Part shown: piece by piece, positions 1 to 32,682 of the stretch | How positions within the stretch are numbered: the stretch's first letter is position 1 | Layout of the letters: every line of letters begins with the position of its first letter | Origin: Candidatus Zambryskiibacteriota bacterium | GTDB lineage: Bacteria; Patescibacteriota; Minisyncoccia; Phycocordibacterales; DATGWK01 | Length of the DNA stretch: 32,682 bases | Direction: 5' to 3' | Assembly (NCBI GenBank): GCA_023264565.1 | Contig: JAHFLV010000007.1 | Coordinates: 1 to 32,682, forward strand | The notes under the pieces: model-generated | The model's input: the letters and a program-made list of their open reading frames with translations, nothing else | Databases searched by the model: none | Told to the model about the DNA's origin: nothing | Program-made: the position numbers and the translations under genes

Positions 1-13
1 TAGAATTTCTCAT
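1..13 (-). CDS. 5' end of a gene running off the left edge (MRNS...)
   Basis: Minus-strand ATG at 13, GGAG about 9 nt upstream, and a promoter at 93-121. Only 4 codons are visible. Confidence 0.4.
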
Positions 14-92
14 TGCTACTGACTCCGTTAATATGATGAGGATGGTTTCTTACGGTCCCGAACATCGGAACTTTGGTTTTCAGTCCTTCCGA

Positions 93-121
93 AAGGTAAC
101 ATATATTTTATATTATGTCAA
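93..121 (-). promoter_or_regulatory. sigma70-type promoter TTGACA-N17-TACCTT
   Basis: Perfect -35 at 116-121, 17-nt spacer, -10 at 93-98; points leftwards. Confidence 0.6.
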
Positions 122-225
122 CAAACGGTTAAACCTGAGGTTTCGAAAGAATTTAAACTAAACTTTTTTCGTCGACTGTAGTATATTAGATACCTACTTA
201 GCTTTAATTAGCCTCAAAAACTCCA

Positions 226-846
226 ATGAAAGATGAACAAGATCACAAAAAAGTAGGGGCGGAAGATACTCAGGACGCTGGGCCGGAAATCACCACCGAC
301 ACCGGTGACGATGTGAGCCTTGAGCAAGACAGTGAATTCAGCGAACACACTGCGCGACAAAATAAAGATGTGGTTGCCGATCTCCGAGCTCGACTCAAAA
401 AAAGCGACGAGGAAAAACGAGAATATCTGACCGGCTGGCAAAAACTGAAAGCTGATTATATAAATTCTCGAAAACAGGACGAAGAAGACAATAAACGCCG
501 CATCAAATATGCCGAAGAAGAACTTTTGACTGAGCTCGCTCCGGTTTTAGACAGTTTTGAAATGGCTTTTGCAAATAAAGAAGAGTTGGCAAAGCTTCCT
601 GAAGTTTGGCGAAAAGGAGTCGAACAAATTCACAATCAATTCTTTGCGATTCTCACGAATCATAAAGTAAAAATTATTGATCCACTTGGCGAGCCATTTG
701 ATCCTCGCGAGTCCGAAGCAGTTGGAATTGTGGAGGTAACCGATCCAAAGCAAGACGACGTAGTCATTTCTGTTCTTCAAAAAGGATATAAGGTGCACGA
801 TAAAATCATCCGACCGGCGAAAGTACGAGTTGGAAAACTCGCATAA
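226..846 (+). CDS. grpE: Nucleotide exchange factor GrpE
   Basis: KADYINSRK coiled coil, FDPRESEAV and KGYKVHDKIIRPAKVRV motifs; upstream of dnaK. Confidence 0.97.
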   Translation: MKDEQDHKKVGAEDTQDAGPEITTDTGDDVSLEQDSEFSEHTARQNKDVVADLRARLKKSDEEKREYLTGWQKLKADYINSRKQDEEDNKRRIKYAEEELLTELAPVLDSFEMAFANKEELAKLPEVWRKGVEQIHNQFFAILTNHKVKIIDPLGEPFDPRESEAVGIVEVTDPKQDDVVISVLQKGYKVHDKIIRPAKVRVGKLA

Positions 847-908
847 AACAGGAAATCGGCCGCGATTGGTAAGTATTTTGCCCGATTTTCCGGCCATTTT
901 GACAGGAC

Positions 909-937
909 TTGAAATTTGGGTCGGGGCCGAATATACT
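909..937 (+). promoter_or_regulatory. Promoter for dnaK, (C)TTGAAA-N17-TATACT
   Basis: -35 at 909-914, -10 at 932-937, 17-nt spacer. Confidence 0.55.
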
Positions 938-1001
938 TTGCTCACTACAGATACGAAAGGAAGCGTGATTTTTTTAGTAAAAACATTAAATTCATAAAAC
1001 C

Positions 1002-2924
1002 ATGGCAAAAATAATTGGAATTGATTTGGGAACAACAAATTCTGCAGTCGCCGTCATGGATATCGGCGGCCCAAAAATTTTAGAAAACGCGGAGGGTGCA
1101 CGAACCACTCCATCTATTGTCGCGATCTCAAAAACCGGCGAACGACTCGTTGGTCTTTTGGCAAAACGCCAGTCTGTGACCAACCCTAAGGGCACAATCG
1201 TCGGCATCAAGCGCTTTATTGGCCACACATTTGAGGATCCTGCAGTTCAGAAAGACAAAGCCAACGTTCCATATGACATCATCAAAGGCACCGACGGTGG
1301 CGTTCAGGTCACCATGTCAGGCAAAAATTATCGACCAGAAGAAGTTTCTGCGATGATTTTGGCAAAAATTAAAGCTGATGCGGAAGCAAAACTCGGCGAG
1401 AAAGTGACCGAAGCAATCATCACCGTTCCAGCATACTTCAACGACGCTCAGCGAAAAGCGACAAAAGACGCGGGTCAGATCGCAGGTTTGGATGTAAAAC
1501 GAATCATTAATGAACCAACAGCTGCTGCGCTCGCATATGGATTCAATAAAAAGAAAGAAGAGAAGATCGCAGTCTTCGATTTCGGTGGCGGTACATTCGA
1601 TATCTCTATTTTGGAAGTCGGCGATGAGGTTGTTGAAGTAAAATCAACCGACGGTGACAGTCATTTGGGTGGACGCGACATCGACCAGAAAATCATCAAT
1701 TGGATTGCGGACGAATTCAAGAAAGAAAACGGTATCGATCTCCGAACCGATGCGTTTGCCTTGCAGCGCCTCGATGAAGCAGCGGAAAAGGCAAAAATCG
1801 AGCTCTCAACCGCGATGGAAACTGAAATCAATATTCCATTCGTAACCTCAGACGCCTCTGGTCCAAAGCATTTGATTTTGAAAATGAGTCGAGCAAAGCT
1901 CGAAGATCTCACCAAAGAGTTCATCGACCGCGCTCTGATGATCACCAAGAGAGCCATGGAGGCATCGCCATTCAAAGTTGGCGAGCTCAATGAAGTTATT
2001 CTTGTTGGAGGCCAAACTCGCATGCCTAAGATCGTTGAGGAGGTTAAGAAATTCTTTGGAAAGGAACCGAACAAGTCTATTAACCCAGATGAAGTCGTGG
2101 CACTCGGTGCTGCGATCCAGGGTGGAATTATTTCCGGCGACGTTAAAGACATTCTCTTGCTCGATGTTATTCCGCTTTCTCTCGGTATTGAAACCATGGG
2201 AGGTGTTTCTACAAAACTCATTGAAAAGAACACAACGGTTCCGGCTTCTAAATCTCAAGTTTTCTCAACCGCAGCCGACAACCAAACATCTGTCGAAATT
2301 CACGTTCTTCAAGGTGAACGACCAATGGCGAGCGACAATAAAAGTCTTGGCCGATTTATTTTGGACGGCATTCCACCAGCACGACGCGGTATGCCGCAAG
2401 TTGAAGTTACTTTTGACATCGATGCGAACGGAATTTTGAGCGTCAAAGCAAAAGACAAAGCTTCAAACCGCGAACAATCTATCCGAATCGAAGCAAGCTC
2501 CGGTCTTTCAAAAGACGACATTGCAAAGATGCAGAAGGACGCCGAAGTTCATGCCGCAGAAGATGCTAAGAAGAAAGAAGTAATTGAAGCCAAAAATTTG
2601 GCTGAGCAGCTCATTTACACTTCTGAAAAAGCCCTCGAAGATGCTGGAGCAAAAGTTCCAGACGACGTAAAGAAACCAATTACTGAAAAGATCGAAACTC
2701 TTAAGAAAGAAAAAGCGGGCGACAATCTCGACTCAATAAAAAAAGCTACAACCGAGCTTTCAAACGAAATTCAGAAAATCGGACAGTATATGCAAGGACA
2801 AGCTGGCGGACAAAATCCTGGCTCAAATCCAGATCAGTCTGCAGGTGGCAACTCTGATAGCAACGGCCCAGATGGCGACAATGTTCGCGATGCTGAATAC
2901 AAAGAAAATCCTCCGAAGCAATAG
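1002..2924 (+). CDS. dnaK: Chaperone DnaK (Hsp70)
   Basis: [25 protein letters not shown] and LVGGQTRMP signatures. Confidence 0.99.
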
Positions 2925-2957
2925 CAAGTAATCGCTGCGCGTTCGCGCGCAAACTAA

Positions 2958-4043
2958 ATGGCAAAAAATTATTACGAAACTCTAGGAATCGACAAATCGG
3001 CCACAAAGGACGAGGTCAAAAAAGCCTTCAGAACGCTCGCACACAAATATCATCCCGACAAAAAGGGAGGCGATGAAGCGAAGTTCAAAGAAGTAAACGA
3101 GGCTTACACAATCCTCATGGACGATAAAAAACGCGCCGAGTACGATGCGTACGGCCGTGTCTTTAGCGATGGTCAGGGTCCTGGCCCAGGTGCCGGCGGT
3201 GGCGGATTCGACGGCTTTGATTTTTCTCAGTTCACCCAGGGCGGTCAGGGCTTTGGTGGCGACATGAATTTCGGAGACATCTTCTCTGAATTTTTTGGCG
3301 GTGGAAGAGGGGAGAAAGTAAAACGCGGCCGAGATATTTCAATCGACGTCGAACTCTCTTTCGAAGAATCAATTTTCGGCATTAACAAAAAAATTCTCCT
3401 CAACAAAACATCACAGTGCCAAACATGTAGCGGTTCAGGTGGCGCTCCTGGTACAGAATTTTTGACCTGCAAAACCTGCAATGGCAAAGGAAAGATTCGC
3501 GAGATGCGCAACACGATTCTCGGTTCATTTGCTTCAGAAAGAACCTGCGGCACCTGTAATGGTCATGGCAAGGTTCCAAAAGAAAAATGTAAAACCTGTG
3601 CGGGTGCAGGTGTTGTTCGTCGAGAAAATGAAATCAGTGTCAAAATCCCAGCAGGAATTGAAGATGGCGAAATGATCCGACTCACAGGCGCAGGAGAAGC
3701 TATCACTGGCGGCTCACCGGGCGACTTGTACATTAAAGTTCATGTCAAAAGACATGCGACCTTCCGCAAAGACGGCCGAAACCTCGTCACCGACCTCAAG
3801 GTAAAACTTTCTGACGCACTCCTCGGCGCCGAACACAATCTCCAAACCCTCGATGGCAATGTAACCCTTAAAATTCCTGCGCACGTAACTTTTGGAGAAG
3901 TTCTTCGCATCAAAGGCAAGGGTGTCCCAGATGACCGCAATAAACGCGGCGACATTATGGTTCGAATCATCATTGAGCTTCCGAAGAGTCTTTCAAGGGA
4001 TGCACGGAAGAAGATTGAGGAGTTGAAGAGGGAGGGGATTTAA
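2958..4043 (+). CDS. dnaJ: Chaperone DnaJ
   Basis: J-domain HPD, G/F-rich region, four CxxCxGxG repeats. Confidence 0.99.
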   Translation: MAKNYYETLGIDKSATKDEVKKAFRTLAHKYHPDKKGGDEAKFKEVNEAYTILMDDKKRAEYDAYGRVFSDGQGPGPGAGGGGFDGFDFSQFTQGGQGFGGDMNFGDIFSEFFGGGRGEKVKRGRDISIDVELSFEESIFGINKKILLNKTSQCQTCSGSGGAPGTEFLTCKTCNGKGKIREMRNTILGSFASERTCGTCNGHGKVPKEKCKTCAGAGVVRRENEISVKIPAGIEDGEMIRLTGAGEAITGGSPGDLYIKVHVKRHATFRKDGRNLVTDLKVKLSDALLGAEHNLQTLDGNVTLKIPAHVTFGEVLRIKGKGVPDDRNKRGDIMVRIIIELPKSLSRDARKKIEELKREGI

Positions 4044-4047
4044 ATAG

Positions 4048-4074
4048 AAAAACCCGCGGTTCACGCGGGTTTTT
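4048..4074. terminator. Bidirectional intrinsic terminator
   Basis: AAAAACCCGCG-GTTCA-CGCGGGTTTTT between convergent genes. Confidence 0.85.
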
Positions 4075-4097
4075 GCTTGTAGAAACGTGGAGGTTGC

Positions 4098-4598
4098 TTA
4101 AGCCGACTCTTTCTGCTCCTTCCAGGATGGGCGGTATGGGAACATATCCATACAGCTCCATCTTTTGTAGTGTGCCGCGTGTGCAGTGCACAGATACACA
4201 TTACACACTGAGCCCCAGATATTTATCCACACGATCTCGGCTTGTTCGTGAGAACATTCATCAACCATGCACCTTTTTCGAGGTGAAAGCCGCGCCTTCA
4301 GAACTGCCACGGTACGCCACATGGTGCCAAAGTGCTTGTTTGCGTAGTACTCTGGGTCCCAGTCTGGTTCACGACGAAGTTCTCTTGCCGGGCACATATA
4401 GTATTCCCAGTTTGAATTCCTTTCTCTTTCGTCATGCGCAGAATAGAACATCAGACTGTCTCTTCGATCAAACCGCACGAGGATTTGGGGTGGTCTCCAG
4501 AAACGAAGTTGCACCTCTACGACGAGCCCTTGCTTGTTGTGGAAAATCGAACCGCGATCGATGTCCCTCACGATGTCACCTGGCATCAATATGGCCAT
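4098..4598 (-). CDS. Hypothetical protein; possible SH3-like N-terminus and C-terminal Zn-binding motif
   Basis: GGAG SD and own promoter; PGDIV...GLVVEV pattern; CMVDEC...CTAH. Confidence 0.7.
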   Translation of the reverse strand: MAILMPGDIVRDIDRGSIFHNKQGLVVEVQLRFWRPPQILVRFDRRDSLMFYSAHDERERNSNWEYYMCPARELRREPDWDPEYYANKHFGTMWRTVAVLKARLSPRKRCMVDECSHEQAEIVWINIWGSVCNVYLCTAHAAHYKRWSCMDMFPYRPSWKEQKESA

Positions 4599-4642
4599 AG
4601 CTGTACTCCAGAGAATGAGATTTTTAGAACGATTCTGCCCTA

Positions 4643-4671
4643 AAAGTACTCTTCGATATGAGATATGTCAA
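4643..4671 (-). promoter_or_regulatory. sigma70 promoter TTGACA-N17-TACTTT for the 4598 orphan
   Basis: -35 at 4666-4671, -10 at 4643-4648. Confidence 0.65.
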
Positions 4672-4699
4672 AATCATTTTTCCTGCTACAATTTCCAAC

Positions 4700-5695
4700 A
4701 TGTCAGAAATAAAAAGAATGGTCTCAGGCATCAAACCAACCGGCGCACTTCATGTCGGTAATTATTTTGGTGCAATGAAGCAATTCATTGAACAGGCAGG
4801 AAATTACGAAACCTACATTTTCATTGCCGATCTTCACGCCATCATCAGCGTTCAAAATGGAGCAGAACTCCGCGCAAACGTTTTGAATGTTGCGATCGAC
4901 TATCTTGCAGCTGGACTCGATCCTAAAAAGGCGACGATTTTTGTGCAGTCACAGGTGCCAGCCCACACCGAGCTTGCTTGGATTTTTAACTGCATCACCA
5001 CCATGCCATATTTGATGCGCGCGCATGCTTTTAAAGATGCCGAAGCAAAAAACAAAGAAATCAACGTTGGAGTTTTTGATTATCCACTTCTTATGGCTGC
5101 AGATATTTTGCTTTACGGCGCCCATGTTGTGCCGGTCGGTCAGGATCAAAAGCAGCATTTGGAAATTGCCAAAGACACTGCGCAGAAGTTCAACCGAATC
5201 TTTTCTCCAGGCATACCAGTTTTTGAAGAACCAGAGCCGCTAATTTTGCCAGATGTCGGTGTTGTACCCGGCACAGATGGTCAGAAAATGAGCAAAAGTT
5301 ATAACAATACTATCGGCCTTTTTGCGACCGACGAAGAAATTCGCACTGCGGTTATGAAAATACCAACTGACTCAAAAGGTGTCGCTGATCCAAAAGATCC
5401 TGAAACCTGCAAAGTTTTTGCGATCCATAAACTGTTCGCCACAAAAGAAGAACTCGAGAGTCTGCGAAACCGTTACATGGTTACCAATGGCGCGCAGGGA
5501 ATTGGCTATAAAGAGTCAAAAGATCTTTTGGTAGGTTATGCATCTCGATTTATTACTCCGATGCGCGAACGCCGTGCAAAAATTGCCGCAAACCCAAAGA
5601 AGGTCATGAAGATGCTTGAAAAGGGAAATAAAAAGGCCCAGAAAGTGACTGAAAAAATGATGGAGCGAGTACGCGAGGCGGTTGGGCTTCGATAA
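4700..5695 (+). CDS. trpS: Tryptophan--tRNA ligase
   Basis: SGIKPTG, HVGN, YPLLMAADIL, VPVGQDQKQH, KMSKS. Start moved to the ATG at 4700. Confidence 0.97.
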   Translation: MSEIKRMVSGIKPTGALHVGNYFGAMKQFIEQAGNYETYIFIADLHAIISVQNGAELRANVLNVAIDYLAAGLDPKKATIFVQSQVPAHTELAWIFNCITTMPYLMRAHAFKDAEAKNKEINVGVFDYPLLMAADILLYGAHVVPVGQDQKQHLEIAKDTAQKFNRIFSPGIPVFEEPEPLILPDVGVVPGTDGQKMSKSYNNTIGLFATDEEIRTAVMKIPTDSKGVADPKDPETCKVFAIHKLFATKEELESLRNRYMVTNGAQGIGYKESKDLLVGYASRFITPMRERRAKIAANPKKVMKMLEKGNKKAQKVTEKMMERVREAVGLR

Positions 5696-5726
5696 TGAGT
5701 TGGTTTGAATAATACATTTTCACTGA

Positions 5727-6452
5727 ATGGCATTTCACATAAAAACTGAACATTTTCATGGGCCGTTCGATCTTCTCCTTGATCTTATTGAGCGTCGCAA
5801 ACTTCATATAAACGAAATTTCATTAGCCAAAGTCACTGATGACTTTATCAGCTACATAGAATCTCAAGAAAATTTTCCGATGGGTGAGTCGGCGAATTTT
5901 ATTTTAGTTGCGTCAACTTTGCTTCTCATAAAATCTCGATCGCTTTTACCAAATCTTGAACTGACCCAAGAAGAACAGGGTGATATCAAGTCTCTTGAAC
6001 TTCGCCTGGCGATTTATAAAAGAATCCGCGAAGCTAGCAAGACAATCGAGGACCGATATGGAAATGTGCAGCTTTTTGCTCCGGAAAAGCGCGATTTCAC
6101 GGAAATTGTCTTTTCTCCTGGTGCACTTTCCCAAACAAGCATTACCGAAGCCATAAAACGCATTCTCTTGGCCATTCCAAAGGTTCAGGCTTTGCCGAAG
6201 GTTGTAGTCCAGAAAGTCATCAGTTTGGAGGAAATGATTGACCGACTCACAAAACGCGTTGAGCATAGCCTTAAAATGAGTTTTAGGGAGTTTACGGGCC
6301 GCGAGAAAAGCGAGAAAATTAATGTTATAGTTGGGTTTCTAGCCATGCTAGAGCTCGTAAAACGGGGCATTATAAAGGCCGAACAAAAGGGCTCTTTTGA
6401 CGAAATCGAGATCGAAACCCAGGCGGCAGTCGGGGTGCCAACGTACACATAA
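5727..6452 (+). CDS. scpA: Segregation and condensation protein A
   Basis: FHGPFDLLLDLI N-terminus; FLAMLELVK C-terminus. Confidence 0.95.
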   Translation: MAFHIKTEHFHGPFDLLLDLIERRKLHINEISLAKVTDDFISYIESQENFPMGESANFILVASTLLLIKSRSLLPNLELTQEEQGDIKSLELRLAIYKRIREASKTIEDRYGNVQLFAPEKRDFTEIVFSPGALSQTSITEAIKRILLAIPKVQALPKVVVQKVISLEEMIDRLTKRVEHSLKMSFREFTGREKSEKINVIVGFLAMLELVKRGIIKAEQKGSFDEIEIETQAAVGVPTYT

Positions 6453-6479
6453 ATCGTACATATAATCCGCGCCATATTT

Positions 6480-7025
6480 ATGCCACTTTCTCTTGAATCA
6501 AAAATCGAAGCTTTGCTTTTTTGGAAAGCTGAGCCTATGAGTATCAAGGAAATTTCAAAATTTCTTGAAGTTGAAGTCGGCGATGTGGAAAGCTCCATCG
6601 AAACTCTTAAAGCAGCATTAGCTGGGCGAGGTCTCGGAATCGTTCAAAATGGCGGCGAAATAATGCTCTACACAGCTCCAGAAGCAAGCGAGCTCATCAA
6701 AAAGCTGACCAAAGAAGAGCTTGCAAGGGAAGTCAGCAAAGCAGGTATCGAAGTTTTGTCACTCATCATCTACCGCGGACCGATTTCAAAAAAAGATATC
6801 GATTATATCCGCGGCGTGAACTCGAGTTACATCATTCGAAATTTGCTTGTCCGAGGTTTGATCGAACGAGTTGAAAATGGTGACAGTCGAAGTTTCGTGT
6901 ATCAACCAACCTTTGAATTTTTGGCTCATCTCGGAGTTTCAAAAAAAGAAGAATTGCCTGATTTTGAAACTGTTCAAAAAGATATCGCTGCGTTTATGGC
7001 AAACGACATAGAAAAAAATGGATAA
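6480..7025 (+). CDS. scpB: Segregation and condensation protein B
   Basis: IEALLF, IIYRGPISK..IDYIRGVNS; follows scpA. Confidence 0.95.
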   Translation: MPLSLESKIEALLFWKAEPMSIKEISKFLEVEVGDVESSIETLKAALAGRGLGIVQNGGEIMLYTAPEASELIKKLTKEELAREVSKAGIEVLSLIIYRGPISKKDIDYIRGVNSSYIIRNLLVRGLIERVENGDSRSFVYQPTFEFLAHLGVSKKEELPDFETVQKDIAAFMANDIEKNG

Positions 7026-7977
7026 CGACATTATCAAACAAAAAAACGAAAAAGTGTTGGTCGCTGTTGTGGCGGTCGGTTTGGTATTGATCGTAATGGT
7101 AGCTTTGTATATCTATTCAAAAAATCAGCACGTCAAAATCGACCATATCAATAATTCAATCGTACAAAACACCGGAACTGTCACTGATCCTTTTGCAAAC
7201 ATGAATTTGTTTGCACACTCAGCCGTGGTCTGGGATGTAAAAAATCAAAAGTTTTTATATAAGAAAAATGAACAGGATGTTGTTCCGCTTGCGTCTTTGA
7301 CCAAACTCATGACTGCGCTCGCAGCTGTAGAAATTTTGCCAAATGGCTCAAATATTAAAATCACTAACGAATATCTTCAAGAAGAAGCGCCAAAAGAATT
7401 GCTTGCAAATGAAAATTGGGATCTCCGAAAACTCATTTCTTTAACCTTACTTTCTTCTTCAAACGCTGGGGCGCGAGCAATCGCCACTGTTGCCGGAGCC
7501 TTTTTGCCACAAAAACAAACCGAGGATACTCGCCAAGTATTCATCGACTACCTAAACAAGCGAGCAGGGGAACTCAAACTCGATTCTATGCGTTTTTACA
7601 ACGACAGCGGTCTTGATCTCGACACCGAAGAAAGCGGGGCATACGGCAGTGCTCAGGACGTTGCAAAACTCATGGATTACATCATCAAAACTCAGCCGAA
7701 TTTGCTTGAATCAACTAAATTTTCAAATCTAACATTGACCTCAAACAACAACTCGGTCCACCAGGTTAAAAACACCAACATCATCATCGACAGCATCCCT
7801 GGTGTTGCGGCTTCAAAAACCGGCTATACGGATTTAGCGCAAGGAAACCTGATGGTGGAATTTTCACCAGGCCTGGAAGGTCCGTACGTCGCAGTTGTAT
7901 TGGGATCAACATTTGAAGGTCGTTTTACCGACATAGACAAATTGATCAACGCAACAATTCAAAATATTTCAAAATAA
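7018..7977 (+). CDS. D-alanyl-D-alanine carboxypeptidase (peptidase S11), membrane-anchored
   Basis: SxxK (ASLTKLM), SxN (SSN) and KTG motifs; N-terminal TM helix. Confidence 0.9.
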   Translation: MDNDIIKQKNEKVLVAVVAVGLVLIVMVALYIYSKNQHVKIDHINNSIVQNTGTVTDPFANMNLFAHSAVVWDVKNQKFLYKKNEQDVVPLASLTKLMTALAAVEILPNGSNIKITNEYLQEEAPKELLANENWDLRKLISLTLLSSSNAGARAIATVAGAFLPQKQTEDTRQVFIDYLNKRAGELKLDSMRFYNDSGLDLDTEESGAYGSAQDVAKLMDYIIKTQPNLLESTKFSNLTLTSNNNSVHQVKNTNIIIDSIPGVAASKTGYTDLAQGNLMVEFSPGLEGPYVAVVLGSTFEGRFTDIDKLINATIQNISK

Positions 7978-7989
7978 TTATTTAAATAT

Positions 7990-9072
7990 ATGCCAATCGA
8001 TATCGTCAAAGTATTTCTACCATCTGTTATTGCCTTTGTTATCGGAATCGCTATTACTCCAGCAATCACACATTACCTCTACACTTACAAACTGTGGAAA
8101 AAACAGAGCGTTCAAAAAACTATCGATGGTCGTGAAGCGACAATCTCTGCATCACTTCACAACGACGAAGTAAAAAAAATCCCTCGCATGGGCGGCTTAG
8201 TAGTTTGGATTTCAGTTACGATTACCGCGCTTCTTTTTTGGATTATTGCATTCATTACCAAAACAGATTTTTTTGGAAAATTAGATTTCATTAGTCGAAG
8301 TCAAACATGGTTGCCATTCGCAACACTTATTTTCGGCGGAGTCGTTGGTTTTGTTGATGACTTTTTGGGTACACAAGGCGGCGCAGGAAAGGGTGGATAC
8401 ATTGGCGGCGGATTGTCACTTAAAAAGCGTCTTTTGCTTGTCGGTCTCATGGGTCTACTCTGTGCGTCATGGTTTTATTTCAAACTCGACATTCATTCGA
8501 TTGGTTTACCATTTGTAGGTGATCTTAATATCGGCCTTTTGTTTATTCCACTGTTTATTTTGGTTGTTATCGGTATTTACTCTGGTGGCGTGATCGACGG
8601 TATCGACGGACTTTCAGGAGGTATTTTGGCTTCAATTTTCGGCGCATATGCCGGTATCGCTTTTTATCAGCAACAAATTGATCTCGCAGCTTTCTGTGCA
8701 GTGATTGTGGGAGGTATTTTGGCCTTTCTTTGGTTTAACATTCCACCGGCACGATTTTTCATGTCAGAAACCGGCATGATGGGACTTACGATTACTTTGG
8801 CAGTCATTGCTTTTATGACCGATTCACTCGGTGAGGGCTACGGACTTTTGGTTTTACCAATCATCGCACTTCCACTCGTTCTCACCACGCTTTCAAATAT
8901 TATTCAGGTGCTGTCAAAAAAATTCAGGAATGGAAAAAAGGTTTTCAAAGTAGCGCCGCTTCACCATCATTTCCAAGCAATCGGCTGGCCTTCATATAAA
9001 GTGACAATGCGTTACTGGGTTGTTGGAATCGTGTGTGCTATCACCGGAATGATTTTGGCTCTTATTGGCTAA
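7990..9072 (+). CDS. mraY: Phospho-N-acetylmuramoyl-pentapeptide transferase
   Basis: PRMGG, GFVDD, DGIDGL, APLHHHF; polytopic membrane protein. Confidence 0.95.
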   Translation: MPIDIVKVFLPSVIAFVIGIAITPAITHYLYTYKLWKKQSVQKTIDGREATISASLHNDEVKKIPRMGGLVVWISVTITALLFWIIAFITKTDFFGKLDFISRSQTWLPFATLIFGGVVGFVDDFLGTQGGAGKGGYIGGGLSLKKRLLLVGLMGLLCASWFYFKLDIHSIGLPFVGDLNIGLLFIPLFILVVIGIYSGGVIDGIDGLSGGILASIFGAYAGIAFYQQQIDLAAFCAVIVGGILAFLWFNIPPARFFMSETGMMGLTITLAVIAFMTDSLGEGYGLLVLPIIALPLVLTTLSNIIQVLSKKFRNGKKVFKVAPLHHHFQAIGWPSYKVTMRYWVVGIVCAITGMILALIG

Positions 9073-9132
9073 TATTTCTGACTAGAAAGTTCGGGCACGA
9101 AGGGGTGAAGGGGGCGTTCGCAGTTTAAAACA

Positions 9133-10251
9133 ATGAAAAATAAAAACAAAGTCGATAAATGGTTTTTGATCGCCATTATAACCATGGCAGCCGGCGGTTT
9201 TTTCATTTTCATGTCTGCGTCTCTCGGTCTTTTGGCACGCGAGGGCGCACGATTTTCAAACGTGGCGTTTTCTCAAGCCTTTCTCGGTTTGTTTTTAGGA
9301 AGCATTGCGTGTTTCTTCACATCAAGAATCAATTACCGTTTCTGGCGTCAATATTCCTTTTATTTTTTCCTTGCGTCACTTATTTTAACTCTTGCTGTTT
9401 TTATTCCAGGGTTAGGACTAGACCACGGCGGCGCAAGACGTTGGATCGTTATTGGATCTTTCTCCATTCAAACCTCAGAATTTCTTAAGATCGGCTTTAT
9501 TATGTATCTGGCAGCATGGCTTTCTGGGGTTAAAAAACAGGTCATAACCATGCGATATGGTTTCCTGCCATTCGTTATTTTGACCGGCGTTGTTGGAATA
9601 GTGCTTTTGGTTCAACCAGACACTGACACTTTTGGAATATTGGCGCTCACAGCTTTGGCTATGTATGCGGTGAGTGGTGGTCGATGGCGGCACATTGGTT
9701 TGGTGCTTTTGGTTGGTATCTTGAGTTTTGCCGCGATCGCATATTCTCGTCCATATGTCATGGATCGAGTGATGACTTTTATTCATCCAGCAAATGACCA
9801 GCAGGGTTCAAGCTATCAACTCAACCAGTCACTCATTGCTATTGGCTCAGGTAAAATTTTTGGTAGGGGATTTGGTCAGAGCGTCCAGAAGTTTAGCTTC
9901 CTACCAGAACCAATCGGTGACTCGATTTTTGCAGTCATGGCCGAGGAGTGGGGTTTTGTTGGAAGCATCGTACTGATTTTCGTCTATCTTTTCTTTACCT
10001 TCAGAGGTATGCGAATCGCCATGAATTCCCCTGACACCTTCGGTGGACTGCTCGCATTTGGAATTGTTATACTGATCACAGCCCAGTCTTTTTGGAATAT
10101 TGGCGCAATGCTTGGAGTATTGCCACTTTCCGGAATCCCATTACTTTTCGTAAGTCATGGTGGAACGGCGCTTTTCATTACGTTAGCCGAAGTTGGTATC
10201 GTTTTGAATATTTCACGTTTTCAGAAAAAGGAACGATTGGAGCGCGCATAA
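9133..10251 (+). CDS. ftsW: SEDS peptidoglycan glycosyltransferase FtsW
   Basis: GARRWI, QTSEFLK, LPEPIGDSIF, EEWG, SHGGT; lies between mraY and murG. Confidence 0.92.
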   Translation: MKNKNKVDKWFLIAIITMAAGGFFIFMSASLGLLAREGARFSNVAFSQAFLGLFLGSIACFFTSRINYRFWRQYSFYFFLASLILTLAVFIPGLGLDHGGARRWIVIGSFSIQTSEFLKIGFIMYLAAWLSGVKKQVITMRYGFLPFVILTGVVGIVLLVQPDTDTFGILALTALAMYAVSGGRWRHIGLVLLVGILSFAAIAYSRPYVMDRVMTFIHPANDQQGSSYQLNQSLIAIGSGKIFGRGFGQSVQKFSFLPEPIGDSIFAVMAEEWGFVGSIVLIFVYLFFTFRGMRIAMNSPDTFGGLLAFGIVILITAQSFWNIGAMLGVLPLSGIPLLFVSHGGTALFITLAEVGIVLNISRFQKKERLERA

Positions 10252-10272
10252 CATTTTGAATAACACACATAT

Positions 10273-11400
10273 ATGAAGATTCTTTTTACTGGCGGTGGTT
10301 CAGGCGGACATTTTTATCCGATTCTTTCGGTTGCTGAAGCTGTCCAAAAACTATCCAAAGAATATCGCTTGATCCAGCCGACGTTGTACTACATGTCGGA
10401 CACTCCATACAACGAAGCACTCCTTTTTGATAACGACATTATTTTTAAGAAAAATTCTGCGGGAAAACGCCGCATTTATTCTTCTGGCAAAAATCTTTTT
10501 GATTTCTTTAAAACAGGGTGGGGAGTCTTGACTGCTCTTATGACGGTTTTTTCTATTTATCCAGACGTGGTGTTTAGCAAGGGTGGCTATGCTGCTTTTC
10601 CAGTGTTGGTTGCCGCGCGGCTTTTCCGAATCCCCGTGGTCATTCATGAATCCGACACTGTTCCAGGCAGAGTAAACAAATTCGCAGGAAAATTTGCCAA
10701 ACGAATTGCAGTTTCATATGAAGAAGCTGCAAAGTTTTTCCCAAAAGATAAAGTTGCAATCACCGGCAACCCTGTTCGAGAAGAAATTACACATCCAATG
10801 AAAGAAGGTGCACATGAATTTCTTAAATTAAACGATGAGACACCGGTCATTTTGGTTTTGGGTGGCTCACTTGGTGCGCAGCTTGTAAATGACACCGTTA
10901 TCGACACCTTGCCGCAGCTTATTGAAAAATACCAAGTCATTCATCAGACTGGTAAAAACAATTACGCGGATATCGTGGCTCGGTCCGAAGCTATTTTGTA
11001 CAGCGAACAATTCAGAGCGCGATACAAAGCCTTCGATTATTTAAATGAAATGGCCCTTCGAATGGCGGCCGGTGTTGCAGACGTAGTGATTTCTCGTGCA
11101 GGTTCAGCAATTTTTGAAATCGCTTCCTGGGGCATTCCTTCTATACTCATTCCAATTACCGAGTCTCACGGAGACCACCAGCGAAAGAATGCCTACGCCT
11201 ACGCACGAAGCAAAGCAGCGGTGGTGCTCGAAGAATCAAACGTCACCCCACATATCTTAATGTCAGAGATCGACCGAATTATGAATAACCCAGAATTGAA
11301 GGAGTCGATGTCCAAGGCCGCAAAAGTTTTTTTCAAACCAGACGCGGCTCGAGGCATTGCCAAAGAAATTCTCTCAATCGCTCTCAAGCACGAAGTATAA
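10273..11400 (+). CDS. murG: MurG N-acetylglucosamine transferase
   Basis: GGGSGGH, HESD, GNPVR, GGSLG, HQRKNA. Confidence 0.97.
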   Translation: MKILFTGGGSGGHFYPILSVAEAVQKLSKEYRLIQPTLYYMSDTPYNEALLFDNDIIFKKNSAGKRRIYSSGKNLFDFFKTGWGVLTALMTVFSIYPDVVFSKGGYAAFPVLVAARLFRIPVVIHESDTVPGRVNKFAGKFAKRIAVSYEEAAKFFPKDKVAITGNPVREEITHPMKEGAHEFLKLNDETPVILVLGGSLGAQLVNDTVIDTLPQLIEKYQVIHQTGKNNYADIVARSEAILYSEQFRARYKAFDYLNEMALRMAAGVADVVISRAGSAIFEIASWGIPSILIPITESHGDHQRKNAYAYARSKAAVVLEESNVTPHILMSEIDRIMNNPELKESMSKAAKVFFKPDAARGIAKEILSIALKHEV

Positions 11401-11442
11401 AATCTGAAAATTCCGAAGTAAATAAATTTTCAAATAAAGAAT

Positions 11443-12852
11443 ATGAATAAATCAGAAAACCACAAACCAATAGTTACACGCTTTGCGCCGAGCCCAACAG
11501 GTAATTTGCATATCGGCGGATTTAGAACCGCGCTTTTTAATTATCTCTATGCCAAACATTTTGGTGGCAAAGTTGTGCTTCGAATCGAAGACACCGACCG
11601 TGAACGTTCAAAACCTGAATACGAGAAAAATATTCACGAAGGCCTCGAATGGCTTGGTTTGAAATTCGACGAAACATACAAGCAATCTGAAAGAAGTGCC
11701 ATTTATTCTCAGTATGTTTCAAAACTCATCGCCGAGGACAAAGCCTATGTTTCCAAAGAAGAAATTACTGCAGAAGATATTGCTGAAGCCGCCGACCCAA
11801 AAGCTAAGGGCGCTAAAAAGCGCAGTGAGGTCATTCGTTTTCGTAACCCAAACAAAGTAATTAATTTCTACGACATTATTCGTGGCGAAATTAGCGTCGA
11901 CACTACCGAGCTCGGTGACTTTGTCATCGCAAAGGGAATCGACGAGCCACTCTACAACTTTGCAGTTGTTGTCGATGAGTTTGAAATGGGAATTACTCAC
12001 GTTATTCGTGGCGACGACCATATTGCCAATACCCCTCGCCAGATCCTCATCGGCGCAGCGCTCGGAGCACATATGCCAATCTACGCCCATTTGCCGCTTA
12101 TTTTGGCGCCAGACAAAAGTAAACTTTCAAAACGAAAAGGTGCGCGATCACTTACTGAATACCGCGACGATGGCTACCTTCCAGAAGCTTTGACCAACTT
12201 TATGGCCATGCTTGGTTGGAATCCTGGCACTGAAGAAGAATTTTTCAGCCGAGATGAGCTTATTAAAAGGTTCGATGTTGCGCAGGTCCAAAAAGCCGGT
12301 GCCGTGTATAACGAAGAAAAACTTCGTTGGGTCAATCGCGAATATCTCAAAAGAAAACCGCATGTAGAAATTGCCACTGCCGCACGACCGTTTTTTGAAA
12401 GGTCAGCTGAATTCCAAAAGAATGGCTGGAGTATTTCTGATGGGCACATGATGAAACTTGTTCCAGTACTTCTTGATCGCATCAATGTATATACCGATAT
12501 CACAAAAATGGTTGATGATCATGAATTCGACTATCTGTTTGGTCAGCCAGAGTACGATCCAAAAGACATGATTTGGCGTGACGAAACCGGTCCAGAAAGA
12601 ACTAAAGAATTTTTTGAAAAAGTACTTGAGATTCTTGAAGCAGCACCAGAAGAAAGTTTTAAAGATTCCGAAAGCGTTAAGTCGCTTATTTGGGCATATG
12701 CTACTGACATGGGTCGCGGTGCGGTCTTGTGGCCAATTCGTTTTGCTCTTACTGGTAAGATGAAGTCTCCTGATCCGTTTACTCTGTTGACTATCCTCGG
12801 CAAGAAAGAGGGAATTAAAAGACTCAAACACGCTCACAAACTGCTCGCCTAA
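11443..12852 (+). CDS. gltX: Glutamate--tRNA ligase
   Basis: RFAPSPTG, HIGG, RIEDTD, KLSKR. Confidence 0.97.
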   Translation: MNKSENHKPIVTRFAPSPTGNLHIGGFRTALFNYLYAKHFGGKVVLRIEDTDRERSKPEYEKNIHEGLEWLGLKFDETYKQSERSAIYSQYVSKLIAEDKAYVSKEEITAEDIAEAADPKAKGAKKRSEVIRFRNPNKVINFYDIIRGEISVDTTELGDFVIAKGIDEPLYNFAVVVDEFEMGITHVIRGDDHIANTPRQILIGAALGAHMPIYAHLPLILAPDKSKLSKRKGARSLTEYRDDGYLPEALTNFMAMLGWNPGTEEEFFSRDELIKRFDVAQVQKAGAVYNEEKLRWVNREYLKRKPHVEIATAARPFFERSAEFQKNGWSISDGHMMKLVPVLLDRINVYTDITKMVDDHEFDYLFGQPEYDPKDMIWRDETGPERTKEFFEKVLEILEAAPEESFKDSESVKSLIWAYATDMGRGAVLWPIRFALTGKMKSPDPFTLLTILGKKEGIKRLKHAHKLLA

Positions 12853-12870
12853 ATTCTCACAACCCAAACG

Positions 12871-14205
12871 ATGCATTTGCCCTTTAAAAAACTTTCACAC
12901 ATTCTTGTTACTCTTTCACTCCTGGCTAACCTGGTGAATGTTGCGCCATTTGTGTTTCCGTTGTCACCCACAGTAGCTCACGCTGCAGATGACACAACCA
13001 TCGATACCATAAAGAAAAACATCGATACAAAAAATGCGCAGATCGAGGCTCTCAATCAAGAAATTAACGAGCTCAACAACCAAATTCAAAGCACCACTAA
13101 GCAAGCACAAACCTTAAAAAGCGCCATCAGTACACTCGACGCATCAAGAACCAAACTCTCAAAAGACATTCAGGTGACTCAGACCAAAGTTGGTACGGCC
13201 AATCTCACTATCGAACAACTGGGTTTGGAAATGGACGACAAAGCTCGAAGAATTGCCCGAAATAAAGTTGTTCTCGCAGATACGATTCGAAATATAAACC
13301 AAGCCGAAGAATCTTCACTTGTTGAAACAGTTTTGGCATATAAAAATGTTACTGAACTTTGGAATGAAATCGAATCTTTGAATCGTTTTCAAATTGGCCT
13401 TCAAGAAAACACAGCAACCGTCGAAGATTTGAAAGAGCAGCTTGCTCAAAAACAAGCAGAAAATGTGGCACAAAGGAAAAAACTTCTTGATTTGCAAAAT
13501 CAGCTTGTTGATCAGAAAAAGATTGTAGAAACCAACAAAACCGACAAATCAAAATTACTGACAAGCACCCAAAGCCAGGAGGCTGCGTACCAAAAACAAT
13601 TGGCACTTAAAAAACAGCAGGCCGAAGCCTTTCTCCAAGAATTGAATGCATATGAAAGCCAACTTAAATTCATCATTGATCCAACGAGTTATCCAAGTTC
13701 TGGAAAAGGAATTTTGCATTGGCCACTGCAAAGTGTGTACGTGACCCAATACTTTGGTGACACCGAATTTGCCAAAACTACCAATGCGTATAACGGCAAA
13801 GGTCACAATGGTGTCGACTTCAGAGCATCTGCAGGAACGAACGTTCTCGCAGCGCTCGATGGCACCGTTGAGGGCATTGGAAACACCGACGCCGTGCCCG
13901 GCTGCTATTCATATGGTAAATGGGTGCTTATCCGCCATGATAACGGCCTATCGACCTTATACGCCCATTTAAGCCTTCAAAAAGTGGTGGCAGGACAGAG
14001 AGTCAAAACTGGGGAAGTGATTGGCTACAGCGGCTACACAGGCTATGTGGTTCCAGCAGGTCCATCTGGTGCCCACCTTCATTTTGGCGTATATGCCACC
14101 CAAGGTGTTAAGATAGTGCAGTACACTAACAGTATTAACTGTAAAAATGCTTTTATTCCTGTCGCCGACCTCAAGGCCTACCTCAATCCATTAACATATT
14201 TGTAA
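12871..14205 (+). CDS. Secreted coiled-coil M23 family peptidase (EnvC/CwlO-like architecture)
   Basis: Signal peptide, long coiled coil, intact HNGVD and HLH zinc motifs. Confidence 0.9.
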   Translation: MHLPFKKLSHILVTLSLLANLVNVAPFVFPLSPTVAHAADDTTIDTIKKNIDTKNAQIEALNQEINELNNQIQSTTKQAQTLKSAISTLDASRTKLSKDIQVTQTKVGTANLTIEQLGLEMDDKARRIARNKVVLADTIRNINQAEESSLVETVLAYKNVTELWNEIESLNRFQIGLQENTATVEDLKEQLAQKQAENVAQRKKLLDLQNQLVDQKKIVETNKTDKSKLLTSTQSQEAAYQKQLALKKQQAEAFLQELNAYESQLKFIIDPTSYPSSGKGILHWPLQSVYVTQYFGDTEFAKTTNAYNGKGHNGVDFRASAGTNVLAALDGTVEGIGNTDAVPGCYSYGKWVLIRHDNGLSTLYAHLSLQKVVAGQRVKTGEVIGYSGYTGYVVPAGPSGAHLHFGVYATQGVKIVQYTNSINCKNAFIPVADLKAYLNPLTYL

Positions 14206-14228
14206 TTTGAAAGATATCGAGAATGCAT

Positions 14229-14468
14229 ATGAAAAACCGAAGGTTTAATCAGGGATTTATCGGAACTATTGTCATCATTCTGGTAGCAATCGTTCTTCTT
14301 AAATTCTGGTTCCATTTTGATATTTTTACTTGGTTCCAAAAACCTGAAGTAAAAGAATTTTTCGGAAAAATTTGGTCCGTCATAACAATGATTTGGAACA
14401 AATATCTGAAAGAAACGTTCCAGCAACTTCTTAAATTCATCAATGAAGTTATTATCAAGCATTTCTGA
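14229..14468 (+). CDS. Small membrane protein with pilin-like class III signal (NQG|FIGT)
   Basis: Basic leader, G|F site, hydrophobic helix. Start could also be 14223. Confidence 0.65.
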   Translation: MKNRRFNQGFIGTIVIILVAIVLLKFWFHFDIFTWFQKPEVKEFFGKIWSVITMIWNKYLKETFQQLLKFINEVIIKHF

Positions 14469-14482
14469 TTACCGATACTGCC

Positions 14483-14593
14483 ATGAAAATTTTCAAAGTA
14501 CTGCTCTTTTTCTTGCTCCTCCCAATCTACGGCACCATGACCGTTGTGATGCATTTTAGCTACGAATGGTGGCAGGATTTGCTCGATAAATAA
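14483..14593 (+). CDS. Putative 36-aa membrane peptide (MKIFKVLLFFLLLPIYGTMTVVMHFSYEWWQDLLDK)
   Basis: Fills the gap between co-oriented genes with about 13-nt spacing on each side; single hydrophobic stretch. Confidence 0.5.
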   Translation: MKIFKVLLFFLLLPIYGTMTVVMHFSYEWWQDLLDK

Positions 14594-14605
14594 AATAAAA
14601 AAAAC

Positions 14606-15772
14606 ATGAAGCACATACTTAATTTTCCTGAAAAGTTTCTCTGGGGCGCATCCACTGCTTCATTCCAAGTTGAAGGCGGTATCGAAAATTGCGATTGGGC
14701 GGAAGCTGCCCGAGAGGGAAGGGTACCGGTTTGTGGTGCGGCTTGTGACCATTACAATCGCTACGAGTCTGATTTTGATATTGCCCAAAAGCTCGGTCAC
14801 AACTGTCACAAAATTTCTATTGAATGGGCGAGAATCGAACCAGAAGAAGGGAAGTTCGACATGGAAGCTGTCACCCATTACAAAAATGTCTTAAATGCAT
14901 TGCGCGCTCGCGGTCTTGAACCATTTGTAAATATTTGGCACTTCACCTTGCCGCTGTGGTTTTCACACGATGGCGGTTTTTTAAATAAAAAATCTGCTGC
15001 ACGATTTGGTCGATACTCAGAATTTGTAGCCAAAGAAATTTTGAATGATGTGAAATATGTGGTTCCTATTAACGAGCCAGAAGTGTGGGTTACCAATGGC
15101 TACCTTCGAGGAAACTGGCCACCATTTAAAAAGAATCCGTGGAAACTTTTAATTGCCCTCAGAAATTTAATCAAAGCACACAAGGCCTCTTATTATGCGG
15201 TTAAAAAATATCACCCTGACGCGCTTGTGGGTCCTTCCAAAGACAATATCTATTTTAAGGCAACAAATGTTAATCCGATAAACCAACTTTTGGCTGCATT
15301 TATGGGCTGGTGGTGGAATCGATATTTTTTGAATCAAACTAAAAAAGAAACTGACTTCATTGGTCTCAATTATTATTTTTATTCTCCCTTTGGTCCGAAA
15401 GAAGAGCTGCCAAAAACCGACATGGGCTGGGGTATTTATCCAGAAGGCATCTATCATGTCCTCTTAGAACTCGGGCGATATCACAAACCTGTGTATATAA
15501 TGGAGAATGGGCTTGCCGATGCAACCGATTCCAAACGCAAAGATTTTATTTTGGATCATTTGTTTCAGGTGTATCGAGCAATCCAAGACAATGTTGATGT
15601 CAAAGGATATTTGCATTGGTCACTTTTAGATAATTACGAATGGGTTTTTGGTTTTGAAAGAAGGTTTGGTTTGGTCGAAATTGATTTCGTAACTCAAGAA
15701 AGAAAGATCAGGCCCTCAGCGTTCGTTTATAAACATGTATGCGAAACTAACACTATCGAAAAAGAATTATGA
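14606..15772 (+). CDS. Glycoside hydrolase family 1 (beta-glucosidase-like)
   Basis: FLWGASTASFQVEG, INEP acid/base, MENG nucleophile, DNYEW. Confidence 0.95.
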   Translation: MKHILNFPEKFLWGASTASFQVEGGIENCDWAEAAREGRVPVCGAACDHYNRYESDFDIAQKLGHNCHKISIEWARIEPEEGKFDMEAVTHYKNVLNALRARGLEPFVNIWHFTLPLWFSHDGGFLNKKSAARFGRYSEFVAKEILNDVKYVVPINEPEVWVTNGYLRGNWPPFKKNPWKLLIALRNLIKAHKASYYAVKKYHPDALVGPSKDNIYFKATNVNPINQLLAAFMGWWWNRYFLNQTKKETDFIGLNYYFYSPFGPKEELPKTDMGWGIYPEGIYHVLLELGRYHKPVYIMENGLADATDSKRKDFILDHLFQVYRAIQDNVDVKGYLHWSLLDNYEWVFGFERRFGLVEIDFVTQERKIRPSAFVYKHVCETNTIEKEL

Positions 15773-16692
15773 GTACTTGGTTATTATTTGTGGTCATTGG
15801 ACAGTTCCTTTTCTCGGTAGTCGTTTTGGTTGACCGGTTTATTGTCACCAAAGGAGTTGTTTCAAAACCCGTCGTCTACACCTTTTATGTAAGCTTTTTG
15901 TCTATTTTTGCGATTGTAGCTTTGCCATTTGGTGTAACAATCCCGACTCCAGCAGCGCTTCTCATTTCTATAATCGCCGCAATGAGCTACGCCATTTCAA
16001 TTTTGTTTTTGTATCAATCACTCCGCGGCGCAAATGCTTCAGAGGTTGTGCCCGTTGTCGGTGGGGTATCGGCAATTTCTGCTTTTATTGCGAGCTCGTT
16101 CCTTCTTAATGAACAACTTCCAGGACATTTCCTTCTCGGTTTCACAATTTTGGTTGCGGGCATGCTTTTGATCTCTCATTTTAAATTCACTGCGCGATCG
16201 CTTTTGTTTTTGTCAGGCTCTGGTGTTTTCTTTGGGCTTTCGACTGTCGTCACCAAACTCCTCCTTCAAAACGAAACCTTCATAAACGGCTTTTTCTGGT
16301 CACGAATGGCCAATGTCGTTGTTGCTCTTTGTTTTCTTCTTATCCCAAGCGTTTTCAAATCAATTCGCGAAGATTTTTTGCATTCTAGAAAAGAAAAACA
16401 TCATACACATCCAACCACAGGTCATAAGACAAATAAAATTGTTTTGATAGTGGGGAATAAGATTTTGGCTGCAATGGGCTTTATTTGTACGCTTATTGCT
16501 CTCAAATCCGGCAACACCACAATCGTGAACGCCCTCAGTGCTACTCAATACATCTTCCTTCTTATTTTTGCTATTTTCTTTGGCCGATTGATGCCCGAGT
16601 ACTTTGAAGAAACCGTTCACAAACACGAATTCCTTCACAAAACCCTTGCAACCGGTCTTATTGTTATCGGCTTTATAATTTTGTTCATCTAG
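15769..16692 (+). CDS. EamA/DMT-like membrane transporter
   Basis: About 10 TM helices in two repeats; ATGA overlap with the GH1 gene. Confidence 0.75.
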   Translation: MSTWLLFVVIGQFLFSVVVLVDRFIVTKGVVSKPVVYTFYVSFLSIFAIVALPFGVTIPTPAALLISIIAAMSYAISILFLYQSLRGANASEVVPVVGGVSAISAFIASSFLLNEQLPGHFLLGFTILVAGMLLISHFKFTARSLLFLSGSGVFFGLSTVVTKLLLQNETFINGFFWSRMANVVVALCFLLIPSVFKSIREDFLHSRKEKHHTHPTTGHKTNKIVLIVGNKILAAMGFICTLIALKSGNTTIVNALSATQYIFLLIFAIFFGRLMPEYFEETVHKHEFLHKTLATGLIVIGFIILFI

Positions 16693-16703
16693 TACATTCC
16701 TAC

Positions 16704-17735
16704 ATGAAACATTTTGCGAAAACACTCAAATGGTTACTTATTATTATTGTCATTTTGGTGGCGGCATTTTTTCTTCTTTCAATCCGCAAAATTCCTGATC
16801 GCGTACATTACGGCGTTTCTTTTAGCGTATTCCACTCACAAGAACTTGGCCTCGATTGGAAAAAGGTTTTTGATTCACTCATAAACGAGCAAAACGCTCA
16901 AAACTCTCCAGGTCTCGGTATCAAAAGATTCCGTCTTTCGGCTCACTGGCCGCTTACCGAGCCTCAAAAAGGCCGTTTTAACTGGTCTGAACTCGATTAT
17001 CAGATGTCACAGGCAGAAAAACACGATGCCAAGGTCGTCTTAGCTGTTGGCCGACGTTTGCCAGGCTGGCCAGAATGTCATGAACCAGACTGGGTCAAAA
17101 ATTACTCAAAATCAGATAAACAAGCTGAAGTTCTTGCGTATATCACTGCAGTTGTAAATCGATATAAAAATTCTTCTGCTGTTGAATATTGGCAAGTTGA
17201 AAATGAACCGTTCTTGAAAATTTTTGCTTCAGAGCAATGCGGTGATTTTCTCGATACTGAATTTTTGTACAAAGAAATTGCACTCGTAAAATCTCTTGAT
17301 CCAAATCATCCAGTTTTGATTACTGACAGCGGCGAATTAAGTCTTTGGAAAGATGCGCATCAAGCTGGAGATTTGTTTGGTACTAGTTTGTACATTTATG
17401 TTTGGAATCATTATTCAGGCGCAATCAGATACCCGATCGGTCCAGCCTTTTTCCGAGCTAAAAGAAACCTCGTAAACCTCATATATGGTCAAAAAGACTT
17501 ACTTTTGATCGAACTTGCACTCGAACCATGGCTTTTGCAGCCAATTAAAGACACTCCAATCGAAACACAGCTTGAACGAATGGATATTGATAAGTTCAAC
17601 GGAACAATCAGTTTTGCTCAAAAAGCTGGTTTTGAAAAGCAATATTTATGGGGCGCCGAATGGTGGTATTACATGAATCAAAATGGTCATCCAGAATTCT
17701 GGGAGAGAGCAAAAGAAATTTTTAATCAGAAATAA
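16704..17735 (+). CDS. Membrane-anchored clan GH-A glycoside hydrolase (GH5/GH42-like TIM barrel)
   Basis: HWPLTEPQKGRFNW, WQVENEP acid/base motif, N-terminal TM helix. Confidence 0.8.
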   Translation: MKHFAKTLKWLLIIIVILVAAFFLLSIRKIPDRVHYGVSFSVFHSQELGLDWKKVFDSLINEQNAQNSPGLGIKRFRLSAHWPLTEPQKGRFNWSELDYQMSQAEKHDAKVVLAVGRRLPGWPECHEPDWVKNYSKSDKQAEVLAYITAVVNRYKNSSAVEYWQVENEPFLKIFASEQCGDFLDTEFLYKEIALVKSLDPNHPVLITDSGELSLWKDAHQAGDLFGTSLYIYVWNHYSGAIRYPIGPAFFRAKRNLVNLIYGQKDLLLIELALEPWLLQPIKDTPIETQLERMDIDKFNGTISFAQKAGFEKQYLWGAEWWYYMNQNGHPEFWERAKEIFNQK

Positions 17736-17791
17736 ATTAGGGAATCGCAAAATATTGTTCACGTCGAAGTTTCACACATTTTTAAAAAATA

Positions 17792-17894
17792 CCTGCGGGG
17801 AAGTGGTCGGATAAAAATCCGGCCTTTCTCCCTCTAGCTTAGTGTCGCAAAAGATATATTGTGCGACTCTTATCTATAAGCCACTTCCAGCAGG
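17792..17894 (+). ncRNA. Candidate multibranch structured RNA, related to 29526-29642
   Basis: Closing stem CCTGC.GGAAGTGG/CCACTTCC.GCAGG enclosing CGGAT-AAAA-ATCCG and GTCGCA/TGCGAC hairpins. Strand inferred from the second copy. Confidence 0.5.
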
Positions 17895-17988
17895 CTCAAA
17901 CAATTAAAGATTCAAAAAAACACTTCTCCCTACCGAGGCAACCAAAATTTTTAATCGGAATTAAATCGCTCAATTAAATATTTAGAAT

Positions 17989-18020
17989 AAAAAAAAACAG
18001 CCCCGCTTTCAGGACTGTCT
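17989..18020 (-). terminator. Intrinsic terminator of the DUF1653-like gene
   Basis: Minus strand ACAGTCCTG-AAAG-CGGGGCTGT followed by a long T tract. Confidence 0.75.
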
Positions 18021-18045
18021 TGTTTTCATTTTTCCGCCCGATCTT

Positions 18046-18402
18046 TTAAGGATACATCCGCTGACTGAGCCAGTGTAAGTCCGTAATGGTTCCAGAATCT
18101 GTCACGGGAATAAATCGCGGACCCTTGTAGTCGCCCTTATCGACATCCCCCATCCAGTTATCAAGAGGCCGTGACCAATGAAAATTATTGCCACTTTTTT
18201 TGCTAGCCTCAACGAGTTCTGAATTGTACAAAGGTCGATAGAGGACCGTGATTCGATGTTCATGAGGACAATCGTCCTCTGTATTAACTCCGATCCCTAC
18301 AACTTCGTAGGTGTAGTTGTTGGTTGGTCCAGCTGGTTCATGTTTGTAGTGACGCCAGAAACCGAGCTTGGGAACATTTATTGGAAGTTTCAGTGGGTTC
18401 AT
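18046..18402 (-). CDS. DUF1653-like protein
   Basis: GFWRHYK...YEVVGIG.NTE...VLYRPLY...WSRP pattern; AAGGGA SD. Confidence 0.75.
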   Translation of the reverse strand: MNPLKLPINVPKLGFWRHYKHEPAGPTNNYTYEVVGIGVNTEDDCPHEHRITVLYRPLYNSELVEASKKSGNNFHWSRPLDNWMGDVDKGDYKGPRFIPVTDSGTITDLHWLSQRMYP

Positions 18403-18477
18403 ATTTTTTCCCTTTGTGAGTTTAGTGTCAGTCTAATCCGAAAACATAGTAGCATAAATCCCCGTTTCTTTTACAAC

Positions 18478-18512
18478 AAAAAACCGCCCCATTTCTGGAG
18501 CGGCTTTTTTGT
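18478..18512 (-). terminator. Terminator; near-identical inverted copy of 20920-20954
   Basis: GCCGCTCC-AGAAAT-GGGGCGGT-TTTTT on the minus strand. Confidence 0.8.
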
Positions 18513-18544
18513 AACTGATTTTTTGTTTCGTCGTTACGAAGAGA

Positions 18545-19021
18545 TTATCGGTTGACTGCGATCTTACCCCAACATGGAGCAGACGCTAACCAAGGACGAT
18601 TACCAAGGCTGTCACCGTTGTCACCACCATGTTCATAGAGGTAACGAGCGTACCCAAGGTTTCCATCAAGGGTGTAGATATCGTATCCGAGCTTCTTGGC
18701 ACGAGCACCGTGATATTTTTCGTTAATCTGCATAACACCAACGTCGGCTGGAACAGCCATACCACGGAGCACCTTACCGTCCTTACCAAACTGACGGAAG
18801 CCAGATTCACAACGAGACACTTCAGCCAAAATTGGAATATCCTTAAAGTAGTTTCGAACATATGCTTCTACGTTCTTATCAACTTCTTCAGTAGATTCCT
18901 TTTTCTGGTTTTCCACAACGATTCCGGAATTATCGACGGCAATCGGAGCGGTAATGGCCTGCGGAGCGTTTGAAACGCTTGTAAGCAACATATAGAGACC
19001 GAGTGCTGCAATATTGATCAT
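18545..19021 (-). CDS. Secreted lysozyme-like / lytic transglycosylase-like protein
   Basis: Signal peptide, CESG (catalytic Glu), GVMQIN, NLGYARYLY, PW motifs. Confidence 0.8.
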   Translation of the reverse strand: MINIAALGLYMLLTSVSNAPQAITAPIAVDNSGIVVENQKKESTEEVDKNVEAYVRNYFKDIPILAEVSRCESGFRQFGKDGKVLRGMAVPADVGVMQINEKYHGARAKKLGYDIYTLDGNLGYARYLYEHGGDNGDSLGNRPWLASAPCWGKIAVNR

Positions 19022-19119
19022 AATTTTTATATTTATGGGGCACGGGGCGAGTTACGACTTGTTTTGAATAATCGCCCTAGAAAACAAAAAATCAGTCCTT
19101 ACGACTGACTCATGCATAT

Positions 19120-19148
19120 ATACTAGCACATTTAAAACAGCCTGTCAA
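19120..19148 (-). promoter_or_regulatory. sigma70 promoter TTGACA-N17-TAGTAT with extended TG
   Basis: -35 at 19143-19148, -10 at 19120-19125; implies a leader of about 90 nt. Confidence 0.7.
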
Positions 19149-19276
19149 TGACAAAATGGAAATTTCATGGTGTAGCTATAGCTAAAATATGGCCTATAAT
19201 AAGGCTTTTTTATGAAAAAACACCCCCCTTCCCTTTCAAAAATTGATATAGACAAAAGAAAACTGACCGAGAAATC

Positions 19277-19867
19277 TTACGAAAGCCAAGGAATTGGGTA
19301 TTGTGCAAATTGCACGAGTAAATTTTTACTAAAAATGAGCCGAGAAAGAGCTTCTGCCTCCCATACTGCCCCGTTTATAGCGATATGTGGCTTGGGTTCA
19401 GTCGGAATTCCTACATATTCCATGATTCCATCTGAATTTATGTCGCTTTTGCGATTTTTTGTAGGTGGAGCAATTTTTCTTTGCACCATATGCATGAACG
19501 CTACCGTATGAAGGTCGAGAGATCGGCGACCAACCGTGAAGTCGAGATGAGCTCGAGCCGCAGCCGCCTGAAGAAAACTAAGGTCAAAAATAGGATTTTG
19601 AGCTACCAATAGAATGTTTTGTCGGCCATCGAGCCACTTCAGAAACTCGGCTACGATTGTTCCCTCTTCAGACTTAGCGGGGTCTTTGGTAGCTTCGCGA
19701 CTATAGCCATTTACATCCAAAGCTTCTTGCTCAACACGTGCTCCTTCCCATACCCGACATTCCATATAAAACTGCTCTGTTGGGTTTTCAAAATCAATTG
19801 CCCCAATACTGAGAATTGAATGTTTATAAGGATCAGTTCCAGTAGTTTCAATATCAAAGACAATCAT
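19277..19867 (-). CDS. DEDDh-family 3'-5' exonuclease
   Basis: DIETTG (ExoI), NPIFD (ExoII), HIAING (atypical ExoIII). Confidence 0.88.
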   Translation of the reverse strand: MIVFDIETTGTDPYKHSILSIGAIDFENPTEQFYMECRVWEGARVEQEALDVNGYSREATKDPAKSEEGTIVAEFLKWLDGRQNILLVAQNPIFDLSFLQAAAARAHLDFTVGRRSLDLHTVAFMHMVQRKIAPPTKNRKSDINSDGIMEYVGIPTEPKPHIAINGAVWEAEALSRLIFSKNLLVQFAQYPIPWLS

Positions 19868-19879
19868 GGGTTTTATATA

Positions 19880-20167
19880 TTATCGTTTAATTTTCTTTAA
19901 AGCTGCCTTCCAGATGGTCTTAATTCTATCCCAAAACTTCTGTATCCAAACCTCAAAAGTACTGATCAAGCTATTAATTTTGGGATATCTGGTTCGTAAT
20001 GCGTCCAAGTGTCCCCTAACCCACACAGACCGAAGGGAAATAATGTATATACCGATCACAATGAACAAAACTCCCGGCACCAACGGAACAAACCCAGCCA
20101 CCACCCCACAGAGAATCAAAAACCAGCCAGCGATATACAAAGAAATAGTTTTTGCATGGTGACGCAT
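19880..20167 (-). CDS. Small membrane protein, PGPGW-domain-like
   Basis: AGWFLILCGVVAGFVPLVPGVLFIVIG helical hairpin. Confidence 0.7.
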   Translation of the reverse strand: MRHHAKTISLYIAGWFLILCGVVAGFVPLVPGVLFIVIGIYIISLRSVWVRGHLDALRTRYPKINSLISTFEVWIQKFWDRIKTIWKAALKKIKR

Positions 20168-20168
20168 A

Positions 20169-20537
20169 TTATTTTTGACCAGCCGTGAGCCCCCTACAGT
20201 TTGCAGCGGGTGTTAGACCCGCCTTTTCGGCCGCTTCCCTATTTTCAAAATAGACTCGGTTCTTTTCGGCAATGGTTTTGGCACCAGGACAGTCAAGCAA
20301 ATGATATTTCTTGCCAGTTTTAGAAGCGACGACTTGGCCGTTTTTTACCGCCATAGTTTCTTCATTTTCTGATGTTTTTTGGTCTACAATACTGGTCGAA
20401 TCAATCTTCAGGGGTGTCTTTTTGCTCGTAAAAGCATACAATTTGAGGCTTCCGAAGAGGATCATGAGGCCTAATGCCACACATATAGAAATCAAGACAA
20501 TAAGATTGATCTTTTTAGCGTCCTGGGGTATACTCAT
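20169..20537 (-). CDS. Membrane-anchored Ada-type metal-binding domain protein
   Basis: VASKTGKKYH...C...I...NRVYF...AEKAG.TPA.NC, with an N-terminal TM helix. Confidence 0.8.
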   Translation of the reverse strand: MSIPQDAKKINLIVLISICVALGLMILFGSLKLYAFTSKKTPLKIDSTSIVDQKTSENEETMAVKNGQVVASKTGKKYHLLDCPGAKTIAEKNRVYFENREAAEKAGLTPAANCRGLTAGQK

Positions 20538-20621
20538 TCGACAATTATATCAGAAAAGATATAGAGAAATTGAAGAATTTTTAAAGGAATTTAGCGAATT
20601 TTAGACAAAATTTAGAACAAT

Positions 20622-20894
20622 ATGGCAACAAAAAAAGCCGGTGGCTCAACAAAAAACGGTAGAGATTCAAATCCAAAATACCTTGGCGTTAAGGTAAATA
20701 CTGGTGAACTCGCTCCTGCGGGTGCTGTTGTCGTACGTCAGCGAGGAACAGACGTTCTTCCTGGCCGAAACGTTGGTATGGGCTCTGACCATACTCTCTA
20801 TGCTCTTAAAGAAGGCATCGTTTCTATCTCAAAGACTCGAAAGACTCATTTCGATAACTCATCAAAGAGCAAGAAAATCCTTCACATTTCTTAA
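20622..20894 (+). CDS. rpmA: 50S ribosomal protein L27
   Basis: [27 protein letters not shown]. Confidence 0.98.
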
Positions 20895-20919
20895 TCCTCT
20901 CGGCAGAAGCCTAACGATA

Positions 20920-20954
20920 ACAAAAAACCGCTTCCAGAAATGGGGCGGTTTTTT
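20920..20954 (+). terminator. rpmA terminator; repeat of 18478-18512
   Basis: AAAAAACCGCTTC-CAGAAAT-GGGGCGGTTTTTT. Confidence 0.85.
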
Positions 20955-20957
20955 CGA

Positions 20958-20985
20958 TTGACAAATGGTATTTTTACGATATTGT
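20958..20985 (+). promoter_or_regulatory. sigma70 promoter TTGACA-N16-TATTGT
   Basis: Directly after the terminator and upstream of the 21024 orphan. Confidence 0.55.
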
Positions 20986-21023
20986 TTTTTCAGAAATGAA
21001 ATGAGATTGAACTAGGGGGAAAC

Positions 21024-21380
21024 ATGAAGAAGTCACGATGGAAGTTTGCCTTTGGTTTTGTTTGGTTTTTAATCACTACGGGCTTCTGGCCAAACATTAC
21101 ACTTATCACCGGACTAAGGTTGTTGGGGCATTTCCTGTTCCCTAACGTCGACAGTATCAAAAACCCATATGTATTTGTGGCAATTCTGGCAGTTTGCATT
21201 CTGGGTCTTTGGAGAACTTGGAAGCAACTTCAAAACACTCTTCAAGAAGACAGAACAAACTACCGGCAGCGCTATGGTCAATGTGTGGGATGCGGGTACG
21301 ATCTTCGCGGAATTGAGCCGTCAATAATTTGTGATCAAGGATATCGTCGAAGATGTCCTGAGTGCAGCAAAATCGCCTAA
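21024..21380 (+). CDS. Two-TM protein with C-terminal zinc ribbon (CxxCGYDLRG...CPEC)
   Basis: AGGGGG SD; two hydrophobic segments; two CxxC pairs. Confidence 0.75.
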   Translation: MKKSRWKFAFGFVWFLITTGFWPNITLITGLRLLGHFLFPNVDSIKNPYVFVAILAVCILGLWRTWKQLQNTLQEDRTNYRQRYGQCVGCGYDLRGIEPSIICDQGYRRRCPECSKIA

Positions 21381-21394
21381 CGAGGCGATTTTTT
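21368..21394. terminator. Bidirectional terminator overlapping the orphan stop codon
   Basis: AAAATCGCCT-AACG-AGGCGATTTTTT between convergent genes. Confidence 0.75.
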
Positions 21395-21416
21395 CATGCA
21401 CAAATTGGTAGCAAAC

Positions 21417-21860
21417 CTACGCCGCAACAATTTCAACAGAAAGCATTGCAATCTTATCCTCTGTTCCAATCTTTACCTTATGAGTTCCGGTTTCCTTGAG
21501 GGGTTTATCCAAAAGCACCATGTCTGCGGAAACGTCGAGATGCGCCTGAGATTTGAGAGCTGCGACAATTTCGGCAGTGTGGATTCCAGAGAAAAGATGA
21601 CCCTTTTCATTCGCCTTTGCAGAAATCTTCAATTTTGCCTCAGAGATAGCGGCCATATTTTTTTCAAAAAGTGCATGCTGAACTTTTTTCTCTGCTTCAG
21701 CAGCCTTCATGATAAGTGCATGTTGCTTTTCAGCTTCTGGGGTAGCCATAACCGCATACCCATTTGGGATAAGGAAGTTTAAAGCAAAACCACTTGAAAC
21801 AGTCTTGATCTGATTTTTTCGGGCAATATTTTGTAAATCACGCTTAAAGATAACTTTCAT
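21417..21860 (-). CDS. rplI: 50S ribosomal protein L9
   Basis: MKVIF, GFALNFLIPNGYA, GHLFSGI. Confidence 0.96.
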   Translation of the reverse strand: MKVIFKRDLQNIARKNQIKTVSSGFALNFLIPNGYAVMATPEAEKQHALIMKAAEAEKKVQHALFEKNMAAISEAKLKISAKANEKGHLFSGIHTAEIVAALKSQAHLDVSADMVLLDKPLKETGTHKVKIGTEDKIAMLSVEIVAA

Positions 21861-21911
21861 ATATGTGGATTATTCTGTTAGTTTCCGCTAGTAGTAGTGC
21901 CGAAAACTCTA

Positions 21912-23177
21912 TCACTTTTTGAGCAAAATCTCAACCGCTTTTGAAAGCTGCGGATCGCGACCAGCTTTGGCATCTGCCTCAGTAATTTCGACAGGAACGT
22001 CAGGTTTTAGCCCGCCAGCAGAGATTGACTGACCGTTTGGAGTGAGCCACCGTGCAATAGTAACCTTGAGTGAAGAATCAGTGGTGATTTTTACGAGTTC
22101 CTGTACAGATCCCTTTCCAAAAGATGTGGTTCCAACAAGTGTTGCGATGCCATGTTCAGAGAGTGCACCAGCAAGAATTTCGGCTGCAGACGCAGAACCC
22201 TTGTCGATCAAAATAGCCATTTTAAGATTACTTCCGAAAATGTCATAGCCACGACTTCGGTGAATGAGTTCGTCGCGGTTGTCTTTGTAGTCCTCTCGAA
22301 CCACAACTTGACCCGGAGGCAAGAACCAACTTGCCATATCTACTGCGGCTTCAAGGAAGCCTCCTGGATTGCCTCGAAGATCAAGAACGAGCTTGTGTGA
22401 ACCAGTTTTTACAAACTGACGAAGCGCGTCTCGGAAGAGATTTGGGGATGTTGCAGAGAAGCTATAGAGGCGAATAACGAACACGCCGTCAGATCGCATC
22501 TGATAATCGAGTGTTGGAATATCGATAACAGCGCGGGTGACAGAAATTTCGAGTGGCTTTGGGGCGGTGGTTGGTTTTGCACCAGAAACAGTCGCGGGGT
22601 CGTCTCGAAGAATCGTAAGTTTGACCTTTGTACCAACCTTTCCACGGATCAAGCGTACTGCTTGGTCGGTATTGAGGTTATCAGTCAGTGTGTCGTCGAT
22701 TTTTAGAATCTTGTCACCTGGTTTAATACCCGCTCGAGCGGCTGGTGTTCCCTTTAATGGAGAAATAACAGTCAAAACACCGTTCTGCACACCGATTTCC
22801 ATACCCACGCCTTCGAAGTTTCCGGCAATGTCGCTTTCAAAGATTTTTGCTTCTTCTGGAGGCAAGAAAACCGTGTATGGGTCGTGCAATGCAGCGACCA
22901 TACCACCAATAGCACCCCAGACACGTTCTTGGCTGGTGGCACCTTTGGCACTTGAGGTTGCGGTTGAAACAAACTTTTCATCCAAGGTTCTCCAGGCTTT
23001 CCAAAACGGACTAAAATCGGCATTGATGTCTGCTGGTGTAGCCAAACTTCCCACAGAAACACCGCTCAGTGAATCATTACTTTTATTTGTACCAAGTTTA
23101 TAACCAGCAAAAAAAGAAACTCCTATAATAAGGAGAGCTGTGGTGGCATAGGTGATTCGTTTTGAACTATAGTTCAT
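21912..23177 (-). CDS. ctpA: Carboxyl-terminal processing protease (S41A, PDZ)
   Basis: DPYT, GVGMEI PDZ, DLRGNPGG, SASAAEI, FGKGSVQ. Start moved to the ATG at 23177. Confidence 0.92.
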   Translation of the reverse strand: MNYSSKRITYATTALLIIGVSFFAGYKLGTNKSNDSLSGVSVGSLATPADINADFSPFWKAWRTLDEKFVSTATSSAKGATSQERVWGAIGGMVAALHDPYTVFLPPEEAKIFESDIAGNFEGVGMEIGVQNGVLTVISPLKGTPAARAGIKPGDKILKIDDTLTDNLNTDQAVRLIRGKVGTKVKLTILRDDPATVSGAKPTTAPKPLEISVTRAVIDIPTLDYQMRSDGVFVIRLYSFSATSPNLFRDALRQFVKTGSHKLVLDLRGNPGGFLEAAVDMASWFLPPGQVVVREDYKDNRDELIHRSRGYDIFGSNLKMAILIDKGSASAAEILAGALSEHGIATLVGTTSFGKGSVQELVKITTDSSLKVTIARWLTPNGQSISAGGLKPDVPVEITEADAKAGRDPQLSKAVEILLKK

Positions 23178-23293
23178 CAGTTTGTATATTGTCTCAAAGC
23201 CCAAATCGAGAGTCAACGGATTCAAAATATTTCAGAACATATTTCAAATCAAATTTCTATTAAGAAGATATCAAAAAGTGATATGATAGTGCC

Positions 23294-24781
23294 ATGATAT
23301 TTTATAATACTCTCACTAAAAAGCTCGATGTCTTCAAACCTCTCAAAAACACCGATGGTCATGTTCATATGTATCACTGTGGCCCGACAGTCTACAACTT
23401 TGCCCATATCGGCAACCTTCGCTCCTATGTATTTGCCGACACCTTGCGCCGGGCACTAGAACTAGAAACCTACAGCATCAACCAAGTCATTAACATTACC
23501 GACGTTGGTCATCTTACCAACGACACAAGTGATCAAGGTCAAGATAAAGTCGAAGCCGGTGCCAAACGGGAAAACAAAACTGTTCGGGAAATTATTGATT
23601 TTTATACCAAAGCGTTTTTGAGTGATCTCCAAAGTTTAAATGTTCGAACCGAAGGTACAAAATTTCCTAAAGCAACCGATCATATTGATGATCAAATCGA
23701 TCTCATCCGCACACTCGAAGAAAAAGGCTACACCTACACCACTTCTGACGGTGTGTATTTTGATACTGCGAAATTTAGCGATTATGGAAAGCTAGGACAC
23801 ATTGATCTGGCTAATCTCGAAGAAGGTGCTCGAATTGCCAAAAATCCAGAAAAAAGAAGTCCAACAGATTTTGCGTTATGGAAATTTTCTCCAAAACCAA
23901 CGGATAAATCGACCGACGGGAAAATCGAGAACACAACAGTCGCAAAGCGTCAGCAAGAATGGGATTCTCCATGGGGTATTGGTTTTCCAGGTTGGCATAT
24001 CGAATGTTCTGCAATGGCTATGAAATATTTGGGTGAGACTTTTGATATTCATACTGGCGGTATCGACCACATCCCCGTGCATCACAACAACGAAATTGCT
24101 CAGTCTGAAGCCGCAACTGGCAAACAATACGTAAAGTATTGGATGCACAATGAATTCGTAAATATTGAGGGCGACAAAATGTCGAAGTCCAAAGGAAATT
24201 TTATGCGCCTCAAAACGCTTGAGGATGCAAAAATTCATCCGCTGAGTTATCGATACTGGCTGCTTACTGCCCACTATCGCTCCCCTATTATTTTTAGTTT
24301 CGAAGCAGTGCAAGCAGCACAAAATGCTTTTGAAACCGTACTTCTAAAAATTGCTGCTGCTCAACAAAAAGAAAAAGATGTACACGCATCGTTTGCAGTC
24401 GAGGGTCCAGGGAAAAACGAAAAGTTCGCACGAGTAGCCCTTGGTGAGTTTCTCGGTAAAGATCTCGATACTCCAGGTGCTATCGCCTACCTTCATGAAT
24501 TTGTGACTGAGATGGCCGCAGGAAAAAGATCAGTCGAAGAATTAAAATATTTTGATGAAGCCCTTGGCTTGAGGCTTTTGGATTTGGCCTCCTACATGAC
24601 CGAAGTTCCAGAAAAAATTAAGAAATTATCAATGGAACGTGAAAATTTCCGTACGTCAAACAACTGGGCAGAATCCGACAGAATTCGTAAAGAAATCGAA
24701 AATATGGGCTACATAGTGAGCGATACAGCCGCGGGTACCAAAATTCATCGCCCACTTTCTTCGCTCATTGGAGTCCTATAA
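23294..24781 (+). CDS. cysS: Cysteine--tRNA ligase
   Basis: CGPTVY, HIGN, DFALWK, PGWHIECSAM, KMSKS. Confidence 0.98.
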   Translation: MIFYNTLTKKLDVFKPLKNTDGHVHMYHCGPTVYNFAHIGNLRSYVFADTLRRALELETYSINQVINITDVGHLTNDTSDQGQDKVEAGAKRENKTVREIIDFYTKAFLSDLQSLNVRTEGTKFPKATDHIDDQIDLIRTLEEKGYTYTTSDGVYFDTAKFSDYGKLGHIDLANLEEGARIAKNPEKRSPTDFALWKFSPKPTDKSTDGKIENTTVAKRQQEWDSPWGIGFPGWHIECSAMAMKYLGETFDIHTGGIDHIPVHHNNEIAQSEAATGKQYVKYWMHNEFVNIEGDKMSKSKGNFMRLKTLEDAKIHPLSYRYWLLTAHYRSPIIFSFEAVQAAQNAFETVLLKIAAAQQKEKDVHASFAVEGPGKNEKFARVALGEFLGKDLDTPGAIAYLHEFVTEMAAGKRSVEELKYFDEALGLRLLDLASYMTEVPEKIKKLSMERENFRTSNNWAESDRIRKEIENMGYIVSDTAAGTKIHRPLSSLIGVL

Positions 24782-24799
24782 ACAAGTTGCAAACATCCT

Positions 24800-26227
24800 A
24801 TGCAGAAAAACACAACAAACTATTCACCCCGCTCTGCTAGTATGAATGGCATGCAAAACATGCGACCGAACCTGAGAATTCCTCCACAAAATCTCGACGC
24901 GGAGACCGCGCTTTTGGGTTCGATCATGCAGCGCCCTGATGTCATCTACGAAATGGGAGACATCGTCAGCGCCGAATCTTTTTACGCAGAAAAGCATCGT
25001 TTGATTTTTGTCGTCATGATGGAGCTTTTCAAAAGAAGTTCCCCGATCGATCTCCTTTCAGTTTCTGCTCGACTCAAAGAAAAAGGCCAGCTCGAACAAC
25101 TTGGCGGTTCAAGTTATTTGGCCGAACTTGTTCAGGGCGTGCCGTCTTCAACCAACGCACTCTACTACGCTCAGATTGTGCAGAAAAAATACATGATGCG
25201 TCGCCTCATTGAAGCGGCCGAGCATGTTTCAAATTTAGGATACGACGAATCCACCGATATCGAAGAAATTCTTGATCGTGCAGAAAAACACGTTTTCGAC
25301 GTCACCAACTTTTCTACCGCTCATAAATTTATCGAACTCAAAGACGAACTTTCCGAGGCCTGGGAACGTCTCGACAAACTCCACAACACCAAAGAAGGTC
25401 TTCGAGGTGTTCCGACAGGCTTTGCCGAACTCGACGGCAAACTCGCCGGCTTCCAAAAATCCGATCTCATCATCCTTGCCGCTCGACCATCAATGGGAAA
25501 AACTTCCCTTGCGCTCGACATCGCTCGTTATTCTGCAGTCAACCACAACACTCCTGTTGGAATCTTTTCTCTTGAAATGAGTTCACAGCAGCTTGTCGAC
25601 CGTATGCTTGCAGCGCAGTCAAACGTCGACGCTTGGAAACTCCGAACTGGAAAATTGAACCGTGCGGAAGAATTCGAATCAATCCGCCAGTCGCTTGACC
25701 AACTTTCGAAAGCACCAATTTTCATTGACGACCAGCCAGGTAACAACATTTTAAAGATGCGCTCAGTCGCCCGTCGACTCAAAAGCGAAAAAGGTCTTAA
25801 GCTTTTGGTCGTTGATTACCTCCAGCTCATGGTGCCACTTGGTTCAAAAGCCAGTGACAACTTAGTCCAGCAAGTGACCGAAATTTCCCGATCCCTTAAA
25901 AACTTGGCCCGTGAACTCGACGTGCCGGTTCTTGCACTTTCCCAGCTTTCCCGAGCCGTTGAACAACGCGGAGGTCGCCCTCGTCTTTCAGACCTCCGAG
26001 ACTCCGGTTCTATCGAACAGGACGCCGACGTCGTGCTTTTTATTCATCGCGAAGACAAATACAAAGAAGAATCAGAGAAAAATAATATCGCTGAAATTTT
26101 GATTGAAAAGCATCGAAACGGCGAAACCGGCAAGGTTGAACTCTATTTCAATGATAAGAAAGTTACTTTCCAGAGCATGGCTAAGGGCGAATATGGTGGT
26201 GCCGAAAAAGAATTTGCGAACTTCTAA
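24800..26227 (+). CDS. dnaB: Replicative DNA helicase
   Basis: ARPSMGKT, FSLEM, VDYLQL, SDLRDSGSIEQDAD, KHRNG. Exact start uncertain. Confidence 0.98.
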   Translation: MQKNTTNYSPRSASMNGMQNMRPNLRIPPQNLDAETALLGSIMQRPDVIYEMGDIVSAESFYAEKHRLIFVVMMELFKRSSPIDLLSVSARLKEKGQLEQLGGSSYLAELVQGVPSSTNALYYAQIVQKKYMMRRLIEAAEHVSNLGYDESTDIEEILDRAEKHVFDVTNFSTAHKFIELKDELSEAWERLDKLHNTKEGLRGVPTGFAELDGKLAGFQKSDLIILAARPSMGKTSLALDIARYSAVNHNTPVGIFSLEMSSQQLVDRMLAAQSNVDAWKLRTGKLNRAEEFESIRQSLDQLSKAPIFIDDQPGNNILKMRSVARRLKSEKGLKLLVVDYLQLMVPLGSKASDNLVQQVTEISRSLKNLARELDVPVLALSQLSRAVEQRGGRPRLSDLRDSGSIEQDADVVLFIHREDKYKEESEKNNIAEILIEKHRNGETGKVELYFNDKKVTFQSMAKGEYGGAEKEFANF

Positions 26228-26274
26228 TACCAATATACTCAGGCGAAATAAAGTTTCGATTAATTTTTATTAAA

Positions 26275-26889
26275 ATGAATTCGTTTAACCGACTTATTGA
26301 AATATTCTCTGACTTCCCTGGCATTGGGCCGCGTCAAGCCAAGCGCTTTGTCTATTTTCTTTTAACCAAGCCGCCAGCATATACTGGCGAACTTTTGCGC
26401 GCTATCGAAAATCTCAAAAACAATACCCAAACCTGCAGCTCATGCTACAGAATTTTTAATAAAAATGGTGGAATGGCCACACTGTGTTCAATTTGCTCAG
26501 ACAGAAATCGCGACCACTCACTTCTGGCCGTTGTATCACGCGACAGTGACCTCGAAAGTCTCGAAAAAAGCGGCTCATATAATGGTCTGTATTTCGTACT
26601 TGGTGGCATAGTTCCGATCCTCGAAAATGATCCTGAAAAATATGTGCGCAGTCGAGAACTTTTCACTTCGGTCGAAAAAAGAATCGGTGATGGACTTACC
26701 GAAGTCATTCTTGCTATGAGTGCCAACGCCGATAGTGAAAATACTGGTCAATTTGTCGACCGACTTCTTGTTCCATTTAAAGAAAGGGGCCTCAAAATTT
26801 CTCTCCTTGGCCGTGGCCTTTCAACTGGCACCGAACTTGAATATTCTGACGCCGACACCCTTCGAAACGCGCTCAAAAATAGAAAGTAA
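26275..26889 (+). CDS. recR: Recombination mediator RecR
   Basis: PGIGPRQAKR HhH, C4 zinc finger, Toprim domain, ELEYSD. Confidence 0.95.
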   Translation: MNSFNRLIEIFSDFPGIGPRQAKRFVYFLLTKPPAYTGELLRAIENLKNNTQTCSSCYRIFNKNGGMATLCSICSDRNRDHSLLAVVSRDSDLESLEKSGSYNGLYFVLGGIVPILENDPEKYVRSRELFTSVEKRIGDGLTEVILAMSANADSENTGQFVDRLLVPFKERGLKISLLGRGLSTGTELEYSDADTLRNALKNRK

Positions 26890-26918
26890 ACTCAGTTTTA
26901 GTTCATATTAGAGATCTA

Positions 26919-26947
26919 TTGACTTAAGGTAAATTTAATGATACTGT
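26919..26947 (+). promoter_or_regulatory. sigma70 promoter TTGACT-N17-TACTGT (extended TG)
   Basis: -35 at 26919-26924, -10 at 26942-26947. Confidence 0.65.
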
Positions 26948-26981
26948 TTACCCAGAAGCATTTTAAAGAAAGGGGGCTTCG

Positions 26982-27302
26982 ATGTTGAATCAGCTGATGA
27001 GCTATCTACATCCCTTGATCTCAACGATCATTGTGTTTGTAGTTCTCATGGCCATTCTAAGCTATGGTTTCGCCTATATGTTTGGCGGCCAGAGCTACGC
27101 GAATCGTGTTCGCGTGAAGCTCATGGACTTCTTTATCTGGAGTCCACTCAAATGGCTCCGGAGAAAGTTGATCTACGAACCGGCCAAGTATCTCAAGAAA
27201 AAGGCCAAGGCGTGGGCAACCAGTCTACTTCGGTGGGCTGGAAGAGGGATCATGGCATTGCTTCGTCGATTTTGGGTCAAGGTCAGGGCTTGTTGGCCCT
27301 GA
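26982..27302 (+). CDS. Hypothetical membrane protein with basic, Trp-rich C-terminus
   Basis: AAGGGGG SD; N-terminal TM helix; own promoter and terminator. Confidence 0.7.
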   Translation: MLNQLMSYLHPLISTIIVFVVLMAILSYGFAYMFGGQSYANRVRVKLMDFFIWSPLKWLRRKLIYEPAKYLKKKAKAWATSLLRWAGRGIMALLRRFWVKVRACWP

Positions 27303-27311
27303 CCTTTTTTT
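27281..27311 (+). terminator. Intrinsic terminator overlapping the stop codon
   Basis: GGTCAGGGC-TTGTTG-GCCCTGACC-T7. Confidence 0.85.
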
Positions 27312-27312
27312 A

Positions 27313-27341
27313 TTGACTTACATTATTTACTGATTTACAAT
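27313..27341 (+). promoter_or_regulatory. sigma70 promoter TTGACT-N17-TACAAT
   Basis: -35 at 27313-27318, -10 at 27336-27341. Confidence 0.75.
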
Positions 27342-27376
27342 CCTCTTTGGTCATTTTACAAAGAAGGAGGCATTGA

Positions 27377-27544
27377 TTGGCACGAACCAGAAGATCGTTT
27401 AGTCCAAGCAAGGGTGTCGCAAAGGCTCGGAGGTACCAGGAAGACTTGCGGGCATCCCGCGGTTTCCACTGCTCCACTCTTGCTCCACCGACTCATGGAC
27501 CAAGCAGACGGAAGTTTCCTCGCCGACTTGCGGGCACACATTAG
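27377..27544 (+). CDS. 55-aa Arg-rich peptide (MARTRRSFSPSKGVAKARRYQEDLRASRGFHCSTLAPPTHGPSRRKFPRRLAGTH)
   Basis: AAGGAGG 6 nt upstream of TTG 27377; bracketed by a promoter and a terminator; not in the ORF track. Confidence 0.6.
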   Translation: MARTRRSFSPSKGVAKARRYQEDLRASRGFHCSTLAPPTHGPSRRKFPRRLAGTH

Positions 27545-27572
27545 TAACCCCACGTAACTCGACCAACCCCAT

Positions 27573-27600
27573 GCTCACGCGACACCGCGTGAGCTTTTTT
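27573..27600 (+). terminator. Intrinsic terminator
   Basis: GCTCACGCG-ACAC-CGCGTGAGC-T6. Confidence 0.85.
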
Positions 27601-27625
27601 ATTCTCCTAGATCTTTTTATATCTA

Positions 27626-27653
27626 TTGACATATAATTTTAAAATTGTAAAAT
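27626..27653 (+). promoter_or_regulatory. sigma70 promoter TTGACA-N16-TAAAAT
   Basis: -35 at 27626-27631, -10 at 27648-27653. Confidence 0.65.
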
Positions 27654-27712
27654 CTTCCAAGAATTGCTCACTGAAATACTGCTAAACAAAAGAACACAGA
27701 AGGAGGCTCATT

Positions 27713-28600
27713 TTGGAACAGAACGGCGCGGAAAAGAAAAGTCCGCTTATCGGACTCGTTGGAGTAGTAGGAATCTGGGTTACGGCGGGACTCGCCCTGC
27801 CATTTGTAAACGTGCGGAAGGAGTTTACACCCGAACAGCTGATGGTGTTTCGTGGTTTCTTACCTGCCCTGATCGCGTTTGTGTTGCTTCGGGGCAAGAT
27901 CGGTAAGGTGGACAAATACACCTGGTTGATCGGCCTCACACTTCCCCTTGCAACCCTCGGCTTGTTTGAGGGTATTCGCAACTGGGGCGTTGGTCCGACA
28001 TTAATTGTCGTCACGGGGACGCCGGTTGTAAACTTCTTCATTGGAAGATTTCTGAAGAGACCGGTGTCGGATATGACGATCACGAGTCTGATAATCATGA
28101 TTTGCGGAGTTGCTCTCGCCTGCAAGGGCGGACACTTCAACTGGCCGGGGTTCCTCTGGAGCGTCGAGGGAACGATTGCGAACGGTATTCTGTACGAACT
28201 ATTCGCCAGGGCAAAAACCAAGCCGCTACAAAAATGCTTCTTTTCATGCTTCGGCATGGGTGCTCTTGGTCTGCTACTCAGTTTCGCTGATGCCACACCC
28301 TGGGTAGCAGAAACCTTCACCCTACCAATGACCCTTCAATTAGTTACCTTTGCTTTCGTTGGCGGTTTCCTGTACTGGATTGCCAACCAGGCCGCCTTCA
28401 AGCATCTGGAGACTATGCGGGCGAGCGTTCTCGCGCAAGGAGAGACACCCGCGGCAATGATCGGCGCCTACCTTCTGCTCGGAGAAAAACTGAGTATGAA
28501 TCAGTGGGTCGGAACAATCATCGCGCTTGCGGCCGCAGTCTCTTTGGTCTACGCTACAGCCAAAGAAGCAAAAGAACCTGCAGCAGTAGCTACAACATAA
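27713..28600 (+). CDS. EamA/DMT family transporter
   Basis: 10 TM helices, FRG motif, ETPAAMIGAYLLLGEKLS; AAGGAGG SD with TTG start. Confidence 0.88.
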   Translation: MEQNGAEKKSPLIGLVGVVGIWVTAGLALPFVNVRKEFTPEQLMVFRGFLPALIAFVLLRGKIGKVDKYTWLIGLTLPLATLGLFEGIRNWGVGPTLIVVTGTPVVNFFIGRFLKRPVSDMTITSLIIMICGVALACKGGHFNWPGFLWSVEGTIANGILYELFARAKTKPLQKCFFSCFGMGALGLLLSFADATPWVAETFTLPMTLQLVTFAFVGGFLYWIANQAAFKHLETMRASVLAQGETPAAMIGAYLLLGEKLSMNQWVGTIIALAAAVSLVYATAKEAKEPAAVATT

Positions 28601-28611
28601 ACACAACAATG

Positions 28612-28644
28612 TGCCGCCCTGGCTTTCGGGGCGGTTTTCTTTTG
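28612..28644 (+). terminator. Intrinsic terminator of the EamA gene
   Basis: GCCGCCCTG-GCTTT-CGGGGCGGT followed by TTTCTTTT. Confidence 0.75.
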
Positions 28645-28650
28645 TTTACA

Positions 28651-28792
28651 AAAGTCTCCACTCATTTGAAGGAGACTTTCGGAACCCGAGCAATGACCTC
28701 TTTGTGAAGTAAAAGTATGCGAGGGTGAGAGGGAGCAAAAAACCACCGGAAGGTGGTTTTTATGCGTGCTCCTGAAAATGAGTGGAGACTTT
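28651..28792. repeat. Long-arm palindromic element, copy 1
   Basis: 24-bp inverted arms (28651-28674 / 28769-28792), 22/24 complementary, enclosing two hairpins. Confidence 0.8.
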
Positions 28793-29111
28793 ATTTAATC
28801 TTCTCGATCTGAACCTTCATGAATGGCTGTCGGTGACCGTTTTTCTTGAAGTATCGGCTCTTTTGTTTGTATTTGATCACAGTAACCTTTGGAGCTCGGC
28901 CAGCTGATTTGAAAGTGGCTTCAACCTTTGCACCTGAAATGAAAGGTGTGCCGATAGTAGTATTTGAACCGTCATCAACCAAGAGAACCTTGTCGAAAGT
29001 GACCTTATCACCTTCTTTCATATCACCATCAAGCTTCTCAATAGTAATAACATCGCCAGATTTTACCTGGTATTGCTTGCCGCCGGTTTCGATGACTGCG
29101 TATTCGTTCAT
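28791..29111 (-). CDS. rplU: 50S ribosomal protein L21
   Basis: YAVIETGGKQY, IGTPF, GHRQPF. Start moved to the ATG at 29111. Confidence 0.98.
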   Translation of the reverse strand: MNEYAVIETGGKQYQVKSGDVITIEKLDGDMKEGDKVTFDKVLLVDDGSNTTIGTPFISGAKVEATFKSAGRAPKVTVIKYKQKSRYFKKNGHRQPFMKVQIEKIK

Positions 29112-29225
29112 ATCCGGATATTCTACATATATACGGGAAAAATGCAACAAATAGGCCCAATAGAGCCGTTATTTGGGCAAAACACAGTAGATAGCCTGAA
29201 AGGCATCAGAACCCTTGTGTTACCA

Positions 29226-29253
29226 TTGACTTTTTATAAATTAGTGCTATTAT
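29226..29253 (+). promoter_or_regulatory. sigma70 promoter TTGACT-N16-TATTAT (extended TG)
   Basis: -35 at 29226-29231, -10 at 29248-29253. Confidence 0.7.
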
Positions 29254-29328
29254 AAATACAGAAGCTGGTTATGTTTCCAGCCCTGATCCACGAAGGAATC
29301 GTGGAAACTCCATTTGTTGGGAGATGTC

Positions 29329-29400
29329 ATGAACAAGTCTCGAGTCGCGTTCTATGCCTTTCTGGCAATCATGCTCGGCTTCGCTCTGGCCTCGATCTAA
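29329..29400 (+). CDS. 23-aa hydrophobic peptide MNKSRVAFYAFLAIMLGFALASI
   Basis: GGGAG SD 5 nt upstream; structured leader; terminator downstream; not in the ORF track. Confidence 0.6.
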   Translation: MNKSRVAFYAFLAIMLGFALASI

Positions 29401-29423
29401 TCCATCAAACTGAAGATTCGAAC

Positions 29424-29453
29424 ACCGCCCGCACTCTGTGCTGGCGGTTTTTT
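29424..29453 (+). terminator. Intrinsic terminator
   Basis: ACCGCC.GCAC-TCT-GTGC.GGCGGT-TTTTT. Confidence 0.8.
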
Positions 29454-29488
29454 ATTACACACGAACAATCAAATATTATTTAAGAAAG

Positions 29489-29643
29489 AAAAAACCCACC
29501 ATGCTTTGCAGCTAGGTGGGTGTCGACAAGCTAGGTCCTGATGGAACTTATTGTCTGGGTCAGACAGAGAATGTTCGAACGCACTCTCTTTCTCTTACCA
29601 CTTCGGACTTTCATCCGCGTATTGGTTCCCGGACCGCTCGTGT
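29489..29643 (-). ncRNA. Candidate ~155-nt structured sRNA with its own promoter and terminator
   Basis: Promoter TTGACC-N16-TAGGAT (29650-29677); closing stem plus three internal hairpins; terminator ACCCACC/GGTGGGT plus T tract at 29489-29521. Confidence 0.6.
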
Positions 29644-29716
29644 TTGGATATCCTAACTCTTTAATGATTTCGGTCAAGGATTATCCTCGTTTTATTTTTC
29701 TGTTTTTAATCCCTGT

Positions 29717-30823
29717 TTATTCTTCCTGGTCAGTATCGGGTTTTGCGACAATCACAGACTCGAGTCCGGCTGAATTTCCAGCGATTTTCAAAACGTCTTT
29801 ATCAATTTTTAAAAGTTCTTTTTGAGCACGGTTGTAGTGGTTTACCGTTGTACCAAGAGATGAGCCAAGCGACGACATGTATTGGTCGTATGCAGCAATA
29901 TGTTTACCTAAATCCTCTACCCTCTTTCGAATCTCTTTAGCTGATTCTTCGATTTGTAGTGCCTTGAGACCCTGGAGAACGGTCTGGAGATATGCCAAGA
30001 AAGATGTTGGTGAGGTAATGATGACTCGGCGATCTTTGAAGGCGTATTCGATAAGGTCACGAGTATTCACTTTAACCGCACCAACCTGAGCGACCAGAAG
30101 GTCATAATAGATGGCTTCGTGCGGAATAAACATGAACGCAAAGTCCATAGTGTTTTCAGCTGGCTTTACGTACTTTGAAGTTTCATCGATGCGGTTTTTG
30201 AGATCGCGACGAAACGCGGTTTCGAGCTCTTCACGTCGAACTGGATCTTTTTCATCAACTAAACGATTGTAATTTTCGAGAGAAAACTTTGAGTCGATCG
30301 GAATGATTTTATCTTTTACAAAAACCACAGCGTCGACGATCGTGCCATCGTTGAACTCGTACTGCATTTGGTAGCTGCCGGTCGGCATCACGTTCTTCAA
30401 AAGGGTTTCCAAATAGTATTCACCCAAAATACCGCGTTGCTTTGGATTTTTCAAAATGTCCTGCAAAGACTGAAGCTGGTCAGCAAAAGACACAACTTGT
30501 TTGTTTGTTTCGTCGAGCTTAGTGAGCCCCATAGTGACATCGCGAATGAGCTTTGCGGATTCACCGAACTGATTTCGCATCGATTCGTTTTGGTTGCGCA
30601 TTGATTCACTCACCTGTCGGTTGGTCTCGCCCATTTTGGCATCGATAGTTTTTGAAAGTTCGTTAATATGCTGGAGCATGAGTGACATGGCTGGATCTGG
30701 CTTCCCCGCCAATTCATCTTCTGACTTTTTTGCATTACTAAGCCGTTGCATCAAAACCCACAGAAAACCAGCGTTTAATAAAACAATAATTGCGACGATT
30801 ATGATGACAGCGGTAGTAGACAT
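29717..30823 (-). CDS. rmuC: DNA recombination protein RmuC
   Basis: N-terminal TM helix, coiled coil, KQRGILGE, PIDSKF, DFAFMFIPHE, SPTS. Confidence 0.93.
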   Translation of the reverse strand: MSTTAVIIIVAIIVLLNAGFLWVLMQRLSNAKKSEDELAGKPDPAMSLMLQHINELSKTIDAKMGETNRQVSESMRNQNESMRNQFGESAKLIRDVTMGLTKLDETNKQVVSFADQLQSLQDILKNPKQRGILGEYYLETLLKNVMPTGSYQMQYEFNDGTIVDAVVFVKDKIIPIDSKFSLENYNRLVDEKDPVRREELETAFRRDLKNRIDETSKYVKPAENTMDFAFMFIPHEAIYYDLLVAQVGAVKVNTRDLIEYAFKDRRVIITSPTSFLAYLQTVLQGLKALQIEESAKEIRKRVEDLGKHIAAYDQYMSSLGSSLGTTVNHYNRAQKELLKIDKDVLKIAGNSAGLESVIVAKPDTDQEE

Positions 30824-30870
30824 GGGGCAATTATACTACAGGGCGCGGCTTATGATACTATTTTCTCCAT

Positions 30871-31326
30871 ATGACACTTCAAGAAAAAATCAAAAGCGAT
30901 ATGGTTCAGGCAATGAGAGACAAAGACGCTGTAAAGGTTAGCGTTCTTCGCGGTCTTATGGCCAATTTCACAACTGAACTTGTGAATAAAAAGCGAAAGC
31001 CAGATGAAGTATTAAGTGACGAAGAAGTTACGACCGTCATCATGCGAGCTATCAAGCAACGCAAAGACTCAATCGACCAATTCAAAAAAGGTGGTCGCGA
31101 AGATCTTGTGGCTTCTGAAACAGCTGAGCTTGCGGTGATTGAAGGTTTCGCTCCTAAACTCATGTCTCCTGAAGAAATTATGGTATTCGCAAAACAAAAG
31201 AAAGCAGAAATGGATGTTGCTGATAAAACCGGAATGGGCAAACTCATGAGCGCTCTTATGAAAGATCTCAAGGGAAAAGCAGATGGTGCTGATGTTAAAA
31301 CGGCAGTTGAGTCGTTATTCCAATAA
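30871..31326 (+). CDS. yqeY: GatB/YqeY domain protein
   Basis: IKSDMVQAMR, KQRKDSIDQF..GGREDL, MGKLM...KGKADG. Confidence 0.92.
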   Translation: MTLQEKIKSDMVQAMRDKDAVKVSVLRGLMANFTTELVNKKRKPDEVLSDEEVTTVIMRAIKQRKDSIDQFKKGGREDLVASETAELAVIEGFAPKLMSPEEIMVFAKQKKAEMDVADKTGMGKLMSALMKDLKGKADGADVKTAVESLFQ

Positions 31327-31380
31327 CCAACCCTCCAGAAATAACATAAAAAATGCCCGCAAATTAGTGGCTTTTATATA

Positions 31381-31409
31381 TTGACAAATAGCATGAATAG
31401 TGCTATTAT
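31381..31409 (+). promoter_or_regulatory. sigma70 promoter TTGACA-N17-TATTAT (extended TG)
   Basis: Near-consensus elements at 31381-31386 and 31404-31409. Confidence 0.8.
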
Positions 31410-31470
31410 ACAAACAGAAATAACGTCACCGTGTTGGTGACAAAACAGCACTTTTACAGGAGCTAGAAAA

Positions 31471-31893
31471 ATGAATCAGCGTGATTTTGTTAACCGTATC
31501 ATGGGCTTCATGACAGCAATCGTACTCATCGCAATTCTTGCTTTTGTGTTCACCCACATTGGGGGCAAGACCGTCAGCGTGGAGTATGTGAATCTGCCAT
31601 CGGCCCGGGCGTTCAGCCTGCAGGTGCCGACCATCCAGAGCGAGAATGCGGTCTGGGCAACGAACACACCCTTCAAGATGACCTACATCTTCCCAGACAA
31701 GTCGCATGCGATCTACCAGACACCCGACAACCAGCTCGTGGAAACCACGAACAAGCAGGTCATCGACCTGGTCAACCGCAACGAGTACTTCGTCATAAAC
31801 GAAGGGGCGTATCGTGGTCCTCACGGCCTGATGAAGCTCACCGAGCATGACATCGACTTCACCAAGGCCGACTACTACGCCGTCGGCCCGTAA
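31471..31893 (+). CDS. Hypothetical single-TM protein
   Basis: AGGAG SD; N-terminal TM helix; codons visibly C/G-ending compared with neighbours. Confidence 0.75.
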   Translation: MNQRDFVNRIMGFMTAIVLIAILAFVFTHIGGKTVSVEYVNLPSARAFSLQVPTIQSENAVWATNTPFKMTYIFPDKSHAIYQTPDNQLVETTNKQVIDLVNRNEYFVINEGAYRGPHGLMKLTEHDIDFTKADYYAVGP

Positions 31894-31917
31894 ACTCGAA
31901 CGATATCGAGTACACCA

Positions 31918-31947
31918 AACACCTTGCGATAGCGCGGGGTGTTTTTT
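31918..31947 (+). terminator. Intrinsic terminator
   Basis: AACACCTTGCG-ATAG-CGCGGGGTGTT-TTTT. Confidence 0.8.
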
Positions 31948-31970
31948 ATTTCTAAAATTTCCTGAGATTC

Positions 31971-32401
31971 CTACAACTTTTGTGCCGTAATAAAAAGCTT
32001 ATTAAAAGGAAATTCCATCCCACTTTTTGGTTCCCGTCTTTCAACTCTCATTATTCGAAAACCCGCATTCTCCAAATATTTTCTAATTTCAGCTTCAGTA
32101 AATAAATTAATGAACATTTTTACTTCCGGTTTATATACAACAGAAAAATATCCATCTCGATCCATTGACGTAATTGGTTCTTGTAATGCAAGGTATGCGT
32201 AGCCACCAATTTAAGCACCCGAGCAATTCCTTCAACCGACATCGTCACATCTTTTTCCGGAATATGAATCAGAGAATAATTTGCAAAAACACCATCAAAA
32301 CTTTTATCTGGGAAATCCAATTTGCGTAAATCCATTTGAATCATTTTGAGGTCGGGGTGTTGCAAACTACAGCCTCTTTTCTGGCTTTCTGAAAACTTCA
32401 A
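31971..32401 (-). pseudogene. Truncated, frameshifted class I SAM-dependent methyltransferase
   Basis: MDLRKLDFPDKSFDGVFANYSLIH...ARVLK continues in another frame as GGYAYLALQEP (1-nt deletion near 32210); N-terminal GxGxG motif absent. Confidence 0.8.
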
Positions 32402-32420
32402 AACAATGAAAGACTTCGAG

Positions 32421-32492
32421 TGACCCTACGGGGAATCGAACCCCGCTTTGGAGCTTGAGAAGCTCCCGTCCTAGCCGATAGACGATAGGGCC
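32421..32492 (-). tRNA. tRNA-Glu (anticodon CTC); CCA not encoded
   Basis: GGCCCTA acceptor/TAGGGTC-A, anticodon arm GGAGC-TTCTCAA-GCTCC, T arm GGGG-TTCGATT-CCCC. Confidence 0.97.
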
Positions 32493-32514
32493 ATAGTACT
32501 ACGCACAGAACATA

Positions 32515-32543
32515 AACTTACCTCAAAAGTAGCTTGATTTCAA
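32515..32543 (-). promoter_or_regulatory. Probable tRNA promoter TTGAAA-N17-TAAGTT
   Basis: -35 at 32538-32543, -10 at 32515-32520. Confidence 0.45.
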
Positions 32544-32654
32544 ACAAAGATAAGACATTTGAGAAATGAGTTTCCGGAGGCGCGTAGGCGCCGAGAGTAG
32601 CGAAAACCCAGCAGGGTTTATCGCGCTCATTTCGAGAATGTCTTATCTTTGTTT
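32542..32654. repeat. Long-arm palindromic element, copy 2
   Basis: 29-bp inverted arms (32542-32570 / 32626-32654), 26/29 complementary, enclosing two hairpins. Confidence 0.8.
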
Positions 32655-32682
32655 CCACTCAGGCTCCTGACGGACCAAAAGC

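Follow-up and report, generated by a model that had tools for sequence, protein, structure and literature searches.

The window analysed here, 32,682 nt in length, makes up an entire contig of a CPR genome of 580 kb, probably of the Paceibacteria/Parcubacteria type (G000, 92% complete). A preliminary description of this DNA had proposed a two-tier genome, with about ten self-contained expression modules between core genes that mostly lack SD sites. A -35/-10 promoter, a leader of 30-70 nt, a canonical SD 4-9 nt before the start codon and a hairpin terminator make the flagged modules self-contained, and their flanks are the core gene pairs dnaJ/trpS, rpmA/rplI, recR/rplU, rplU/rmuC and yqeY/tRNA. 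The host is a tiny-genome groundwater bacterium.

Architecture of the modules

Module A (1..132, minus strand) has a candidate promoter, either TTGACA (121-116) or TTAACC-16-TAAAAT (132-105), a leader of about 85 nt, GGAG at 26-23 and ATG at 13-11; the unit formerly bounded at position 121 is present, but its ORF runs past the contig end. Module B (4045..4671, minus strand) carries orf166 (4098-4598) behind TTGACA (4671-4666) with a weak -10, and GGAG (4609-4606) lies 7 nt before the ATG; its hairpin terminator, at approximately 4050-4073, is common to dnaJ. The orf166 product is rich in Cys and His and belongs to no Pfam family. An atlas look-up favoured phage/Bacillota small proteins for it at scores of 0.77-0.82, which is chance level, and residues 5-80 gave a sub-threshold lead to a possible small beta-barrel. 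Module C (17989..18477, minus strand) encodes a DUF1653 protein (18046-18402), with TTGTAA and the extended -10 TGCTACTAT, a weak SD (AAGGGA) and a terminator at 18021-17994. A word-based protein search returned two relatives of orf166; for the DUF1653 protein it returned no relative. Module D (20958..21394, plus strand) starts with its promoter, TTGACA-16-TATTGT, 3 nt past the rpmA terminator, followed by GGGGG (21015-21019), orf118 (21024-21380), which encodes a membrane protein with a C-terminal CxxC...CxxC, and a terminator at about 21368-21394.

Three modules on the plus strand stand in tandem between recR and rplU. Module E (26919..27311) comprises TTGACT with a weak -10, GGGGG (26972-26976), orf106 (26982-27302) for a membrane protein and a terminator at 27279-27306. 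Module F (27313..27600) comprises TTGACT-17-TACAAT, AAGGAGG (27364-27370) 6 nt before a TTG start, the putatively coding, Arg-rich 55-aa frame orf55 (27377-27544) and a terminator at 27573-27594. In module G (27626..28644), TTGACA-16-TAAAAT, a 52-nt leader and AAGGAGG (27700-27706), again 6 nt before TTG, precede a gene for an EamA/DMT transporter (27713-28600) with a terminator at 28613-28635. Behind it lies a palindromic repeat of about 140 nt (28651..28792) with 24-nt terminal inverted arms, the inner hairpin of which probably serves as the rplU terminator; further copies occur on contigs C4, C25 (two), C19 and C1. A 35-nt terminator hairpin also recurs, beside two modules and on contig C40.

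Module H (29226..29455, plus strand) contains TTGACT-16-TATTAT, a leader of about 70 nt, GGGAG (29319-29323) and a terminator at about 29419-29452; its ORF encodes a 23-aa hydrophobic peptide (29329-29400), not the 70-aa frame given for it earlier. Module I (29489..29677, minus strand) is a non-coding-looking unit, with TTGACC-16-TAGGAT, a predicted structured RNA some 155 nt long (z = -4.7) and a terminator at 29489-29520, and its RNA matched no Rfam family. A type I toxin-antitoxin pair, made of the 23-aa peptide and the convergent RNA, was considered and rejected, as 46 of 200 shuffles reached an equal or better duplex energy and no direct repeat is common to the two. Module J (31381..31947, plus strand) consists of TTGACA-17-TATTAT with TG, a leader hairpin, AGGAG (31458-31462), orf140 (31471-31893) and a terminator at 31917-31944; the orf140 product has an N-terminal membrane anchor and gave sub-threshold leads only in the atlas look-up.

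By direct reading, SD-like elements stand 4-9 nt before the start in all nine coding modules, as compared with none in SD position among the 29 native genes of the window. The best promoter-scan matches fall on modules G and J (11 of 12 positions), followed by D, F and H (10/12) and I (9/12). The claim that nearly all modules possess a TTGACN -35 with a properly spaced -10 was borne out for these six of the ten modules; A, B and E have TTGACN with a weak -10, and module C has TTGTAA instead of TTGACN. The five strongest predicted terminators all end modules (E, G, F, J and C), and those of B, D, H and I come from direct reading. The cassettes begin 3-25 nt behind terminators.

Promoter-like sites overall were not enriched in the window (29, against 24.2 +/- 5.4 in shuffles), nor were SD-led ORFs of at least 20 aa in the unannotated gaps (42, against 34 in the reversed gaps and a shuffled mean of 36.5, range 27-46), and an initial motif census ignoring gene starts was uninformative. 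The gap-ORF census is likewise uninformative; the gene-anchored tests carry the signal. With Rfam, tRNA-Glu alone reached threshold over the window, and nothing better than E ~1 was found in 28600-29800.

Accessory status and turnover of the modules

Syntenic matches were found in the same-genus genome G004 for 29 of the 29 native window genes and for none of the modules. In three same-genus genomes (G003, G004 and G007) the modules do not occur at the syntenic sites, and in G004 they occur nowhere at all; the flanking core genes at these sites are either adjacent or enclose other cargo. The recR-rplU gap, 1.9 kb in G000 as compared with 31-138 bp in G004-G007, holds three tandem cassettes in G000, a different, SD-less gene in G003 and no gene in G004-G007. 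The dnaJ-trpS junction contains orf166 in G000, whereas in G004 it is occupied by other cargo of 2.2 kb, and a different SD-led cassette lies just after yqeY in G004. As to individual modules, orf166 had no match in G004 and was present in 4 of 300 order genomes, with clear SD-like motifs in three of five copies (G000 and four homologues). The DUF1653 module had no match at the syntenic sites of G003, G004 and G007; orf118 occurred in none of the 300 order genomes and is missing at rpmA|rplI in the same three genomes; and module H was not found among the 300 order genomes. An orthologous orf140 module with its SD retained exists elsewhere in G003, and its regulatory parts are more conserved between the two genomes than the N-terminal coding part.

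The contrast held genome-wide. A strong SD motif at -18..-4 precedes 25 of 553 G000 genes, as compared with 7-12 of about 535 in control windows farther upstream. Conservation in G004 was seen for 7/25 SD-led G000 genes against 410/519 others (p = 1.6e-7). Similarly, 10/34 SD-led genes of G004 were conserved against 434/615 others (p = 1.8e-6) when its two phage-like contigs were left out. A TTGACN promoter precedes 9/18 SD-led accessory genes and 11/410 conserved genes, and a terminator follows 10/18 and 40/410, respectively. The mean GC3 of SD-led accessory genes was 0.53 in G000 and 0.55 in G004, as compared with 0.41 and 0.37 for conserved genes, and the codon usage of the modules is atypical. 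The SD spacing in accessory genes peaks sharply at 5-8 nt (26 hits in 127 genes of G000; 36 in 205 of G004). Since 109 of the 127 accessory genes in G000 have no SD, the cassettes are only a subset of the flexible genome.

These data support the preliminary description in part: the division into SD-led modules and an SD-less core exceeds chance genome-wide, the SD-led units that bring a promoter and terminator of their own belong to the accessory genes and sit in intergenic junctions just behind terminators, conserved and accessory genes show sharply different frequencies of SD, -35 promoter and terminator, and the orphans do not show conserved synteny across relatives.

Anti-SD loss and the native gene grammar

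The explanation for the SD-less core, a 16S rRNA without anti-SD together with many leaderless genes, is not in the earlier account. The 16S rRNA of G000 ends in ...GGAAUAUUUCAAUUUGAA, not GGAUCACCUCCUUA (tail GGAATATTTCAATTTGAA), and CCUCC (CCTCC) was found nowhere in it. Its gene is split across two contigs, the 98-nt overlap of which differs at 5 positions, a point that counts against our preferred explanation. The tail lacked CCUCC in 34 of 34 order relatives with a recovered 3' tail, and the same method returned a canonical GGATCACCTCCTTA tail for the class-level relative G519, which served as control. The core genes lack SDs because the 16S rRNA has no CCUCC anti-SD. The closest named match to the 16S rRNA is a Candidatus Paceibacteria MAG, the fragment being 90% identical. 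Ribosomal protein S1 is present in G000 and bS21 was not found; uL1 (PF00687) was not found either, which at 92% completeness is not proof of absence, and the control was detected in 14/14 genomes. Anti-SD loss has been published for a Parcubacteria subgroup lacking uL1 (Tsurumaki et al. 2022, PMC9297842), and G000 resembles that group in its 16S 3' tail without CCUCCU, in uL1 not being found and in its small genome. The portions of that paper considered here report the rRNA trait alone, with no mention of an SD-bearing gene minority or leaderless promoters.

A strong -10 box ending exactly 6 nt before ATG was present at 32 of 411 ATG-start genes in G000 and at 50 of 523 in G004, and other spacers gave only 0-15 genes, so that a spacer of 6 forms a genome-wide peak. 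At cysS (23279..23296, plus strand), the extended -10 TGATATGAT ends 6 nt before the ATG at 23294, so that the mRNA would be leaderless, and rmuC (ATG 30823, minus strand) and an Ada-Zn gene (ATG 20537, minus strand) are arranged likewise. Judged from this spacing, many native genes appear to be leaderless, the -10 box lying 6 nt ahead of the start codon and a 5' UTR being absent. Leaders pairing with the new 16S tail (complement UUGAAAUAU) were also considered and discarded, the enriched upstream 6-mers being generic A/T words and -10 boxes. Deinococcus and Actinobacteria are bacteria rich in leaderless genes. G000 is like them in the -10 box fixed 6 nt before the start of many native genes, and differs from them in that the anti-SD is lost altogether and that an SD-led accessory class stands in contrast to this layout.

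The EamA cassette in genomes without anti-SD

The EamA gene is patchily distributed, being present in 3 of 300 genomes of the order and in 1 of 400 of the class. Its GC content in G000 is 0.53, as compared with 0.43-0.45 for the flanks; it is also GC-rich relative to its flanks in G244 and G519, and in G041 relative to one flank only. The relatives with a source name are from Patescibacteria or Parcubacteria. The best relatives of the gene are only 54-62% identical, and no donor was identified. An AAGGAGG-type SD lies 5-8 nt before the start in five of five orthologues, from five genomes without CCUCC, and is the only conserved block of a leader that is otherwise unalignable. The start codon is TTG in three and GTG in one of the five; such starts normally depend on SD help. 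In their longest form the SD motifs read AAAGGAGGTG, which complements the canonical 16S tail exactly. The gene also occurs in the anti-SD-positive G519, where the family is SD-led too.

Discussion

We regard as established that the anti-SD is missing, that the native genes bear a leaderless signature, that the modules are accessory and foreign in composition, and that the hotspots turn over. On this basis we consider it probable that the modules are horizontally acquired cassettes at integrase-free hotspots, which keep the grammar of SD-using donors. Native genes would begin translation without an SD, a sizeable share of them from leaderless mRNAs with a -10 box 6 nt before the AUG and no -35. 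Monocistronic cassettes, members of a flexible Patescibacteria gene pool, would be gained horizontally and inserted in intergenic junctions of syntenic core genes, usually right behind a native terminator. Their signals and higher GC3 would have been shaped in SD-using genomes, the SD travelling with the cassette. ComEC is present in the genome and would offer a candidate route of entry. The integrase-free hotspots of Oliveira et al. 2017 (PMC5635113), as far as the portions considered here describe them, are similar in that cargo varies between the same syntenic core genes, mobility genes are lacking, turnover is high and ComEC is in the genome; they differ in that the hotspots here are tiny (1-3 genes), every cargo gene forms a separate transcription unit and the translation signal mismatches the host ribosome.

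One observation sits poorly with the SD as a useless relic. Its retention in all five EamA orthologues and in the orf140 module of G003 is unexpected for such a relic, unless every copy is a recent import. The SD may instead work in these cells by other means, such as a protein or another RNA contact, giving one regime for the leaderless or SD-less core and another for SD-led flexible genes. This would account for the fixed position of the motif next to TTG and GTG starts, its standing as the sole conserved block of the EamA leader, its presence in most orf166 copies, the spacing peak in accessory genes of two genomes and the conservation of the orf140 regulatory parts. We nevertheless consider it unlikely: the 16S rRNA has no CCUCC anywhere, the motifs complement the canonical tail and so point to an origin on canonical ribosomes, G000 and G004 share almost no SD-led genes, these genes are foreign in composition, and the same family is SD-led in an anti-SD-positive genome. 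We know of no mechanism for SD use without a 16S anti-SD. It is, in our view, doubtful that anti-SD-less ribosomes still recognise canonical SDs by some other route and that host selection, not merely donor inheritance, holds the cassette grammar; if so, a leaderless/SD-less core would coexist with a mobile pool of SD-led cassettes tolerant of TTG and GTG.

That the modules are phage morons or prophage remnants seems very unlikely. A moron is a single gene of foreign composition that brings its own promoter and terminator and is located between phage genes of a prophage; the modules share the single-gene build, the autonomous promoter and terminator and the deviant composition, the orf166 atlas matches also lean to phage, at chance level. 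However, the modules lie outside any prophage, with core genes on both flanks and no phage genes on the contig, PHROGs matched 0 of 7 module proteins, and relatives on viral contigs were found for 0 of 3.

We give still less weight to an integron- or CALIN-like site-specific system aimed at terminator hairpins. Integron cassettes are small and mostly promoterless, with attC at their borders and an intI integrase, which is not required for CALIN. The small orphan-gene cassettes, the tandem array in recR-rplU, the starts close behind terminators, the recurring 35-nt hairpin and the palindromic repeats beside the array recall such a system. However, each cassette has its own promoter and terminator, the cassettes are spread over many junctions, and in G003 the 35-nt hairpin serves as the native terminator of orf158 too. 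No intI or attC-like border site was seen, the repeats found being terminator hairpins and palindromic elements. The window has no integrase, as first described, and no transposase or other recombinase domain, and only one tyrosine recombinase was found genome-wide (PF00589, on C40). Inspection by eye, with no motif finder, of 22 promoter-anchored cassette borders revealed no common motif beyond the promoter. The suggestion of an undescribed acquisition route was thus not upheld, the pattern fitting known integrase-free core-gene hotspots.

Least probable of all is a reading as small native genes, inherited vertically and highly expressed, or as an assembly artefact. Strong promoters and terminators would suit highly expressed genes, but the atypical codon usage of the modules and their absence from the syntenic sites of same-genus relatives speak against this reading. 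Contigs from a separate assembly of run X1, possibly the source sample, span the junction from recR to module E and also run from rplU across modules H and I as far as rmuC without a single difference, and no piece without a module was seen among contigs of runs X1 and X2 matching the window.

Our literature search yielded no publication that deals with SD-led genes in CPR bacteria lacking the anti-SD. The cassettes, as probable carriers of an imported classical grammar, make two gene-expression layers separable by sequence in one cell, the native layer lacking both anti-SD and SDs and containing many leaderless genes. The combination of SD, -35 promoter, terminator and high GC3 would serve as a simple marker of recent gene acquisition in these uncultured bacteria, in which small hotspots, where cassettes are exchanged rapidly, interrupt a rigid, syntenic core. 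The case also raises a testable question, namely how, or whether, ribosomes unable to pair translate SD-led mRNAs with TTG or GTG starts.

Results

Pfam assigned the housekeeping genes of the window, which is the entire contig C13 of the genome under study (G000; 580,066 bp in 48 contigs, completeness 92%), to a syntenic run comprising grpE, dnaK, dnaJ, trpS, scpA, scpB, a D-Ala-D-Ala carboxypeptidase gene, mraY, ftsW, murG, gltX, an M23 peptidase gene, two glycosidase genes, rpmA, rplI, an S41 protease gene, cysS, dnaB, recR, rplU, rmuC and yqeY; the window also carries tRNA-Glu. We inspected the leaders, taken as 40 nt upstream, of each of 37 window genes. All 29 native genes showed an A/T-rich leader with no ribosome-binding (SD) motif, whereas the flagged orphans carried GGAG, GGGGG, AAGGAGG or AGGAG at 4-9 nt before the start (AAGGGA in the DUF1653 gene), which bears out the contrast drawn in the preliminary description between SD-led orphans and an SD-less core. 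Promoter-like sites overall were not enriched over shuffled sequence (29 vs 24.2 +/- 5.4), and therefore it is the location of the best sites that matters, not their number. Within 17000-32682, the six highest-scoring promoter matches in the correct orientation were all module promoters; four other module promoters were weaker than stated. The proposed terminators at the module ends were confirmed, as the five strongest in our scan each close a module and the remaining ones are plain in the sequence. The reading frame of the module at 29226-29455 is that of a 23-aa hydrophobic peptide with its ATG at 29329. The promoters of this peptide cassette (29242-29263) and of the orf140 cassette (31398-31419) have a common 22-nt core with 91% identity, TAGTGCTATTATA.A.ACAGAA, and TGCTACTAT is present in both the DUF1653 cassette and the orf140 copy of the congeneric genome G003.

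When 17700-32682 was searched at the DNA level against the seven other genomes of the genus, each core gene had matches of 65-87% identity, and there was no match for 26889-28657, 20954-21416, 29158-29729 or the DUF1653 gene. A tblastn search against the syntenic regions of three of these relatives (G003, G004 and G007) agreed with this result. In the whole G004 genome, all native genes (29/29) matched in a single collinear block (C1:28178-81432), and no module matched anywhere; the modules are accessory insertions. The recR-rplU gap, 1.9 kb in G000, spans 31-138 bp in G004-G007, where it holds one bidirectional terminator, and in G003 contains another membrane gene, which is SD-less. Directly after yqeY, G004 carries a different cassette with a TTGACA promoter, a CA-rich leader, GGAGGTG, a 110-aa ORF (GC3 0.59) and a terminator, and its dnaJ-trpS junction holds 2.2 kb of different cargo. 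The cassette junctions are hotspots. The sole exception to strict uniqueness was the orf140 module, of which G003 has an orthologous copy at another position, with promoter, leader hairpin, SD and terminator kept and the N-terminal coding part diverged and apparently broken.

Several further features of the window were noted. A palindromic element spanning ~140 nt (28651-28792), whose terminal inverted arms measure 24 nt, lies between the EamA cassette and rplU, with copies of 84-94% identity at C4:25435, C25:17152, C25:16475, C19:20294 and C1:436 and traces in G003 and G004. A second one (32528-32668; 43-nt arms, 81% complementary) adjoins tRNA-Glu, with partial copies at C6:5078, at C9:13746 and in genus relatives. 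One 35-nt terminator hairpin is present twice, behind rpmA (20920-20954) and, in the opposite orientation, behind orf158 (18478-18512), each time directly upstream of a cassette; a third, partial copy is found at C40:12193. In the window, 255 bp separate orf158 from the RNase T-like gene; between their homologues in G004 lie ~25 kb (C1:47485-72380). The product of orf64 (31971-32400, minus strand) corresponds, with 71% identity, to the C-terminal portion of a G003 frame that is longer and looks methyltransferase-like by sequence; orf64 is probably a gene remnant.

The two-tier pattern extends to the whole genome. Among SD-led genes, 7/25 in G000 and 10/34 in G004 had a tblastn match in the other genome, as compared with 410/519 and 434/615 of the other genes (Fisher p = 1.6e-7 and 1.8e-6, respectively; the G004 statistics leave out contigs C10 and C11), in agreement with the SD contrast between core and orphan genes proposed earlier. 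GGAG/GAGG ending 5-8 nt before the start gave 26 hits in 127 accessory genes of G000 and 36 hits in 205 of G004, in comparison with 6 hits in 417 and 1 hit in 444 conserved genes. The "conserved SD-led" genes mostly had doubtful TTG starts. Mean GC3 was 0.53 (G000) and 0.55 (G004) in SD-led accessory genes, 0.43 and 0.40 in other accessory genes, and 0.41 and 0.37 in conserved genes, with significant differences (Mann-Whitney test, p = 5e-6 to 1e-13). In G000, a TTGACN-N15-18-TAnnnT promoter within 150 nt was found for 9/18 SD-led accessory genes vs 11/410 conserved genes, and a terminator within 80 nt for 10/18 vs 40/410. These counts rest on a crude gene caller and first-start rules, both of which add noise, and we see no way in which they could create the contrast. 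Since only 18 of the 127 accessory genes of G000 passed the strict SD-motif rule (the 26 hits come from the looser spacing count), the cassettes make up only part of the flexible genome. The G004 contigs C10 and C11 (loci L045, L073 and L074; ~23 kb each, GC3 ~0.2, genes mostly SD-led) encode a portal protein, an XkdF-type protease, a P22 antirepressor domain and a resolvase, and are a phage or a mis-binned element.

With genes called by our own simple caller, a strong SD motif at -18..-4 was found in 25/553 G000 genes, as compared with 7-12 of ~535 in control windows further upstream and 2.2% of intergenic windows; G was depleted directly upstream of gene starts. A strong -10 box ending exactly 6 nt before ATG was present in 32/411 ATG-start genes of G000 and 50/523 of G004, in comparison with 0-15 genes at any other spacer. 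Judged from this sequence layout, many native genes appear to be leaderless; in the window, cysS, rmuC and the Ada-Zn gene have this arrangement.

The G000 16S gene is split over two contigs, C17 (model positions 9-1228) and C7 (3' part). After helix 45 it reads GGAATATTTCAATTTGAA, in comparison with GGAUCACCUCCUUA at the corresponding place in E. coli, and the anti-SD sequence CCTCC is absent throughout the G000 16S. A tail of the GGAWTWWTTCAA... type was found in all 27 relatives with a recovered 3' end from a sample of 40, and seven further order members had the same type (34/34 in total). Because the identical procedure returned the canonical GGATCACCTCCTTA in G519, a member of the same class but a different order, the anti-SD-less reading is not an artefact of the method. 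An S1 protein with four domains is present in G000, and bS21 was not found in this 92% complete genome. Nor was uL1, which agrees with PMC9297842, where anti-SD loss is described for a uL1-lacking Parcubacteria subgroup. The two 16S pieces overlap at contig ends (C17:1-1400 and C7:1-345) over 98 nt with 5 mismatches (94.9% identity), which may reflect a mixture of two strains, a second gene copy or chimeric binning. In relatives whose assemblies comprise 4-10 contigs, there is one 16S 3' region each. The 16S matches of several relatives are split, which hints at insertions within the 3' domain of the gene. Immediately behind the 16S on C7 lies a further SD-led unit, with AGGAGGAGGA before an ATG at C7:621. 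The replacement tail GGAWTWWTTCAA(A/T)TTGAA is conserved over many families of the order, whereas the spacer behind it is not (loci L007-L035), and the tail may have a function of its own.

Small membrane or Cys-rich proteins make up most of the window cargo, in which the EamA/DMT transporter and DUF1653 alone have a Pfam name. Elsewhere in G000, 14/17 SD-led accessory proteins had no family, the other three being an RNAP alpha-CTD-like 73-aa protein, an OMP-decarboxylase-like protein and a radical-SAM protein. Module I (29489-29677, minus strand) folds well (z = -4.7), has no Rfam family and no relative in 300 order genomes, and looks non-coding. The EamA gene is patchy, occurring in 3/300 order genomes, 1/400 class genomes and one named Candidatus Paceibacteria MAG; it also matches >120 metagenomic clusters at 54-62% identity, and those with a source name are all Patescibacteria or Parcubacteria. 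Its GC content exceeded that of its flanks in three of the four genomes measured (G000, G244 and G519) and that of one flank only in the fourth, G041. One of its carriers, G519, has the canonical anti-SD. The orf166 gene was found in 4/300 order genomes, and orf140 and orf118 in 0/300 each. No phage link was found (PHROGs, 0/7 module proteins; viral contigs, 0/3).

Discussion

A strong SD lies 5-8 nt before the start in all five EamA orthologues from five anti-SD-less genomes (AAGGAGG, AAAGGAGGTG, AAAGGATGGTG, AAAGGAGG and AAAGGAGGGTG, with starts TTG, ATG, TTG, GTG and TTG, in this order), and is the sole conserved block of leaders that are otherwise unalignable; it is likewise kept in two orf166 homologues and the G003 orf140 copy. 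We consider it rather probable that the motif is a relic, every copy being a recent import from SD-using donors; the foreign composition, patchiness and turnover favor this explanation, as does the exact complementarity of the SD motifs to the canonical 16S tail. That the element acts in cells unable to pair with it seems unlikely to us.

As had been noted, no integrase is in view: the window contig has no recombinase. No shared border motif was seen by eye in 22 promoter-anchored cassettes. G000 has one tyrosine recombinase, outside this contig, and ComEC. In PMC5635113, double recombination at the flanks is given as the cause of hotspots that lie between core genes and lack an integrase, and the cassette junctions match such hotspots. 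The earlier suggestion of an undescribed acquisition route is therefore not upheld, and the cassette half of the finding amounts to known transfer hotspots on a small scale, with cassettes that are moron-like. The SD-less core is already accounted for by the published rRNA trait together with leaderless promoters. The mismatch between cassette grammar and host ribosome appears to be undescribed, no paper on it having been found in the literature searched. Taken together, the two-tier organization of this genome is real and statistically solid.

What the first reader, a model, noticed from the sequence alone, without database searches (positions are those of the whole stretch)
28651..32654. Two copies of a structure-conserved palindromic element with a shared core and divergent but paired arms
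Seen: 28651-28792 and 32542-32654 share one plan on the + strand: [outer arm]-CATTT-GA-[5 or 8 bp ending GAG]-(AC)TTTC(C)-GGA-[hairpin 1]-GAGAG-(GG/T)AGC-[AAAACC..GGTTT hairpin 2]-AT(C)GCG-(TG)-CTC..-GA-RAATG-[outer arm']. The outer arms differ (AAAGTCTCCACT vs AAACAAAGATAAGA), yet each pairs perfectly with its own partner. In both, the only true mismatch in the long stem is GA opposite GA, a tandem G.A pair that favours folding of the + strand. Hairpin 1 differs in sequence and length (ACCC..GGGT vs GGCGC-GTAG-GCGCC). Inference: this covariation suggests a selected RNA or ssDNA three-way-junction fold that I do not recognise. Options are a novel ncRNA, a non-autonomous mobile element processed as folded ssDNA (as REP, attC or IS200/IS605 ends are), or an element whose arms are generated by inverted copying of the target site.
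Basis: partly seen in the sequence, partly recalled or inferred. Interest (0 to 1): 0.85.

Follow-up and report, generated by a model that had tools for sequence, protein, structure and literature searches.

The report
Structured hairpin repeat family in Patescibacteria
The two look-alike hairpins are members of a large, previously uncatalogued family of folded repeat elements scattered through the tiny genomes of one group of ultra-small bacteria, whose conserved three-armed fold and rapid turnover make them an unusual mix of structured RNA and mobile DNA.

Summary
Copies at 28651-28792 and 32542-32654 fold as described. They are 2 of at least 14 copies in this 580 kb genome. A covariance model finds 6-40 copies in 10 of 10 genomes of the same family, hits in 55 of 151 sampled genomes of the order, and hits in 6 of 151 across the phylum. 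In named records it hits only Patescibacteria-type MAGs. No Rfam family matches.

The fold is a locus-specific closing stem P1, a purine internal loop, P2, and a three-way junction with two hairpins. Covariation supports it (95% of cells paired, 32 of 39 pairs with double changes). It is read from one strand (65 G.U against 11 A.C).

Some copies lie inside stable-RNA transcription units: 4-9 nt before tRNA genes and in the 23S-5S spacer. The family also behaves as mobile. An identical element, arms included, sits at non-orthologous sites in two relatives. Close relatives differ in presence or absence. Some sites keep their arms but carry a different core.

No HUH transposase was found, and this genome has no reverse transcriptase.

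Best reading (0.45): an RNA-level structured repeat that spreads like a non-autonomous element, with P1 a likely RNase III or stability stem. Its function is untested.

The parts
28651..28792 (+). Copy 1, subtype A (long hairpin 1), whole element
   Evidence: R2 scores it 140 bits and R3 76 bits.
28651..28667 (+). Copy 1, P1 5' arm. It pairs with 28776-28792 (17 bp, perfect). The sequence is unique to this locus.
   Evidence: (no other match in the genome).
28668..28675 (+). Copy 1: internal loop GA (opposite GA at 28774-28775), P2 5' strand AGGAG (pairs with 28769-28773), and an unpaired A.
   Evidence: P2 covaries across the family (helix 2).
28676..28683 (+). Copy 1: CTTTC-GGA, the conserved junction sequence. 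Its proposed partner is GAGAG at 28727-28731.
   Evidence: Covariation support is weak.
28684..28726 (+). Copy 1, hairpin 1: ACCC-GA-GCA...TGC-GA-GGGT. This is the long form, with a tandem G.A inside.
   Evidence: The stem covaries (helix 4).
28727..28734 (+). Copy 1: GAGAG-GGA, the conserved purine junction.
28735..28768 (+). Copy 1: hairpin 2 (GCA-AAAAACCACC-GGAA-GGTGGTTTTT-A-TGC, with a bulged A), then GTG.
   Evidence: In the family, 12 of its 13 pairs show changes on both sides (helix 5).
28769..28792 (+). Copy 1: P2 3' strand, GA loop and P1 3' arm. The last 2 bases overlap the stop codon of rplU (28791-29150, - strand).
32542..32654 (+). Copy 2, subtype B (short hairpin 1), whole element. 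It lies 50 nt from tRNA-Glu on the opposite strand and 28 nt from the contig end.
   Evidence: R3 scores it 72 bits.
32542..32560 (+). Copy 2, P1 5' arm. It pairs with 32636-32654 (19 bp; the innermost pair is U.G).
32561..32599 (+). Copy 2: GA loop, P2 5' strand GAAATGAG, TTTC-CGGA, hairpin 1 GGCGC-GTAG-GCGCC, and GAGA-GTA.
32600..32635 (+). Copy 2: hairpin 2 (GCGA-AAACCC-AGCA-GGGTTT-A-TCGC), G, P2 3' strand CTCATTTC, and GA loop.
28613..28635 (+). Terminator-like hairpin of the EamA-type gene (27713-28600), 15 nt upstream of copy 1. It is context, not part of the element.
32420..32492 (-). tRNA-Glu(CTC), a neighbour of copy 2 (context).

Best explanation
Copies 1 and 2 belong to a dispersed multi-copy family of 85-160 nt structured hairpin repeats. 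As far as searched, the family is confined to Paceibacteria-type Patescibacteria.

Each copy folds on one strand. The fold has a closing stem P1 of 9-26 bp whose sequence differs from locus to locus. After P1 comes a symmetric purine loop (GA/GA or GAA/GAA), then a short P2, then a three-way junction. The junction carries hairpin 1 and hairpin 2, joined by conserved letters (CUCUC-GGA, GAGAG-GGAGC, UUUAUGCG-UG).

I read the family as an RNA-level module, made as part of host transcripts. The clearest cases lie in the leaders of tRNA operons and in the 23S-5S spacer. There the long, nearly perfect P1 duplex would serve as an RNase III-type processing or 3'/5' protection stem, and the junction as a protein- or tertiary-contact site.

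The family also multiplies and turns over like a non-autonomous mobile element. Cores are exchanged between loci, and no dedicated transposase was found.

Shown: the fold, its strand, copy numbers, distribution, positions, and gain/loss/exchange. Inferred: transcription of most copies, RNase III cleavage, and any function.
For: Family size and range:
- 14 copies in G000, and 6-40 copies in each of 10 of 10 genomes of the same family.
- 55 of 151 sampled genomes of the order at E<=1e-5.
- 6 of 151 in the phylum sample, G000 included.
- In named records, 21 of 80 loci were hit. 20 carry Patescibacteria-type labels, 1 is labelled only 'bacterium', and none of 58 loci of other phyla was hit.

Fold:
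- On a MAFFT alignment not fitted to the structure, 92.8% of cells pair and 21 of 39 pairs change on both sides. 0 of 500 shuffles reach this.
- On 29 copies from 4 genomes, 95.2% pair and 32 of 39 pairs change on both sides. Slid controls give 42-50%.

Strand:
- All 29 full-length model hits lie on one strand of their locus.
- G.U 65 against A.C 11 in the helices.

Transcribed context:
- G000 C21:3129-3221 ends 4 nt before tRNA-Thr. A TTGAAA-17-TATCAT promoter-like site lies upstream, and the same arrangement occurs in a congener.
- C24:4018-4110 lies 9 nt before tRNA-Phe, inside a tRNA array.
- C25:623-711 lies between 23S and 5S rRNA.
- Copy c9 lies between two same-strand ORFs. I read these by eye as S7 and EF-G from their translated ends; no family search was run.

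RNase III is encoded in this genome.

Junction letters are conserved across the order while the stems vary.

Mobility:
- The same element (97% identical core, identical arms) sits at non-orthologous sites in G188 and G306.
- Three sites are occupied in G188 but not in G306.
- Two orthologous sites keep arms and P2 but carry different cores.
Against: - No RNA data exist for this organism, so transcription of the + strand is unproven.
- Orientation is not tied to neighbouring genes. Among copies between co-directional neighbours in G000 and G188, 12 are sense and 7 antisense.
- Copies 1, c3, c4, c5, c7 and c8 abut the stop codon of a gene on the opposite strand. Host read-through would therefore make the complement, yet their wobbles still favour the + strand.
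- No sigma-70-like promoter lies before copy 1 or copy 2. A terminator-like hairpin precedes copy 1.
- G.T wobbles fit folded ssDNA as well as RNA.
- Rapid turnover argues against an essential function at most sites.
Confidence: 0.45

Rival explanations
1. A non-autonomous mobile element that works as folded single-stranded DNA, as REP/REPIN, IS200/IS605 ends or integron attC sites do. The fold is what a structure-specific recombinase recognises, and any RNA is a by-product.
For: Multi-copy with fast gain and loss. One element sits with identical arms at non-orthologous sites. Both orientations occur relative to transcription. At two orthologous sites the core lies in opposite orientation in different species. 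The strand bias of G.T over A.C fits ssDNA too.
Against: Y1 HUH transposase was found over cut-off in 0 of 10 genomes that all carry the element. A three-way junction with conserved unpaired purines is unlike the simple hairpins of REP, attC or IS608 ends. Some copies hold conserved places in tRNA and rRNA transcription units across species. No target-site duplication is visible at the flanks I read. Other recombinase families (integron integrase, Xer, DDE) were not searched.
Confidence: 0.25
2. A family of independent small RNA genes, either protein-binding RNAs or a new self-cleaving ribozyme class. Each has its own promoter, and the copies are paralogues kept alike by gene conversion.
For: Junction nucleotides are conserved across an order while the stems vary. 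This is the usual signature of RNAs with tertiary structure. The + strand is favoured even where neighbours would transcribe the other strand. In G188, G256 and G306 a recurring motif (ATTGTATT..., pyrimidine-rich) precedes many copies. Cores are more alike within a genome than between orthologous sites.
Against: No promoter-like site lies before copy 1 or 2. The upstream motif is absent in G000, and it is also present at sites without the element. Copy number ranges from 1 to 40 and sites turn over quickly. No known ribozyme or sRNA family matches. No Ro/TROVE partner was found.
Confidence: 0.15
3. One reading: at insertion the element copies the flanking target in inverted orientation, which creates a new perfect P1 at each site.
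For: In G000, 7 subtype A cores are 91-94% alike among the BLAST hits listed. Each is closed by arms that match nothing else in the genome, with similarity ending at the loop. Subtype A-like copies in G303 and G304 also have unique arms of about 16-20 bp. Upstream of efp, G188 has an element while its close relative G306 has only the sequence of the 3' arm (9 of 12 letters). The arms of c4 and c1 include the stop codon of the neighbouring gene.
Against: One element moved with its arms. Four identical G188 copies share arms. Two sites keep their arms around different cores. The G306 efp site still has the upstream motif that usually travels with elements, so it may be a deletion product. Another 'empty' site holds a 24 nt perfect palindrome of different sequence.
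Confidence: 0.1
4. Chance palindromes or ordinary bidirectional terminators that merely look alike.
For: Hairpin 2 of copy 1 resembles a plain terminator hairpin found alone in G188 (96% over 26 nt). Copy 1 lies between convergent genes.
Against: 0 of 200 shuffles fold as well. Hundreds of model hits reach E down to 1e-25. None of 58 loci from other phyla is hit. Covariation is seen in four helices.
Confidence: 0.02

Closest known systems
REP/BIME and REPIN elements with RAYT transposases (features recalled, not from a call)
   Same: Intergenic, multi-copy, palindromic. They fold on one strand, are often transcribed into mRNA ends, and show compensatory changes between copies.
   Different: REPs are 20-40 nt simple GC-rich hairpins with a conserved GTAG-type head, and they depend on a Y1 HUH RAYT gene. 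Here the unit is 85-160 nt with a three-way junction, and the closing stem differs between loci. No Y1 HUH gene was found in 10 of 10 carrier genomes.
Correia/NEMIS elements of Neisseria and ERIC/IRU of enterobacteria (recalled)
   Same: 100-150 nt elements that fold into long hairpins in transcripts. Correia hairpins are cut by RNase III, and the elements affect mRNA stability. They insert in either orientation.
   Different: Those have conserved terminal inverted repeats and a TA duplication, and no conserved branched core. Here the outer stem is the variable part and the inner junction the conserved part. No duplication was seen at the flanks I read.
Integron attC sites (recalled)
   Same: The structure is conserved more than the sequence. 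They are recognised as a folded single strand and vary in size.
   Different: attC sites have conserved R''/R' boxes at the stem base, have extrahelical bases and no three-way junction, and stand in arrays after attI. The arms here share no such boxes and the copies are dispersed. The integrase itself was not searched.
RNase III processing stems that flank rRNAs and 23S intervening sequences (recalled)
   Same: A long duplex formed by the 5' and 3' ends of an excisable segment inside stable-RNA precursors. The stem sequence is free to vary as long as it pairs.
   Different: Those stems enclose an rRNA or a simple loop and are single-copy per operon. Here the stem encloses a conserved 60-110 nt junction module that is dispersed at 1-40 copies per genome.
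Small self-cleaving ribozymes found in dispersed copies (hammerhead, twister, hatchet, pistol)
   Same: A three-way junction, conserved junction letters, variable stems, and multi-copy dispersed occurrence.
   Different: No match to any of their Rfam models even at E up to 10. The hammerhead core letters are absent on both strands by reading. Cleavage is untested.

Membership tests
Any Rfam 15 family | Score at or above the family's gathering threshold | tested here: not met
   In the whole window only the tRNA passes. Around copy 1, copy 2 and a subtype C copy, the best scores are 18, 15 and 14 bits against thresholds of 55-114.
REP/REPIN | RAYT (Y1 HUH transposase) gene in the genome | tested here: not met
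   PF01797 is over cut-off in 0 of 10 genomes. One sub-threshold hit occurs in G304. The controls ring in 6 of 14.
REP/REPIN | Short (20-40 nt) simple hairpin with a conserved head tetranucleotide | tested here: not met
   Elements are 85-160 nt with a branched fold.
IS200/IS605-derived palindrome-associated elements | TnpA (Y1 HUH) in the genome and conserved subterminal hairpins at both ends | tested here: not met
   The ends (P1 arms) differ between copies.
Classical MITE | Terminal inverted repeats conserved among copies | tested here: inconclusive
   Arms are unique in the G000 subtype A and B copies. They are shared by recent copies in G188, G256 and G306.
Classical MITE | Target-site duplication | tested here: not met
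   No consistent direct repeat was seen at the flanks of 9 G000 copies, or of the G188/G306 pair with identical arms. This was by reading only, not a formal test.
Classical MITE | A related autonomous IS with the same ends | not tested
   Only Y1 HUH and RT were searched. DDE and other transposase families were not.
Integron attC | Conserved R''/R' boxes at the base of the stem | tested here: not met
   The outer ends of P1 share no common box.
Integron attC | IntI integrase and an array after attI | not tested
   No search for IntI was run. The copies are dispersed rather than in arrays.
Retron msr/msd | Adjacent reverse transcriptase | tested here: not met
   PF00078 has 0 hits in G000 and is present in 4 of 10 carrier genomes.
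Bacterial Y RNA | Ro/Rsr (TROVE) protein in the genome | tested here: not met
   PF05731 has 0 hits in G000, which is 92% complete.
RNase III-processed structured repeat (what it may work like) | RNase III gene present and a duplex of about two turns formed by the element's ends | tested here: met
   RNase III lies at G000 C15:6282-6668 (130 bits). P1 plus P2 is 22-27 bp in copies 1 and 2. Cleavage itself cannot be tested with these tools.

The most novel reading that the evidence does not exclude
This is a new class of structured RNA with a conserved three-way junction, possibly catalytic or the handle of an unknown RNA-binding protein. It propagates in some of the smallest bacterial genomes without any dedicated transposase. 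It is closed at every site by a stem of free sequence, and its cores are swapped between resident stems. In effect it would be an excisable, exchangeable RNA/DNA cassette system served only by host enzymes.
Probability: 0.2. Interest if true: 0.85.

Novelty: new variant of a known kind. Interest (0 to 1): 0.65.

Why it matters
Patescibacteria have genomes of 0.5-1 Mb and are thought to carry little selfish or regulatory baggage. Here a single structured element is present at up to 40 copies in an 800 kb genome. It occurs in about a third of sampled genomes of one order and is missing from the RNA family catalogue.

It sits in tRNA and rRNA precursors and beside translation genes (rplU and efp by family search or alignment; S7-EF-G by eye). 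It may therefore bear on how these organisms process and stabilise RNA.

Its pattern is a conserved branched core, free closing stems, cores exchanged between sites, and no transposase found. This does not fit the textbook kinds of bacterial repeats. It gives a concrete system for asking how small repeats move. It is also a practical marker and a cause of assembly breaks in these MAGs.

Tried and rejected
- **Strict motif CATTTGA...GARAATG.** It found only the two given copies in the genome. In 301 genomes of the order, the pattern CATTTGA-N5-9-TTTC-N0-1-GGA gave matches in 42 genomes, but the reversed-pattern control also had hits. Of the 30 loci examined, only G000's own locus held the element. 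One other locus (L009) held a long hairpin of related layout, which I did not follow.
- **MAFFT alignment of the two copies alone.** It was misaligned.
- **Single-sequence model of copy 2 (R1).** It scored copy 1 at only 17.5 bits and was dropped.
- **Exact 22-letter subtype A pattern.** 0 hits in genome contigs, viral contigs and metagenome contigs.
- **Empty-site comparison for copy 1.** Relatives have recR next to rplU with a plain terminator, while G000 has about 1.9 kb of extra DNA there. No clean empty site could be read.
- **Site of c3.** The same-genus genomes are 20-30% diverged in coding DNA, and the intergenic DNA is not alignable.
- **RNA evidence.** No RNA holder was listed.
- **Two DNA runs laid as contigs.** They broke inside copy 1 (pieces end at 28739 and start at 28749) and showed no joint across either copy, so they say nothing on polymorphism.
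- **Y RNA, retron, REP/RAYT and known ribozymes.** Rejected as above.
- **boxA-like reading.** I saw a likeness of UUUGAGAA / CAUUUCGAGAA to the boxA antitermination sequence. This was recalled only, not tested, and it fits poorly with copies in both orientations.
- **Literature.** Four full-text searches found nothing describing such repeats in Patescibacteria. The search terms were:
  - Patescibacteria / noncoding RNA / covariation / repeat
  - candidate phyla radiation / palindromic / repetitive element / intergenic
  - Parcubacteria / RNA motif / tRNA / intergenic
  - miniature inverted-repeat / Patescibacteria / Parcubacteria / candidate phyla radiation

  I saw listings and abstract starts only. 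For one preprint on tRNA mimics I also saw the outline and abstract; it concerns other families.
- **Supplements of papers.** Not consulted.

Full report
**1. The observation**

Copy 1 (28651-28792) has these parts in order:
- a perfect 17 bp outer stem P1;
- GA opposite GA;
- a 5 bp P2;
- CTTTC-GGA;
- a long hairpin 1;
- GAGAG-GGA;
- hairpin 2 with a bulged A;
- GTG, and the return strands.

Copy 2 (32542-32654) has the same order with a 19 bp P1, an 8 bp P2 and a short hairpin 1.

Folded as RNA, the + strands give -66.7 and -59.4 kcal/mol (z -8.5 and -11.1). None of 200 shuffles does as well. The - strands fold somewhat less well, at -59.4 and -53.5.

Rfam has no match. In the whole window only tRNA-Glu passes. 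Permissive scans of both copies, and of a third subtype, give only chance-level scores.

**2. Not two copies but a family**

- A pattern from the inner core found two more copies in the genome.
- BLAST found nine.
- Covariance models found 14.

The genome is 580 kb in 48 contigs with 43.7% G+C.

I distinguish three subtypes:
- **Subtype A** has the long hairpin 1. It comprises copy 1 and six others.
- **Subtype B** comprises copy 2 and two others.
- **Subtype C** has four copies plus a degenerate half copy.

In alignments of the copies with their flanks, similarity starts at P2 and stops at P2'. The outer arms share nothing, yet each pairs with its own partner over 14-26 bp.

The CATTT/RAATG shared by copies 1 and 2 is therefore a coincidence. 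The loop is GA/GA, GAA/GAA, AGA/GAA or GGA/GGA in different copies.

**3. The fold is selected, on one strand**

I tested covariation on two alignments:
- A MAFFT alignment of six A copies and one copy from another genus was not fitted to any structure. On it, 92.8% of cells pair and 21 of 39 pairs change on both sides. 0 of 500 shuffles reach this, and slid controls give 35-55%.
- On 29 copies from four genomes, aligned to the model, 95.2% pair and 32 of 39 pairs change on both sides. Slid controls give 42-50%.

P1, P2, hairpin 1 and hairpin 2 all covary.

The short helix CUCUC/GAGAG is poorly supported. In the unfitted alignment none of its 5 pairs changed on both sides, and 4 of 7 sequences have a G.G at the middle pair. 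In the fitted alignment, 3 of its 5 pairs did, in 5 cells in all.

Two results point to one strand:
- All 29 full-length hits lie on one strand only.
- Non-Watson-Crick pairs in the helices are G.U 65 times and A.C 11 times. The cells are not independent, and the alignments lean towards the model.

So the + strand, as RNA or as ssDNA, is what is kept foldable.

**4. Distribution**

- The third model (R3) hits 10 of 10 genomes of the same family. Copy counts are 14, 6, 9, 7, 17, 9, 10, 15, 40 and 9.
- It hits 55 of 151 sampled genomes of the order at E<=1e-5, under strict filters.
- It hits 6 of 151 in a phylum-wide sample, G000 included.
- A degenerate pattern pulled 110 stretches from named genomes, of which 80 were returned as loci.
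- R3 confirmed 21 of these 80. Twenty carry labels such as Paceibacteria, Parcubacteria, Vogel-, Nomura-, Taylor- and Adlerbacteria, Patescibacteria group or Saccharibacteria. One is labelled only 'bacterium'.
- None of the 58 loci from other phyla was confirmed.

Across the order, the junction letters (CU..CG.AG, GAG.GAGC, UUUA.GCGUG) stay while the stems change.

**5. Where the copies sit**

All 14 G000 copies are intergenic.

Copy 1:
- It lies between convergent genes.
- It is 51 nt after an EamA-type gene and its terminator-like hairpin.
- It overlaps the stop codon of rplU by 2 nt.

Copy 2 lies 50 nt from tRNA-Glu on the other strand, near the contig end.

Three subtype C copies lie inside stable-RNA units on the same strand:
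- C21:3129-3221 ends 4 nt before tRNA-Thr, after a TTGAAA-17-TATCAT site. The same arrangement is seen in G256.
- C24:4018-4110 lies 9 nt before tRNA-Phe in a tRNA array, again as in G256.
- C25:623-711 lies between 23S and 5S rRNA.

Copy c9 lies between two same-strand ORFs. I read these by eye as S7 and EF-G from their translated ends; no family search was run. Copies c4 and c5 flank efp.

Orientation is not fixed. Between co-directional neighbours in G000 and G188, I count 12 sense and 7 antisense.

Six G000 copies (c1, c3, c4, c5, c7, c8) abut the stop codon of a gene on the other strand.

**6. Turnover**

G188 and G306 are about 85-90% identical over the aligned flanks, intergenic DNA included. 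I compared their sites:
- One orthologous site holds the same element in both (95% identical).
- Two orthologous sites keep the flanks, P1 and P2, but hold clearly different cores.
- Three sites are occupied in G188 only.
  - Upstream of efp, G306 retains only the 3' arm sequence and the upstream motif.
  - Beside tRNA-Met, G306 has a perfect 24 nt palindrome of different sequence.
  - At a third site, two elements are missing in G306.
- One element sits at non-orthologous sites in the two genomes, with a 97% identical core and identical arms.
- Four 99-100% identical copies in G188 share arms and about 45 nt of upstream motif.

G303 has subtype A-like copies, 75-78% identical to those of G000, with their own unique arms at other sites.

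At one shared site, G000 keeps half a copy in the opposite orientation. Upstream of efp, G303 and G305 carry subtype B in sense, whereas G000 carries subtype A in antisense.

So elements are gained, lost, moved with their arms, and have their cores replaced.

How the unique arms of subtype A arise is not settled. Homology-driven conversion seems unlikely, because similarity ends at a 4-5 bp P2. Inverted copying of the target remains possible for them, but it is not the general rule.

**7. Partners**

- Y1 HUH transposase is over cut-off in 0 of 10 carrier genomes.
- Reverse transcriptase is found in 4 of 10, and not in G000.
- TROVE/Ro is not found in G000.
- RNase III is present.
- Other recombinases were not searched.

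**8. Reading**

For RNA:
- The branched, junction-conserved fold is typical of structured RNAs.
- Some copies hold places in tRNA and rRNA precursors that are conserved between species.
- No DNA enzyme was found.

Against it, or for ssDNA:
- Orientation is free.
- Several copies would be transcribed as the complement by their neighbours.
- There is no RNA evidence.

I put 0.45 on an RNA-level structured repeat that spreads like a non-autonomous element. In this reading P1 is a likely RNase III or protection stem.

The other weights are:
- 0.25 on an ssDNA-processed mobile element;
- 0.15 on independent sRNA or ribozyme genes;
- 0.1 on target-copied arms as the origin of P1;
- 0.02 on chance.

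**9. Novelty**

Four literature searches and Rfam 15 show no description of this family.

It is closest in kind to REP/BIME, Correia and ERIC elements. It differs by its three-way junction, its variable closing stem and the absence of a transposase. I file it as a new variant of a known kind, with a bolder reading not excluded.

Noticed in passing
window 26890-28650: Same-genus and same-family relatives have recR directly convergent with rplU, with a plain terminator between them. This genome has about 1.9 kb extra there: a 106 aa ORF with no Pfam hit, an EamA-type transporter gene, a terminator-like hairpin, and then copy 1.
   Followed up: partly
window 32120-32401 (- strand): A 93 aa ORF matches only the second half of SAM methyltransferase domains (profile positions 42-88 of 95). 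It may be a gene fragment beside tRNA-Glu.
   Followed up: no
G000 C4:25279-25401 (-) and 25411-25560 (+) (L045 2880-3161): Two family members of different subtype lie about 10 nt apart, on opposite strands with their 5' ends adjacent, in one intergenic space. The mechanical ORF 24244-25374 runs into the first of them, so its listed start is probably wrong.
   Followed up: partly
L088 1325-1598 (G000 C25): Rfam finds a group I intron inside the 23S rRNA gene, upstream of the repeat copy in the 23S-5S spacer.
   Followed up: no
G188, G256 and G306 loci (e.g. L068, L083-L086; G188 C9:4120-4230): A recurring motif (ATTGTATT/ATTGCATT followed by a C/T-rich run ending CCA) lies just 5' of many copies in these genomes. 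It is also present at two sites that lack the element in G306, and it is absent in G000. It could be a promoter, a target or part of a longer unit; this is undecided.
   Followed up: partly
G306 C20:8200-9700 vs G188 C3:2583-3856: A G306 contig is 100% identical over more than 1.1 kb to G188, while the true G306 orthologue is 86% identical. This is probably a contig of a G188-like strain binned into G306. The matching G188 stretch between the flanks is masked (N).
   Followed up: no
L009 (G213:C1, around locus position 1501-1610): A long, perfectly paired hairpin of related layout (stem, TTTC-GGA-G..., two inner hairpins) in another family of the order. It was not scored with the final model.
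   Followed up: no
window 28739-28749: Logan contigs of both DNA runs break inside hairpin 2 of copy 1. The repeat seems to fragment short-read assemblies of this organism, and copy 2 lies at the end of this contig.
   Followed up: no

Follow-up and report, generated by a model that had tools for sequence, protein, structure and literature searches.

Interspersed palindromic elements with a shared three-way-junction core and copy-specific closing stems in Paceibacteria-type Patescibacteria

Introduction

The 32,682-nt contig of a Candidatus Zambryskiibacteriota bacterium (JAHFLV010000007.1), here called the window, contains two short palindromic elements that have the same centre and different outer arms. 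How can the arms differ from copy to copy and still pair within each copy? A conserved core with a site-specific stem points to an unusual mode of copying or spreading. An earlier note, made from the sequence alone, had offered three readings: a novel non-coding RNA, a non-autonomous mobile element, or an element whose arms arise by inverted copying of the target site. The reading as a whole was supported by the present analysis, and inverted copying of a flank is the option favoured by the evidence.

Results

Architecture of the two copies

Both copies lie on the + strand, at exactly 28651-28792 and 32542-32654 (Table 1). The earlier note had assigned them one common plan, and this was confirmed, including the shared blocks CATTT-GA, TTTC(C)GGA, GAGAG and GA-RAATG. 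Copy 1 is closed by a perfect 17-bp outer stem, followed by a GA/GA internal loop and a 5-bp helix, P2, and its three-way junction carries hairpin 1 (43 nt) and hairpin 2 (31 nt). The note had described perfect pairing of the arms in both copies; this held for copy 1, and the 19-bp outer stem of copy 2 consists of 18 Watson-Crick pairs and one U.G. Copy 2 also has the GA/GA loop, with an 8-bp P2 and hairpins of 14 nt (hairpin 1) and 25 nt (hairpin 2). The described layout was correct overall and had missed a further short helix, P3, which is formed by CUUUC/GAGAG in copy 1 and by UUUC/GAGA in copy 2 and bears hairpin 1 behind a GGA bulge. The tandem G.A pairs are real in both copies and do not define the family: the GA/GA loop is typical of the genus, and many relatives have a continuous helix at this position.

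Table 1. Positions of the two elements and of their neighbours in the window
Feature	Position	Strand	Basis or remark
GC-rich terminator hairpin of the upstream EamA-type gene	28613..28640	+	Fold; just before copy 1, outside the element
Copy 1 (type A), 5' outer arm, 17 nt	28651..28667	+	Pairs perfectly with 28776-28792
Copy 1, GA of GA/GA internal loop, P2 5' strand AGGAG, one junction base	28668..28675	+	MFE fold
Copy 1, P3 5' strand CTTTC, GGA bulge, hairpin 1 (28684-28726), GAGAG (P3 3' strand), GGA junction	28676..28734	+	
Copy 1, hairpin 2, bulged A	28735..28765	+	Terminator-like: A-run, CCACC stem, T-run
Copy 1, junction GTG, P2 3' strand CTCCT, GA, 3' outer arm (28776-28792)	28766..28792	+	
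Ribosomal protein L21 gene	28791..29150	-	Pfam PF00829, E 3.6e-36
tRNA-Glu(CTC)	32420..32492	-	ARAGORN and Rfam tRNA, 53.8 bits; divergent from copy 2
Copy 2 (type B), 5' outer arm, 19 nt	32542..32560	+	Pairs with 32636-32654
Copy 2, core: GA, P2 (GAAATGAG/CTCATTTC), P3 (TTTC/GAGA) with CGGA bulge, hairpin 1 (32579-32592), hairpin 2 (32600-32624; AGCA loop, bulged A), GA	32561..32635	+	
Copy 2, 3' outer arm	32636..32654	+	

The ordinary terminator at 28613..28640 indicates that the arms of copy 1 come on top of a normal terminator. The L21 gene is convergent with copy 1, and the final 2 nt of the 3' arm belong to its stop codon. Beside the orthologous L21 gene, the element was absent in G003 and G004, the two congeners whose flank was read (G000 denotes the 580-kb source genome, other G numbers related genomes). 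Copy 2 starts 49 nt from the tRNA-Glu(CTC) gene; the contig ends 28 nt past this copy, leaving its downstream neighbour out of view.

A family of interspersed elements

The same plan was found in 12 full copies of G000 beyond the two in the window, and hundreds of matches were detected in relatives, well beyond what chance would give. In total, G000 holds 14 full copies and a fragment; the copies fall into two subtypes (A and B) and are scattered across 10 contigs. Among the seven type A copies, P2 is identical in six and AAGAG/CTCTT in the remaining one, and hairpin 2 occurs in three variants, each self-pairing. Hairpin 1 of copy 1 has an insertion of about 35 nt relative to type B. The GGA/GA loop next to hairpin 1 varies, being GCA in 2 and GCG in 1 of the 14 copies.

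The covariance-model search proposed in the earlier note revealed many further copies. The model CM R1, which matches copy 2 at 32553-32643 with 85.9 bits, found the element in all 9 other genomes of the same taxonomic family. Across the order, 40 of the 101 genomes had matches, between 1 and 37 each; of 150 additional genomes drawn from across the phylum, 5 were positive. A search for the core pattern in about 185,000 species genomes gave matches confined to Patescibacteria-type MAGs, in line with the group named in the earlier note. In agreement with the absence of a recognised family in the note, Rfam 15 gave no match over either copy at E up to 10, tRNA-Glu alone reaching the gathering score in the window; the sole match over the 12 other copies at E up to 1 was FinP (20.2 bits versus a cut-off of 45). 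The elements are an undescribed family of interspersed elements of about 100-160 bp in Paceibacteria-type Patescibacteria, tiny groundwater bacteria.

Within the genus, site conservation is lacking; an element was present at just 3 of 30 tRNA-Phe loci, and the orientation of copies relative to neighbouring genes is not fixed. Decayed copies were also detected: G003 has one with an internal deletion, G001 a 'mini' form, and both G000 and G009 contain half copies.

Fold, covariation and strand

The + strand of copies 1 and 2 folds with -66.0 and -59.4 kcal/mol (z -9.0 and -11.1; none of 200 shuffles folded as well), versus -59.2 and -53.5 kcal/mol for the - strand. In an alignment of 43 matches from about 30 genomes, itself fitted to the covariance model, 95.7% of the cells pair, when compared to only 37.8-52.6% with slid partners. 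Both-sided changes were present in 33 of 34 pairs, and none of 500 shuffles attained any of these measures. The three-way-junction fold with an outer stem, P2, P3 and two hairpins is thus well supported, and in many copies the arm helix continues into P2 with no spare loop bases.

The arm pairs comprised 246 Watson-Crick, 14 G.U, 1 A.C and 3 other in G000; 610, 31, 3 and 14, respectively, in G009; and 118, 6, 0 and 1 in G043. Over the three genomes, 51 G.U stood against 4 A.C on the drawn strand, indicating that a single strand does the folding. This strand-specific wobble bias and the strong covariation uphold the selected single-strand fold that the earlier note had suggested, and the folding strand acts most likely as RNA. 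Four copies are located 3-8 nt upstream of a same-strand tRNA gene (tRNA-Thr and tRNA-Phe, in both G000 and G009); these would probably be transcribed as leaders, except where the tRNA promoter sits within the element. The copies immediately upstream of tRNAs have no T-run, and the arms of G000 are AT-rich.

Local arms around a spreading core

All 14 arms of G000 differ from one another, and the 5' arm sequence of copy 1 occurs once in the genome except for isolated 11-mer matches. Those of G009 are also different, with the exception of one segmental duplicate and of inner ends common within some subfamilies. When the cores of G009 were compared, 13 of 703 copy pairs were at least 93% identical; the median arm identity was 45% in these pairs and 43% in pairs with unlike cores, the one exception being the segmental duplicate.

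Comparison with congeners gave filled and empty sites. G000 is empty at sites filled in G004/G005 and in G002, and G003 carries a 93%-identical core at a different locus with different arms. A site filled in G004 is empty in G005 and G007; elsewhere, orthologous copies of G004 and G005 retain the same arms with one wobble change. The 93-100% identical cores with unrelated arms, together with the sites filled in one congener and empty in another, indicated that the core spreads and the arms are local. Identical cores could alternatively reflect gene conversion between old copies.

Some arms can contain older, pre-existing sequence, judging from the gene ends they cover. In both G000 and G003, the ruvX-side arm begins in the last two codons and the stop (AAG AAA TAA), and the far arm contains the exact inverse of that gene end; the KK end of the RuvX protein is present in 5 of 7 congeners. 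In G009, arms reach over the final 4-5 codons of two genes, one BipA-type and one encoding a response regulator. The arm judged older was the 3' arm at ruvX of G000 and the 5' arm at ruvX of G003 and at tRNA-Phe of G000, giving an inconsistent direction of copying. Features within 10 nt were more frequent at the 3' arm than at the other (27 versus 6, of 52), a difference that was not significant in paired tests.

The earlier note had also advised comparison with empty orthologous sites to see whether one arm pre-exists. Empty sites were indeed found, and for the arm only a weak alignment was obtained (arm and flank of G000 versus the empty tRNA-Phe site of G006; score 20, equalled by 23 of 500 shuffles). 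The congeners are about 20% diverged in coding DNA and mostly unalignable in intergenic DNA; no same-species empty allele was found, and a pre-existing single arm in an empty site was not demonstrated by the congeners compared. No consistent direct repeat was seen by eye in the flanks of the 14 copies of G000.

The arms of G000 do not resemble the terminators of the same genome: they have a median of 19 bp, GC of 0.29 and inner GC of 0.31, versus 12 bp, 0.45 and 0.71 for its 37 plain hairpins. A GC-rich stem followed by a T-run was seen in hairpin 2 of type A and in some arms of G009. Several of the latter look exactly like bidirectional terminators (A-run, CCCC, then GGGG, T-run), which counts against fold-back copying. 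In G043, two copies have an identical 73-nt inner part and 10-bp arms differing at four pairs, of which three are compensated and one is a wobble. These differences fit re-copying between the two arms. In G043, however, not only the arms but also the flanks are related among copies, suggesting that there the arms move along with the element, which argues against local writing.

Search for a partner protein

No HUH/Y1 transposase or reverse transcriptase associated with the element was found when such genes were sought, as the earlier note had recommended, and no enzyme able to move the core came to light. PF00078 (reverse transcriptase) had no match in G000, G001, G003, G004, G005 and G007, and G043 was not among the 41 positive genomes. 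Over the 101 genomes of the order, reverse transcriptase occurred in 41 and the element in 40, with both in 17 against 16 expected; the mean copy number of the element was 8.0 with reverse transcriptase and 6.4 without it. The absence of the enzyme from G000 and several element-bearing relatives led us to reject a retron ncRNA (msr-msd), and the chance-level co-occurrence a SINE-like retroelement moving by target-primed reverse transcription. PF01797 (RAYT/Y1 transposase) had no match in G000; of the 9 other genomes of the taxonomic family, 8 likewise had none and one had a weak match below the cut-off. A single genome of the 101, other than G000, had a match to the L7Ae family (PF01248); together with the variable GGA/GA loop next to hairpin 1, this spoke against an L7Ae-bound K-turn RNP. 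An integron attC was likewise rejected, as the outer ends are here the variable part and the copies are dispersed, unlike the conserved R''/R' sites of cassette arrays. RNase III is encoded in G000.

Discussion

The reading we prefer, with a probability of roughly one half, is a non-autonomous mobile structured element whose arms would arise by fold-back copying of one flank, a process that would also keep them perfect. The core, which carries no gene, would be the spreading unit, now or formerly, within and between genomes, moving without a dedicated enzyme in present genomes. In the G000 lineage, the arms would not be transported; they would be made from local DNA by fold-back (snap-back, template-switch) synthesis, in which a strand with the folded core turns back at P2 and copies one flank inverted onto the other side. 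Later rounds would re-copy one arm from the other, so that the arms would stay perfect, diverge fast and in step, and grow outward until halted by a neighbouring gene, tRNA or promoter. Selection acting on the drawn strand, most likely at the RNA level, would afterwards maintain the pairing. A more far-reaching version is offered tentatively and is less probable: a gene-less structured core of about 60-110 nt with no fixed ends may be a new kind of prokaryotic mobile element, writing and re-copying its own closing stem by fold-back synthesis seeded at the three-way junction. If so, every copy would become a perfect, growing palindrome unlike any other, and movement of the core as RNA or single-stranded DNA with host polymerases alone, if it occurs, would amount to transposition without a transposase.

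The arms look like the product of template switching at quasipalindromes, where a nascent strand folds at an inverted repeat and copies itself, reportedly a model due to Ripley. Such switching perfects imperfect palindromes or makes inverted duplications (PMC7467729, PMC3907307, PMC7954356), and fold-back inverted duplications via single-strand hairpins are documented in yeast and human DNA (PMC7467729, PMC3907307). Known events are sporadic and involve arbitrary repeats, whereas here they would be a regular trait of one family, seeded by its folded core.

The arms might instead be old stems, a mobile core having entered the apical loop of existing hairpins, mainly long palindromic bidirectional terminators. 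G000 does contain 37 perfect hairpins with stems of 11-16 bp, versus 0-2 in shuffles, and most are A-run/GC/T-run terminators; arms often begin at a stop codon, the usual terminator position, and the outer 5' end is A-rich (so the 3' end T-rich) in 12 of 14 arms of G000. This polarity is missing in G009 (17 positive versus 16 negative), the genome in which several arms have the exact terminator look. The arms of G000 are longer and AT-rich, without the GC-rich centre of its real terminators; copy 1 and the C25 copy adjoin a normal terminator instead of lying inside one, many arm/core joints have no leftover loop bases, and unoccupied long AT-rich hairpins are few in G000. G005 has a 24-nt perfect palindrome at the orthologous site where G004 carries an element, which could be a pre-existing target hairpin, and in G007 the intergenic stretch after ruvX, which holds elements in G000 and G003, has a 15-bp hairpin. 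An element of G003 with 24-bp arms lies inside the loop of a hairpin also present in G000, but the corresponding 23-nt loop of G000 has no palindrome, and five of the six empty sites read were without one (C47 and C19 in G000, site 1 in G005 and G007, tRNA-Phe in G006). Precedents exist, as IS1397 and IS110-family elements insert into REP palindromes and class C group II introns at terminators. Such hairpin-targeting elements, inserting beside or into intergenic palindromes, are kilobases long and encode their own enzyme, while the present element has no such linked gene and no association with reverse transcriptase. ISPpu9 is reported in REP as well (PMC12288879). On balance, we consider insertion into loops unlikely.

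Equally improbable is a host-serving RNA family, in which a stable RNA would be cut from longer transcripts at the long stem by RNase III, or by RNase P before a tRNA, and selection would act on stem pairing only, old paralogues drifting to their own stems with cores kept alike by selection or gene conversion. The strong covariation, the conserved loops and bulges of the core, the bias of G.U over A.C, the RNase III gene, the orthologous G004/G005 copies with the same arms, and the copies before tRNAs, which would form leaders if the tRNA promoter is located upstream of them, all suit this explanation. Cores identical over 70 columns nevertheless bear unrelated 20-bp arms, which slow drift cannot explain, as it would also alter unpaired core positions; the patchy presence, decayed copies and lack of a set orientation are further points against it. 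A guide-RNA-like system, with the arms as specificity determinants storing both target strands as a hairpin on a protein-binding scaffold, is very improbable. It would account for a constant scaffold with variable segments of 13-28 nt, and TIGR-Tas, which it loosely resembles, occurs in Patescibacteria, one array type having 'variable but consistently palindromic' stems according to PMC12045711. TIGR stems, however, serve only as closures, and the units form tandem arrays beside a Tas gene, have box C/D-like motifs and keep their variable spacers in the loop; the present copies are dispersed, without arrays, their loop is constant, and no box C/D-like motif was seen in them. The arms match elsewhere in the genome only as isolated 11-mers and include neighbouring gene ends, and L7Ae is absent. 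Two long arms had no exact match in viral contigs, and the 17-mer of copy 1 occurred in seven viral-contig stretches without wider similarity, about the chance number by a rough estimate made without a control.

Among repeat families, REP/REPIN are likewise small, gene-less, multi-copy extragenic palindromes, often at 3' ends, that fold as a single strand and break short-read assemblies. Their stems are conserved among copies and their loops trivial, in contrast to the complex conserved centre and differing stems found here, and they have RAYT (Y1 HUH) transposases, which were not detected in G000 or in 8 of the 9 other family genomes. Bacterial MITEs (Correia/NEMIS, ERIC, RUP, BOX) have terminal inverted repeats common to copies, direct target-site duplications and a related IS. 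The present elements resemble them as non-autonomous repeats of 100-200 bp with long hairpins in transcripts and possible terminator-like hairpins, but their terminal repeats are copy-specific in G000 and G009, and no parent element was seen. The copies of G043, with arms partly shared and flanks related, come nearest to a MITE.

Two copies with one plan in the window

The two palindromic copies proposed in the earlier note were confirmed at the positions listed in the table, where each consists of a conserved core (P2, P3 with hairpin 1, hairpin 2 and a three-way junction) closed by an outer stem whose strands are called arms here. The overall plan of the fold in that note held, but a short helix, P3 (CUUUC/GAGAG, UUUC/GAGA), had been overlooked; in both copies P3 carries a GGA bulge and bears hairpin 1, which is far shorter in copy 2 than in copy 1. 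Folding of the plus strand gave -66.0 kcal/mol for copy 1 and -59.4 kcal/mol for copy 2 (z of -9.0 and -11.1), and the minus strand folded more weakly (-59.2 and -53.5). A search of Rfam matched neither copy at E up to 10, in agreement with the earlier failure to recognise a known family.

Coordinates of features in the genome of the window (G000); C13 is the window contig
Feature	Contig	Position	Strand	Description
Copy 1 (type A)	C13	28651-28792	+	perfect 17-bp outer stem, GA/GA internal loop, 5-bp P2, three-way junction
Copy 2 (type B)	C13	32542-32654	+	19-bp outer stem (one U.G), GA/GA loop, 8-bp P2, three-way junction as in copy 1
tRNA-Glu(CTC)	C13	32420-32492	-	sole RNA gene found in the window
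RmuC-family gene	C13	29717-30823	-	between copies 1 and 2; Pfam PF02646, E 8.9e-53
Type B and type A copies	C4	25279-25560		opposite strands, 9 bp apart, between ruvX and the next gene
Empty site	C47	41404-41437		filled in congeners G004 and G005
Plain hairpins	C13	4048-4074, 27279-27306		inside the window
Plain hairpin	C9	4498-4531
Plain hairpins	C19	12758-12793, 24800-24835
Plain hairpin	C47	39031-39069
tRNA, undetermined type	C19	11587-11661		four-base anticodon (tcca), ARAGORN
Palindromes	C8	7965-7991, 8258-8284		near-identical, 290 bp apart

The window contig stops 28 nt past copy 2 (32654-32682), and contigs of one groundwater metagenome run (X1) end at 28739 or start at 28749, within hairpin 2 of copy 1. 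No contig joint skipping copy 1 or copy 2 was found when three such runs (X1-X3) were compared with positions 26000-32682. The copies have the practical effect of breaking short-read assemblies, and copy numbers in draft genomes are therefore lower bounds. RmuC is credited with restricting inversion between short inverted repeats; the position of its gene between the two copies is probably a coincidence.

Size and distribution of the family

A search for further copies had been proposed, and the family proved larger than is visible from the two window copies alone. A motif search followed by nhmmer added 12 full copies and one 3' fragment in G000 (580 kb in 48 contigs, estimated 92% complete), giving seven copies each of type A, with the 43-nt hairpin 1 of copy 1, and of type B, in which hairpin 1 measures 14-16 nt as in copy 2. 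The covariance model R1 was built from the type B copies of G000 alone, because a MAFFT alignment of both types together was structurally wrong. On the whole of G000 it recovered 7/7 type B copies and 1/7 of type A, and when the copies were searched alone, 2/7 of type A; as type A is detected poorly, the copy counts in relatives are lower bounds.

The search of other genomes proposed earlier gave R1 matches in 40 of the 101 genomes of the order (G000 counted), including all nine other genomes of its family, and in 5 of 150 other genomes drawn evenly across the phylum. The exact core pattern matched 26 stretches in a species-genome collection, all titled as MAGs of Candidatus Paceibacteria/Paceibacterota, Taylorbacteria, Zambryskibacteria or 'uncultured Candidatus Saccharibacteria', and had zero matches in a viral collection. 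When metagenomes were scanned with the window's RmuC protein, 80 loci came back, from which strain-level empty sites were not obtained because the closest protein was 74% identical; R1 had five matches in these and 12 congener loci (566,595 bases in all). Full-text searches of the literature turned up no paper that reports an element of this kind in Patescibacteria.

The copies belong to an undescribed repeat family that is defined by its structure, is widespread in Paceibacteria-type Patescibacteria and combines a conserved centre with stems specific to each site. Patescibacteria have some of the smallest bacterial genomes and their non-coding biology is little known; here a single family takes up as many as 37 intergenic sites in one 800-kb genome of the order, the highest R1 count. 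To our knowledge, every bacterial repeat described so far has the opposite architecture to this one, in which the structured centre is constant and the stems vary with the site, and explaining it requires either an insertion mechanism or a class of processed RNA that is new. R1 is also a ready lineage marker.

Conservation of the fold and the folding strand

The proposal that the fold is selected was supported by 43 matches from about 30 genomes. Standard pairs occupied 95.7% of the cells, compared with 37.8-52.6% when the 3' partners were slid by 1-3 columns; the alignment was fitted to R1, which favours the fold, and the slid controls carry an equal bias. Both sides had changed in 33 of 34 pairs, and none of 500 shuffles reached any of the pairing or covariation measures. 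Conserved across the family were the hairpin 2 loop (AGCA/AGUA) with its bulged A, the CGU junction and the GAG-rich strand. The GA/GA loop was not conserved, many relatives having a continuous helix instead. A kink-turn beside hairpin 1 (CUC-UCG-GA/GA-GAG) was rejected, as most type A copies have a weak or mismatched C-stem, 3/14 copies have another sequence in place of GGA, and L7Ae is absent from G000 (1/101 genomes of the order has it).

Among the 264 arm pairs of G000, 246 were Watson-Crick, 14 G.U, one A.C and three other. Without strand-specific selection, G.U and A.C mismatches are expected to be about equal, and their ratio on the drawn strand was 14:1 in G000, 31:3 in G009 and 6:0 in G043, the last two being other genomes of the order. 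Since this bias is one-sided, the drawn strand is the one that folds. The folding molecule would be that strand as RNA or single-stranded DNA, and RNA appears more likely from the sequences compared. In G000, the copy on C21 stops 3 nt before tRNA-Thr(GGT) and the copy on C24 stops 8 nt before tRNA-Phe(GAA), each on the strand of the tRNA, and in G009 the distances upstream of tRNA-Thr and tRNA-Phe are 5 and 6 nt. Copies at these positions would be transcribed as leader sequence if the tRNA promoter is not within the element. RNase III is encoded in G000. A search for RNA runs that contain the locus returned none. The copies place long hairpins close to stop codons, tRNAs and promoters, with possible effects on transcripts such as termination, insulation or loss of stability.

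Spreading cores and local arms

The outer arms of the G000 copies (13-28 bp) were different in 14/14 copies, each pairing with its own partner, and had only isolated 11-mer matches elsewhere in the genome. From G009, 371 kb with 38 R1 matches were fetched, and the cores grouped into subfamilies; 13 of 703 copy pairs were at least 93% identical over 70 core columns, four of them 100%. Median arm identity was 45% in the like-core pairs and 43% in unrelated copies. The exception was one segmental duplicate, extending into the start of a tRNA, whose two arm differences were both compensated. The core spreads and the arms are local in G000 and G009, where carriage of the arms with the element is ruled out by the pairs with identical cores and unlike arms. 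In G043 (13 copies fetched), where arms of 8-11 bp and even the flanks were related among copies, the whole hairpin seems to travel.

Site occupancy also varied among congeners. At the C47 site that is empty in G000, G004 and G005 carry an element with arms in common (one wobble change); on C19, too, the element is missing from G000 and present in G002; and a site filled in G004 is empty in G005 and G007. A G003 copy with a core 93% identical to that of the G000 copy on C25 lies in another place with other arms, and G001 has a type B copy with reversed orientation and other arms in an intergenic region that holds a type A copy in G000. Decayed copies were found as a 3' half in G000 and as 5' halves just upstream of two G009 copies.

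Arms at gene ends

In the C4 pair next to ruvX, the type A arm starts within the last two ruvX codons and stop (AAG AAA TAA), and the opposite arm holds the exact inverse of this coding end. Because KK ends the protein in 5/7 congeners, the coding end is old and the inverse new. A decayed, internally deleted type A copy in G003 has an arm starting at the same codons, and G001 has another decayed copy, a 'mini' form without hairpin 2. Neither the element nor the inverse was present downstream of ruvX in G002, G004, G006 and G007; in G007 the region has only a GC-rich 15-bp hairpin. In G009, likewise, a BipA-type gene and a response-regulator gene each have their last 4-5 codons inside an arm. 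Of the 52 copies of G000 and G009, 27 have a tRNA or the start or end of a gene no more than 10 nt from the 3' arm, and six have one that close to the 5' arm. The median neighbour distances are 7 and 50 nt; when the two sides were compared in pairs over the full range of distances, the asymmetry was not significant (Wilcoxon p 0.26, sign test p 0.17). One reading is that arms grow outward until the overwritten side meets unchangeable sequence.

Origin of the arms

The reading that we favour, with a probability of about 0.5, is that the folded core would seed fold-back copying of one flank into an inverted arm, that the arms would later be re-copied one from the other, and that selection would then act on the folded strand. 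The arms at ruvX and at the G009 gene ends count in its favour. Many copies have a helix passing from arm into P2 that leaves no bases unpaired, which is what uninterrupted synthesis onward from P2 would produce. At tRNA-Phe, the 5' flank and 5' arm start of G000 align to tRNA-adjacent G006 sequence that holds no palindrome, a weak alignment equalled by 23/500 shuffles. Two G043 copies share an identical 73-nt inner part and have arms differing at four pairs (three compensated, one wobble). Ordinary compensatory drift should be slower than change in the unpaired core; re-copying would yield just such a pattern.

Insertion of cores into hairpins that already exist is an unlikely source of the arms. 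Several G009 arms do resemble bidirectional terminators, and A is enriched at the outer 5' end of 12/14 G000 arms, a bias that the G009 arms lack. Plain perfect hairpins with stems of 11 bp or more number 37 in G000 and 0-2 in shuffles; they are terminators with a GC-rich centre (median stem 12 bp, inner GC 0.71), whereas the element arms are longer and AT-rich (median 19 bp, GC 0.29, inner GC 0.31). Copy 1 adjoins an ordinary terminator and is not inside it. A 24-nt perfect palindrome in G005, where G004 has the element, could be a target, but could instead be a remnant whose core was lost between two TCATTT repeats. A G003 element with 24-bp arms sits in the loop of a hairpin common to G000, but the G000 loop holds no palindrome. 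The evidence on copying versus loop insertion is mixed and leans to copying. We also consider it improbable that the elements are a family of processed RNAs serving the host. No conserved promoter upstream of the arms was seen by eye in the 14 flanks of G000. Direct duplication of a palindromic target was rejected as the source of P2 and the GA loops, since P2 mirrors the inner arm in copy 2 only, and a fixed position upstream of tRNA-Phe was rejected with the element at only 3/30 loci.

Candidate enzymes and other observations

Searches of the 101 genomes for reverse transcriptase (RT), Y1 transposase and L7Ae found no mobilising enzyme. RT (PF00078) occurred in 41 genomes, 17 of them with the element (16 expected), and was absent from G000, G004, G007 and G043, which have 7-24 R1 matches between them. 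An RT near an element in G052, another relative, was group-II-intron-like, below the cut-off and beside infC, and no link to the element was seen. Y1 transposases (PF01797) were found in 57/101 genomes, but the family of G000 had only one sub-threshold hit. Outside the family of the window, many genomes of the order (G048, G050, G089 and others) encode several Y1-family proteins of ~230 aa, up to 13 in one genome.

The arms were also considered as guides, which they do not resemble. Two long arms were not matched exactly by any viral contig, and the 17-mer of the copy 1 arm matched seven viral stretches without wider similarity, a chance-like number by rough estimate. In one 216-kb viral contig (L253), a repeat of ~100 nt, otherwise unlike the element, holds this 17-mer at 1088, 3352 and 7820.

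The plain hairpins of G000 have stems of 11-16 bp and loops of 3-12 nt, and most of the 37 are bidirectional terminators with an A-run, a GC-stem and a T-run, the runs being exact complements even where interrupted. Four congeners have a degenerate copy of a tRNA 5' part (acceptor strand and D-arm) 20-70 nt upstream of tRNA-Phe (L226 in G001, L213 in G004, L211 in G005, L212 in G006), with ...TAGCTGTTTTGGTAGA in place of ...TAGCTCAGTTGGTAGA, and a tRNA-Thr fragment of similar kind follows one G009 element (L141:1153-1185). The AT-rich 12-bp palindromes on C8, TTCAAG(A/G)TCACA-aat-TGTGA(T/C)CTTGAA, look like operators rather than terminators.
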